A stretch of 64,000 bases of DNA from Ginglymostoma cirratum (taxonomy: Eukaryota). The translations under genes and the position numbers were made by a program. The notes under the pieces were generated by a model. That model saw only the letters and a program-made list of their open reading frames with translations, did not search any database and was not told the DNA's origin. Shown here piece after piece: positions 1 through 64,000 of this stretch (position 1 is the first letter of the stretch; every line of letters starts with the position of its first letter). The DNA is taken from the NCBI GenBank assembly GCA_024137785.1, contig JAHRHZ010000111.1, positions 27,226,991 through 27,290,990 on the forward strand. Reading direction: 5' to 3'.

Positions 1-990
1 GAAGATGTTTGGCCTCCAAAACACAAGAACTTTCTTTGTGCTAGGTATCACTTCAACCAGTAAAGAGTTTACCCTGATTCCCAAAGACTTTAATTGAACA
101 AAGGTCTCTTATTGCAACATTAGTTAAATGTTGCCTTGATGCCGAGGACAATCACCTCAGCTTTGGACTTTAGATCATGTGTCCATGTTTGGACCATGGC
201 TTTAGTGAGGTTTAGAGCCAAACTAAGCATTGGTGAGCAGATATTGTTGAGTGAGTATCATTCGACAGCACTGTTGATGACAGTCTCCATTACTTTGCTG
301 ATGTTTGAGAGTTGTCTTATTCGTTGGCATTAGTTCAGATTCAATTTGTCTAGCCTTTTGAAGTCAGGATGGTTTTCCGCTTTGTGGAATAGACACCAGT
401 GTTTTACCTTGGCTAGAGGAATGATTAGTTTTGAATCCCAGATTTTCAGTGCTGTAGCAGCTCTGCTGTTGTGGTATCTCAGGCTTCTGTATCCGGTGCC
501 TTCAGCCGATTACTGATATCATGTGCAGTGAACTGAATTGCTGAGGACTGGCTTCTGTAATGCTAGGGGTCTCTGGAGGATGGATTATGTATTTGGCACT
601 TCTGTCTGAAAATATTTGTCATTGTTTCGGCCTTACTTTTTGCATTGGCATGTTGGACCCCACCACCATTGAGAATGGGGATTCCTATGAAGTCTCCTCT
701 TCCATTTAATTATTTGATTGTACGCACCCATTCATGTCCGAATGGAGCCAGACTGCAGAGCTTTGTTCTGTTGGTTGTGGGATCACTTAGTTCCCTCTAC
801 ATCATGTTACTTCTGATATTTAAAATGTAAATTATCTTGTGTCGTAGCTTTACCAGACTGGCATCTAATTTTTGGCCTGCCTGATTCTTTTTTCGTGTAC
901 TTTGCCATACTACTTTGCCATTGAATGAGAGTTGATTTCTGGCTCGATGCTAATGGTAGCCAAAGGTACAGGTCGTGTCATGAGGATTAA
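1..990 (-). mobile_element. Degraded CR1/L2-group LINE ORF2 fragment (same family as 12725-15708)
   Basis: Collinear similarity to about 13690-14720 (e.g. tgtccatgtttg, gcactgttgatga, ttggttgtgggatca); no intact ORF. Confidence 0.7.
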
Positions 991-1775
991 GGTTACAGTG
1001 CAATAACATTCTATTCCTCCTGAGTTTCTACTTTGAAAGAACAGTCATTCCTTACTTTTTCACTTCTGACCAGATTTTGGTAGTGAGGGAGAAATCAATG
1101 CTGTTGGTGAGATTTCTCACACTTAAAGCCTCCTTTGTGTTCCTTCCATCATTAAAAGCGTGTTCCTTTCCATTCCTGCATTCACCAGCACTAACAAAGT
1201 CTCGTCTGTGAAACTAACTTCGACATTGCAGCTTTGCTCATAATCATGATTCCCCACACCGTATAGATTTTTAGACTTATCGGAATCATGACAAGCTAAC
1301 TAGCTCACTCGCTGTTTTAAAGGAACTCAGTAGCGCAGGAGTGCTGTGATCGGTTTCATTGCGGTGACTAACAGGCCCATATTTCTCGCTGTCACAGTTG
1401 ATTGATTTCATGAATAGGTTCTTAAGATTTGAGAAAAATAATTCTCGATTCTGTTTGATGACTGAGGCACCCCAAGCGCATTGTGGTCCAGCTGGTACTT
1501 GAAATTATTACAATGTATAACACTGGTGAAATGTGCTCAGCAACAATAATTTATATTTATATAGCACCTCATGTTTCCAGCTAATTTAATGCATATCTTT
1601 AAATTTTGAACCATGCAGAGATAATGACCATCCCTGCTAATCACCAGAGCTGTACATGTATTCAGATGTTGAAGGGAATCCCGCTAGCATTGTATCAAGG
1701 ATCAACCATCCAACTTGTAGTTTAAAGATGCTTTTGACTGACTTTTGCTTTGTGAGGTAATTGCAAATACTGCAA

Positions 1776-1965
1776 TATGGAGCTGGAGTAACACAGCATG
1801 ACAGACAGCATCAGAGGAGCAGGAAAGCTGATGTTTCGGGTCGAGACCCTTCTTCAGGCCGAAATATCAGCTTTCCTGCTCCTCTGATGCTGCCTGGCCT
1901 TCTGTCTTCCTCCAGCTCCACACTGTGTTGTCTCTGACTCCAGCATCGGCAGTTCTTACTGTCAC
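1776..1965. mobile_element. Short fold-back Penelope pLTR insertion (family A)
   Basis: Inverted arms cagcatcagaggagcaggaaagctgat / atcagctttcctgctcctctgatgctg; TSD tgcaaatactgcaa 1762-1775 and tgcgaatactgcaa 1966-1979. Confidence 0.8.
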
Positions 1966-2488
1966 TGCGAATACTGCAAACTGTTTTTGAAGGTGATTTT
2001 GGTCTGACAGCAACCACAATGCCTTCACCATAGGAAAATTGCTATTCCTGCCTTCTTTGGATGAACATCAAAACTAAAGGCTGGCTATCTGGAGCACACA
2101 TTTGCACAAGTAACTCTCCCCTTGGCTATCCAACCAAGCAAGATCAATGGATCTGCATGAAAACTATGCTGCCACCAGAAACATCATGCAGTGGCAGCTT
2201 TCTTCAGTAAAATTTCATTGGTTCAGAGGATGAGATATAAAAGACTCAGTAGAACTGCTCTCTGAGCTACTACTGATCTACTGTATTTGCTGCACACAAT
2301 GAAGTTTCCTTTACGCGGGGGGAACGCAGCACAAATTGGGCGACCACTTTGCAGAACACCAGTATGCTGTCCACAAAAGTGACCTTGAGCTTCCATTTGC
2401 CTGCCACTTCAATATACCACTGTGCTTCTCGACCAACATCTCTGCCTCAGGCTCACTGTAGCGCTCCAATGAAGCTGGAAGAACAGTA

Positions 2489-3049
2489 TCAGAGATAAAA
2501 GGTACTGCAGATGCTGGAGAATCCGAGATAACAATCATGGGGCTGGATGAACACAGCAGGTCAAGCAGCATCATAGGAGCAGGAAAACTTGACGTTTCGG
2601 GCCGAAACCCTTCATCAGAAANNNNNNNNNNNNNNNNNNNNNNNNNNNNNNNNNNNNNNNNNNNNNNNNNNNNNNNNNNNNNNNNNNNNNNNNNNNNNNN
2701 NNNNNNNNNNNNNNNNNNNNNNNNNNNNNNNNNNNNNNNNNNNNNNNNNNNNNNNNNNNNNNNNNNNNNNNNNNNNNNNNNNNNNNNNNNNNNNNNNNNN
2801 NNNNNNNNNNNNNNNNNNNNNNNNNNNNNNNNNNNNNNNNNNNNNNNNNNNNNNNNNNNNNNNNNNNNNNNNNNNNNNNNNNNNNNNNNNNNNNNNNNNN
2901 NNNNNNNNNNNNNNNNNNNNNNNNNNNNNNNNNNNNNNNNNNNNNNNNNNNNNNNNNNNNNNNNNNNNNNNNNNNNNNNNNNNNNNNNNNNNNNNNNNNN
3001 NNNNNNNNNNNNNNNNNNNNNTTCCTGCTCCTATGATGCTGCTTGACCT
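2489..3049. mobile_element. Fold-back Penelope insertion (family A) with a 400-N assembly gap inside
   Basis: Inverted pLTR arms on both sides of the gap (2622-3021); TSD gctggaagaacagta 2474-2488 / 3050-3064. Confidence 0.85.
2588..2621 (-). ncRNA. Minimal type I hammerhead ribozyme in Penelope pLTR
   Basis: Minus strand ttt-CTGATGA-a-GGGT-ttcg-GCCC-GAAA-cGTC-aag: complete core, stem II, palindromic ACGT stem III. Confidence 0.75.
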
Positions 3050-4694
3050 GCTGGAAGAACAGTACCTCATTTTTCCACTTGGGGACCCTGCAGCTTTCTG
3101 GGCTCAATATGAGTCAAACAATTTTAGGGCCTGAGCACCCTCTCCCATGTCCTTACCCCAAATCCTACACATGAGACCTTGTCATCACATGACTGCAGCC
3201 CAAAACAACCCATTGTCAGCCCTATTAGCATATATTTTCCCAGGCTGACCTTTAACCATTCCTTTGTCTGCCCAACTGTTTTATTTCTTTCTCTGGGTTT
3301 CATTTCCACCTATTGTTTACTCCTCCTCCTTGCCCACCCCATCTTTAACATATATACCAACCATTTCCTAGCTACAATTAGTTCTGAAGAAGGGTCACTG
3401 GACCCAAAATGTTAACTCCTTTTTTTTCTCCGCAGATGCTATCAGATCTGCTGAGACTTTTCAGCAATTTTTGCTTTTGTTTCTGACTTCCAGAATCCTT
3501 ATTTCTTTGTTTTCTTTTGCTCTCTGAGTTAGTTGTGGTGTACAACTTCTCTGTTATGAGGACCCAGGCATTGTCACCAGGTATCTGGGGGTAACTTGTG
3601 GGATGGAGAGGAGCTGGAAGAGGAGGCAGTGAGTTGGTAGTGTGGTTGCTTAGGTCAAACATTACTGGCAATATGATATGGTCTGAGCGTTCCCCAAATG
3701 TTAGCCCTTCTTATATATACCATGAAGACTGGGTTCTTGTTGAGACAGATCTTTTGAAGTGCAACAACACTAGCTATTACATTGTGATAAGATCTTGGAC
3801 TTACCCATAGTCTGGGTTCTGTGTTTACTGATGTTATGGTTGCATTACATGACTGTAATGTCACACATAGCTGACTGACTGACTACACACCTCTGAAGGT
3901 GTGGCCTTTACAACAGAATGAAACATGTGAGATCATCTGACTGTCTTGAAGGTACATTGCCTTTGTTTGCAACAATACAAGAGGTTATATTTACTCCAGT
4001 GAGCAATCCATCAGCACCGATAAGGGTCTAGTTCCCTCTAACCATCATCTCCTCACCATCATGGTCCCACTATTCCAGACATTGCGATCTGCTGACATGT
4101 CAAATCACAGGACATTTTGGCCAAATACTCCAATAAAAACCACAAACAGAAACATCTTCACCATAACTTTACCCAACAGCACAACTGAGTATACACATAA
4201 AATTAAATTGATCACCCTTGTAGAAAGGCAAAGTATTCAAGATGCTGTATATCTGAACCATTGATTCCTTTACTTGTCAAAAATTGGTCTATCTCAGCTT
4301 TGAATATACTGATGACTCAATCTCAACAGCCCTCTGCAACAAGGAATTTGAGAGAGAAGAAATTCCTCCTCATCTCTGTCTTGAAAGTGTGACTGTTATT
4401 CCAAGATTATGCCATCGGCTCCTCGACTCTCCCACAAGGGGAAAGAACTTTTCTGCACCTACCCTGTCAAATCCCCTAAGAAATTTATAAGTTTCAATAT
4501 GGTTGCCTCTCATTCGTCTGTATTCCAAAGGTACAGGTCCAACCTAGTCAACCTCTCCTCTAAGACAATTTCTCCATACCAGGCAAATACCAGGTATATC
4601 TGGCAAATAAACCTTCTCTGGACTGCCTCCATGGCTGTATATCATTCCTTAGGTAAGTGGACCAAAAATGTGCACAATATTCCAGCTGTGGTCT

Positions 4695-4776
4695 TGAAGG
4701 CCCGAAACGTCAGATTTCCTGCTCCTCTGATGCTGCTTGGCCTGCTGTGTTCATCCAGCTCCACACCTTGTCATCT
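4695..4776 (+). mobile_element. Very short family A pLTR insertion beginning inside the hammerhead
   Basis: aggcccgaaacgtcag...caccttgtcatct; TSD ctgtggtct 4686-4694 / 4777-4785. Confidence 0.75.
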
Positions 4777-4944
4777 CTGTGGTCTGACTACTGCTTTGCA
4801 TAGTTTTAGCAAAGCTTCCCACTTTTATTTTCCATTCCCTTTGAAATAAAGGCCAACATTCCATTTGCTTTCCATATTACCCATTGAACTTGGATACTAA
4901 CTTTTAGTTCAAGGACAAAGACTTCCAAATCCCTGTGTTCCTTA

Positions 4945-5138
4945 ATAAAAACTAAAAGAACTGCAGACGCTGTAAATCAGGAACAAAAACAAAAAGTTGC
5001 TGGAGAAGCTCAGCAGGTCTGGCAGCATCTGTGAAGGAAAAAACGGAGTTAACGTTTCGGGTCCGGTGACCCTTCCTCAGAACATGTCACCGGACCCGAA
5101 ACGTTAACTCTGTTTTTTCCTTCACAGATGCTGCCAGG
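4945..5138. mobile_element. Fold-back Penelope pLTR insertion (family B)
   Basis: Near-perfect inverted repeat centred at about 5083; TSD ccctgtgttcctta 4931-4944 / 5139-5152. Confidence 0.85.
5047..5083 (-). ncRNA. Minimal type I hammerhead ribozyme (family B)
   Basis: Minus strand gtt-CTGAGGA-a-GGGTC-accg-GACCC-GAAA-cGTT-aac: core, perfect 5-bp stem II, stem I gtt/aac. Confidence 0.75.
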
Positions 5139-6724
5139 CCCTGTGTTCCTTAGCTTTCCCCATTTAAATAATATTCAGCTCCTCTATTCTTCCTGCCAAA
5201 GTACATAACCTCACATTTCCCCACATTATATTCCATCTGTCAAGTTTTTGCTTATTCACTGAATCTATTTCCCTCTGCAGACTCATTGTGTCATCCTCAC
5301 CACTTGTCATCCATTCACAAACTTGGCTATCATACATTTACTTCCCTCATCCAAGTCAGTAACACATATTGTCAACTATTGTAGTCCCAGCACTGACCCC
5401 TGTGGCACACCATTACTTACAGGTTGCCATCCTGAAAATGCCCCCTTGCTGCTTCATTCATCCTAACTCTCTGTCTTCTTTAGATAGTCAATTCTCTGTT
5501 GATGCTAATATACGAACTCCAAAACTATGGCTGTTATCTTATTAAGTAGCTTAATGTGCGGTACCTTAACAATCTTCCTTTGAAAATCCTAATATATTAT
5601 ATCCACAGCTTCCCTTTTATCTATTATGCTTCTTACCTCCTCAAAGAATTCTGGTAAATATGTCAGATATGATTTCTCCTCATGGCGTGATGCTGACTCT
5701 GCTAGTCATATTATACATTCCTAAATGCTCTACTTTTACATCCTATGTAACATGCTCTAACATTTTCCCAATTACAGACATTAAGTTAACTGGACTAAGT
5801 TACATTTTTTTGCCTCCTTTCCTTTTTGAATAAAAGTGTTACGTAGTTTTCCAATCCCTGGGGACTTTCCCAGAATTGAAGTATTCTTGGAAGATTATGC
5901 TATCAGTGCATTCAGCACTGCTATAGCTACTTCCTTCAATATCCTCGGATGCATCCCATCAGGTCCAGGGAAACAAGTTTGGAATGCTCTCAGTGTCCTT
6001 TACTCTGAAGGCTGATGCAAATTATTTATTCAGTTTGTCTGCTATTTTGTGGTTCTCCATTATTATTTCCCAGCCTCATTCCATAATGGGCTTATGTTCA
6101 CTTTGGCTTCTCTCATTCTTTTTTTATCTGCCTGTAGAAGCTCTTACTGTCTATTTTGGTATTACACGCAAATATGTGTCCTCAATATTATTTTTTCTCT
6201 TTATTATTCTTTTGATCATCTTTTGTTGTCATTTCAAGTGGCAGTACTTTTCTGTCAGTGGTGCAGTGTTGCTCTCACCCTTCTCCCTGTGGCTCACCAT
6301 ACAGTGGGTCTGGGATATCTTAAAGCAGAAAATTAGAAAGAAAGGCTTAGGATGAGGCAGTGTGGCCAGCAAGTAGGATGTCCACAGTCAGATCACCCGG
6401 AACTTGCACTTGATGCCTGATAAATAGGGTGATGGTGGGATGGGAATTGAGTAAAGGCATAAAGTAGGAGCATACCACCATCCTGAATCATCCCATCAAT
6501 GGCAGGTACAACTGGCTCTTAGCACAGTCAGACTTATGTTACGGAGAATCATCTTCTTCCTAGGGCTGAGGAGATTTGGCTCTGCTCGCTGTGATTGTGT
6601 GTGAGTGAAGAATGGAAATGTTTGTTTTGTGATGTTTTTGGTGATATCATACCCTTACTGAATAAGCTGGCAGAGCATGGAGGCAGTGAGGCTGATATAA
6701 TTGGAAGAAGTGTCAGAACTGGAA

Positions 6725-6880
6725 GAACTGGAATGCTATGTACCAAAAGTTTCAAGAACAGCTTCTGCCCTGCTGTTATCAAAGTTCTGAATGGATATCT
6801 CAAATTTTAAATTTAAATATTGATCTCACTCTTTGTGCGCCTTCGCTGTAGCTGTAACATTGTATTCTTCACTCTAATCG
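6725..6880 (+). mobile_element. Rex1/Babar-like LINE 3' end fragment
   Basis: accaaaagtttcaagaacagcttctgccctgctgttatc encodes TKSFKNSFCPAVI, resembling the Rex1 C-terminal RFKNSFFP motif. Confidence 0.55.
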
Positions 6881-6899
6881 TCTGAATATTCAACCTGAA

Positions 6900-7530
6900 T
6901 CCTCATTGCTGCAGATGAATGAATGATGGGAGTGTGTTGCATTGAGCAGTGTGAATTTGGTGGTTCAGTAACTATGAGATGTCATGTGAAGAAAATAATT
7001 CACTGTTGTCATGACTGAGTGACACTTTTGACCATCCTGTGGCAATGCGTCATGGCCCAGCTCTGGTTTTGACCTTGCTGGTCACCTTCCCCCATTTCCT
7101 CTGAAGGGATTCCTTAAAGGCCAACTGGCCTCCATAAAAAGTTAGCCATTCTCCTCTTGTTAGTCTCCTTCATTAAAGTCTCCTGTGATGCTTTTGTCAA
7201 ACTGACAGCCTCTCTCTTCCTTGATATTCTTTTAGTTCAGCTTCAACTTTGGACCCGATGTGTATGACCAGCAATTAACATCAATCTGTTTCTAATGGAC
7301 ACAGCTCCACTTTAAGGGGAGGCAAACTGCCTTTAAGAGCTGCCGGCTACCTGGAGCATGTGCCTGTTGTGTAGTTGTTAAGCCTTCTGTTGAGTATGCA
7401 GCCCATCAATAGTGCAGAAATACTAGGCTGAATGTTGCAATCATTTCCATGAGGAGCAGTGCAAATTTCACATGCCGCCTAGCTCAATGAAACCAGGCAT
7501 CGGCAGATCACAAATTGTGACCACAATGCT
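6900..7530 (-). mobile_element. Possible PIF/Harbinger remnant (Myb/SANT-like ORF start)
   Basis: Minus-strand translation near 7150-7220 weakly resembles the N-terminus of Harbinger Myb-like proteins; highly decayed. Confidence 0.3.
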
Positions 7531-10244
7531 CAGAAATAAGAGTGAACCAATTTTCTGCTCTGATTCTCCAGATAAGTAAAATCTTTAATTCCAGAGATGG
7601 ATAGCTTCATTATAGAGGAGAGCCACAGAACAAAATGTCCTGTAAGTAAAAGAGCATAGTGATTTAAATGCTGATGGAAAAGATAGTAAAATTATAATCT
7701 TACAGCTAGCTATAATCAATTAACCTACTGTGCCAAAAGCAGGAAAGCTTACTGGGCTTTAAGAACTGTTAAGCTTGCTCCTTAATAAAGAAATGAGCTG
7801 CCTCTGAGGATTTTACTAACATTGCTGGACCAGATTTTTCAAGTTACAAAAGTCTGTCAGTGCACAGTGTGTTGAATTGCTAACATTCTAGGAGATGTAC
7901 CAGTTTTATGATCAGAATGTTTTATCGTGCAAAACTAGAGAAGCAGGTGGCAATTAAGTAAATTTTTGCAGCGGAGACTTAGCTGAAAATTTCAACAAAA
8001 ATCTGTCCCTATAAAATAATTTCTTGCCTGAATACACTGATGTCAGGTATCATTACTGACTGCTGTCATGGTCAAAAAAAAAGCTTCATGACATTTATCT
8101 CTGTGGCAACATGGCTTAAGGTCTGGATTTTGGAAGCAGTGACCAAACCGCAGAAGAAATGTGGGTTTACTTGATCGATGAATATTCAGGATCAGAAACC
8201 TTTTATTAGTCAACTCCTGCTCAGTGCAACTCATCATTAATTGATAAGAGAGCAAGGAAAAAATTATTTGCCAAAAGGTTAACTAGATTGCTGTGAAGTC
8301 TCTTGGATAATTTTATTTGTGAAATGTGTTTAGGTAAACCATGCGCAAAATATCATCAGTGGAAACGTTGGCCCTCAGAAAAAAGAAACAAGAAATCATT
8401 TAGAATTATTACTGAGGGAGAGACGTTTAATAGGTAAATGCTTGTTACAAATTCAGTTTGAGTACCGACTGTGATGGCAGTTAGTGAACTTTGACCTTTC
8501 CTGCAGACTGGGTTGATGGGATTAGCTGAAGCTGGCTCTAGCCCAAAAAGCTGAGACATGACATAAGCTCCAGGGAGATAACATACTTTTTAATTACTGT
8601 GCCAAGCCTCTGTCGATGTTTTGTTTTTAAAATGTATTCCAAAAATGGATCACTGAGTTATTTGACACAAGGGGGCAACAACAAGATAGCATAATTATAT
8701 GTGAAGAGTCTAAAAATAAAATGCAAGGTGTAAAATATTTGAATCTCAGATGCTAGCTGCCATTTGTATTTCATTTTGCTGCAGTGACAGCACTGTCTGA
8801 ATGACCCAGAGTGCAGTTAAATCCAGAAAAATACGTATCTAATTTGCTTAGGAGTGCCATCCTTACATCACAGTGCTTTTGTAATGGAATGAGTGGGTTG
8901 CAATACATAGGATTTTATATCTCAATAAAGTATCTCCTTGTTTACATTAGGCAATGTCATCAGAATCAAAAGTTAGGTTTCATTCCTCATTTCTGTCTAA
9001 TTTAAAATCCTTTTCCTCAAAATGTTGTCTCATTCCTCACATTGTCTTCATTATCCGTTTAGGCATTCCGTTCTCTAATCCCTTTTGCTTTGTTTGTATC
9101 TCCAGCATTGAATGTGATAGCCAGTCTGTTGGCCCCATCAACTAATTACGTGGAAATCAAGTACACTCAATCAGTTTTGGAGAACAGCAACTCATGGGCT
9201 GCTGAGTTTACAAAATGCAAAATAGTAGCTTTGGCTTGGTACCATGAAAGCTACTCGGCTTCTTGTTAGGAATTTATTAAAAATGACACTTAAAGGCTCT
9301 ATGTGTAACAGATTGATGACAGTGGAATCACAATACTATCAATTGCAACTGGCAAAGTATCAAATAAAGCAAGACTAAAACCCTAAATATCTATAAATGT
9401 TTTGATCTGCTGAGTAATTCAGGTAGGACGATGGTAGAACCCCCAAAATAAATAACACAGATTGCTGAAGACAGTTGCTAATGCTGTTTCTCCGGAGGCA
9501 GTGGTGCTTGCCCATTGAAGTCATGATGACATAACTTTGGATAACATTTAGGACTCACCTCTTTAATGTCTTCAGTAATGCTCTAGCATTTCCATGGTCG
9601 AATGAGGAAAAAAGAGAGATAGATTTGGCTTTTTTATTTGTTTAATTTCTTTCCCTCTTCTTTCCCAATTTCATTCTTTTCTTGCCTTAATAATGGTGGG
9701 TTCCATCCCAAAGGTTCTAGGAGCTCTGCAACATCTTTCCTAAGTGTTAAATCTTTGTGTGCAAGCTGAATTACCTTTCCTCACTTTTGCCAGGATCATT
9801 TTCAAAAATACATAGTTCTGGTGAGGTAAGATTTTCATCCCTAACCCCCTGACTCCTGCAGAGTCCTCCAAAATTCAAGTTAGTTACTTGACTTGGATGG
9901 AGAATGGGGATATTTGCAACACATGGTGGATTTTCAATGAGATTCTCACTACTAAGAGGAAAACCAACGAATGTGAAGGCCAAAAACCTCTGCAACTGCA
10001 ACAGAAAATCTACAAGGACTTTTCCAGTCAAAAAATGCTTGAGACTTCTTTCAAAAGATGGAAATTAAACTCCTTCAAAACCTTTCCTTCCTAAGACTTC
10101 TATATCTGCTATTGCCACCTTTTATATATGCTATTAAGTGGGGCAGACCACTATCTACTAATCAAGAGAATGGAGTCCATCTGATTTCAAACCAGCTCAG
10201 ACCATCCACACTAACCTGTCTGAGATCAACTGACTAAAATTGGA

Positions 10245-10700
10245 GTCATAGAGTCATGTAGTGTGGAAGCAGACCCTTCAGCCCGTGCCGACAATAATCC
10301 CAAACTAAAGTAGTCTGACCTACCTGCACTTGGCCTATATCGCTCCACACAGTTCTGATTCATGCACTTATCTAAATGGCTTTTAAATGTTGCAACTATA
10401 CCCACATCCACCACTTCTTCAGGAAGTTCATTCTACACACGAACCACCCTCTGTTTAAAAAAATTTCCCCCATGTCTCTTTTAAATCTTTCTCTTCTCAC
10501 TTAAAAAATACCCCCTAGTCTTGAAATCCCCACCCTAATTAAAATAAACCCTCCTATTCACCTTATCATGCCCCTCATGATTTTATAAACCTCTATAAGG
10601 TCACCCCTTAACCAACTATGGTCCAGTGAAAAAAGTCCTAGTCAATCCAGTCTCTCCTTATAACTCAAACCCTCCAAACCCAGCAACGTCTTGAAATTCT
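10245..10700 (-). mobile_element. CR1 LINE 3' end
   Basis: Reverse complement of 37800-38190-type sequence; tail gagtcatagagtcat. Confidence 0.8.
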
Positions 10701-12724
10701 ACACGGTTTAAGAATATAATTGCACTTTGGGACCTCAAAATATTTTTCTCTGAATTCATTCCACAAATATCATATATTCATTTTGCTTATTTAGTAGTGC
10801 ACTTGCACAGCTTAATTTTACTTCCTTTTATTGATAATTGGAAGATCTGTGGTAACATGCTCAAGTGGAATATTCACAACCTTTGTTCATTCATGGGATG
10901 TTGGGATCACCAGCAGCATTTGTTAACCATTTCTAACTGTGTTTAAGGTGATGGTGAACTGCTTTCTTTGGCTGCTACAGATCGTGGAGTGTGGAGACCT
11001 GCACAATGCTGTTATAAGGGTGAAATGTTTGGACAGTACCAGCACCAATCTTTATTGAAAAGCCTACAGCATTGGTTGTATTAAGCCTCTTTTAATATCA
11101 GGTTTAACTCTAAATGAAGAATCTCACAGTCAGAATTCTTTTTGCTCTGTTAATATTAAAGATACTGAAGATAGCTCCTTTCCAGAAGATGGATGGGGCT
11201 GAGTTCTTAAGTGTGTTTAGGGTCAGAAGATCAGAGCAAGTAATCAATAATAAGGGTGAACATGTGTATAGGCCCCACTCAGTCACTGGCGTTTTGCAGT
11301 AACCAAATAATGGCTGTCATTTTTAGTATCACACCACAGCTTGCCTACTCTTCCTCTTGACTGCAGCAAAATAAGAGGTGGCATGTTGGTGTGCTAATGT
11401 GTGTATGCTGAATACTCCAAAACAAAATGCAAGAAAACCAATGCTACCTTGCAGAGAACTGTTTCAAGAAAATGGCCAACGACTAAAGGTACAAGTGGGA
11501 AAAGAGTGCGCAAATTGATTGAGGATCACTCTTACAAATATTGCACAATACTCAATCACTTTCTGCCAGCACATCCTGCCTGACATACCGCACAGCACTC
11601 ATTCATTCCGACCTTACATCAGCCAGCACATCACACTGTGCTCCATCAGTCACCTACTTCAGAGCATCTAAAAGAAAGAAACAGCACTTACATCATTCAA
11701 CAGCACTTCCCAGCATTCAGTTAATGTCTCCCTTATATTCTACATTGCTATGCAGTGTTTAAATATCCTACCTGGCCTTGAACAAATCAAAGCTGCATCA
11801 GACATGATTAAAAATTGGAGTCAAATTAGATGAATAATACTTACTTACCACAGATTCACAATATTTTCAATTTTCTTCATTGAAATAACCCAATAAGTCA
11901 ATATCGTCAATCAGTGCAATGAAACACCATGGATCGTCCTGCTTTCAGATTACACCTTTCGTTTCTTGTCAAAAAAAGGGTCAAAATTATTAATATTAAG
12001 TGGAAAGGAAAATAATTTTCCTTCAAAACTTCAGAAATTACCTCAAAATCCTGCAATATACTTTACGAAATATATTCTTATAGCCACTTTGCCACCTCTG
12101 TTTTTTTTTAATTAGTTTTCCATTCCAAACAAATGAAATCAAGCAACTGCATACAAAAAGTAATTTTAAGGAAAGTTTGTAAATGAAACGGTTGATGGGC
12201 CAATTATCATTCTGCAACATTCCCTCAATAGGGTTTCATAACCTATCTGTAATGAAGTCAGCCACAATGTGTTAATTTTTAACTCTGGTTTGATTTAGGA
12301 TTACTAGGTAACAGGACCGGTGTGAAATTCACCTATTGCCCCACTTATTTTAATTTCCACACCTCTGTAAAATCACACATCCAATAATGTGATTACATTA
12401 ATAAATTTTGTGATTGGACAACATTTGCTAAGTAATCCTGATTATGAAAAGAATTTTGTTTTTTTTATCTTTTGCCTGACTTGCTGCCTATCTGTCTCCT
12501 AGCATGCAGAACAAGAGGCTCTTTACCTGCAACACAAGGTTAACTAGTGGGTGGTTCTTCGACTGTGACCTTCAAAGCACATTAGCACTGAAACCCAGCT
12601 TAGCACATACAATTATCCCAATTTACTGGCAGAGGAGTGCCTCTGCTCACTAGCATACTTTCCTCCATTAGCAGACACAGACCAGTCCATAGGTTCAGGT
12701 TCAAGTTGTAGTGAATTTTTTAAA

Positions 12725-15708
12725 AATTCATTCATGGAATGTGGGTGACATTGGCTGGGCCAGCATTTATTGCCTGTCCCTAATGCCCTTTACAGTGTGG
12801 TACTCAGCTGCCTTCTTGAACTGCTGCAGTCCATGTGCTGTAGGTAGGCCCTAAATGCCATTAGTCAGGGAATTCCAGGATTTTGGCCCAGCAACGGTGA
12901 ATACATTTCCAAATGAGGATGGTGAGTGGCTTGGAGGAAAACTTCAAGATGGTGGTGTTCATGTGTATCTGCTGGCCTTGTCCTTCCTGATGAAATGTTT
13001 GTGGGTTTGGAAGGTGCTATCCCAGGATCTTCAGCAAATTACTGCACTCCGTCTTGTAGATAGCATATACTGCTGCTACCGAGCACTGGTGGTAGAGGGA
13101 GTGGATGTTTATGGATGTGATGCCAATCAAGCAGGCTGCTTTGTCCTGGAAGGTGTCAAGCTTCTTGAGTGTTGCTGGAGCTGCACTCATCCAGGCAAGT
13201 GGAGAGTATTCCATTACATTCCCAACATGTGTTTTGTATGTGGTGGACAGGCTTTGAGTAGTCAGGAGGTGACTTATTCTCTGCAGTATTCCTTGCCTCT
13301 GACCTGCTCTTGTAGCCACTATATTTAGTGGGCGATTCAGTGATGGTAACACCATTGAATGTCAAAGGGCTATGGTTAGATTGCCTCTTACTGGAGATGG
13401 CCTTTGCCTGGCATTTGTGACGTGCGAATATTACTGCCACTTGTCAGCCCAAGTCTGGATATAGTCTAAATCATGATGCATTTGAACATGGACTGCTTCA
13501 GTATATGAGGAGTCATGAATGGTGCTGAACATTGTACAGTCATTGGTGAACATCCCCACTTCTGACCTTATGACGGAGGGAAGATAATTAATGAAGCCGC
13601 TGGAGATGGTTGGGCTAAGATACTACCCTGATGAACTCCTCCAGAGATATCCTGTGGCTGAAATGACTGACCTCCAACTACCGCAACCATCTTCCTATGT
13701 GCCAGGTATGACCTCCAACCAATACACAGACTTTTCCCCCTGATACCCATTGATTGCAGTTTCTCTAGGGCTCCTTGATGCCACACTTGGTTCAATGTGG
13801 CCTTGATGTCAAAGGCTGTCACTGTCACCTCACCTCTGGAATTCACTTCTTTTGTCCATGTTTGAACTAAGGCTGTAATGAGGTCAGGAGCTGAGTAGAC
13901 CTGGTGGAACCCAAACTAGACATTACCAAGCAGATTATGGCTGAGCAGATGCTGCTTGATAGCACTGTTGATGATGACGCCTTCTATCACTGATGATAAT
14001 TGAGAGTAGACTGATGGGCAATAGTTAGCCAGGTTAGATTTTTCCTGCTTTTAGTGTACAGGACATACTTGGGCAATTTTCCACATTGTCTGATAGATGC
14101 CAGTGTTGTAACTGTACCGAAAGAGCTTGGCTAGGGAAACATCAAGTTCTGGAGCACTAGTCTTCAGTACCAATGCCAGAGTGTTTCAGGGGTCATAGCC
14201 TTTTCAGTATTCAGTGCATCTAATCGTTTCTTAATATCACATTGAGTGAATTGAGTTGGTTGAAAACTGGCATCTGTGATGCTGGAGACTACTAGAGGAG
14301 GTCAAGAAAGATCATCCAATTGGCATTTCTGGCTGAAGATTGCAGAAAATGCTTCAACCTTACCTTTTGCACTGATGTGCTGGGCTTTCCCATCATTGGG
14401 GATGGGTATTTTATGGAGGCTCCCCCTCCAGTGAGTTGATTAACCATCTACTAACATCCATAACAGTATGTGGCAAGACTACAGAGCTTAGATCTAATCC
14501 ATTGGTTGTGGGATCATTTAGCTCTGAATATCACTTATTGTTTATGCTGTTTGGCATACAAGTAGGCCTGTTTGGTAGCTTCATCTGGCTGACACCTCAT
14601 TTTCTAGGCTTGCCTGGTGCTGTTCCTGGCATGCTCTCCTGCACACTCCATTGAACCAAGCTTGAACCCCTGGCATGATGGTAACGGTTGATTGGGGAGA
14701 TGCCAGGCCATGATGTTGCAGATTGTGCTGGAGTACAATTATGCTGCTGTTTATGGCCAACAGCACATCATGGATTGCCATCTGCTGCAGACCCTTTCTA
14801 GCAGCTACGTCCTTTAGGACCCAACTAGCTCAATATGTTGTATTGCTGCTGAGCCATTCTTGGTGGTGGACATTGAAATCCCCCACCCAGAGTAAATTTT
14901 GTGCCCTTGCCACCCTCAGTTTACCCTCTAAGTGTTGTTCAACATGGAGGAGTACTGATTAATCAGCTGAGAGAAGATGGTATATGGTGATCAGCAGCAC
15001 ATTTCTTTGTCCATGTTTGACCTGATGCCACAAAACATAAAGGTCTGGAGTCAATGTTGCAGACTCCCTGAGCAACTCTCTACTGTCTGTATACCACCGT
15101 GCCACCAACTTAACTGGGTCTGTCATGCCAGTGGGACAGATCATGTTCAGGGATGGTGATGGTGGTGGTCTCAGACATTGTTTGTAAGGTATGATTTCAT
15201 AAGTACGACTATGTCAGGCTTGACTAGGATGTGAAACAGTTCTCTCAATTTTGGCACTAGCCCCCAAATGCTGGTGAGGAGGATTTTGAAGTGTCAATGG
15301 AACTGTTTCCGCCATTTTTTCTAATGTCTAGATGCCAGGTGTTGCGGCTGGTTTTCTTTCTTTGTTGCTACTTTGTAGCAATTGATACAACTGAGTGCCT
15401 TGCCAGGCCATTTCAGAAGGCAGTTAAAAAGTCAACCACATTGTTGTGGGTGCTGGAGTCACATCTAGGCCAGACCAGAAGAGGATGACAGATTTCCTTA
15501 ACTAAAGGATATTAGTGAAACAGAGGGTTTCTCCCCCCACAATCAAATGTAGTTTCATAGACATCAGTAGATTTTTAATTCCAGGTATTTTGTTGACTTC
15601 AAATTCCACCATCTGCCATGCCTGGATTTGAACCTGGGTCCCTAGAATATTTGTTAAATTTCTGGATTAATAGTCTGGTGATAATGCCACTAGGTCATTT
15701 CCGCCCCC
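12725..15708 (-). mobile_element. Near full-length degraded CR1/L2-group LINE with a tRNA-derived 5' head, APE and RT
   Basis: ORF-track peptides AFDIKATLNQVWHQGALEKLQSMGIRG, GVHQGSIL, VMEYSPLAWM; APE N-terminus near 15280; A/B boxes at 15624-15700; 3' tail (atga)n. Confidence 0.8.
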
Positions 15709-15879
15709 ATTTTTTGAAAGTCTATATCTTTAAAGTTTCCTTGGCATTTCATTTGGTGTGACATTCCTGGGACTCTCTCCACAGACAGCCCCTGAATTTA
15801 CATCTGGATTCTCATTTAAAAATACATGTTAGCATTAAAGTTCAAGATGTCACTGAGTGATGCAGGGTTATGATCTGTG

Positions 15880-16610
15880 GCCATGACCATGCGACTGCAT
15901 TTCCTTACACCCTGCTTCCTTAAGGAATCTATTACATTCTTTCAATTTCTCTACTACCTTCATATCTGTTTGACTCATGCTACCTTTTGACATGTCTTCC
16001 ATTCTCCAAGGGCTCTCTTCACTGTGACGGACAAGGCCTTAATCTATGTCTAAACAATTTCCCACACTTCAGCCTTCACTGCCTGCGTTTCCTCACAGAA
16101 TCACAATAGCTTCCTCTTGTCCTCACTTTCCAAACACCATCTTCCGAGTCTGTAAGATCATCCTCCACTTTTTGTTTTGCCACTTCCACCTCCACCGATC
16201 ACAATTCTCCTCTCCTCCCCGTCTAAAGCATCTATGACACCTTGGCCCACTCCTCTATCATGCAAACACCTCATCTCTTCCTATAACACAATGCAATTCT
16301 TGGAGGTATTACACTTGGTCTATTATCTTGCCCCTTCTCGCTCTCCAAGGCGCCAAGCACTCATTTTGGGGTGAAGTAGCCATTTACTTCTACTTCTTCC
16401 AAATAGACTACCACATTAACAGCTCACAGTGGGGCCTCATCTACACTGGAGGGGCCAAATGCAGTTTGGGAGATCACTTTGCAGAACATCTCCACTCAGT
16501 TTGCAAGCATGACCCTGACCTTCTGGTTGCATGTCATTTTAAAACAGCATCTTGATTTCATGCCTAAACTTCAGACCTTGGTTTGCTTCAGCGAAGTTCA
16601 TCACAACCTG
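15880..16610 (+). mobile_element. Old Penelope-like fragment (RT C-terminus and GIY-YIG)
   Basis: Peptide GLIYTGGAKCSLGDHFAEHLHSV; collinear with 56620-57420. Confidence 0.7.
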
Positions 16611-17004
16611 GTGATTGAGAGTATTTTACAAAATAATTCCTTAAAGGTGGATACATATTATATCAATACAGGAAGTGCTTTCTGCCTCCATAGTTAATAG
16701 GTATCAATTCAGTAACTAGAGCTCCCTTCTGCATGCAGGATATACTTGGTTGTTGATACCTTTGACTGGGAGAAATTAACAAGTGTCATACTCCCCAGTG
16801 TCAATATTTCCCCTGATGAGCATAATCTTAAAGATTAAAAAAAATGACATTTGTATGATGCTATACATAATTTGCCGCAGTGCTTCACAGTAAATGAATA
16901 AAAGAATAGTCACTGTGGTGATGGACGAATTGTAGTTGCCAATTTACTCATAGCAAGCTCTGTAACTGCAATGAAGTAAGTAACCAGGTAAACAATTCTT
17001 GATG

Positions 17005-17126
17005 AGATAGTAGGAACTGGCGATGCTGGAGTCTGAGATAACAAGGTGGATGAACACAGCAGGCCAGGCAGCATCAGAGGAGCAGGAAAGCTGACGTTTT
17101 GGGTCTGGACCCTTCTTCAGAAAATG
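17005..17126 (-). mobile_element. Short family A pLTR insertion whose 5' end is at the hammerhead
   Basis: TSD ttcttgatg 16996-17004 / 17127-17135. Confidence 0.75.
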
Positions 17127-17240
17127 TTCTTGATGTCGGGATGAGAGATACATATTGACCAGGGCATTGAGAACTCCCCTATTCTTCTTGGAATAGGAAT
17201 CTTTTACATCCATGTGAGTGGGCAGGTGGATATCAGATTA

Positions 17241-17378
17241 GAGATAAAAGGTACTGCAGATGCTGGAGAATCCGAGACAACAAGCGTGGGGCTGGATGAA
17301 CACAGCAGGTCAAGCAGCATCATAGGAGCAGGAAAACTTTGTCAAGTTTCCCTGCCCCTATGATGCTGCTTGACCTGC
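17241..17378. mobile_element. Fold-back family A insertion inverted at the hammerhead cleavage site
   Basis: TSD tggatatcagatta 17227-17240 / 17379-17392; junction ggaaaactt-t-gtcaagtttcc. Confidence 0.85.
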
Positions 17379-17962
17379 TGGATATCAGATTAATTCCTCA
17401 CCCAAAGATGATACTCTGACAATACAGCTCTGTACTACAGTCAAATATCAAGCTTTTAAATGGGACCTAAACATCTTTATCGCTCAGAGGCAAGAAAGGG
17501 TCTGGAAGAGGCTGACACCTAACAGAGGTTGCAAGCATGCACAAAATTCCTCTCCCAACTACCAAATGATAGGTTTGACTTTCCCGGATAATGTTTACCA
17601 TCCTCTGGTTTATTGGCGATCTGGTAACCTCAGATTATAGGCTCCTCAGTCAATGCTTCTAATCTATAATGATGATATGTTAGAATAATTTTCTGAATCT
17701 GGCAATAGAGCCATGTTTACTGGCAGTTTAAATTACAAACTTTTGCATGTGGCGCATAATAATCCAAGCACTTAAATGAATGGCTGGAAAACCATATACG
17801 TAAAGTTTACATCTCTGAACTCTCTGAACTCATTACGAACATATTTCTATGAACATATTGTCACTTTCACCACCTATGCCTACTTATCCCACAACTCACT
17901 GTAATCCCTTCAATTTACTTTCTGACTCTGCAGCCCCAAAATGTTCTAGTCAATATACCCGG

Positions 17963-18520
17963 GGTACTGCGTACAGTTTTGGTCTCCTTACTTGAGAAAG
18001 GACATGCTGGCACTGGAGGGGGTGCAGAGGGGGTTCACTAGGTTGATTCCGGAGTTGACAGGGTTGGCTTACGAGGAGAGACTGAGTAGACTGGGATTAT
18101 ATTCATTGGAATTTAGAAGATTTGGTGGGGTTATCTTATAGAAACATATAAAATTACGAAGGGAATATATAAGATAGAAGCAGGGAAGATGCTTCTACTG
18201 GTGGGTGAAACTAGAACAAGAGGACATAGCCTCCAAATTAGAGGGAGCAGAATTAGGACTGAACTGAGGAGGAACTTCTTTACCCAAAGGATTGTGAATC
18301 TGTGGAATTCCCTGCCCAGTGAAGTAGTTGAGGCTTCCTTATTGCATGTTTTTAAAGCTAAGATTGTTAATTTCTTGAACAGTAAAGGAATTAAGGGTTA
18401 TTGTGAGAGGGTGGGTGAGCGGAGCTGAGGCCATGAAAAGATCAGCCATGATCTTATTGAATGGCAGAGCGGGATCGAAGAGCCAGGTGGCCTACTCCTG
18501 CTCCTGGTTCTTATTTCTTG
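17963..18520 (+). mobile_element. CR1 LINE 3' end
   Basis: Peptide RTRGHSLQIRGSRIRTELRRNFFTQRIVNLWNSLP is the CR1 ORF2 C-terminus; tail ttcttatttcttg. Confidence 0.85.
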
Positions 18521-18678
18521 TACCTCACTGGGTTATCATGCTGGAAATCAAGTCATCACAAAAGTCAAAGGTTTTATAAAAGTATGAGAAATTACACAAA
18601 TTATCTGCCTTTTAAAACCAAGTTAATGGAAAGCACAGACCAGGTTTCTGGACTTAACAAGAGTTACAATTTGTTAAA

Positions 18679-18815
18679 GAGATAACAAGCATGGGGCTGG
18701 ATGAGCACAGCAGGTCAAGCAGCATCATAGGAGCAGGAAAACTTGACGTTTTGGGCCTAGACCCTTCATCAGAAAAAAAAAAAAAATTTTTCTGATGAAA
18801 GGTCTAGGCCCGAAA
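18679..18815. mobile_element. Family A pLTR fold-back with back-to-back hammerhead cores joined by an A/T run
   Basis: gggcctagacccttcatcag-(a)n-ttttt-ctgatgaaaggtctaggcccgaaa. Confidence 0.7.
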
Positions 18816-18989
18816 AAAAACAGTTTAACTAGAAATAAACAATTAGAAACTGTCAACATATAACTCTATCAGTCAAAACTAACCCACTTGTAAAAGTCCT
18901 CCCATACACACACATGAGGGGAGGCAGAGATAGACACAAAAAACAGAGTGTTATGGGTGGAGAGAAAGGCAGGAAGGCAGTTCAGTAGT

Positions 18990-19127
18990 TCTGAAGAAGG
19001 GTCACCCGACACAAAACACTAACTCTGTTTTATTCTTCACAGATACTGCCAGACCTGCTGACCTTTTCCGGCAACTTCTGTTTTTGTTCCTGATTTACAG
19101 CATCCACAGTTCTTTCGGTTTTTATTT
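18990..19127 (+). mobile_element. Short family B pLTR insertion starting at the hammerhead
   Basis: TSD aggcagttcagtagt 18975-18989 / aggcagttcaatagt 19128-19142. Confidence 0.8.
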
Positions 19128-20179
19128 AGGCAGTTCAATAGTCCATGTCCACAAGGTCTTTGTTGAGATGACCTTTTGCTGATCAGCACACAGCTTTTTA
19201 ATTTTACTTCTCCAAGTACTTTCAATAGTTTGCTTGAGACACAGTGTGACTGGTTCACACTTATAAATGTATCTGACTTATTATTTAAAGTCACATCTTA
19301 CAGGAAATAAACTAACTTTTTATTTCAGGCTTGAGATGCTTTTTACTGCAGAGAATTGATAGTTCTTTCCCTTAAGAATTCCAATGGCTTCTGCCTTGAA
19401 CATTGATAACCATAAGCCGTTCAGCTACCTGGGAGCCAATCATATCATTGTTGTCAGGCAGAAAGTCTTCATCACTAATAACGGGTCAACATGTCACAGA
19501 CAAATCAACTACTTGTTATTGGCCAAATCTCCATTTATCTGCAGCCTCCTGGCTTCAGCTCATTGGTAGGCTTACCCCATTGCTTGAACCTATGGCTGTG
19601 TAAACAGCACTTACAATGAACGTCAGGTAACTTTGGCAAAATGCAGCAATCCTTCAACAATTCTTGTTTCTTAAATCATTCCTTTTTCCATTTCAACCCG
19701 CAACAAAAAAAAACATTAAAAGGCCTTTATATCAGAATGAAAATCTCTACAATATGTTTCCTTGGCTTCCTGTAGCTTTGACAAAGTCAGTCACATTATG
19801 CTCATTCCATGCCAGTCCTGTGTTGTCCTGCTTGGTGGATATATCTATGGGATCACAATGTTAATGGCAGCCTCCATTCTTGACACCTTCTCTCTGGTCG
19901 TGACTTCCAAGAAGCCATCCTTGAGAGCTCAATTTAAATATGAACCGCATCCAGGCTCCAGTGTCAGGAGATCCTTGAGTGGTCCACCAGTCACCACACA
20001 CCTTTGCAATGTGAGCATTGCTGAGGGGGTTGCTTCAGGAGATCAGGAACATCAGAAGTAATGAGCAGCATTTATAGATTTTAAATTTTCTTTATGGCTG
20101 GCAACAAATGATTTATGATTAAATGATTAATCTCTTATGATTAAACTGGCATTGCAAATGAAATATGCCTGTCATCTTT

Positions 20180-20390
20180 TTTGATCTTTCATGCAATGTG
20201 GGCGTCACAGATCAGCATTTTTCACACTTTCTTAATTGCCCTTGAACTGAAAGACTTGCTATATATGACTTGATAAGAGTCAATGACATTGCTGAGGGTC
20301 ATAAATGAAAAGCAACATAATCTTAACCCTCATGGCTTTCAAATACAATTTAGTTATAATTGTTATTGTAGGTTTAGTTTATATTGGAGT
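20180..20390 (-). mobile_element. Bipartite SINE: 5' and 3' ends of the 12725-15708 LINE joined directly
   Basis: 20188-20243 matches 12731-12790; 20244-20300 matches 15389-15450. Confidence 0.55.
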
Positions 20391-22404
20391 GCCAGACTAT
20401 TGATTGATTTTTATCAGAACTCTGAGGATTGACTGGGGGTTGTGGGAGGGGATGTGTGGGATGGAGTGCCCATCATCTCTCCATTGCACCCCAATTGTAC
20501 CTGCAGCAGTAAGGATGGAAGCCTGCCAGTTGGATTGGGGGGTTGGCTTTCCACAGAGGACACTCTGAGGACCTCCCCACCTCAACCCCTCTCCCACTTG
20601 ACAAGAGCCAATGGGATCAACTACTCTAAGGGTCTCCTTCATCACCACTTGCCCCCCTTCCAAAGTTGGGGGATGGTGAAATTCTTCCATGGCAGACTCT
20701 CCTTTCAAGTATAATCCCAAGAGCGACCACTGCTCTTGGTGGCACCACTGAGACAGCAGTTCCTGGGGCAAGCAGTTATGCATGACTGGTACAGCTATCC
20801 TGAAGGCCATCAAGTTGTTGCCTGACCCCCAAAATGCACATTCCCAGGTTGAGGTTGGGGCCGGTTTCCCCTTTGCTCCTAGGCCCGTCATTGGGGCCCA
20901 CACTGCAAGAATAGAATTGTGGCTTAAATATCTGGCGAACACATGGCCTGTAAATCTGAGCAAAAAAAACCCAGGAAACTAAACAGCCTGACGATTGTTG
21001 GTGTCCAATTGCCCGAAAGGCACTCAACCAATCAGATTGTTAGACTGTTCCAGTTCAGCAACTTGAACCAGCAAAATGACCTCAAGACCCCTCCCCACCC
21101 CCACTGGATTTAAGAAACTAAGTTTGCGATGGAGCAGCCAGCAGCAGTCAGTTTTTCAACAGCTTACCCTTCAATTGTTTGCTGTCATTACTTTTACCGC
21201 TATTTGGTATCCCCGGCAGTTAATGTTAAGAATTTTTTTGGAATGCTCTGCTGATATTTTGATCCCTGGAATTCAATGATCCGACAATTGGAATTAAGCA
21301 TGGTTGAATATAATTGACTTTGGCTCAATTATATTTATTTATGAAACTTTCTAAAGTAGAACAGTCCCATTTTAAATGTCAGTTATTTTAAGTGTTCTCT
21401 CTGAATACAATGTGGCAGAGGTAACAACCTAAATGGCACTTCCTTTATAAATTTGATAATATTAAAAAACCAACAGAAAATGATTATACACAATATTCAT
21501 ACACAATAATTTACATTCTTCACAAACACTGATAACATTTTCCAAAATCTCAAATTTTATAAAGGGAATAGAACTTGATCCTAGGAAGGTTAAGTGTTGT
21601 ATGGCAGGAAGTAAATGTGGCCAAGAACTTCAGAGAGACTGTCCCATTCAGGAACCTTGCATTCTTTGTTGCCATGCCTTTGAAGTTGGGAGATTGAGTT
21701 AGGTCCTGTTGCAGAGGGGCCATGTCTTCTGAAAGTGGATCTGTCTGGGTTAAATAGGTTCCTTGGCTTAGGGGTTAATCAGGGTAAGCAAACAGAGCCT
21801 TTCTGTATATAACAACTGTAATGAGATTCTTCATATTTGGTGGGGGGGAGCAAAGCGACTGAGCTGCAGCACTTTGATGTTGATTGACAGCAGTGGGCTG
21901 AACTCACTTGGTACCCTTGCTCCACATTCTGTGGGTCAAACGTCTGTGTGAGGGTACCTGACAGAGTGTGGACTTCAACGACATTCTGTATGTTACTTTT
22001 ATCAAAACCAGAAACAATCTGTAGGATGTTTTATAACTTTTGTGCTCTGCCAGGTCCTGAAATGGGGATATGATAATATGAAAGGGAAAGTCAAATAAGA
22101 TCTTTCACTAGTACACAGGCACATTTTTTCTGTCTTGTATTTATGCAAGGGGAATAATGAATTCAGCTTGATGTTTTTTGTATGTTTCTACAATTATAGT
22201 TATTACAATCTGGAGGAAAACATTTTTTGATGATTAAATGAAAGGGAAGGAATAAGTAGTAGTTAATTATAGAGTTTTGCTGTTCACAGAAACAATATTA
22301 CACCACAGATTGTTCTCAAAAGAAAGTAAGAAAAGCTTGAGTTTATTTTGCAACTCACCATGCCTCCACAAAGCTTCCTAATGAATTGGCTCATTGTTGT
22401 TATG

Positions 22405-22745
22405 TGGTTCCACTCCAGAGAACTGAACACATCAACCAGGTTGACAGCACTATAGTACAGCATTGAGGGAATGTTATATTATCAGACAGGATGTTAAACT
22501 GAGCCTGTTAATTATTCTACAGTACCATAGTAGATGGAAGATGGAATCAGCATGCCCTAGTCAATATTTTATCCTTACCAGAGCCAAAACATGGTACCTG
22601 ATCATCATTGATGTTAGTGGGATCTTGCTGTAAGTTAAAACTGTTCCTACATTCCACCAGTAAATGCATTGCAAAGACACTTCATTGGCTGAAAAGTGAT
22701 TTGTAATGTGCTGAAATAGATATAATTCCAATTAATTTCTTTCTA
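22405..22745 (+). mobile_element. Deu-domain SINE
   Basis: gtacagcattgagggaatg, tgggatcttgctgt, cttcattggctg motifs. Confidence 0.6.
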
Positions 22746-23299
22746 GCACATAATGTAAAACCATATACTTATATTTCCTTTATCTTTGGACGGTGGACTG
22801 AAGAAAAGGAAGATACTGCTTTAAACCAAGGAAAATGTGCAAGGTTGAGATGGTTGCAGTTTTAAGTATCATGTTTACTGGAGCACATGGTGAATTGTGT
22901 GCAACGTGATTTGTTTCTAGAGCAGAAGCAGACACCAAGGAGTTGATGGGTTCTGCAAGATGAGTAATCTGTTAGCATCAGCTTTCTGATTGGCTCTTGA
23001 CCTGGCAACCACGGTGCATGTGTGGGGGCAGAATCAAAAACATTTCTCTCTGTGTATCCCTCTCTTGTGTGGAGGTACCAGAAAGTCTCCAGTAACAGCT
23101 AACAGTCTTCCACATTGTTTTATACCTCTAAATTCCCCGTTGAAGCAGGAATAAAACATTTTGAAAGTTAGTGAAAGAACAAGTTTTCAGCCACTGAATG
23201 AAAGAGAGCATTCATGTGCAAACAAACTTCTCCCAAAGGTGAGGAAATAAAAGGAATTGGAAGAAACCAAAGGAAAACAACTCATTCGCTTCACCCCAC

Positions 23300-23475
23300 T
23301 ACCATTGCATAAATGCTGCCCTCTCCACACTTCACATCAGCTCTGATGAAGAATCATCTAGACTCGAACCATTAGCTTGCCTTCTCCTCATGGATGCTGC
23401 CTGACCCTTGATTTCCAGCATTTCTTTTTGTTTTCAGTACAGATTCCAGCATCTGCAATAATTTGCTCTTTCGTC
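23300..23475 (+). mobile_element. Old Penelope pLTR fragment with a degenerate hammerhead
   Basis: agct-CTGATGA-agaatcatctagactc-GAAC-cattagct; tail ttccagcatctgca. Confidence 0.6.
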
Positions 23476-23829
23476 AACCCTGTGTTCCAGACTGGGGCTA
23501 TCGAGCTCTGTTTATCCTATGTTTCTTTCCTTTTTCCAGCCTTTATATCCATTGTCTTGTCTGTCTTTGCATATCTGACTGCTTGTTCAGGGAGAATTTA
23601 AAAGTCATAAGTTAGCAATTTCTATTTCCTAGTTGCCCTTGGTTAAAGACTTTTTTTTTCATAATTAACAGTTACTTTCTTGTTATGCATAGAAACATGG
23701 CAAGTGTTTTCTTTCAATCTAAGTTCATCAGTCAGGAAGATTGGGAACATTAGATAGCTCAACTAAATCTTTTCACATCTACCCAGAGAATCATAATTGT
23801 GAAGCTAGCAGATGTTGTGTGATTTAAAA

Positions 23830-24050
23830 TCAAATGCACAGCAATGAGATGAATGGCCAATTAATGTCTTTTTGGTGAGATTTGTTAAGGTATCAAATGT
23901 AGGCAAAAGATCAGGAGAATTAATGCTGTTCTACAGATTGTGCCATGGGATCTCTGAATGTTCTTCTGAGCCAGCAATACAGCTCTTGGCTAGTTTCTCC
24001 ATTTGAATGATGACACATCTGATAATGCAGCATTTCATTTCATTGCTGCA
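23830..24050 (-). mobile_element. Deu-domain SINE fragment
   Basis: acagcaatgagat, gtgccatgggatct, tctgataatgcagca. Confidence 0.55.
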
Positions 24051-24109
24051 TTTCCTGGAGCATCAGTTCAAATTTCATTCAAGCTTCAAACACAGAGCTG
24101 ATTCTACAT

Positions 24110-24799
24110 GAGAGATAAAAGGTACTGCAGATGCTGGAGAATCCGAGATAACAAGCATGGGGCTGGATGAACACAGCAGGTCAAGCAGCATCATAGGAGC
24201 AGGAAAACTTGACATTTCGGGCCTAAACCCTTCATCAGAAATGGTGGAGGGGAAGAGGGTTCTGAAATAAATAGGGAGGGAGGGCCATCCTTGGCCTCCT
24301 GCAATGCCACAGTGATGCCACCCGAAGGCTGCAGGAACAGCAAATCATATTCAGCCTGGGAACCCTGCAGCCCAATGGCATCAATGTGGATTTCACAAGC
24401 TTCAAAATCTCCCCACCCCCAACCGCATCCCAAAACCAGCCCAGCTCATCTCCACCTCCCTAACCTGTTTTTCCTCGCACCTCAAGCCACACCCCCATCT
24501 CCTATCTACTAACATCATCCCGCCCCCTTGACCTGTCCGTCCTCCCTGGACTGACCTATCTCCTCCCTACCCCCCTACCTACACTCACCTTTACAAGCCT
24601 CTTCGACTTGTCTGCCTCCTCTCCACCTATCCTCTCCTCTATCCATCCTCTATCCACCTCCCCCTCTCTCCCTATTTATTTCAGAACCCTCTTCCCCTCC
24701 CCCATTTCTGATGAAGGGTCTAGGCCTGAAACGTCAAGTTTTCCTGCTCCTATGATGCTGCTTGACCTGCTGTCTTCATCCAGCCCCATGCTTGTTATC
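24110..24799. mobile_element. Fold-back Penelope insertion (family A) with GIY-YIG C-terminal remnant
   Basis: Inverted pLTR 24110-24280 versus 24660-24799; TSD gctgattctacat 24097-24109 / 24800-24812; hammerhead at 24704-24739. Confidence 0.9.
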
Positions 24800-27447
24800 G
24801 CTGATTCTACATTGCAAATGAAGGTGTTCTTTTGCGGGTATTTCTATATCAACCCCAAATAAATTTAGCTGAAGAACCCAGAAAATTTATGATCACACTC
24901 CAACTTATCAAGTTTTTGCAAAAACCAGAGCTTTTTCTGATGTGGCAGTAGGTTAAAAAGGGGTAAAAAGGAGTATGGTGTAAATGGTGTAAAACACAAT
25001 GAGTGGGATCTTTCATCAGAATTGGACTATAGAGCTAGAGGTGAACTGAGGATGGCTGGAATTTGCTTGCAGCTTCTCCCACTCTGCTGCTGTAACTTCA
25101 CTGGACGACCGTTGGAAACCTTCATTTACATCATTGTTTCTCATACATAGCTTTGTGCTACTGGAGTGAATATGGGAAAACTGGCCAGAGAAATTAGCAT
25201 GTCCAGTCAATAATGGTTAATTATCTCTTACATATCAGCAAAAAGTATTGAATTTTTTTCAAATTTCAAATTGTGGAAAGTAAATTTGAAAGTGTCATTT
25301 ATTATGTTCTCTTCCTTTTCAATAACATTTTATACTAAAATTATTCTTGTAACATTAAAGAACCTAAAACCAGGCTAATTGAGTTAAACTGCTACAAGAA
25401 ATCCAGGGCAAAGCTTTCCCTGTGCACTGTAATTAAGGTGCTTATACTTTCTTTACACATGTCAGACAGAGGAAATCTTTGTCCAAATACCATTTTTCTA
25501 AAAGAAAAGATATGAAGACAGGTTCTGGTCTAGTTTTACAGAATATATTAAACATGTCGCTGTATCAGTTTCTGCTAGGAAAAACATAAACAATCTTGAC
25601 ATGTAAGAATGAACTTTATTATGAGTGACAGTCTAGTGTTTTTCACAGCAGGTCTTTGATCTAACTCTATTTCATGGTGTGTCGATTCCACACACATTAT
25701 TTTCGCTTTCAGTTGGAGAAAGCTGAGTTTTTGATAGATCTGATATTTACTGTCAGAGGTGTGTATATCATGTGGACCTTTGTGTTGAATAGGAGCAGAT
25801 TGATAATTACCATCAAAATGGAGAAACAATAGCTGCAAGTGATGAGTGACTTGCCTGGAAAGCAAAGCTCACCAGAATTAATGCTATGGTCTCTTTCCTA
25901 GGAAAATGTCAGTGGACATATGGCAGGAAGTAAACTTAATATCATACATATGTTGGCTATCTTCCATTATCTAGCCTGAGTTAGGCAGGTGACTCAACTG
26001 CTTTGGGGGCCAGTGGTAAAGGGTAGCAAGGTGCAAAATGGACAGTAAAGTGCATAGATTTTTAGTCCTGTTCCACCCCATTTCTACCCAGCAAACAAGA
26101 GGTAAAAATTCCATCTTACCTTTCAATTATTTAGCCAATTCTATTTGGTTAAGATAACATATGGAATATGTTTCCATCTGGCACTTAGCAGACTGTCTCT
26201 AATAGATGACCTAATAACCATTTCATTGGATCATTTTAACACTTTCTAAGGGGTTATACAAATGTATAAATGTGATATTCAAGCAATTTCTCCTAATCTC
26301 TGCATTTGGCCGTGATTTTAATGGTAAGCACTCTCATTACAGATTCACTGAGCAGTAGAAATATTGGCCATCCCTGGAGCACAACCATTTTGCTGATGTC
26401 AAGAAACCTTCCAATTTCATTAGAATACATCAAAAATTAAAATGGACATAAATTGGCATAAATCAATGTAACCTATCTGTGCAAAAGGAGACGCTGATTC
26501 CACGTCAGCATATTTCTTCTTTGTGCCTCAAAATTTATCATTCATATGATTTAACCCCTATTAATGCACATAAATGATTCAGGAACTTGCAACCAGTGAA
26601 CCTTTTCAATTTTACATGTGATTTATATCATAAAGTGCATTAAAATAAAATTTTAAAAATGCAGAGCAGATCTTAGTGAGGATAATTCTTTTTAAAAAAG
26701 ACTTGAAAAAACTGCAATTAAAGACCACCCGAGAAATGACATTTTAAAAATCTGGTTGAGAGATTCAGGACAGACGAATACAATCACAGAGCCCTTGTAT
26801 TTACAGGTGAGGGTAACTGCCAGTTTTGAGGGTGGAGATTTGCTCAGCTGGAAGGATTGACGAATCAGATATTTTAAAAAGTTATGGAGGTTTGGACATA
26901 TTGCAATTATGAATGAAACTCAAATATGCTTCCGATTGTATCATTAGGCTTTTAATTAAAAAATTAAAAGATTTCAGAAGTTAGATGCCGATCTGAGGGC
27001 ATATGCAAGCAAAAGGCTTGGTCATTATTTTCTTACTCAGTTGTAAAAACCGTTAATTATTTATTTTGAATGACTTCTTAATTTTCTCTCTTGTTATGAA
27101 TAAACTGTTACTCCTCAAAGCTAAAGGGTATCACATGAGGCACTTTCTACTGTACACTCGCCATGATCTTGAAATGCTTACTGCTGCAAAAATCTCAGAA
27201 AGTGGGCAAATTCTCTGACTGCAGTCTGTGACCATTGCAGTGAAAATGAACATGACATTCAACTTTCATAATTTGACCTTAGTGCTTGAGACTTTCATGG
27301 ACTAAAGCTGGATTTCAAAAGGACTTACACATGGCAGTGATCACCTGTGAAGCACAGGAATCCCAAATGGAATGTAAAAAAAATGGCTGCATCAGAATTA
27401 TTATTATAATCAAGGAGCACTGAAACTCAGTGGGGTATCAAGAAATT

Positions 27448-28127
27448 TGTGACTCTTGTTTTACTCACATACCTGCATGCTCAATTCAAATATTAAGAGA
27501 TGAAAGGTCACTTGCGGAGTGATCAGATTTGAAAAACAAAATGGAGCTAGTCTTCGAATATATAAACAAGCCTCATTTCGGTGATTTTACTTTGAGCAAC
27601 AAAACAGAGAGAAAACGACATGATCTGACAACAGCAAGGAGACTGTCTCTTCCTCTCTCAATCACAGAAACCAACGTTAGTGAAAAAGCAATTCGGGGGG
27701 AGAAAAACGCACTTCACCAAAAAAAAACGTTATCTGCAAGTTCCACCCTCTTCTGAGGAGAAAGGACAACAGTTGGACTGTTGAAACTCAGGTTTCATTC
27801 TTACAATCCAAGGGCTCTAAAATTTTAAACTGCAACTTTCTGTCCCTTCATGTCTGCATCAATACCCTCCTCCCCCTCTCCTTTTAACGCATCACCTATA
27901 TTGTGTGTATGTTAGATGTTGGGCTTTCTTATTTCGGTTGCGATCAATAGGTAATAAAACTCTATTCTCTTTCAATCAAGAAGAAGTTTGAATTGGCTCC
28001 ATACTTGTGCGTTCTGGTTAATTAAGTTTTAATTGAAGTGTGATAGCCGCATGTTAATAAAGTAAATTGAACTTTGCGCAACTGACCGAGAGGGGAGCCA
28101 CTCGCTTCTCCTCACCTGCTTGTCACA
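27448..28127 (+). mobile_element. Probable solo LTR
   Basis: TGTGAC...GTCACA inverted termini, internal AATAAA, about 680 bp; TSD not clean. Confidence 0.5.
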
Positions 28128-30010
28128 ATAAATTTGCATTACCGAACATTTCAGATTTGGTTATGTATTGTTTTCTTCTGTTTGTCAAACAGAATTCATG
28201 TCCTAATCTTCAGCAACTGTAAGAACTTAGTTGCCCTTTTTTAATGGTTTAAATTGAGCTTTTAAAGTCTTCTGCTCTATCACTCTTCAGCAAGATCAGG
28301 ATCACAATTTCTTTCCATTCATCTTATGTTCATTTTTCCTCATTTGTGTGCATTCATTCAATCAATCCTATTTGATTTTTTATGGTGTTCTGTTTCTTTT
28401 GTGTTTGGGTCATTTGTAATTGCTCTGATTTATTTGTGGGGAATATGTTTGTTTTCCTGGAAGTCTGTGCCTGGTGTTATCCATACAAGTTGCTTATTTC
28501 CTAGTTATCTCATGGATCTTTCCAACTGAAGATGACTATTCAGAGATTGCTTGTTTCCATTACAGCCTCAGGAGTAAGTTACCTGAGTCCTTTATTATGT
28601 TATGGTCTGTTGGCTGTCTTGTACTCAGAGCATTAAGTTCCTTTGTTGTCTAGAGGGGGTAGAGCTGATTTGTACTGGATATCCATTTCTACAACTGTTC
28701 CTGGCGAGTTTTCAAATTCTCTGTTGACTCTTTGATGGTCTTTCCTTATTAAACCACGTGAATGAGTTGACTTGAGTCAGTGTCTAAACAAATGCCCTGC
28801 AAATGCTTCTGGTTTGATAAATCGTCATCGTCTGGTAACACATCTTTAAAGCCAACAAAATATTTTTCAAAATAAATTTCCTGTATTTAATTGTAAGTTC
28901 TGCATATTATTATCACAATCATTAGATGGTCCATAATTCACTGCAACAGTGCAGAAATCTGTTTCTGTACAGCGCAGGAGCAACTGCAACAAGTCATCAA
29001 TGCCATTTTTGGCATCTTAATTAGAAGATGGGTTTGAATGTCCTCTGTATCGGAGTGAAACCCTTTTATTATCCCTTCATGCAAAGACCTTCTTTACTCT
29101 GATATTAGCTAAACATCTTTTCATTCATATTGTCTGCAGGTTTTTTGAATCATCAACTCCTGAATATTGCAGTGTTTTGTGCAAATGCCTCTGTTGTAAA
29201 TTTTCTGATTGCACCATTTGAGTCAATGGTTGATTAAATGTCATCAATGTTAACAGGAAACCACAAAACCTAACTATGAATGTGAGCAGTTTCTGTTCTA
29301 GTCCTGCTGCTTAATACAATCAGGTCATGATTAACAGGTGCCTGGACTCTAAGACAATAATAATTTCCACAGATACAGATGACACCATAACAGTACACCC
29401 TGAGAGGTAATAATGAATTACTAATGAAATCACTCCCAGTTATTAACGCTTGTTTTAGAATATAATATATATGTGTATGATCGTCACCTATCCTGATATC
29501 GTAACCTGTTATTTTTCTCCTGTCAGTGAACATTGCAGTTATTCATTGACACTCAGTTACTGATGTGCAATTACATGTTCACAAATTGAGTATAATACGA
29601 TCACCTAAGATCTTTCTTTAGTAGCTACTGGGAAGTAACATAACAATTCCATTTGATACACCACCAAATACAGGACACTGTTAGGTTTGGGGATTGATAG
29701 TTTGGGATTAAGGTCAGGTGGAATATGCTATTTGTGAAATACATCAGTACCTGAGGCCAATGCCAAGTGAGGCCTAAACTCTTAGAAATCCAGTTAAACC
29801 TCAGCTGTCTAAAAGCGTAAGTTGAAGGACTTGCCCTGTGTTTCATAAATATACCAGTGCCTCTTATATGAGACAGTCTGCAGACAGCTGAGTGCATTAG
29901 GAGTTGGAGTACATAGGAGTTGGCGATAAATAAAAAAGCAGACACGAGTTATTCCTCAGAAAGGGGAGTAAGCTGTTGTGGTGTGGTATTGCAGTCATTG
30001 CCTGGAAGTA

Positions 30011-30435
30011 TTATTCATTCATTGATGGTCTCTCGCAGACATGAATGGCACTTTTCCTCTCTCTGGGTGAGTCTGTAGTTGCTGTACAGGCTGATGCGGA
30101 CACCACAGCTCTGTTACACTTGAGGCAGACGGAGGTCATGGGGAGGGGTGGGTGGGACGTTGGTGTGGTGGCGAGCTCCTTTCGCTGTTTTCGCCTGGCT
30201 TCGATTTTTCTCCCCCCCAACAACAAGTATCAAGGTGCTTGACGCATTCCCGGATGTTCCTGCTCCACTTTGGACGGTCTTGGTTAGTGATTCTAGCCAA
30301 GGTGTCTGTGGGAATGTTACACTTCACTGGTGAGGCCTTGGGTGTATCACTGAAGCGCTTCCTCTCTCCCCCTGCGGCTCACCTGCAGTTTCAGTGCTGA
30401 GGGTAGAGCACCTGCCTGAGGAGCCTTGTGTTGGT
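30011..30435 (-). mobile_element. RTE-clade LINE 3' end
   Basis: Peptides GGERKRFSDTPK and KCNIPTD..QDRPKWSRNIRE; tail (aatg)n. Confidence 0.75.
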
Positions 30436-30844
30436 TTCCCAGGAGGTTTACCAGCAAGCGTAAGCTTATAAGCACATTACAATCTTACAACGATGCTATG
30501 GTCCACTTCATCGGCGCTTCATGGCCATTAAACCAGCAGAATTATGGGAATAAACTATCAGAGGTCACTACAGTTTTTGTTGCCAGGTGATAGCAAATCA
30601 GCAGCTATTTGCTCTCGGCCCAATTCTTATTTCCAATGAATTTAATGTAAAAGCTGTAAAACCAGACACTCATTCACTGTCCCCTGTTTTCCACCCAGCA
30701 ATATAAGTTTAAAAAGTCTCTTGTAGTGACAAACAGAATCGGATTGAAGAGCTCTCATTACACAACCTAACATTCTCAAATTAACAAATACCGTGCAGTT
30801 ATTCTGCTCATGGCATTGGTCTCAGATGTCTCCTTTGTTCTCTG

Positions 30845-31420
30845 CATGGCCTATTGTGGTACCAAGAACAGAGCCATAAAACCCCAGGTTCAATTCCTTC
30901 TTTGTGCTGAGTTAATTAATCTCAACCAGAGTGGCAGCAAGAATTCTGTAATTGGCCTCATTGCTTCAAACTAGGCTGGGGCGAAGCAGCCAGTATGTCT
31001 GCGCCTGGTCTCTATAGGTCTCTGCTACACCACTTTCCTCCTTCGAGATACTCCTTCAAGCCTGCTTCTTTGGATGAATTATTGGCCACCTATCTTAATC
31101 CAGTGCCACTTTAAGTAGCTCAGTGTCACATTTTGTTTGATAACACTCCTGTGAAGAGCCTTGTGATGTTTTCAATGTTGATGTGGTTACTGCCTTAGTT
31201 ACGACTCCTAAAGTGCATTATATTAGGTAAGGAGAACATAAGGCAGGCTCTGCTGACCTCCACAATCAGCTTGTTCACCAAAACACACAGTGTTGGCTTG
31301 TACATGAAGAATAGTTACTTGGGCAGGATGGTAGAAAGTGTTTAGAACCTGACCAACAGTGCTCCAGTTGGAGTCAATTCTATCCGATGAGATGGAAGGA
31401 AGGGGGGCAAATTGGCAATA
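30845..31420 (+). mobile_element. Ancient tRNA-type SINE split by an L2 3' end (31025-31185); relatives at 57930-58160 and 59830-60100
   Basis: caggttcaattcc B-box-like motif then tgtgctgagttaattaatctca; L2 tail ttttgtttgataacactcctgtgaagagccttg. Confidence 0.5.
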
Positions 31421-32169
31421 GGAACGTGCATTGGATTCCATTGGATGATTTCAAATCTGAGTCTTTGCATTTACTGGAGTGGGTGAGAAGTTTAAATGCA
31501 GGGAAATTTCTATACCTGATCCAGGGGATCCAAAACCTTATTCTTACTCAACTTTTGTATATACTTGGCATTTCTATCCCCAGGGTCATTGATTCCCGGA
31601 GAGGCCCAGTGCTGGTTACTGAGGTCCCATAGAAACACTTAACACATACAGATTCACCCAGCCAGGGCAAAGCAAGTCCCTCACCATTTCCCCTGGTGGC
31701 AGGCAAGATCCTGACACCTCCATAAAATCTAGCTGCAAGAGTAGAAACTCTGTTGAATTCTAGAAGAGCTCAGTCCAGTGGGTGCTGCCCTGACAAACAT
31801 TGGAGATTCAGCACAACTTGAGAGGTGAAAATTCCCCAGTTACACATGGCCATAAGTAATTGCAGCATTGAACATCGTCATGAATAATTGCAGCATTGAA
31901 AACAATGGGGGGATGTTTTCCCAGTCTCCTGGAGATGGTTTGGAGGTGACGAGTTGGGAAAACTTAAGAAAAAAACTAAATGCGTTTCCAGCCCACTCAC
32001 CCAATGTCTTCACCCACTTTCCCAGGGATGGTCTGTGTTCAGTGCAGCCAATTAATCAACAGGGCAATCAATCTGTTGACACTGACAGCCTAAACAGCTT
32101 AGCCACCTATACAGTCAATTGACTTTCAATTACCAGGGGTCCCCTAGGTTCTGGGGAAGAGGACTTTCT

Positions 32170-33340
32170 TTTCATTCACCCACAGTACGTGGGCATCAGT
32201 AGCTGAGCCAGCATTTATCTCCCAACCCTAGTTGCCTTTCAGAAGGCAACAGTGAGCTGCCTTCTTGAACCCTGTTGTCCATTTTGTTTCAGGAGACCTA
32301 TAATGCCATTCGAGCACAATTTCAGCAACACTGAGAGAACGATATGTTTCCAGGTTAGGCTGATAAGTGGCTCAGCAGGGAACAAGTAGATGGTGTAGTT
32401 GCCATGCATCTGCTGCCCTTTTAGATGGAAGTGGTTGTGGTTTGGAAGGTGCTGTCTAAGGAATCTTGGTGCATTTCTGCAATGCTTCTTGAAGACGGTA
32501 CACACTACTGAGCATTGGTATTGGAGGGACTGACTGTTTGTGGATATGGTGCCAAAGGATGATGTCAAGATTCTCGAGTGTTCTTGGAGCTGCATTCATC
32601 CAAGCAAGCGAGGAGTGTTCCTCACACTCCTAATCTGTGCCTTGTATTTGGTGGACAGGATTTAGGGAGTCAAGAGGTGAGTTGCTTATTGCAGGATTCC
32701 TAGCCACTGACCTGCTTTTGTAGCCACAGTCCCTTTATGACATGTCCAGTTTAGTTTCTTGTCAATGATAACCCTCGGGCTGTTGGTAATGGGGGATTCG
32801 GTGATGATGATGATACCATTGAATGTCAAGCGTTGATAGCTAGATTCTGCCTTATTCAAAATGGTCAAGATTACCCAGCACTTGTGTGGCACAAATGTTT
32901 CTTGCCACTGGTCAGTACAAGACTAGGTATTGTCTTGGTCTTGCTGTATTTGGACATGGACTGGTCCAGTATCTGAGGAGTTGTGAATGGTGCTGAACAT
33001 TGGGCAAACATCTCCACTTCCAACCTTATGTCAGAGGGAACGTCATTGATGAAGCAGCTGAAGATCACAGGGCCAAGGACAGTGCACTGAGGAACTCATG
33101 CAGAGATGTCATGGAGTTGAGATGACAGAGCACATCCATCTTCCAATGTGCCAGGTATGACTCCAGCCAGTGGACAGTTTCGCCCTGATTCCCATTGACT
33201 CCAGTTTGGCTAAGGTTAATCTTGATATCACATTCGGTCAAATGCAGCCTTGACACCAATAACAATCACTCTCACCTCACCTCAAGAATTCAGCTGTTTG
33301 TCTCTCTTTGAAGTAAAATTGTAATAAGGTCAGGAACCGT
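32170..33340 (-). mobile_element. 5'-truncated copy of the CR1/L2-group LINE
   Basis: Collinear with 12730-13890; peptide VIIDKKLNWTCHKGTVATKAGQWLGIL. Confidence 0.8.
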
Positions 33341-33608
33341 GTTGGTGTTAGTTTATAACTATACTTAACCAGCTTGGCCAAGGATACCGTTAGTTCAACA
33401 GCAGAAGTCTTTGGTACATTTTCCGGAAAGTTTTGAATAAATCCTACTGTCTGTGAACTTAAAGGTGAATATTATTGCTGAACAACTTAAGGCGCACACT
33501 GTCCTCAATCTTCTAAGTGCATTGACTTAACAACTTTACTAAAGATTGCTGTTCATTTTGATGGCTTCTCCCAGTTGGATCCTGATTTCTGCTCCCTTTA
33601 TAAATCAT

Positions 33609-34941
33609 AGACAACAGGAACTGCAGATGCTGGAGAATCCGAGATAACAATGTATAGAGCTGGATGAACACAGCAGGCCAAGCAGCATCATAGGAGCAGG
33701 AAACCTTGACGTTTCAGGCCTAGACCCTTCATCAGAAATGGGGGAGGGGAAGAGGGTTCTGAAATAAATAGGGAGAGAGGGGGAGGTGGATAGAAGATGG
33801 ATAGAGGAGAGGATAGGTGGAGAGGAGGCAGACAAGTCAAAGAGACATTGATGGAGCTAGTAAAGGTGAGTGTAGGTGGGGAGGTAGGGAGGAGATAGGT
33901 CAGTCCAGGGAGGACGGACAGGTCAAGGGGGTGGGATGAGGTTAGTAGGTAGGAGATGGGGGTGGGGCTTGAGGTGGGAGGAGGCGATAGGTGAGAGGAA
34001 GAACAGGTTAAGGAGGCGGGGACGAGCTGGGCTGGTTTTGGGATGAGGTAGGGGGAGGGGAGATTTTGAAGCTTGTGAAATCCACATTGATATCATTGGG
34101 CTGCAGGGTTCCCAGGCTGAATATGATTTGCTGTTCCTGCAGCCTTCGGGTGGCATCACTGTGGCATTGCAGGAGGCCCAGGATGGACATGTCGTCTGAG
34201 GAATGGGAGGGGGAGTTGAAATGGTTCGCAACTGGGAGGTGCAGTTGTTTATTGCGAACCGAGTGCAGGTGTCCTGCAAAGCGATCCCCAAGCCTCTGCC
34301 TGGTTTCCCCGATGTGGAGGAGGCCACAACAGGTACAGCGGATACAGTATACCACATTAGCAGATGTGCAGGTGAACATCTGCTTGATGTGGAAAGACTT
34401 CTTGGGGCCTGGAATGGGGATGAGGGGGGAGGTGTGGGGGCAGGTGTAGCACTTCCTGCGCAGTTGGGGACTGCTTTGCAGAACACCTGCAACACATTGG
34501 GTATCAATGTGGATTTCACAAGCTTCAAAATCTCCCCTCCCCCAACCGCATCCCAAAACCAGCCCAGCTCGTCCCTACCTCCCTAACCTGTTCTTCCTCT
34601 CACCTATCCCCTCCTCCCACCTCAAGCCCCACCCCCATCTCCTACCTACTAACCTCATCCCGCCCCCCTGACCTGTCCGTCCTCCCTGGACTGACCTATC
34701 TCCTCCCTACCTCCCCACCTACACTCACCTTTACTAGCTCCATCAACGTCTCTTTGACTTGTCTGTCTCCTCTCCACCTATCCTCTCCTCTATCCATCTT
34801 CTATCCACCTTCCCCTCTCTCCCTATTTATTTCAGAACCCTCTTCCCCTCCCCCATTTCTGATGAAGGGTCTAGGCCCGAAACGTCAAGATTTCCTGCAC
34901 CTATGGTGCTGCTTGGCCTGCTGTGTTCATCCAGCTCTACA
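33609..34941. mobile_element. Large young fold-back Penelope insertion (family A) with GIY-YIG region
   Basis: About 440-bp inverted arms; minus-strand TCTSANVVYCIRC..C.LLHIGETRQRLGDRFAGH; TSD ccctttataaatcat 33594-33608 / 34942-34956. Confidence 0.9.
34855..34890 (+). ncRNA. Minimal type I hammerhead ribozyme (family A)
   Basis: attt-CTGATGA-a-GGGT-ctag-GCCC-GAAA-cGTC-aag; mirror copy on the minus strand at about 33705-33740. Confidence 0.75.
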
Positions 34942-36199
34942 CCCTTTATAAATCATTCCTGTTTTTAACTATTGCTTCACTTATGGATCTCCCATTCATT
35001 TTCATCCACAGTTGTCTCTCCACTTTCCTCTCTTCTCAGATTCTTGTCTGCTTTGACTTCTACATTGCATCTTTATCTCATTAATTTTAGCTTCAGATGA
35101 GTTCTGGTGCTATAACCTTAGTTTGAATTATTTCTCTGGCCACGGATTTCCCTTACTGTAGCCATGCTTTGTGGTGTTTGCTTGAAATGGCAGCAACCCT
35201 TGCTCTAAGCTGCATGTACTTTCTTTAATTCTAGCATCCTCAGCCTGGGACTGTGCTGTTCGTGTTTTTTTTAAAGATTTCCCCTTGCCCTCCAAGAATT
35301 TCAAAATTTCTCATGGAGCCTGCAACATCCATTTGCTTTTTGTACATCTGGATCTCTAATGAGAGAGTTCTCCAGTTCATTGGTACTTGGTGCCACCTGT
35401 AACTGCCAGGAATGACCAGTGCACCAGCTCCATGTAGCTTCTAGCTCACACTTTTTTCTGCATTTTAACTTACTGAGATACTTTTTGTCTTGAGTGTAGA
35501 TTCTGCCTTAAAGAATATTGCTAGAGTATGCCCACTGCAGGCTGCTTGATTGTTCAGTCCCCTCTGCTGCTGACTGTCTGCCAGAATCATCCTTAAAGCT
35601 GTTACTGGAAATTACCTCTAGGTTCACTTCCAATCATTCTGTACAGAGAAATCAAATTCTAATCCTTACCCCTCCCTACCTTGTTGTACAGACATATGAT
35701 GCCAGCTTAAGGTGGGGAATACAGCTACTGCCATTCCCTTTCCTGATGGGGTCATCAGGGCCTCCTTGACCTAAAGATGTAGCGGAAAACCAAAGTATAA
35801 TCTCATGAGAAGAAGATCTTGTCTTAAATAAGATGTAGTCTATTGCATGATAGCAATCAGTGCAAGTTACATTAGTAAGACGTATGTACTTATGAAGGTG
35901 ATGAGGAGACAAGACTGTGAGTCTGTCTTCCTTAAGATCCAGAGTTGACCTGCCCTTCCCCATCCAAGTCATTATAGCATCATCAGATTGGATGCAGCTT
36001 AAAACAGCCTTCGACATTAGCCCTTTCAGGACCATTACCTTATGCAATGCAAAGTTTGCAATTCTCTGCAATAGCCTTGGATGTATTCTCAGCTTCCAAA
36101 TCTGCGTTAATCTTTTCTTTGCTTCATTGTTTGAAAACCCATCATCAGTTTCCACCCTGGGCTAAGTACTAAGTGACCCTACATCAAAATCATGAATGG

Positions 36200-36475
36200 C
36201 ATTTTCTGTGCGTGTGATATGGTACACTATCCTTTCTCATCTTCCACAACCTTTCTGCCTTTTCATTCTTCACAACATCTATCTTCTGTTATTCGACTCC
36301 AGTGGAACTAAGCTCACTTGGTTCTTATTTGAATGGAGTGCAGATCCATGGCTTCTCTTGTCAAAATTGCACCATTGCTTTCACATATCCACCAAAATCT
36401 ACACTGAGCGACCTCCTCTTCCTTATCCACCAGCTACCTGTCAACAGCTTTGACATGAAGTCAACTTCTACATGT
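36200..36475 (+). mobile_element. Highly degraded L2 RT fragment
   Basis: SGTKLTWF and STLSDLLFLI resemble the L2 RT motifs SGTALAWF and SILGPLLFLI. Confidence 0.45.
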
Positions 36476-36624
36476 TTTTTCCACTTTTTCCCAGAAAGAA
36501 AATGAGCTGCCAAAGTTGAATGCTTATAAATTTACTTCAACAATACGTTTTTCAGTGTCAGCTCTGAAGGAGAATCACGTTAGACTTGAAATGTCAATTG
36601 TTCCTCACATAAAAAGAAATAAAT

Positions 36625-38190
36625 CTCTGGGATTGATCAAGTGTATTCCAGGACAATGTAGGAAGCTGGCGAAGAAATTGTGGGGCCTGTGCAGAGATAT
36701 TTGAATCATTGACAGCCATAAATGAGGTCCTGGAAGACCAGGGGATAGCTAATGTCATGCCATTATTTCAGAAAGGCTGCAAGGAAAAGCCAGGGAAATA
36801 CAGACTGGTGAGCCTAACATCAATAGTGGGTGAGTTGTTGGAAGAAATTCTGAGAGACAGAATTTGCATACAAATGGAAAGACAAGGACTGATTCAGGAT
36901 TGTCAGCATGGCTTTGTGCATGGGAAATCGTGTCTCTCAAATTCGATTAAGTTTTTGTGAAGAGGTGAGCAAGAAGATGGATGAAGGCAGAGCGGTAGCT
37001 GTCATCCACATGGACTTTAGCAACGCCTTCAATAAGGTTCCATATGGTAGACTGGTTGGTAAAGTTAGATCATGTGGGATCCAGGGAGAGCTAGTCAATT
37101 GGATACAAAATTGGCTTGACGGTAGGAGACAGAGGGTGCTGGTAGATGGTTGTTGTTCAGCCTGGAGATCTGTGACCAGCAGAGTGCTACAGGGATTAGT
37201 GCTGGGTCCACTGTTGTTCATCATTTATCTAAACAATTTGGATGAGAATGTAGGAGGAAGGGTTAGTGAGCTTGTGGATGACACCAAAATTGATGGTATA
37301 GTGGACAATGAAGAGGATTATCTAAAAGTACAATGGGATCTTGATCAACTGGGCCAGTGGTGGGAGGAATGCCAGATGGAGTTTAATTCAGATAAATGCT
37401 ATGTGTTATATTTTGGTTAAAAAAAAACAGGGCAGCACTTAAACAGTTAATGGTTGGGCCCTGGGTAGTGTTGTCGAAAAGAGAGACCTTGGGGTGCAGG
37501 TACATAATTTCTTGAAAGTCACAGACAGACAGGGCAGTAAAGAAGGTATTTGGCATGCTTGCCTGCATTGAGAAGAACATTGAGTACAAGAATTGAGACA
37601 TCTTGTTACAGCAATACCAGACACTGGTAAGGCCACATTTGGAGTACTGCGTACAATTCTGTTCTCCCTGTTATAGGAAGAAGTTTAATGAACTGGAAAG
37701 GGTGAAAGAAGATTTACAAGTATGTTACCATGACTGGAAGTTTTGAGTTGTAAGGGGAGTCTGGATAAGCTGGGACATTTTCCCTTGGAGAGTAGGAGGC
37801 TGAGGGCGACCTTTTAAATGTTTATAAAATCATGAGGGGCATAGATAAGGTGAATAGCCAAAGTCTTTTCCCAGGGTAAGGGAGTCCAAAACTAGACAGC
37901 ATAGGTTTAAGGTGCGAGGGGAAAGATTTAAAATGGGCACGAGAGGCAACATTTGCACATAGAGGGTCGTGTGTACACAGAGCGATCTGCCAGAGAAAGT
38001 GGTAGAGGCGGGTAGAATTAGAACATTTAAAAGACATTTTGATAGGTACACGGGATAGGAAAGATTTAGAGAAGTATAGGCCAAACACAGGCAAACGGGA
38101 CGAGTTCTGTTTAAGAAACCTGGTCAGCATGGATGAGTTGGGCAGAAGGGCCTATTTCCTTGCTGTATGATTCATGATTCAATGACTCTG
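36625..38190 (+). mobile_element. CR1 LINE (RT domain to 3' tail), frameshifted
   Basis: Peptides PGKYRLVSLTS, QHGFVHGKSC, MDFSNAFNKVPY, QGLVLGPLLF, VDDTK; tail atgattc repeats. Confidence 0.9.
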
Positions 38191-39589
38191 ACGCTGCTGA
38201 AAATGATGAATAGCTCCAGCTGTTGTGGTTTTTTTTATGCTTTCAGATTTGCTGTGCATTTTTGCATTAGACTTTGGTATACTCCAAAGTGCTTGATCTT
38301 CCAGAAAATAAACCATGTGAAATCGCTTGCTGCTGCAATAGATTATCTGTGGGCACTAGTTGGTACTCCTGGTGGATACATTGTGGTTCCTGTTTGTTGC
38401 ATTACTTCACAATCCATCGAATGTTAAATAACATTTATCTTAGATACAGTTGGCTGAAGTCACAAACGCAGTAAAACAGGTACTGTGCAATGATAACTTA
38501 GATGAACAACACAACTCTTTTACCCAGGGCTCAGTTTAATAATGCTGCCTTTCTACTGTAATGAACCCTGTACCACCAGCTGTACCTGATATCCAATCCT
38601 ATCCTTGGTGTATTGCATCATTCTGATGTAATGTCTAGCAAGGCAAACATCTTGTGTATTAACCCCTTGAAAGAGCATAGATTATTATCTCTCTGACACT
38701 CTTGCACAGAACTGACTGCTCCAGTTAATTCAGAGATGCTGTATTTAATTAAATGTTAGTACCTCTGTTCACCTCATATCATGAGTGGAAGTATTATTCT
38801 TGCAGGTTTAACATGATGTGCAGCATAATTCTATAACATTAGCAGCTCCTAATCCAACATTTAGTAATAATATATCAATGATAACCTGAAATACGTGTTT
38901 TTTTTTACAGTTTTAATTAGTTCTTAACAGCAAAGTGATTGTTGAGTTACGAATGGGCATGCTACAAATGGTATTCAGTTTTCAATTAGTCAAAGGCAAC
39001 ATTTATGCTGCTTCTGTTGTAAATGGTGTATCAAGAGGTCAAATCTTAAGAAAAGTAAACATTCAGATTCCCTCTGCATAGAATAAATACTGTCTCTAAG
39101 TGCCTAATGTTTATATATCTCTACGTCACTGTCAGATCTATATTAATAGGAGAAGCAAAAGTCTTGCTGAAAACATCCTGCTCTCTGAAAATATTTTTAA
39201 ACAACCAGATGGTGGTCTAAGCATTTTGGGCCTTTCCTCAGGAATCCTGCATATCGTATTCTGCATGATTTAGCCTTTATCTCTGTGTATTAGTCAGGTC
39301 AGGAGTGCATCTCTAGTTGGCGATTGGACAGTAACCCAAATCCATCACACAGGCGAAGTGGTTGGCACATATTTCCATCACTTTAAAGCCTTTGTGACTC
39401 TGATTTATGCGAAGTCAGCATAGATATTTTTCAACAGTATACCTTCTTCACAAAATGTAAGGAAGTACATTGTGTGCCTGTTCAAAGTTGACGTAAGGAC
39501 AAATTACCAACTGTTTCTTCCAGCACTGTATCTTAACATGTAAAATTAATTACATATCAAAAGCACAACAGAGAAGAGTTCTCTGAATA

Positions 39590-39745
39590 TCATAGAATCC
39601 TACAATGAGGAAAGAGGCCAACTGGCCCATTGAGTATCACCAACTGTCTGATGAGCATCCCACCCAGACCTAGTGCCTGACCCCATCCCTGTAACCCTGC
39701 ATTTACCATTGCTAATCCACCAGACCTGCACATCTTTGGACTGAG
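39590..39745 (-). mobile_element. HE1-like SINE 3' fragment
   Basis: Reverse complement of 58530-58690. Confidence 0.65.
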
Positions 39746-39769
39746 GATTTTTTTTAAGATTCCAGTCCA

Positions 39770-40285
39770 CAGTATCAAATAGTTCAAATGACCCAAAGTA
39801 TAGCCCTTCCCCATTCCACCACTGTGGCAGCTGTTGCAAACTTCAGTGAATCCCTCAACACATCGTCCTGAGCCTTGGAATGTGGCAGTCTGCAACACTC
39901 AGTCATGGCCAACACTTTGCCCTTGGAGGCCAGCACATTTCAGACAGACCATAGAACATCTTTCACCAAATTGTAGGTCTTACAGCCACTGTTGATGCTT
40001 TTCTTGGTGTGCAGCTCTGGAAATAGCCCAGACAGCACCGATCACCAATCCACTTGGATGAACTATGGCAAAAGTCACTGCATCTGTTCCCAGTCATTCT
40101 TTACAAGGGCACACTTCAGAAGGAGATGGATCTTGTCTCCTGTACAGGCAGCCTAAATGCAACATTCACAGACAGTGGGAACTGTGGGAATGTACAAAGG
40201 ATCTGACGGGCAGGAACCTTCTCACGACCAGCCAAACTACATCTTGGCGCTTGTTTGAAAAGTCAGAGGAGTTGACAAAAAAAAC
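39770..40285 (-). mobile_element. L1/Tx1-clade LINE ORF2 C-terminal remnant
   Basis: Minus strand SDFSNKRQDVVWLVVRRFLPVRSFVH and HLLLKC (zf-RVT-like region). Confidence 0.6.
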
Positions 40286-42373
40286 TTATTCCTTTAGGTT
40301 ACCTGCATATTTTGCCCTCAATCACTATCCGCCAGAAAAATGTTGAAAGAATTGCTCCACGTGGTAGGCACAATCAAACAAATTAGTGACTTCTGCTTTG
40401 CAATTTTTGCATATGAGCTAAAACATGTTCCCGGTGAGCCCCCCAGTTATTAATTACGTTGGCCTGAATTTTCTAAGAGTAGCAATCACTGCCAGATCAC
40501 TGCTATTGTACCTCATTTCTTACCCAGCATTCATTTCCCTACATGGAGACCTAATTTGAACCTAATTTCTGATACTGGAGAGCTCAAAAATATCCAGTGT
40601 GTGCTTAGTCCAGCTAAATCCTTATTGTGTAGGAGATGTGGCTGTAGGTAAGCCACATCTTTTATTAAGAGCAGTGACTGCAGTATACTAGCAAGCTCAT
40701 TTATTTACTAACACATCGGACAGCTGTTCGATATTGAAACAGCATGTTAGGCAAGTGGGTAAGGGAATGAAGTAAGAGGGCAGGGTGGGTAGCACGGCAG
40801 GATGGGTAAAGTGGCAAAAGACAGGGTAGGTTGGGTGGCAGGTTGTGAGCATTGGTGAGTAAGTGGGGACTGTTCAAATTGTGTTGGAGGGAGGCAGGTT
40901 GGGTGGGTTCTGGAAAAGCAGGGGATTCCAGAGCCAATGGGTCAGGTTTATAGTTACACAGGATTTACAGTAAGTTCTGATCCTCTTAACTTTTCCTTGC
41001 TAAATATTTAGTTAAGTCAGTCAGAACCATCCAAAGTCTCTGACCTGAAGTCAGACACCGAATAATTTTCAATCAGAGGTTTAAACCACAGGAATTTCCT
41101 GTGTCATCCATGTATGAGGACTTCTGAGGTGACTATGTCCTGACGCATATCATTTAAGATATATCTAGTCTCTGACTTTCTGGAGGGCAGAAGATTTAGT
41201 CTGTTATGAAGTTATCTTTTAGGTCCTTTGGACCCCATGTGTTTAAGATGATTTATACCTTTGACTCAAAATTCTGGAGCTTCATTGAATGTAGTCCCGA
41301 CATCCCTCAATGTGGCTGATAAACTAAGCGACCAACAGATTGATTCTTTCCACATGATTCCAATGCATTTTGCATCAAGGGATGTATATTCACATAACAA
41401 TTAATTCTTACTTCTTGATGAATAATATATCTATATAAGAGAGAGGGTGTCTCAGGTTAAGCAGAGAAAGCAAAAAAAAAATGTGATCCTCCCCAACAGA
41501 GTTGAAATCAGGACTTGGAATAGCCCAGCTCTATCTGCCAACATCTTGTCTCCTATTGGATTTCATTCGGTCGATCCAAGTCAGGTTGAATGTAGAGTGC
41601 AAGAATGCATGGAAATATACACAGGAACATCCAAATAACAGGAAGAAATTATGTCAAGTTTTTAGACACAAAGAAAGAACTCACTCCAGTAGCAGTGCTT
41701 ATTTGGAACAATGACTCAAGTGAACCTCATGACCATTCATTGAAAGCAACAACAAAGATTGTGGGCCTCTGGTAATCTGGAGTCTGAAATCTCTTAAGTA
41801 CTCATAGCTTATCTGGTTTACATAAACTTCATCAATAAATAATTATTCTGCTGCAAAAAATATGGAGCCAGGATGCCTGAGGCTGCCATTTGTAAAGACA
41901 ATTTTAACATTGTCAACTTATGTCTGAAACTGCTGATGGAGGTCATGGCATTCACTTATGGAAAAAAAATGAAACAGTGGGTCTGTGTTAGATGCTGAGG
42001 AGGAGTTGTGTCCATCCGACAGCATATTATTGTGCTGTATGACATTATTGGCAAGCAGGTCACTGCGTTCAGATGAAATTAGTTTTGTGTAGGATTTTAG
42101 GAAGATTGTATTTAAACAGGTAAATGCCATTATTAATGTAACAGAAAAAAACTCTTGCAAATGCACAAATGCTTTTGTTGTTAATATTGTCTGCAATTCA
42201 CTTAACTAAATATACCAGCTTGTTTAGTTTTCACTTGAATAAACTGTTGAGTACTCACCACGTCAGCTGTTTGCTCAATGTCACTTTCAGTCATACTATC
42301 ACGAATATAATCGACCAACAGACCACCTCAGCCTCCAACTGTATTCGCTGAATGAAGAGTTTTTTAAAATAGT

Positions 42374-45313
42374 CAGAAGTCACACGACACCAGGTTATAG
42401 TCTAACAGGTTTATTTGAAATCACAAGCTTTTGGAACAAAGCCCCTTTGTCAGGTGAAGTGAGAGAGAAGCGCACAGAACACAGAATTTATGGGCAGAGA
42501 GATCAAGGGCAGAGAGATCAAAAGGTCGTACAAATGGTGAGTGGAGTGTAGAAATCCATCATTAACTTGTCTGACTGTACACTTCAACCAGATGAAATTG
42601 AAGTTCTCAGCCGAGGGCTCGATTTCTGCCCCACTACCAAAATGGACCCCATTGGCCTGGGGCCGGACACAGAGGAATTCATCAAGTGAATGAGGTTCCG
42701 GGAATTCTTCCACAAACCCCAAGATATCAACAGCGAGCCCGATAAGACAACCAATGAATCAGAACAGTCGACAGAGAGATCCATGGTGCAGTGACCAAAG
42801 AAGAAGGAGTAGAGTTGGACGCTTCGGGAAGGCCGGTGCCCCAGGCTCAACAAGTATGCTGAAACCATCAGGAGATGCGTTCATGCCAGATTCATCAGCT
42901 GCGCTCACAAGGTAGTGCAGAGCGTCACCCAAGGACAATGCAACGCCATCCATGCTCTCAAGACCAATCGCAACATTGTCATCAAACCAGCTGACAAAAG
43001 AGGAGCCATTGTCATGCAGAATAGAACAGACTACTGCAAGGAAGTGTACTGACAGCTGAACAACCAGGAACACTACAGACAACTACCTGTCGATCTGACC
43101 AAAGAGCGCACCCGTCAACTCAACAGACTGATCAAGACCTTTGATCCAGACGTTCACAGTACCCTAAGCACTCTCATCCTGCATGCTTCTCGTGTGCGGG
43201 ACTTCTACTGCCTTCCAAACATACACAAAGCCAACACACCTAGACATGCCATCGTATCAGGTAATGGGACCCTGTGTGGGAACCTCTCTGATTATGTCAA
43301 GGGCATTTTGAAACCCATTGTACAAGGAACCCCCAGCTTTTTCGTGACACCACAGATTTCTTACAGAAACCCAACACCCATGGACCAGTTGAACCAGGAA
43401 CATTCCTCGTCACAATGGATTGTTTGGCCTTCTACACCAGCATACCCCATGACAACAGCATTGCTGCAACAGCCTCAGTACTCAATACCAACAACTGCCA
43501 ATTTCAAGACACCATCCGACACCTCCTCCGCTTCATCCTCAACCACAACATCTTCACCTTCAACAACCAGTTCTTCATCCAGACACACAACCGCCATGGG
43601 GACCAAATTTGCACCCCAATATGCCAACATTTTTATGAACAAGTTCGAGCAAGACTTCTTTACTGCACAGAATTTCCAACCAATGCTTTACACCAGAAAC
43701 ATTGACATTTAATTCCTTCGGACTCATGGCAAGGAATCACTGAAACAACGACATAGTAATATCAACAAGTTTCTTCCTACCATTAGACTTACCATGGACT
43801 ACTCTTCAGAATCAGTCTTGTTCTTGGACACACGCACCTCCATCCAGGACGGGCACCTCCATACCTCACTCTACCGCAAGCCCATGGATAAACTCATGAT
43901 GCTGCACTTCTCTAGCTTCCAGCCTAAACATATTAAAGACGTCATCCCCTACGGACAAGCCCTGCACATCCACAGGATCTGCTCAGATAAGGAGGAGCAC
44001 GACGGGCACCTAGAGATTTTGAAGGTTGCCCTCATAAGAACAGGATATGATGCTCAACTCATCGATCGCCAGTTCTGACATGCCACAGTGAAAAACAGCA
44101 ATGACCTCCTCAGAAGACAGACTCAGGACACGCCGACAGAGTACCCTTTATCACCCAGTACTTCCATGGAAAGGAGAGACTATGCCATGTTCTTTGCAGC
44201 CTTCAATATGTCATCGTTGATGACAAGCATCTCGCCCTGATCACCCCTTCGCCTCCATTTCTCCCCAACAAGCAACTGCCAAACTTTAAACGGACTATCA
44301 TTCGCAGCTAACTACCCAGTCTTCAGGACAAAATCGATCACAACAGGACACAACCCTGCCATGGCAATCTCTACAAGACATGACAGACCATCGACATGGA
44401 TACTACCATCACACGTGGGAACATCATCCACCACGTGATTACCTACACGGCAGATAATCATGTGATTCGGCCAATGTCGTCTATCTCATACGCTACAGCA
44501 TGGTAAATTGGTGAGACCATGCAGATGCTATGACAATGGATGAATGGACACCACACAACAATCGTCAGACAGCAATGTTCTCTCCCAGTCAGGGAACACT
44601 TTAGCGGTCAAGTCATTCAGCCTCTGATCTTCGAGTATGCGTCCACCAAGGTGGCCTTCAAGACACACACACAACAACACAGAATCGCCGAGCAGAAACT
44701 GATAGCCAAGTTCCATACCCATCAAGACGGCCTCAACCATGATCTTGGGTTCATGTCACATTGCATGTGACCCCACCACATTGTTCTACATCTGCAAAAT
44801 CTTCCTTATTCTCTTGTTGTGACACCATCACCTGGATAAATTGTTGTGATCTCTCTACCTTAATTAGTTTGTACAGTTTTGGATCACTTGTTACTTTGGT
44901 TAGACTCTCAGCATACGTCTCTTATACTTATCATGTTATTCCAGTTGTTTGGTTTGTCTCCAGCTCCACCTTATTTTTAATATTTTGTAATTATCTCTCT
45001 GCCTCATTTAATCAGATTGTAAATCATCCCTTCACTTGTTATTCAGCTGTTGACACTTTACTCACATTGTCTAACTTTTCTGATCACTTGCAGAGACTTA
45101 TTATTCGACAATCCACACACACCATTCGTATAATCTTTTGATCTCTCTGCCCATAAATTCTGTGTCTGTGTGCTTCTCTCTAACTTCACCTGACCAAGTG
45201 GCTATGCTCCGAAAGCTTGTGATTTCAAATAAACCTGTTGGGCTATAATCTGGTGTTGTGTAACTTCTGACTTTATCCATCCCAGTCCAACACTGGCACC
45301 TCTGCATCATTTC
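42374..45313 (+). mobile_element. Near full-length degraded Penelope-like retroelement (family C) with inverted 5' pLTR
   Basis: IKPADK, FYCLPNIHK, AMGTKFAPQYANIFM, YTRNIDI, LYRKP and GIY-YIG remnants; 42374-42540 is the inverse of 45120-45272; TSD ttaaaatagt 42364-42373 / 45314-45323. Confidence 0.9.
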
Positions 45314-45486
45314 TTAAAATAGTGAGAATAGAATTAAGATAGTGAAAGGACCAGGCAGAAATGAGGTTTTCTTTTAATGCAGTGCCTCGTTAGGATTTGA
45401 AATGCATTGCCCAAAAAAATGGGTTAGATGGAGGCAGATTCCAAATGAAATTGGAAATGCTTGACAAGGAAACATTTGAAGGGCTA

Positions 45487-45635
45487 GAGATAGTAGGAAC
45501 TGCAGATGCTGGAGAATCTGAGATAACAAGGTGTGGGGCTGGAGGGTCTAGGCCTGAAACATCAAGGTTTCCTGCTCCTATGATGCTGCTTGGCCTGCTG
45601 TGTTCAACCAGCTCTACACCTTGTTATCTCTATAC
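45487..45635. mobile_element. Short fold-back family A insertion inside a CR1 3' fragment
   Basis: TSD ttgaagggcta 45476-45486 / 45636-45646. Confidence 0.8.
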
Positions 45636-46139
45636 TTGAAGGGCTATGCAGCAAAGGCAAGGGAGTGAGACAAAATTGGATTTTTTTCTTTCATGAACTG
45701 AGGAGTCTATAGGCTGAATGGGCTCCTTGCATTCCTTATGATAGACCATTGTGGATTAGAATTTAATAGTAATTTGTAAATGTTTCTTAGGCTTATCTGA
45801 AGTTCATTTTTACTCGTGTTTCAGAAGTCCCATGAATGTTTTGTTGTAAATGGATTAAACAAATTGATAATAATCCCCACCTTGAGGAGCAAAAGATGAT
45901 TTGGAGGAGAGGTTGAACAGGGGACACATACATGCCCCTTCCCTTTTCATAGCAGTGTTGTTTTTGACATGTGTATGTCCCACCTCAGTGGAATTACATG
46001 ATAGTTAACATATTTTAATACAGGATGTGGAGGTACCAATGTTGGACTGGGTTAGGCAAGGTCAGAAGTCAGACGACACCAGGTTGTAGTCCAGGTTTAT
46101 TTTAATTCACAAGCTTCTGGAGTGTTGCCCCTTCATTCA

Positions 46140-46450
46140 GTCCAGCAAGTCCACGCCAACCCTCTGAACAGCATCCCACACAGACCCACGGTATCCCAAT
46201 GACTCTGCATTTCCCATTGCTCATCCACCTAGCCTGCAGATCATAGAACACTATGGGCAATTTAACACAGCAATCCACCTAACCTGCACATCATTGGATT
46301 GTGGGAGGAAACTGGAGCACCCAGAGGAAACCCACACAGACACGGGGAGAATGTGCAAACTCCACACTGACAGTCACCCGAGCTAGAATTGAACCCGGGT
46401 CCCAGATGCTGTGAGACAGCAGCGCTAATCACTGAGCCACCATGCTGCCC
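46140..46450 (-). mobile_element. HE1-like V-SINE, abutting a family C pLTR fragment (46022-46138)
   Basis: Minus-strand head gggcagcatggtggctcagtgattagc (A box) and ggttcaattc (B box); V-domain tgtggagtttgcacattctccccgtg. Confidence 0.85.
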
Positions 46451-49300
46451 ATACTGAGCCATTGTGCTGCCTTTTCAAGAAATGTTTGGCGTTATCAAGA
46501 TCATGGCAACTTGTCATCGGGAATGAAAGGTATTTCTACTTCTGTCACTGCTGTTTAGCATTAAGCATTTCTACATTACTTGTCCCAAAACATACCTCGA
46601 CTCAAAATTCTGAATGCGTAACTGCACTGGCTTGGCATTGCCACTGGTCAGACTAGCTAGCATGGAAACCTTGAGTACAATTTGGTTTAATGCAACGTTA
46701 TCGAAGGTACATCCTTAACCAAAGGTCAGAAGTGAAGATTTCGTGATGAACAGTTATTCTGTGATTTTTGCCTGATTAATGCGGGGATCAGGAAATACTT
46801 ATTCAAAAACAATCCTTCAGAAGATGAGATGATCTGAATGAAACCCTTGATAGATGCAAGTGTACGTGCTTTGTAGCTGGACTGAGGTTGATTGAGTTGA
46901 ATTGATGTTTCTCATTTTGTGCCTTCTTGTGTTTGGCTTTATCTTACAACTTTTTAGATACTATGCCTGATACTTAAAATCAGTCACAGAGTCATAGAAT
47001 TTTACAGCATAACCATTCAACTTATAGTGGCTGTGTTTAATCTCTGTGAAAGCTATCATCTTAGTTTTATTCCCTAATCTTTCCCCTAAACACTTTCCAA
47101 TTTTTAAAGTTTTTTTTTCAAATAGTTATGCACCTCTCCCAATATCCACTTTGAATTTTCAAATGATTGTGAGTCCTGGTTCCCTGTCACTTCTGGTTCC
47201 AAACCATTCTGTGCTCAAATGATTGTCCACATCTCCAAAACTCTGATCTTCAATTTATGCCTGCTAGTTACTCACATACTGAGCAGTGGATATAATGTTT
47301 CCTTACTTATCAGAATACATTTAATTTTGAGAACTCCCAACAATTCTCCCCCATTCTATTTTCTGTTGAAAAGAAACCCCTTCTCTCATCTTTCCCCATA
47401 ACTAAAGCTTTCATCCCTGGACTCACTGTAGAGTATTTTTCATTCGCCACAAGTTGTGGAAAGGGAGATGATCATCTCCTATGTATGGTTGGTACATTCA
47501 GAACAACGAGAATGGCTGTAAGCTCTGATGAATATTCGTCATGCGTCAACTTGTTACAGTGCTTGAGGTGCGGTGACCAATTTCTGATAGCTGAGCAATT
47601 ACTTAACATGAGAAACTTTTCGAAATGCCATATTGCACTCGTTGAAATTGTCCAGTTTTCTCAGTAACAGCCACAATCCACACTCCCCGTGGCACAGCCC
47701 ACAAAGAAAGGAGAAATGAAATGATTCATGAGCAAATGCAATGAACTATATTTTTCTTTTCCCTCTTGATTGACAGCACACAGGAGATTGAGAAAATAAA
47801 ATGCTGTACTTAATTAATTTTTCTGCCTGGGTTGTTAGTGTTACTACAAGTTCCTGCTGTAAATGACAAAAAAGTTTGTTTATCACTTCCTCATGGTCTA
47901 AAGTGATGAAGTATAGAAGCAAAGGCCATTTGAGAGATAATACCTCAAAGGCAAGTTTCCCCGAGGGGTTACTTCCTATTGTGTCATTGTCTGGAGCCAG
48001 TGAGGAGGGATAAAAAATCACAACACGAAATGCAGGTTTTATGTTTCTTCAGTAAGAAAGATGTTGTCTGCCAATTGCTAGTTCATCTCAAAGCTGTTGA
48101 GCTCTTTTCATCTTCCAGCCTTCTTTCTCTGACAATTTTCAATCTTTTAAAAGCTGATTCACTGCTTCCTAATTTTTTTTATTCTTTTCTAACCTTGCCT
48201 TGTTCTACCACCTTGGTTTTCCAACAGAACAAATGCCATCCTTGTGTCTATTTGCAAGAGAATGAATCACCGTTAGCTTTGTCAATGTGATTTTGTCTTC
48301 ACATGTCAGCAAAGCAGATGTGGATATCAGATAGCAAGTTTCAAGACTCATTTACTTAGAAGAGGCTGTTCAGATCAGATTAGAGTTTGAGAGAACAAAG
48401 TCTGAGTGACTGACTTTTAACTGATTTATGGAGTAGAACTTCTGCTTTGGGCACATTTGAAAAAATTTCATTCAAATTGCCCTTGAATTGATTCTAGTTA
48501 GATTGCAGTTCAAGTTTCCACTACAATTTATTTGCATGGTTACAAACATGTATTTTCCATGAAGTTGAACGTGCAGGGAAAGTAATAGAGTGTAATTATG
48601 TGTTCTTGCTTTTTCTTAAACCAATACTCCTTGATTGATTCTAAGTGTGGTATCCTGGTGCAGGTTTATTAATTTGGCTGGGGAAAAAAACACTTTTGGT
48701 AAGGTTCTGTTTAAAATCTCTGAAAATTACCCAAATAATTGTACTGAGCTAAATGATAGTTTGATTATTTGAAATTAACTTTTTTTTACAATAAACAAAA
48801 CTGTGTATTTGAGGAACATAGCTGAATCACTGCAACTTACGGAATCTCACAAAAGGTGACCAGAGAATGTGGCAGGTTTTTTAGGCTGATCCAGGTAAAC
48901 TTAATATTGAACCAGTGTAGGAGATTGCAGAAAACAGAACTACAATTGCTTTTGGGTGTGATTTAGTTTAAAATTCCATGGTGGTTTGTACAAGTTGAAT
49001 TGACTGTACTGTAATCAGTGTGCAACACTAGCACAATGAGCAGAAAATTGAACCCTCTGCCTCTGAACAATATCTTTATTTTCTCAGAAGCCTTTTGAAA
49101 AAAAATCTTTAATCTAAAATGAACAGTAATCTTGAATTAGGAGGGTTTAATAGTATTCACTCTTAAAACTCATGTGAGCTCTGATAAACTGTAAGAGCAA
49201 ACCCATGAAGTAACCTGAAATATCATTGCGTGTTTGATGTTCACCATGCGACCGTAGCAAACAAAAAGGCCATGGACAAAAGTCAGAGTGACTATTATTG

Positions 49301-49868
49301 AGATAACAAGGTGTACAGCTGGATGAACACAGCAGGCCAAGCAGCATCAGAAGAGCNNNNNNNNNNNNNNNNNNNNNNNNNNNNNNNNNNNNNNNNNNNN
49401 NNNNNNNNNNNNNNNNNNNNNNNNNNNNNNNNNNNNNNNNNNNNNNNNNNNNNNNNNNNNNNNNNNNNNNNNNNNNNNNNNNNNNNNNNNNNNNNNNNNN
49501 NNNNNNNNNNNNNNNNNNNNNNNNNNNNNNNNNNNNNNNNNNNNNNNNNNNNNNNNNNNNNNNNNNNNNNNNNNNNNNNNNNNNNNNNNNNNNNNNNNNN
49601 NNNNNNNNNNNNNNNNNNNNNNNNNNNNNNNNNNNNNNNNNNNNNNNNNNNNNNNNNNNNNNNNNNNNNNNNNNNNNNNNNNNNNNNNNNNNNNNNNNNN
49701 NNNNNNNNNNNNNNNNNNNNNNNNNNNNNNNNNNNNNNNNNNNNNNNNNNNNNNNNGCCGGAAACGTCAGCCTTCCTGCTCTTCTGATGCTGCTTGGCCT
49801 GCTGTGTTCATCCAGCTGTACACCTTGTTATCTCAGGTTCTTCAGCATCTGCAGTTCCTACTATCTCT
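49301..49868. mobile_element. Fold-back family A insertion with a 400-N gap inside
   Basis: Inverted arms around the gap 49357-49756; TSD gtgactattattg 49288-49300 / 49869-49881. Confidence 0.85.
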
Positions 49869-50646
49869 GTGACTATTATTGCTTATGTTTGTGGAGCTAG
49901 GAAGACTGTATACAGTATTAGACAAGTGTGACATTTTTAAGTCTGTTGGTTTTTACCGGCGGCTTTAATCTACTGATATTTTAAAAAATGAATTATTGCA
50001 ATCATTAATATCAGAAGGGTAGATATATGATAGGATTCAGAATCCACATATAATTTTTCAAGTTAGTAGGTATTCCCTTGGTGTTACTTACTCAGTCCAG
50101 AGAATGCACTAAGGTATTGACATTTGAATGATGATGGTTTGACAGGAATGACACGAGCAAACCTGCCAACTGGCCTGTTCTTGATATATATCACGTTCTG
50201 TTTACATTTTACTTAGACCAATTGCAGTCTTCAACTGGGGAAATATAGGCTGTGGAGAATAGATAAACCATGGTGGGCAGCCATAATTCACAGCTCATTT
50301 CAAAGTTACAGGATTGAAATTTCTAGCAGCAAAAATGGGTAATCAGTGAAAAAAAAGACCATTTGAATAATTTTTCTAGAGTTTCCATACACTGTCTGCT
50401 AATTTGAATAGAGAGATCAGCACAATTTTGACGAAATTAAATGCCATACTTTAAAAGTCAAAGAGGAGTCACAACTTGGTAGAAAGAACATGGGAGACGG
50501 TGAGAACGGCACTATCCCTAAGGACGTGCAGGAGCACAGAGACCTGGGTGTATAAGTGCATAAGTCACCAAGGTGATAGGACAGGTAAAGAGAACACAGA
50601 AACAAACATAATAGAAGGATAGAGTACACAAGTAAGGAGGGTATTC

Positions 50647-51347
50647 CAAGATGGCAGTGGACTAGCAAATCTCGTTCACATACATCTGCCTTTCTTTCTT
50701 TTTGCTTTTGCTTTTTCTTTTCTTCTCCCCCTTTTGTTTAAAGTCTTTTGCTTCAGTGAGGCATTGGTGATGGGCCCTGCCCGAACATGTTACAGGACCC
50801 AGTTATGGCACCGGTAGTTATAGAGTCAGAGGTGGCGGTGGCTGCAGGAGGAAATCAGAGACGCTAGCATCAGTGGCAGAAAACACTCAACTCCTCCCGA
50901 GACTCCACGCTGTGGCTTGGCCCAGGTGCCTACATGGAGACAAGACTTAAATAAAACTTTAATGTCTGAAAGTTTCTCATTCCTTTTGGCTTTGTTTTCT
51001 TTATTTCTGCTCTATTTTTATTCTGGTTTTGTGATCAAGTGTGTAACCAAGATGGCGCCGGTTAAGTTGGTGGAGGCCAGAGGGCATCGAAAGAGTGGCA
51101 ACTTTCATTCCAAAGATGGCGAGGAGCTCTCACGCCTGGCCATCAGGCCCAAGACCCGTGGTGGAGCACTTAACAAGAAGGACTGTAAAGCTGAACACTT
51201 TTTCTTTATTTCTTCATTTTTCTGCCTCTGCATTCCATGTTTTGGTTTTTTTTGTGTTTTAAGATGGTTTTGGAGAGTGGCGACACAATACAACTCTTTT
51301 CACTGTATTTTGGAATGAAAAATGCGTGACAATAAATCAAATCAAAT
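50647..51347 (+). mobile_element. Unclassified non-autonomous retroposon inserted into a decayed CR1 (50490-51870)
   Basis: Internal repeats starting caagatggc; ends gtgacaataaatcaaatcaaat; similar tail at 61250-61448. Confidence 0.45.
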
Positions 51348-51928
51348 GCTGAACTTATATAAGATGTTAGTTGGACCTGAGCTGGAGTATTATGTGTGGA
51401 CTGGGCATCACACTTTACGAAAAATGTGAACACATAGGAAAGAGAGCAAAAACATTTCACAAGAATGACTCCAAGAATGAGACACTTACAAAGAACAGTT
51501 GGAGAACTTTGGGCCGTTTTCCTTGGAGAGGAGAAGGCCAGGAGGTTTTGGCAAAATAGATAGGGAGAAATTTGTTCCTCTTAAAAAAAGGGGTGACATG
51601 GAAGCTAATTTGCAAAAGAAGTAAATGTGTTGTGAGGAGAAAAAAGCTTCATTTCACCTAGCATTTGGTAGGGATCTGGAATGCTTAGCCTGGAAATGCA
51701 GTGAAGGTAAGTTTGACTGAGGCATTCAGGAAGACAGGAAGGGGATTTCATAGATGGAAACATCCAGGGTGATGGGGAAACGTCAGAAGTGTGGCAGTAA
51801 GTCATAATGGCGATTCAGAGTTCTGGAGCAGATGGGCCAAATGGCCTTAATCTGAACTGTAATAATTCTGTTCTTCTGGATGTTGTTTCCCTAGTGATAA
51901 AAATAACTAATTAGCACTCAGTCATGGG

Positions 51929-52612
51929 TATTATGTACAAACCCACTCGACCCTCTTGTGGAGGCACTGTGCCGTTAAGTGAGATTTGTTCTGTGCTGTT
52001 TCTCTTGCAGAGATGTGTTGCCAGTGGTGCAGGAATGTCTGCTTCCGAAGCAGTGGGTAAACAACTTTGAGTTCTTTGAGTTTTTTTTCAAAATTAGACA
52101 AAAGAAGCATGAGTGGTGGAGTCAGGCTCATACAGACCCTGGATTTCAGTTGAAGTTGGAGTTTGAAGCTGATGGATATAGCTTTCTTTTTGCTGCAGCA
52201 AAAGAATCTTGAGTTTTCGCTCTCTGCTCCTGGCTGGTACGCTTTGGTGTTCAATCCTTCTTGACTGGAAGAGACAGCAAGCGAGCAAAATCTGTTCTGC
52301 TGAATTTGCCTTCACTTAGGGTTTGTTTATGAGATATTGCCATATTGGAACAGTTGATGATTGGTAGTTAAATTATGTATTCTGTTGTAAGTATTTCAAT
52401 AGAGTTAAAATTATGTCAAATTATTATTTTTGTTTGTATTTTTAACTATGTGGTAAGAATAAAGTTGTGTTTTGCTTAAACCTGAGTAATTTGACCAATT
52501 GAGTCACATCTGCAACACACAGTGCCTTACACTTGACTTTAAATAAGATAAAAATTTGGATCTAGGTTATCTCCTTGATATATTTTGAGGGGATTTAGTC
52601 TAGTCCATAACA
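51929..52612 (+). mobile_element. Probable solo LTR (Gypsy-type)
   Basis: tattatg...cataaca termini (decayed TGTTATG/CATAACA), AATAAA at about 52458. Confidence 0.55.
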
Positions 52613-52719
52613 ATATCTCCACAGACAAATAGAATTTAGACAAATTATCTAAAGGTAGAATTTTGATCAAATTTAATTCTACTGTATGTTTTGGGAAGTG
52701 CAATTAGATCCTGTTAAGG

Positions 52720-53560
52720 CTGCTGGTCACATTTATCATCCCATTTGGGAGATTTTGCTTCAATAGATTGTACTTCAAATTGCCTTGGTTTTCAACGGAC
52801 CATGTCCAATATATTGCAAGGTTTAGAAGATGTCTTATGTTATGTCATGACAAATTGTTACATGGGGAGATGCCTGAGGAACATGATCACATGGTTCCTG
52901 CACTTCCAGAACACCTGCAGATTTAAGTACTAACAAAGAAAAGTGCAAATTTTCCAAGGAATTTGTTCACTACTTTGAACATATTGTTGACAAAAAATGA
53001 AGGATATTAAGGAGTATCCCACACCAAAGTATTCTCTGAATAGTAAACAGTAGCAAAACTAGTGCCTCACTTGGCAATGACAATTCTGGGTAATTATGTG
53101 AGAAGATCCAGAACTTGTATCAGGATGATAGTTTTCAAATGTTCAAGGGCATACTGATATCAGTAATTGTCCTGGATGTACTACAGTTCACTTTTTCCAA
53201 GTATTATTGCTGTAGATGCTTCTGGTGCAGATAGAGCAGCAATGTGTTTTCAGGATCAGCCTGACTGATGTATATAACTGGTGTATTATGCCTCCATTAC
53301 CTTGTCAGACCTTACACATTACACAGTTACAGAAAAAGAGACACTTTTGGTCACTTGGGCATGTTAGAGATTTTCAAACTACATTCTTATACTAAAAGTA
53401 GAAATGGACCACAAATTATTGGTCTCCCCATTGGACAAGGAAGAGTTGGCAAGAATGCTTACACAGATGAAAAGGCTCTAACTCTGCCTTATGAGGTTTG
53501 TCTATGGGACTAAATATGTGCAAGAAAGCTTCAAAAAACCAACAGATGTGTTCTCCAGAC
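52720..53560 (+). mobile_element. Decayed Gypsy pol (RT-RNase H) fragment
   Basis: TFIIPFGRFCFNRL, FQRTMSNILQGLEDVLCYV, EKCKF, AVDASG motifs. Confidence 0.7.
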
Positions 53561-53574
53561 TAAGTGTCAACAGC

Positions 53575-54310
53575 TTTCCAATGTGGACCTGATGGACCAG
53601 ACCCCAGCATTCTGAAGGTGATAGCTGAGGAGATTGTAAAGGCGTTGGTGGTGATCTTACAGGAGTCACTGCAGTCAGGAGGGCCCCAGAAGACTGGAAA
53701 ATGGCTCATGTAACCCCCTTGTTTAAGAAGGGAGGCAGGTAGAAGGCAGGAAACCACAGAGTGGTTAGCCTGACCTCAGTCATTGATAAAATTTTAGAGT
53801 CCATTGTAAAGGAAGAGATTGGAAAATGGAAGTGCATGGTAAAATTGGGCTGAGTCAACACATCAAAGCTGCTTTTGACCAAGTCTAGCATCAAGGAGTC
53901 CTAGCAAAACTGGAATCAAGGGGTATCGGGGGCAAACTCTCCACTGGTTGGAATCATACCTGGTGCACAGGAAGATGTTTGTGGTTATTGGAGGTTAGTC
54001 ATCTCAGCCCCAGGACCTCTCTGCAGGAATTCCTCAGGGTAGTTTCCTAGACTCAGCCATTTTCAGCTGCTTCATCAATGACTTGCCCACCATTATAAGG
54101 TCAGAGTGGGATTGTGCAATCATCATGAAACAATGATCAGCACTATTCACAACCCCACGGAGACTGAAGCAGCCCATGTTCAAATGCAACAAGATCTGGA
54201 CAATATCCAGGCTTGGGCTGACAAGTGGCAAGTAACATTTATGTCACATAAATGCCAGGCAATGACCATCTCCAACTAGAGGCAATCTAACCACCACCCC
54301 TTGGCATTTA
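53575..54310 (+). mobile_element. Adjacent fragments of two LINE families (CR1 53575-53870; CR1/L2-group 53870-54310)
   Basis: First part resembles 36640-36910; second is the reverse complement of 13360-13800. Confidence 0.7.
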
Positions 54311-55639
54311 ATTTTGTGTCTCGGAGACTGTTTGTAGCAAAGGCTGAGGAGTGAAATTCTTCATGCCATAGCATTTTAGGACATTGCTGTGTGGAGTGAA
54401 TAGCCACTGAATTATAAAGGCAGCTCCCCATTATAAACATGGACAATGGAAAGCTAACACAAAAAAATTAAGAATCTACAACAATAGAAAGAAATGCTTT
54501 ATAGGCAAGAATGTATTGTTAATATTTTTCCATATGATTAAAAAAATTAGAGTCACACAACACAGAAACAGACCATTTGGCCCACCGTGCATATGCCAAC
54601 CAACGAATACCAAATTTCACTAATCCTACTTACTTGCATTTGATCCATAGTCTATGCACTAGCATTTTAAGCGCTCATCCACAGTGTGGAGTTGGATCAC
54701 ATGGAGAAATTTTACCTATGCAGCTTTGGCTCTTAAATATAATGTTGTAACACATGGCAGACTTTGTGGCATCCTTTATATGTCACTGGATTTGATTTTA
54801 CAGCAGATAGCACAAATAAGATAGAAAAGCAATTGTAAATCTGCCAAATTATCGAGTTGCAAAGCTAAGCTCGGGCAATTCTATGAACCAGCACTCACAG
54901 TGGGGAACCATGCAGCTCATAATTTGCCATCTGTGATCTCTTAAGATCCTCCTCATGTGACCAATGCTTCCCCATCAGGAATGCTGAATCCCATTTATTT
55001 TGCATCATTGGCCTTGGGTCAACCCATAGGAAGTGACTTCAAAGACTTATTGGGTTGCGTGTCATGCACTTTGCATCTTTGTTCTGCTTCATATTACATC
55101 TTAAAAAAAAGCTTTCATGCAGAAGTGCAGATTTTTTGTACTACAGGGAAGTGCATACTCTGGGTTTCCTGGTTTATAGTCACAGTGGATTTGCTTCCGG
55201 AGGGTGTTCCAGGATATTACAGTTGTTTCCTGTCATGTTAAAGTAATGATTCTGAAAGGGTTAATGATTCTAAAGATTGAATTATGTTCATCAAAACTGA
55301 TGACTCTTAAGGTCTGGGTGGACAAGAGATAGAATGTTTTAGGATCTTGTACAATGAAAACTTATCACTCAATTGTCTTCCGATGATCTTAGTAACAATA
55401 TCTAATGTATTTGTACCTGGTTGCAATTATGCAATCCATTATATTTATTTAAGACAAAATTCACTGATGGATTTCCTGTACGACTATAAGGCAAAGCCTT
55501 CTGTCACCACAAGTAGGTAGTTGTTGACATCAAAGAACATGCAATGTCTCACTTCAAAACTCATAATTAGTTCAACAGCATCTATTTATACAGCTAAAAA
55601 TTGTTAAATAAAAGTCAAGAAGACCAAGGAAATCAATAA

Positions 55640-57886
55640 CACCAACAAGAACAAAGTTGCTGGAAAAGCTCAGCAGGTCTGGCAGCATCTGTGAAGGAAA
55701 AAACAGAGTTAACGTTTCGGGTCCGGTGACCCTTCCTCAGAACTGATGGTGGCTGGGAAAATGGCAGTTTATCTGAGGAAAAGGTAAGGGGGATGGGGTA
55801 GTGAGTAAATGATAGGATAGAGCCTAAAAAGAGACAAGAGCAGTTGAACAGACAAACAGTTGATAATTTTATTTTTCTGAAGAAAGGTCTAGGCCCGAAA
55901 CGTCAGCTTTCCTGCTCCTCTGATGCTGCTTGGCCTGCTGTGTTCATCCAGCTCTACAACTTGTTATCTAAGAGTTGATAATGATCAGGCTGGGAGGGTG
56001 AATAGCTGTTAATAGGGACTGTTAGTGACTAACAACGGTGGGTGTGTAATGGCAGGCTATGGGGTAACAAGGCCTGGTGTGTGGGGTGGGGGCCTGGGAC
56101 ATGGGAGAGCTTAGGCCCTAAAATTACTGAACTCGATATTGATTCTTTTTACACATCCATTCCTCACCAGGAGGGTCTTAGGGCTCTCCTCTTTTTCCTG
56201 GAGCAAAGTCCTGAACCGTCCCTACCCACCACCACCCCCCTCCACTTGGTCGACCTCGTCCTCACCATCAACAACTTCTCTTTTAACTCCTCAAAATTTT
56301 CTTCAGGTAAGAGGGGAGACCATGGGTACCCACATGGGCCCTAGTTATGCCTGTTTCATCATGGGGTACATGGAACATTCCTTGTTCCAGTCCTATTCCG
56401 GCCCCCACCCACAGCTCTTTCTCCAATATAGCGATGATATCATTGGTGTTGCTTCCCTCTCTCATCTGGAATTGGAAAACTTCATCAATTTCACCTCCAA
56501 TTTCCACCTCGCTCTCACTTTCACCTGGTCTATCTCTGACTCCTCCCTTCCCTTCTTCGACATTTCTGTTTCCATTTCTGGGGGTAATCTGGCCACTAAT
56601 ATCCGCTGCAAACCCACTGTCTCCCACAGCTACCTGGCCTATACACCCTCACACCCCACTTCTTGTAAAGACTCCACACTATTCTCTCATTTCCTCCGTC
56701 TCCGTCGTATATTTCAGATGAGGCCATCTTCAACAAGGGAGCCTCTGAAATGTCCACCTTCTTCCTCAACCGAGAATTCCCCAGCATCAATGTCAACAGG
56801 GCCCTCAATTAGGTCCAACCCATCTCCTGCACTTCCGGCCTCACCCCTTCTCTTCCCTCCCGCAACAACAATAGGGTTCCCCTTATCCTTACCCACCATC
56901 CCAACAGGGTCCATATCCAGAAGTCCATCAGACATCACTTCTGCCACTTCCAGCAAGATGCCACCACTAGACACATATTTCCATCCCCTCCCTTGCCCAC
57001 CTTCCACAGAGACCGTTCCCTCTGGGACACCCTGGTCCACACTTCCTTCACCCCCAACACATCCCCACAGCCCTACGGCACCTTTCCCTGTAACCGGCGA
57101 AGGTGCAACACCTGCCCATTTACCTCCTCCCTCCCCAGTATCCAAGGGTCCAAACATACCTTCCAGGTGAAGCAACACTTCACCTGCACTTCCCAGAATC
57201 TAGTCTACTGCATTCGCTGCTCAGAATGTGGTCTCCGCTACATTGAGGAAATGAAACATAGGCTGGGTGACCACTTTGCAGAACATCTACGTTCTGCTCA
57301 CAAAAAAGACCCTGAACTGCCTGTTGCCTGTCACTTTAACGCACCACCCTGCTCCCTGGCCAACATCTCTGTCTCTGGCTTGCTGCAGTGTTCCAGCAAA
57401 GCCCAACACAAGCTGGAGGAACGACACCTCATTTTCCACTTGGGGACCCTACAGCCCTCCGGACTCAATATTAAGTTCAATAATTTTAGGGCCTAAACTC
57501 TCCCTTGTCCCAGCCCCCTACCTCACACACCAGGCCTTGTTATCACATAGCCTGCCATTGCACACTAACTGTTGTTCGTCACTGACAGTCTCCATTAACA
57601 ACTACTCACCTTTCCAGCCTGATCGTTATCAACTCTTTGTCTGTCCAACCGTTCTTCTCTCTCTTTGGGCTCTATCCTATTGTTTTTTCCTTACCCCATC
57701 CCCCTCCCTTTTGTCTGCATATAAACTGACGTTTTCCCAGCCACCATCAGTTCTGAGGAAGGGTCACCGGATCTAGAACGTTAACTTTGTTTTCTCCTTC
57801 ACAGATGCTGCCAGATCTGCTGAGCTTTTCCAGCAACTTTGATTTTGTTCCTGATTTACAGCATCTGCAGTTCTTTCGGTTTTTAT
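55640..57886 (+). mobile_element. Penelope-like retroelement (family B), 5'-truncated with an inverted 3' copy
   Basis: RT motifs GETMGTHMGPSYA and LQYSDDII; GIY-YIG NLVYCIRCSECGLRYIEE..RLGDHFAEH; 55640-56130 is the inverse of 57480-57850; TSD caaggaaatcaataa 55625-55639 / 57887-57901; intact hammerhead on the minus strand at 55707-55745. Confidence 0.9.
55868..55972 (+). mobile_element. Short family A pLTR nested in the family B arm
   Basis: TSD agttgataat 55858-55867 / 55973-55982; begins just upstream of CTGAAGA. Confidence 0.8.
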
Positions 57887-58380
57887 CAAGGAAATCAATA
57901 ATTTGCACCAATACTATGAAAGTGGAGACATCGTAGCTGAGCTGAGCCCAACCTCAGCTGATATCACACGTGCAATTCTCAGCTGGGGTAACTAAGTAAT
58001 AGCCAGGAGTTGGTTGATCTTCCCTGTCACTAGCAGAGTTTGGTGCTCATAACAAAAGATCATCACCAACCCAGCCAAGATATTTTAATACAACTAACTT
58101 CAGGATTTAAGCTAGGATTCTTCTGAATCCATGTGACTTAGTACCACTCCAAACACACTACATCTATTCCCTGTCATGCAGAAAGCAATATTTAATAAAA
58201 TTCTTTAATAAGATTAAAAAAAGCCGGAGGCTTTGACTTTACTCTTTCAAATAAGATTCCAATTTGTTTCTTTATTAGTTTTAATATGTCATCAACAGCT
58301 AAAATAAAATGAAACAATATCATTCCTGTTGACAGGCATCAGTTACAGGTCTGGGAGAAACTGTATGCATCTGAATGCAT

Positions 58381-58692
58381 TGGCATGGTGGTTCAATAAT
58401 TAGCACTGTTGCCTCACAGCTCCAATGAGCTGGGTTTGAATCTACCCTTGGGCGACTGTCTGTGTGGAGTTTGCACATTCTCCCTGTGTTTGCGTGGATT
58501 TGCTCTGGAAGCCCTGGTTTCCTCCCACAGATGTGCAGGCTAGGTTCATTGGCCATGTTAACTTGCCTATCGTGTTCAGGGATGTGTAGATTAGATGGGT
58601 AACAGGGGGATGGGTCTGGGTGGGATGCTCTGAGGGTCGCTGTGGACTTGTCGGGCCGAAGAGCCTGTTTCCACACTGTAGGGATTCTATGA
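58381..58692 (+). mobile_element. HE1-like V-SINE
   Basis: tggcatggtggttcaataattagc head, gggtttgaatc B box, V domain, CR1-like tail cctgtttccacactgtagggattctat. Confidence 0.85.
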
Positions 58693-60489
58693 ACGCTTGG
58701 TGGGGTTACTTCAACCGACTATCTTTGCGTTACAAACAGTAACCTAAGTAATTGAAGCAAAGAAAACTGTGGTTAATCCTCCTTTTCCAAGAGACTTAAA
58801 GTAAAATGAAGGAGACAGGAAACTTCAAGCTTAATGGCGCCATGGGAGTAAAACAGTCTTCTAAAAGCACATTGACTCGTATGTGCCATTGTGGTGAAAG
58901 TACTCTACAACTCTGATGCAGAGCCTGTAAGGGTTTCTGCTTCTGGCTCCTTTTATCTACATCTTTATGTTTAATAGCACAGAGCTTTTGGCTTTAGCAG
59001 AGGAAACAGATTACACAAAGACAAGTACTCCAGAACAAAATAGAAAATTAAAAAAATACATTTTCTTTCTATGTAAAGTAAATAATTTGACTCAACTCAT
59101 CCTGTTTCCCGTTACTGTTTAATAATTAGAGTAAACTTTACTCATGTTCATGATAAGTAGCTATGCAGTGATATATGGAATCAGTAATGGCTGCCTGACC
59201 TCAAAATAAGGTTGCGTTTATATTCAATACAGTTTTTGGTCTATATTTGGAGTATAATATTACCTGCAATTAGCCAATTTCCCTGTAACTAATGTACTGG
59301 AAACAAAAATCCTTATGTGGGGATGGATAAGATTTTATGTTGTATGGAAAATAACAGTTTGCTGAAATGATGTTCAATCAAATGATTCCTCTTTGCAATG
59401 AAATTCTGTCAGGAGTAACATTAATCGTGCAACCTTTGTATCAGGTCACACTAACTCCCCTCAGGAGGTCTTACCATGGCCCAAGTGGCAGAGTTTGGGT
59501 TGGTTCAGGTCAGGTTTAGTGATTTCTTCAGATTTTAGTTTGTTCTTTGTGTTATTTTGACAAATGTCATGATGCACTTGAAAATACTCAGTCTCAAAGC
59601 TTAGTGCCTCTATTTAATGCATTGAGGTTTTGTCGACATATGTCGACTCTTTGGGGGTTTGCTAAAAAAAAAATCCAGCATAAGGGGTGACAATTATGTC
59701 AATGCCAAAAGGGTGCTGACAAAGTCTGTTGGCTGACATCAATAATTCTAAAATAGTGCCTCCCACAGCATGTAAACCCAACTGACAATTTCTGTTGCCA
59801 ATTCTTTCTCTCTTTTGCTGAATGTGCTTACTCTTGCTGGGGTGAAGGTCCACAGGCAATCTTCCAGCACCTCACTATGTGCACAGCTAGATATTGAAGG
59901 CTGGCAAGTTATTCAATTATAGAAGGAAACATCACAATCTGATTCTGTCCTTTAGCAGGCACAGGCATGCAATCTCCAGCAGCAGTCACTAACACAAGCA
60001 TCAGGAGTTGGTGATTTCTGGCTGATTATCCTCCTCTCATGATCTCAAAGATGCTTCAGAACCATTTACAGTACTTTCCCCCTTGAAATAAATTCACATA
60101 TTTTTGCAACACATTGATTCAGTGTGAGGTAATTGCACACTACAATCCCCACACCAGCAAACAGGGTCAAATCCAACTTTTTAACAATAATCACACATGA
60201 CCAGGAGGTGCCACATCAGGTGAGACATGTTTCCAGACACATTGGCAGCATCTTCAATGTTATACAAGTCAGCTGTCTTTCCTTCTTGAGAAGTAATAAG
60301 ATGTGTACGTCAAGGAATGCTTTATTTTGATGTGAGCTGCAAGAAATTGTCTGTGTTCTTTCTGCAAACTTTCTAATAAAGTAAATACTCTATTGCTTTA
60401 CCTGGTTAACCAGGAATTTTGATCCCAGTGATTGTGCATGACGCTATAAGGGTGGTCAATCAATAAGATTTATATTTTACCACTAATGT

Positions 60490-60790
60490 TGGAAAATTAG
60501 TAAGATGTCAAGCTATATGGTGCCATCCAACAAGTACAGAAAGCCCCAAAACACTTTTCAGCCAATTAAGTACTCTTGAAGTATCGTGCTAAAAGAAAAA
60601 CAGAAAACAATTTACAATGCATCGCAAAAGACCAAGAAAATCAACGATCAGATAATTTGTTTGAGATATTGGTAAAGGCATAAATGTTGTCCAGGGCGCC
60701 AGAGAAAACCAACTGTGTTTCTTGAGTAGTGCGGTGGGAAATTTTAATTGTCAAGTTTTAAGTATAATCTTTCATCCGAGCGTGACCTGG
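60490..60790 (-). mobile_element. Deu-domain SINE body; its head resumes at about 61680-61790
   Basis: acttttcagccaattaagtactcttgaagt, gatcagataat; head gtgggatttgaactcacaacc. Confidence 0.55.
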
Positions 60791-60795
60791 CAGCA

Positions 60796-61227
60796 GCAGT
60801 GGGCGGTGAGAGTGGGGTTGGTGAGGAGGCAGTGGGTGGTGAGAGGGGGGCCAGTGAGGGGGCAGTGGGCGGTGAGAGGGGGGCCGGTGAGGGGGCAGTG
60901 GATGGTGAGAGTGGGGCCAGTGAGGGTGCAGTGGATGGTGAGAGTGGGGCCGGTGAGGAGGCAGTGGGTGGTGAGAGGGGGGCCGGTGAGGAGGCAGTGG
61001 GTGGTGAAAGGGGGGCTGTTGAGGGGGCAGTGGGTGGTGAGAGGGGGGCCAGTGAGGGGGCAGAGGGCGGTGAGAGGAGGTCGGTGAGGGGGCAGTTGGC
61101 GGTGAGAGTGGGGCTGGTGAGGGGGCAGTGGGCGGTGAGAGCGGAGTCGGTAAGGGGGCAGTGGGCGGTGAGAGTGGGGCTGGTGAGGGGGCAGTGGGCG
61201 GTGAGAGTGGGGCTGGTGAGGGGGCAG
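60796..61227 (+). repeat. 33-bp G-rich minisatellite, about 13 copies
   Basis: Unit GCAGTGGGCGGTGAGAGTGGGGCTGGTGAGGGG; period 33 counted directly (one 32-bp unit). Confidence 0.95.
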
Positions 61228-63075
61228 CGACCGTCTGGATGTCCTAGCGACTGGAGTGGCACCTGCATGATGTGGAGATGGGACCTGGGACTCTGAGACC
61301 TGGACTTTTCTTACTTACCTTTTGGTTGTTAACATCTTGTAATTCTGGTTTTTGTACTCAAGTGGGTGTCAGTGAACGGCGACTTTGTGCACTTTTTGGT
61401 GTACTTATGTATTCCTGTACTTAGCACATGTGACACATAAATAAATCTATATGACAATGCAACTAGACTACATCCATGGTGAGAGAAAAGGCACTAAAGT
61501 TTTAGGTTGATGATCCTTTGCTGTTTCTGTCTCCATAGATACAGCCAGGCCAGCTAAACATTGCCAGCATTTTCTATTTTTATTTCAGATTTTCAGCATC
61601 TGCCATATTTTGCTGTTGGATGACATAAGAACATAAGAACTAGGAGCAGGAGTAGGCCGTCCGGCCCTTCTGCTGTATTCTGTCAGAACTGTACTGAAAC
61701 ATTAGTGGAGATTATATGCCGAAGTTTCTAGAGTGGGATTTGAACTCACAACCTTTGGATTCAGAGGCACGACTGCCAAACTGGTCAAGAGTTCTATTTA
61801 CATTGACATGAATATCAGCCGGCAGGATGTGGATTGCTTTCTTTGAATTCAGGTTTTCAGGGTGTCCTGGATCCTTTTGTGTCATTTCGAGCAACCGAGG
61901 CTGTTTTGGACCTATGCTGTTATCAGCAAAGAGCTGAACTCTGAAAATCAGTTTGAGTCCAGGTAAGTAGTGCAGAGGTTAATTAAACTGTCAGCACTCT
62001 CCAGCACCTTAATGCAGACATAGACTTTATTTTGACACATGTCCTACCTGCGCAGTGCGCAGATATTTGCATCACACCACTTCAACGACAAGCCTGAATA
62101 CGAGCAAGCATAACAACTTGTCAACCATACAAACCATGTCTGTTTTCAGCTGGAGAATGTAAACGTCCAGAATTATCACGGTATCCTTTGAGGTTATTCT
62201 TATCGACACACACTACACCTTTCAATTTTCTGTACGGGCAATGCCCATTTGCAATTAATTGCATTTAAGTTAGACCTCGATGATATTATCTAGATCTTTA
62301 CTCATCCAAAAAGAAAAGAGCGTCTGGGGCCACTGGAGTGCTCTGTTCATAGAAAAACATTTAAAATGCCTTATCATGTGATTTGTAGCAACATTTTGTG
62401 GAGATTTCGGAAGCTTTTAAATTATTTTTCATGGTGTGTTTCATTCTCGTTTCCGCTAATGTTTTACTACGCCTTTCATTCTAGCAGAGCTAGGGGATGG
62501 TCAGTTTCCTGGTGGGAAATACCCCTTAGGTTTTGCGGACGAAACAGAGATATGAAAAGTTATCGAACAGGTCAAGACGCACTGAAAGTAAATTATACCC
62601 ATTGGCTGACAGGCTGAATCCAAAACCAAATCCAAAACTTAAAAGTTGATTTATCAGTAGTTATTTTATCTCACCAGGAGCAACAATTTTATTCATTCCC
62701 CAGCAGGAGATTCTTCACTTACAGGAAATCTATGTTAATGATTAATATTCCAGTTGTACAATTTAACTCCCAGATGTCAGTTGGCAGAGCTGAAACCTGC
62801 AGCCTTTTCAAAGATATTCCTGCCCTGCCTTTGACATAAGACTGAGGAAGGCCAGAATATTAGACCAAGATCCTGATTCATCAGGACCATCCTCTTGCAA
62901 CTCTTCTTGGGATGTGGCAAGTGAGCTGTGTTGCCTCCAGCACCGTAATAAAATTCACCGTCTTGGAAGGCGTAATGGCCAAGGGGAGATTGTCCCAGGT
63001 CAGAGTTCTCATGGTGAGGTGGGGGAACGTGTAGAATGGAAGTAGTGACTGTCCTAAAATAGGGAAGGTAAATAG

Positions 63076-63731
63076 TTGCTCGTTAGCTCGCCGAGTCAGT
63101 TGGTCAGTAGCGTGCAGACATTTTGTTACCCTTCTAGGCTACAGCATCAGTGTGACCTCTAATCAAAGTGTTGGTGTTCTGCTTCCTTCTGGATTTATAT
63201 GGTCTTCTGGTGTGGAGGCCTCATCTCTTCTGGTTCTGTTGTTTTAGCAGTGGTCTGTTAATGGGGACTATTTCCACATATTGTTTATGGAGTCCCATGT
63301 TGAGAACAAGGTTTCCCAGAAATTCCCTTGCACTGGTGGTGTCCGCTTGTCCCAGTACAGTCACTTCGTCTCAGTCGAACAGATGGCCCTCATTGTCTGT
63401 GTGTATTGAGACAAGTAAATATTGGTCATGTCTTTTTAGTGCCTGCTGTATCCTGGTGGTCAATTTCCTCTCTAGTTGTCCAAAGTAATGCTTATTGCAC
63501 TCGCTACAAGATATTCTGTATATGATGTTGGTCTTGTTTACTGTCGGTATGAGGTCTTTAGTCTTTGATAATATTTGGTGCAGTGTTGCTATAGGTTTGT
63601 GTGCAATCATGATCTTATGCGGCCTTAGAAGTCTGGTAGTCATTTCTGCATACGTCTGCACACGACAGAACAACCGGCTCGGCAAGGTAACGAACAACTG
63701 CATCAACAACCCGAGCTACAAATTTTCGCTA
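63076..63731 (-). mobile_element. Penelope-like element 3' part (family D) with inverted terminal pLTR
   Basis: GIY-YIG TNIIYRISCSECNKHYFGQLERKLTTRI; 63076-63120 is the inverse of 63652-63697; TSD ggaaggtaaatag 63063-63075 / 63732-63744. Confidence 0.85.
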
Positions 63732-64000
63732 GGAAGGTAAATAGGGCTGTTTGTACTTGCCCACTGCCAAGGTGGAAGGAATAGTTTGATTTTAGAATAA
63801 AAATAAATAATAAATTTGGCAGCCTGCTGAGTTGACTATCACTGAATCACAGAACTGTTAAAGCCCAAAAGGAGATCATTTAGGCCCATTGTGTCTGTGC
63901 TGGCTCTCCAATGGGAACATTACCGAGTAGCACCCCTCTGCCTTCTCCCACTAATCCTGCATATTGTATTTCAATGCCAATGGATGATAGCAATCTCAGT

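Follow-up and report, generated by a model that had tools for sequence, protein, structure and literature searches.

The window is a 64,000-nt stretch of Ginglymostoma cirratum DNA. Short and long copies of Penelope-like retrotransposons (PLEs) and their terminal repeats (pLTRs) were found in it with hammerhead-like cores of five families (A to E; A1 to A3 are subfamilies of A). These are listed in window coordinates, with strands given per arm for fold-backs.

1770..1963: short family A fold-back, palindrome decayed; arms 1776-1857 (minus) and 1856-1963 (plus).
2490..2621, minus: family A1 pLTR end and tail. Its minimal hammerhead is intact (CTGA at 2618, UUCG loop). An N run hides the junction; the partner arm is 3022-3053 (plus).
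3050..3513, plus: older family B-like PLE 3' end with a decayed core at 3384. The endonuclease remnant starts at 2277, and a family A insertion interrupts the element.
4948..5137: short fold-back of family B. The minus arm (4948-5083) has an intact core at 5080, beginning at stem I; the inverted plus arm (5086-5137) is partial.
17012..17123, minus: short family A3 copy from stem I with a 9-bp target-site duplication; G12 to A breaks the core.
17242..17380: short family A fold-back without a core; its two arms start at the cleavage site, at positions 0 and -3.
18679..18815: short fold-back of family A; an A/T run lies at the seam, and both of its cores are broken.
18987..19122, plus: short family B copy from stem I; 10-bp target-site duplication; decayed core.
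23325..23480, plus: family D pLTR end whose core is broken by A15.1 to C and a decayed palindrome; stem I reads AGCT/AGCT.
24113..24811: fold-back of family A1. Its minus arm (24113-24284) has a decayed palindrome; its plus arm (24285-24811) has a core at 24708 with G.U at 10.1-11.1.
33606..34942: family A1 PLE 3' end (minus) and inverted tail-less arm. The former has a GIY-YIG endonuclease remnant (34008-34574, minus), a core at 33735 and a tail; the latter (34481-34942, plus) has an intact core at 34859. The arms span 441 nt and are 96% complementary.
42371..42506, minus: family C pLTR end, decayed core.
45138..45330, plus: family C pLTR end that keeps stem I (TCAC/GTGA) and the AGCT palindrome but has lost G8 and stem II.
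55644..56145, minus: inverted 5' arm of the family B PLE listed next; its core, at 55740, is intact. The arm is split by a short family A2 insertion (55874-55969, plus) with a 10-bp target-site duplication.
56115..57883, plus: 5'-truncated family B PLE, in the order C-terminal part of the reverse transcriptase (RT), CxxxxCxxC linker, frameshifted GIY-YIG endonuclease (EN), pLTR (broken core 57753), tail.
63108..63155, minus: decayed core of the fifth family (E), outside the range of the first-pass annotation.

That annotation had cited seven motifs as hammerhead ribozymes, and all seven were found with the letters as quoted at the coordinates given. Four were intact as cores, with the core, stem II and the ACGT palindrome plus UH all complete (34859+, with stem II at 34867; 2618-; 5080-; 55740-). 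The other three were broken: 17120- by G12 to A (GACCC followed by AAAA), 23343+ by GAAC CA TT and an A.C mismatch in stem II, and 45190+ by CTGACCA and the loss of most of stem II, with its TCAC/GTGA stem I still present. Beyond the seven, the core at 57753+ was broken too. The descriptor search that had been proposed as a check was positive: a strict descriptor matched six cores in the window (2618-, 5080-, 24708+, 33735-, 34859+ and 55740-) and none in 100 order-2 Markov simulations, and a loose one matched eight, against a simulation mean of 0.24. The window cores are not chance matches. Two of the six strict cores carry G10.1.U11.1 through CpG decay; by eye, 19 whole or near-whole cores were counted, six of them intact. 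The covariance-model search, also proposed, gave no hammerhead match in the window at the Rfam gathering score, and none up to E 10 in 33600-35000, as expected for cores that lack a stem III hairpin.

All five family majorities had the CUGANGA and GAAA boxes, U16.1-H17 and the type I order; the extra base between 9 and 10.1 was present and G10.1-C11.1 was invariant. In a positional alignment 39 of 40 stem cells were paired, the highest count among 120 permutations (mean of the derangements 19.2), with the qualification that family D consists of three copies only and that the relatedness of A, B and D makes the five families less than fully independent. MAFFT, applied to 17 natural copies, misplaced family C by one column. 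Helices I and II covary, stem I being weak in A2 and A3. The palindrome 15.1-16.1, without a loop 3, reads ACGT in A, B and E, is decayed to CA/TG in D and reads AGCT in C; its centre is CG in four families and GC in family C. These data bear out the earlier statement that the core is kept across families with covarying stems, and the five-family comparison supports identification of the motifs as the minimal type I hammerheads that PLE pLTRs carry, stem III being palindromic. The stem covariation itself held for the two-sided changes between A/B and C, D and E, but not for the GGGT and GGGTC examples (A/B), which differ only in loops plus one U.G to U-A change.

Judged from sequence, the cores sit in the pLTR ends of endonuclease-bearing, Neptune-type PLEs. 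The repeats that hold the cores immediately follow RT and GIY-YIG frames on the 3' side, and all 20 loci retrieved by the endonuclease alone contained a core-like stretch. At one locus, L193, the order was pLTR, tail, ORF start, RT, endonuclease, pLTR, with RVT_1 (E 8e-08) and GIY-YIG (E 0.045) in a single frame; the likely ORF start, as inferred, lies downstream of the tail. Atlas features pointed to GIY-YIG clusters (0.97). A CX2-5CXXC linker between RT and EN was seen in window frame P0002 (C-NRRR-C-NT-C), with a similar motif in family A, and it is by this motif rather than by a tree that the elements are provisionally assigned to the Neptune clade. Direct or inverted pLTRs, a tail on one side and target-site duplications were all present. 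Window frames P0001 and P0002 gave no Pfam or NCBIfam match, and a PDB search with the window RT and EN frames returned nothing useful. When 21 longer frames were checked for a host gene, a single RT match was obtained. Four RNA-type contig sets cover repeats in 34600-44600 and not the unique DNA beside 34942; such contigs are silent on absence, strand and ends.

The finding is mainly an ordinary one, another vertebrate set of published PLE minimal hammerheads, to which a pile-up of 5' ends at stem I is added. The minimal hammerhead, its covariation, palindrome and dimer cleavage, and opposite-strand pairs, are already described in PMC4209133. Common to that set are the short helix I, the extra base 9/10.1, G10.1-C11.1 and the palindromic 15.2-16.2 without loop 3, as well as many families per genome with compensatory changes, mainly single truncated copies, and opposite-strand pairs 100-700 bp apart. 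Stem II is 4-6 bp here compared with 7-8 bp in Schistosoma, and the exact core of one subfamily occurs 51,102 times in the 4.4-Gb genome compared with 4,000-9,000 copies in coelacanth and Xenopus (PMC4209133). Cartilaginous fish are not named in the consulted sections of that paper, and a literature search for shark Penelope hammerheads returned one review, in which the term refers to nothing but the head shape of the shark. With EN+ PLEs of the Neptune clade (Craig et al. 2021, PMC8557442; Arkhipova et al. 2013, PMC3846280) the elements share an RT followed by a C-terminal GIY-YIG, the Zn-finger-like linker, 5' truncation, a head-to-head inverted 5' copy, a one-ended 30-40 bp tail, target-site duplications and a hammerhead in the pLTR. 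No sharp accumulation of 5' ends at the first ribozyme base is described in the consulted sections of these two papers. Animal non-LTR retrozymes (PMC7229834; bioRxiv 10.64898/2026.07.22.740005) likewise have a type I hammerhead and a PLE origin and are reported in one chondrichthyan, but they form head-to-tail tandem arrays, whereas close same-strand pairs are rare here (1/15). A hammerhead-bearing tandem array was sought in the window and none was found; with head-to-tail units absent from the window, retrozyme identity was rejected.

The opposite-strand pairs are outward-pointing 5' inversions of PLEs. Twelve of 15 close pairs were divergent and, among the first 100 matches listed, 14 of 16 neighbouring pairs less than 2.5 kb apart pointed outwards by hand count. 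Since fold-back cores lie on opposite strands, as had been proposed, one transcript carries one sense core and an antisense copy. Read-through RNA would make the antisense arm first, and folding would then bury the ribozyme in a long duplex. In the predicted fold of a whole fold-back, 34-36 of the 36 ribozyme bases lay in the long duplex and stem II had a probability of 0.000; the local duplex was predicted at -62.8 kcal/mol versus -2.3 for stems I and II. The earlier suggestion of masking by the antisense arm is thus consistent with this predicted advantage of ~60 kcal/mol. The companion suggestion, that several cores brought together on RNA transcribed across the locus dimerise in cis and cleave that RNA, the antisense arm acting as a switch, could draw on the six strict cores, on the ACGU palindrome common to A and B, by which mixed dimers are formally possible, and on the presence of the family in RNA-type contigs. 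It is nevertheless very improbable: besides the outward, opposite-strand arrangement and the favoured, first-made antisense arm, intact same-strand cores are 2.5 to 29 kb apart in the window, with an antisense arm upstream of each, the palindrome duplex alone is predicted at merely -3.1 to -3.5 kcal/mol, and the published activity of PLE hammerhead dimers is low (PMC4209133). When two monomers were co-folded at equilibrium, the active dimer was not obtained. The motifs are very probably minimal type I cores in PLE terminal repeats, with the opposite-strand pairs being inverted 5' copies that are predicted to bury the ribozyme, and the window copies are likely inert relics.

The 5' ends of short copies clustered at the first base of stem I, away from the cleavage site. 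Among usable copies, 59 of 147 (family A) and 47 of 92 (family B) ended at -37 to -28, compared with 3/147 and 7/92 at -2 to +2; genomic ends as a record of ribozyme cleavage were rejected on the latter counts. Target-site duplications accompanied 25/55 and 15/56 solo copies versus 3-5% in controls. An artefact of another upstream body was also rejected: the upstream flanks shared only inverted element arms (matches judged by eye; for family B, the best 20 of 33), and many copies had abutting target-site duplications. No common first exon was present upstream, and a splice junction as in D. virilis was discarded. The pile-up probably marks the RNA start. The fixed 5' end and the target-site duplications would also suit a separate, non-autonomous SINE-like family of 100-135 nt copies with its own initiator, which the PLE enzyme would mobilise and whose RNA the hammerhead would serve. 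This is quite unlikely, as short and long copies share subfamily sequences and two 3' ends, the identical 5' point recurs in the unrelated families A and B, and many short copies are fold-back arms (22/56 and 11/46 peak copies by a conservative test).

The two 3' ends (+67 and about +100) match the two internal RT start sites that flank the tail in Poseidon of Anolis carolinensis (Frangieh et al. 2024, PMC11167929), where the hammerhead likewise lies just 5' of these sites and uncut RNA is the main template. Poseidon belongs to another clade and has its start codon within the hammerhead, in contrast to the ORF start deduced above. Tentatively, and at somewhat less than an even chance, PLE RNA may begin at the first base of stem I (initiator-like in A and B), the ribozyme being a 5'-terminal device that clips a capped leader of 32-34 nt. 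On this reading the genome preserves the uncut leader in tens of thousands of run-off copies, which would show uncut RNA as the in vivo template, and cleavage would switch off or re-route the RNA. The stem I 5' end and the few cleavage-site ends are in vivo hints that uncut RNA gets copied; for the question of the role of the PLE ribozyme, this genome supplies five families that covary, in very large copy number.

The core could instead be conserved for a reason other than cleavage, such as an overlapping promoter or protein-binding signal. Consistent with this, A2 and A3 (56 of 110 sorted family A cores) spread with a stem I of two pairs plus a mismatch, genomic ends at the cleavage site are scarce and, in Anolis Poseidon, ribozyme mutants insert in vitro and the RNA-seq reads described include none ending at the site (PMC11167929). 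However, five families keep every catalytic position, G10.1-C11.1, UH and three helices that covary, which fits a catalytic fold, and PLE hammerheads are known to cut in vitro; a non-cleavage role is unlikely.

In family B, non-CpG changes affected 10/400 core and 99/3115 flank positions (P 0.54), and changed CpG sites numbered 55/240 in the ribozyme versus 18/80 in the flank. Private core changes were not depleted (A overall, P 0.15; B, P 0.89); those of subfamily A1 numbered 0 versus 3.1 expected (P 0.045), a borderline value in one of four groups. In the genomic copies the cores decay as the flanks do, which places selection at the source elements. Long family A copies had 3 non-CpG core changes versus 12.8 expected from the flank (P 0.001), a deficit for which selection among many source copies would account, leaving room for some constraint on inserted family A copies. 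Among long copies, cores were intact in 15/40 of family B and 31/43 of family A.

When the sequence was re-read, the seven hammerhead motifs listed by the first-pass annotation were all found in place, letter for letter, and four of them had intact cores. These four (named by CTGA start and strand: 34859+, 2618-, 5080- and 55740-) retained all core positions, stem II, the ACGT palindrome and the UH. The remaining three were broken: 17120- by G12 to A, 23343+ by A15.1 to C and a decayed palindrome, and 45190+ by loss of G8 and most of stem II. A strict descriptor matched 6 cores in the window compared to 0 in 100 order-2 Markov simulations, and a loose one matched 8 compared to 0.24. A count by eye put the complete or near-complete cores in the window at 19, of which 6 were intact; an Rfam search of the window gave no match to the cores. 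The hammerhead motifs are therefore real, and the window copies are mostly decayed.

For comparison between families, 142 records were sampled (the window, 200 kb of flanking DNA and 139 stretches elsewhere), of which 29 were all N; 1.33 Mb was readable. A core-only search first gave clusters A, B, C and E. Family-specific fuzzy patterns collected the copies behind the majority sequences (51 for A1, 43 for B, 15 for C, 3 for D and 14 for E), so the letters within the patterns were partly selected. The CUGANGA and GAAA boxes, a single extra base, the G10.1-C11.1 pair and UH were common to all five majorities. Stems I and II differed on both sides between families, with 39 of 40 cells paired, the best among 120 permutations of the 3' strands (derangements: mean 19.2, maximum 24), the independence of the families being partial because A, B and D are related. 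The palindrome was ACGU in A, B and E and AGCU in C, and D had CpG-decay products only. Thus, the stem covariation claimed earlier held between the five families, with core positions kept as the stems changed, but not for the GGGT/GGGTC examples, in which only the loop and a U.G to U-A pair differed. The hammerhead is well conserved between families. Subfamilies A2 and A3 made up 56 of 110 sorted cores, having spread with a stem I of two pairs plus a mismatch. Family E, found in the window at 63108-63155 (minus strand) and in sampled stretches L074, L094, L134, L137 and L169, has a 6 bp stem II with U as the extra base, and covaries internally (third pair UA 6, UG 5, CG 2, AA 1).

PMC4209133 describes a minimal motif in repeats of Penelope-like elements (PLEs), with an extra base, a palindrome and families 'full of covariations'; in coelacanth and Xenopus its copies number in the thousands. 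By that account, the window hammerheads belong to a kind already published. The coding remnants beside the cores were as follows.

Core-bearing elements in the window
55644-56145, opposite strand to 56115-57883: inverted copy of the family B element's 3' end
56115-57883, plus strand: family B element; C-terminal part of reverse transcriptase (RT), CxxxxCxxC linker, GIY-YIG endonuclease, then core-bearing repeat and tail
33606-34942, fold-back: family A element of the same design; endonuclease 55% identical over 132 residues

The endonuclease gave 146,094 first-look candidates across the 4.36-Gb genome, and a core-like stretch was present in 20/20 loci fetched by it. In stretch L193, the order was terminal repeat (pLTR), tail, ORF, RT (RVT_1 E 8e-08), endonuclease and pLTR. 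The carriers are endonuclease-bearing PLEs and, judged by the linker motif as described in PMC8557442, would be of Neptune type. The L193 element (region L193:4326-7181; G000:C40, minus strand) is of family B, apparently full-length and frameshifted; its pLTR and tail continue into the ORF, with a likely start codon ~60 nt downstream of the tail. The exact 31-nt A1 core had 51,102 genome matches (reversed control, 0), or one per 85 kb; the window contains one. Short family A copies lay repeatedly inside a family B pLTR or endonuclease (window 55867-55969 and 2488-3053; L182, L191, L192). Also present were a G-rich 33-nt minisatellite of 13 copies (60796-61227) and, at 36893-37420, 12741-13889, 32189-33335 and 53860-54312, a LINE-type RT remnant (RVT_1 E 8e-15) plus another dispersed repeat family.

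Mutations were counted in core and flank of long copies anchored on both sides. In family B, the core mutated much like the flank, with non-CpG changes at 10/400 in the core vs 99/3115 in the flank (P 0.54) and CpG changes at 55/240 vs 18/80; 15 of 40 long copies were intact. The family A core had fewer changes than expected (3 vs 12.8, P 0.001). With private changes only, this deficit mostly vanished (all A, P 0.15; A2/3, P 0.45; B, P 0.89), which fits selection on source elements followed by neutral decay after insertion. Inserted A1 copies may be under slight constraint (0 private core changes vs 3.1 expected, P 0.045).

Same-family close pairs (n=15) were divergent in 12 cases, convergent in 2 and tandem in 1. 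The window holds no tandem array with hammerheads and close same-strand pairs are rare, so the finding is not a retrozyme array. Among the first 100 matches listed for the exact A1 core, 14 of 16 close pairs were divergent by hand count. Opposite-strand pairs at 100-700 bp spacing appear in PMC4209133, and head-to-head 5' inversion of PLEs in PMC8557442 and PMC3846280; the divergent pairs here are of the latter type. The tail was present on one arm only. Read-through RNA from either side of a divergent pair would therefore yield the antisense arm ahead of the core, and an inverted arm lay upstream of 6/6 intact cores (the seam at 2618 falls in an N run). In the predicted fold of 33600-34960, 34/36 (plus) and 36/36 (minus) ribozyme bases lay in long duplex, and the stem II probability was 0.000. 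The local duplex was predicted at -62.8 kcal/mol vs -2.3 for stems I+II; the palindrome self-duplex was ~-3 kcal/mol. With the antisense arm made first and so stable a duplex, the proposed masking of the core is predicted, and hammerheads within fold-backs are likely silent. The companion proposal, dimerisation in cis, found no support, given the divergent pairs and the buried ribozyme bases; dimer cleavage is reported as weak in PMC4209133. The 400-N runs at 2622-3021 and 49357-49756 each lie at the centre of a short family A fold-back, N-adjacent arms occurred in 22/172 sampled family A copies, and a ~460-nt spacing recurs among divergent pairs of exact A1 core matches; short fold-back hairpins may for these reasons be under-assembled.

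Copy ends were measured from the cleavage site (0). The 3' ends clustered at +66/67 and at +90 to +102, in agreement with the pair of internal RT start points on either side of the tail in Anolis Poseidon (PMC11167929), for which that study found the ribozyme to be protein-assisted and insertion in vitro to proceed without need for it. Target-site duplications of at least 8 bp flanked 25/55 (A) and 15/56 (B) solo short copies (controls, 3% and 5%). After exclusion of N-adjacent or edge copies (A, 25/172; B, 1), 5' ends fell at -37..-28 in 59/147 family A and 47/92 family B copies, compared to 12 (A) and 2 (B) within 63 nt further upstream (binomial P < 1e-37) and only 3/147 and 7/92 at the cleavage site. 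This pile-up coincides with the first base of stem I, at initiator-like sequences (CCATTT, TCAGTT). Its simplest reading would be run-off at the 5' end of uncut RNA. That the transcript itself begins at this base is a tentative suggestion, somewhat on the doubtful side. In D. virilis, the start site is reported to lie farther upstream and helix I to mark the intron end; no first exon common to the sampled copies was seen upstream of them. No 5'-end pile-up at stem I was found in the literature searched, Repbase records, supplements and subscription papers aside. T runs, or A/T at a fold-back seam, immediately preceded short family A copies beginning TTTCTGA (18775-18790, 55867-55874; L073), as though RT had stuttered at the template 5' end. 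In fold-back 17242-17380, which has a target-site duplication of 11-12 bp, the arms begin at positions 0 and -3 relative to the cleavage site, making it a rare candidate copy of cleaved RNA.

Follow-up and report, generated by a model that had tools for sequence, protein, structure and literature searches.

Short Penelope-like element copies in Ginglymostoma cirratum share a sharp 5' boundary just upstream of the hammerhead core

The inverted pair at 17241-17378 and its element families

The window analysed here is a stretch of 64,000 nucleotides of Ginglymostoma cirratum DNA (contig JAHRHZ010000111.1, positions 27,226,991 to 27,290,990) from a host genome of 4.36 Gb. At its positions 17241 to 17378 lies a 138-bp locus made of two end fragments of Penelope-like elements (PLEs) placed head-to-head within a 14-bp target-site duplication, the left copy of which (17227-17240, plus strand) is repeated perfectly on the right (17379-17392, plus strand). 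Element positions are numbered from the C of the CTGANGA ribozyme core (+1), the base after the predicted cut being +29 in families A and B and +31 in family C. The left arm (17241-17339, minus strand) is a family A PLE end that spans +29 to +128, includes a tail of ~33 nt (about 17241-17272) and is 98% identical to the family A reference; its 5' end lies at the predicted hammerhead cut. At the inversion joint (17340-17343), a single T is followed by the GTC (+26 to +28) of the right arm (17341-17378, plus strand), which runs from +26 to +65, shares TG at its 3' end with the target duplication and at +65 matches neither of the usual reverse transcriptase (RT) starts. The original prediction had described the left arm as ending at 17339, at the cut, and the right arm as beginning with GTC, and both points are borne out.

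The joint itself is ambiguous between a decayed fold-back on the ACGT palindrome and an end at the cut that was joined to another cDNA, and the right arm may have arisen by snap-back copying of the left. Across the genome, the search for joints where family A arms meet near the cut gave 35 rows, five of them apparently duplicates ~430 nt apart; 26 are ACGT-palindrome fold-backs or decayed forms of these, one with a centre that closely resembles the focal joint, and 9 have both arms at the cut. In a wider genome search, which gave 372 arm joints, the microhomologies were diverse among the first 50 listed.

Subfamilies A, A2 and B have one 3' UTR in common, and family C is separate. The layout is the same throughout: the UTR is followed by a 4-nt helix I strand, CTGANGA, helix II, GAAA, an ACGT palindrome, NUH and ~65 nt, after which come a first 3' end at ~+94, a tail of ~33 nt and a second 3' end at ~+128 (+113 to +120 by alignment in family C). 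The features of a minimal type I hammerhead (CUGANGA, helix II, GAAA, a palindromic helix III, NUH and a short helix I) are complete in the family references; Rfam gave no hammerhead match at E<=1, only 9 weak matches of hairpin type, and minimum free energy folding and cofolding did not return a hammerhead fold. A short helix I, an extra base before helix II and an ACGT palindrome in place of helix III, in thousands of dispersed single motifs and opposite-strand pairs, are also features of the minimal type I hammerheads described for metazoan PLEs in the accessible text of PMC4209133.

Family C copies contain RT motifs and then a GIY-YIG-like domain in one ORF. The Pfam GIY-YIG model matched family C at E 0.01, below the cut-off, and none of six decayed fragments from the window matched Pfam; the top matches of a relative elsewhere in the genome (copy L165) were GIY-YIG/HTH_animal clusters at 0.96-0.97, and endonuclease remnants of families A and B were matched by tblastn. 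The CX2-5CxxC linker, a feature of Neptune and Nematis, lies between RT and endonuclease both in L165 and at 56813-57496 of the window. Family C has a pLTR at both ends, and its tail runs into the 5' body. As far as the accessible parts of PMC8557442 and PMC3846280 go, units of endonuclease-bearing PLEs have a pLTR, an adjacent inverted 5'-truncated copy and a 30-40-bp tail at one end; here, a one-sided tail of 30-40 bp together with an inverted 5'-truncated arm occurs in 35 of 37 pairs. The published Penelope/Poseidon, Neptune and Nematis units, to the extent that their descriptions were available, are also alike in having RT before GIY-YIG, a ribozyme in the pLTR, head-to-head arms, target duplications of ~7-15 bp and heavy 5' truncation. 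The short copies are best explained as 5'-truncated insertions of endonuclease-bearing Penelope-like retrotransposons, and the earlier attribution of these copies to a PLE RT stands.

Among the 25 PLE-end arms in the window (against ~286 per Mb in the genome sample described below), several end just before the core. These are a short tailed copy with its 5' end at -3 (17004-17123, minus strand), a family C short copy ending at -4 (18987-19111, plus strand) and, within 18679-18815, a tail-less arm ending at -3 (18679-18775, minus strand) that is linked by an A/T-run joint to a 29-nt inverted stub (18787-18815). A family C head-to-head pair (4959-5140) has its ends at -3 (5083) and +11 (5086), another pair (1780-1953) at +1 (1857) and +19 (1859), a third (45487-45630) at +72 (45543) and +5 (45540), and a short copy (4698-4777, plus strand) ends at +15. 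At 55644-55969, a family C arm (minus strand, reaching -128) adjoins a family B arm that starts from -3 (55874); the family B short copy against the family C arm is either a nested insertion or a cross-family joint. Nine further breakpoints had been placed within or just 5' of the ribozyme: seven do map to -4 to +19, but 45543 lies at +72 and 46138 belongs to another, degenerate family. Longer copies comprise a family A inverted insertion with both arms through the ribozyme and the tailed arm reaching -46 (24111-24811), a long inverted insertion of family A2 that retains GIY-YIG remnants and has both arms through the ribozyme (33609-34943), and a 5'-truncated family C copy (56115-57872, plus strand) with the C-terminal part of the RT, the Cys linker, the GIY-YIG-like domain, 3' UTR, ribozyme and tail.

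Degenerate repeats with hammerhead-like cores beyond families A, B and C lie at 46050-46140 (minus strand) and 23340-23450 (plus strand). Two assembly gaps of 400 N (2622-3021 and 49357-49756) each fall between inverted PLE arms, and similar gaps, with duplicated hairpins ~430 nt apart, recur across the genome; because gaps are often found at hairpin joints, hairpins are mis-assembled and tight pairs are under-counted. Further RT-like frame fragments at 43053-44078, with no Pfam match, apparently belong to another PLE lineage, the LINE-like RT fragments at 17960-18520 and 36637-37420 are, judging by their motifs, what we take to be CR1/L2 type, and a G-rich tandem repeat with units of ~33 nt (60744-61314) opens frames on both strands.

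Position of the 5' ends

To map 5' ends we sampled 1.6 Mb of the genome as 39 blocks picked by coordinate, with 1,045,762 readable bases. After removal of 37 arms below 82% identity and 27 cut by a gap or block edge, 157 A/B and 78 C arms were kept from 299. In this 1.05-Mb sample, 37 of the 157 A/B arms and 32 of the 78 C arms have their 5' end at -6 to -1. The per-base end rate in this peak is 0.083 (A/B) and 0.185 (C), compared with 0.013 and 0.014 within the ribozyme and 0.002-0.005 far upstream, which amounts to 10.9 and 21.3 times the rate over +1 to +60 and 34 and 30 times the upstream rate. A constant truncation rate predicts 3.4 ends at -6 to -1 per family, and the 37 of 90 in A/B and 32 of 43 in C observed among arms at risk lie far above it (p about 1e-28 and 1e-26). 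The breakpoints, as the original prediction had it, do not follow a smooth truncation curve; the peak that it placed at the cut, on the other hand, lies ~33 nt upstream of it.

Ends at -6 to -1 occur in 11 of 65 (A/B) and 12 of 28 (C) tailed arms and in 22 of 85 and 19 of 47 tail-less arms. Since the peak is present in tailed and tail-less arms alike, and at the same base, it is not set by cDNA length, and length-limited synthesis was rejected as its cause. Exact patterns requiring non-consensus bases upstream gave genome-wide counts for subfamilies A and A2 of 9,717 ends at -3, 5,142 at -4 and 3,678 at -5, with 38,694 copies reading through the boundary; family A alone has 2,611 ends at -4, and family C has 3,377 there. 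A sharp boundary 3-5 nt upstream of the core is shared by thousands of short copies, and two families, although divergent, have it in the same register.

The architecture, the minimal ribozyme and internal priming are already published, as the accessible portions of the literature make clear. A base-exact 5' boundary is not given in the available text of PMC8557442 and PMC3846280, and a search that covered subscription journals thinly found no published 5' peak at helix I and no pairing statistic of the kind given below, although Fig. S2 of PMC11167929, of which part was accessible, plots the ends of genomic insertions and could show the boundary. Inverted and tandem end formation in PLEs and the role of the hammerhead are described as open questions in the accessible text of PMC8557442 and PMC11167929.

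The boundary as the probable end of a template RNA

The concentration of 5' ends 3-5 nt before the core likely arises because the element RNA begins there and the RT runs off its end. The transcription start would be the initiator-like CA with which helix I opens, at -5/-4. Such an RNA would have a copy of the ribozyme and its downstream sequence at either end, 5' and 3', and the element protein would use two internal priming sites for cDNA, +128 and +94, each serving one nicked target strand. If the 5' copy is used, both cDNAs would run off after 100-130 nt, often with an added A or a repeat copy of the final few bases, and a run-off cDNA would give a solo copy when joined to the target and a head-to-head pair when joined to its partner. 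Trimming and microhomology would spread some ends into the ribozyme, the focal locus being one such head-to-head pair after trimming; use of the 3' copy would give long copies, and a minority of templates would likely be ribozyme-cut.

Copies that bear the start of the reading frame are informative here. An upstream walk in family C met copies in which the ribozyme and tail continue into a common 5' body with a reading frame. Of the 30 best matches to this body, one was mis-aligned and dropped and one is the query itself (n = 29); 10 of the 29 begin at -7 to -2 (p 1.5e-6), 8 start further in and 11 further up, and 5 of these ORF-bearing copies among the best matches have an adjacent inverted arm. 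Since 10 of the 29 share it, the boundary behaves as the 5' end of the element RNA. The 11 copies that extend beyond it, in turn, require that the RNA was longer, that the RT jumped templates or that a circle was involved, and count against the run-off reading. No shared sequence past the tail was found among 114 sampled tailed arms. In the Penelope element of Drosophila virilis, transcription begins further upstream, by 46 nt plus a 75-nt intron, and it is the intron end that falls on helix I; the placement of the boundary is therefore not universal. An origin of the boundary as a splice acceptor was rejected for the families studied here, as many family C copies keep the AG of the CAG before -2, family A lacks an AG at that place, and the copies show no upstream exon in common.

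The initiator consensus is YYANWYY, and both families fit it with the A at -4. In subfamilies A and A2, a G precedes the A at -4 in 64 of 100 copies among the matches listed, by our own tally, against a background of 28.5%, and precedes the base at -5 in 46 of 100 among the matches listed against 31.5%; of 12 solo copies, 8 likewise have a G ahead of the -4 A (p 0.007). The signal is weak in family C (35 of 100 among the matches listed against 26.7%, p 0.04), and at inverted joints it is confounded because the G can derive from the partner arm or from re-copying of an end. In full-length L1 insertions, an extra G is a mark of cap copying according to the accessible part of PMC11702581, and the sequences here suggest a cap at the boundary. 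The centres of 50 tight hairpins among the matches listed (26 single C/G, 16 GC, 6 GG/CC and 2 A/T) include no CG, the centre expected from two blunt-joined cap copies, and were set aside as ambiguous proof of a cap.

The commonest end is not -4 but -3 with an extra T, a point against the run-off reading; the extra T could come from terminal addition by the RT or from slippage at the transcription start. At least one extra T is found in 82 of 100 copies ending at -3 among the matches listed, often as an A followed by four T. At the joints there is extra T, the final 7-9 bases recur as repeated copies and ends anneal with the target duplication, all of which is expected from polymerase run-off. 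Two or three copies of the 7-9 bases that end the template are present in L282, L288, L251 and sampled joints, and these repeats resemble the repeat addition of a telomerase-type RT at a template end.

An alternative that we regard as unlikely is that the RNA starts further upstream and is trimmed by a 5'-to-3' exonuclease as far as the protein-bound ribozyme, so that the template end is processed and uncapped. In both families the boundary does coincide with the edge of helix I on its 5' side, -3 with an extra T is the commonest end, the cap evidence is confounded, and the Anolis ribozyme is protein-assisted in the accessible text of PMC11167929. However, helix I has only about 2-4 bp, the initiator match is in register in both families, and solo copies show an excess of G ahead of the A. 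A stall of the RT, whether at the ribozyme fold or at the C-rich tract immediately before it, is quite improbable: A/B ends do fall within the motif 3-6 times oftener per base than upstream (0.013 vs 0.002-0.004), but a stall on the fold is expected at its 3' edge and the peak copies hold the whole motif, family C has no C-run, and 38,694 copies read through. The claim that stalling on the ribozyme defines the short unit is not supported, given the same intact motif. We give slightly less credence still to a fixed site, shortly before the core, at which the GIY-YIG endonuclease would cut a cDNA or pLTR intermediate; the Anolis enzyme favours 5'-ATT-3' in its own pLTR (PMC11167929, in the part available) and family A has ATT at -4, yet family C has AGTT there with an equally strong peak, and the untemplated and re-copied joint bases fit polymerase run-off.

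Run-off from an RNA end also bears on the head-to-head pairs. After one mixed-family joint and 8 with a gap or short 3' end were set aside from 46, tailed arms were paired with tail-less ones in 35 of 37 cases, against 18 expected if independent (p 5e-9). In the accessible text of PMC11167929, the RT of Anolis carolinensis Poseidon extends both target strands in vitro without requiring ribozyme cleavage, and it starts internally at two sites that flank the tail, ~100-130 nt past the core. The pairing fits these two starts with extension on two strands, and internal RT starts bounding the tail are common to Poseidon and the present families. Long copies make up 45 of 132 tail-less arms vs 18 of 93 tailed ones (p 0.016), which is expected if tail-less arms more often come from the 3' copy in the RNA. 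Inverted joints were attributed to self-priming on an antisense template in the available part of PMC3846280, whereas our data fit two sense-templated run-off cDNAs. The Poseidon ORF starts inside the ribozyme (PMC11167929, accessible text), whereas the family C frame opens downstream, near the tail.

In LTR elements, minus-strand strong-stop DNA is primed internally near the RNA 5' end and runs off at the start site. The run-off considered here would work in a similar way but differs in being target-primed and directly integrated, without a tRNA primer or integrase. A broader reading, possible but tentative, is that the genome holds a fossil map of the 5' ends of PLE template RNAs, with a major capped start at helix I and a minor end cut in vivo by the minimal PLE hammerhead, that a dimeric RNP primes the target strands at +128 and +94, and that the inverted pLTR is two strong-stop-like cDNAs placed head to head. 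The boundary offers a base-exact prediction of the RNA start and ties the one-sided tail to priming on two strands. For Poseidon, the accessible text of PMC11167929 gives no position for the RNA 5' end and reports that no reads ended at the cut. RNA reads from two runs, over one copy of family A and one ORF-bearing copy of family C, gave no pile-up of starts or ends; the deeper run is unstranded read-through, and joint RNA rows at 24736, a candidate for cleavage, are accounted for by a subfamily indel.

Ends at the predicted cut and the question of a separate unit

Exact cut-site ends are found in none of the 157 A/B arms and one of the 78 C arms sampled, and within 2 nt of the cut there are 6 (A/B) and 2 (C), at ratios of 1.2 and 0.69, that is, without enrichment. 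Genome-wide, family A has 144 ends at +22, 108 at +28, 398 at +29, 375 at +30 and 125 at +31. Once chance matches were allowed for and the indel-type share was removed (~23% at +29, 29% at +30 and 15% at +31, by our own tally among 100 matches listed), the corrected rates were 199, 188, 485, 492 and 212. This is a local excess of about 2.4-fold at the cut (+29/+30), with at least 20-fold fewer copies than in the upstream peak. Of the first 20 cut-site loci listed that are not of the indel type, 7 have an inverted arm and 1 lies at a gap; the remaining 12, an uncontrolled group, include 3 with a target duplication no more than 1 nt from the cut. Microhomology of AA or AG may explain part of the bump at +29/+30, and a small class of insertions starting at the cut probably exists. 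The boundary sets a rough ceiling for cut-RNA templates, a few percent of boundary-ended copies. Two of the cut-site copies (L265 and L268) have an identical 3' flank and probably lie at the same site in another repeat.

The original prediction went further and proposed that the ribozyme, through self-cleavage, defines a retrozyme-like non-autonomous unit of 100-150 nt that is mobilised in trans, a reading to which we assign very little probability. In its favour are the 2.4-fold local excess, the target duplications close to the cut at 3 of the 20 cut-site loci among the matches listed, and the 22 of 34 short A/B copies whose nearest neighbour is also short. Against it, the main boundary is 33 nt further upstream than the cut, ends at -5 to -3 outnumber those at the cut at least 20-fold, AA/AG microhomology can inflate the counts at +29/+30, and a stub with one ribozyme cannot release unit-length RNA. 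Head-to-tail unit arrays are absent from the 1.1 Mb covered, where 324 arms include 2 loose same-strand pairs, neither a unit repeat. By nearest neighbour, short and long copies interleave: the neighbour of a short copy is long in 12 of 34 cases in A/B and 13 of 32 in C, and among the long A/B copies 20 of 55 lie nearest to short ones. The mild short-short excess in A/B follows subfamily make-up, the short share being 20 of 56 in B vs 3 of 32 in A. With cut-site ends a minor class, the view that self-cleavage defines the unit is not supported; with no tandem arrays in the sequence covered, with short and long copies interleaved and with ORF-bearing copies sharing the boundary, the idea of a retrozyme-like family is not sustained, and the short copies are probably not a separate ribozyme-cut mini-element.

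Non-LTR retrozymes, in the accessible text of PMC7229834 and bioRxiv 10.64898/2026.07.22.740005, do resemble the present copies in having a type I ribozyme, pLTR-related sequence and a PLE as the likely mobiliser. They differ in forming head-to-tail units of 150-450 bp, mostly with canonical ribozymes, and in being expressed as circles, whereas the copies here are solo or head-to-head. The route set out in the available part of PMC4209133 likewise passes through cleavage and circles, while here the cut marks a small minority of insertion ends. Abundant ribozyme-bearing repeats of 100-130 bp need not be retrozymes.
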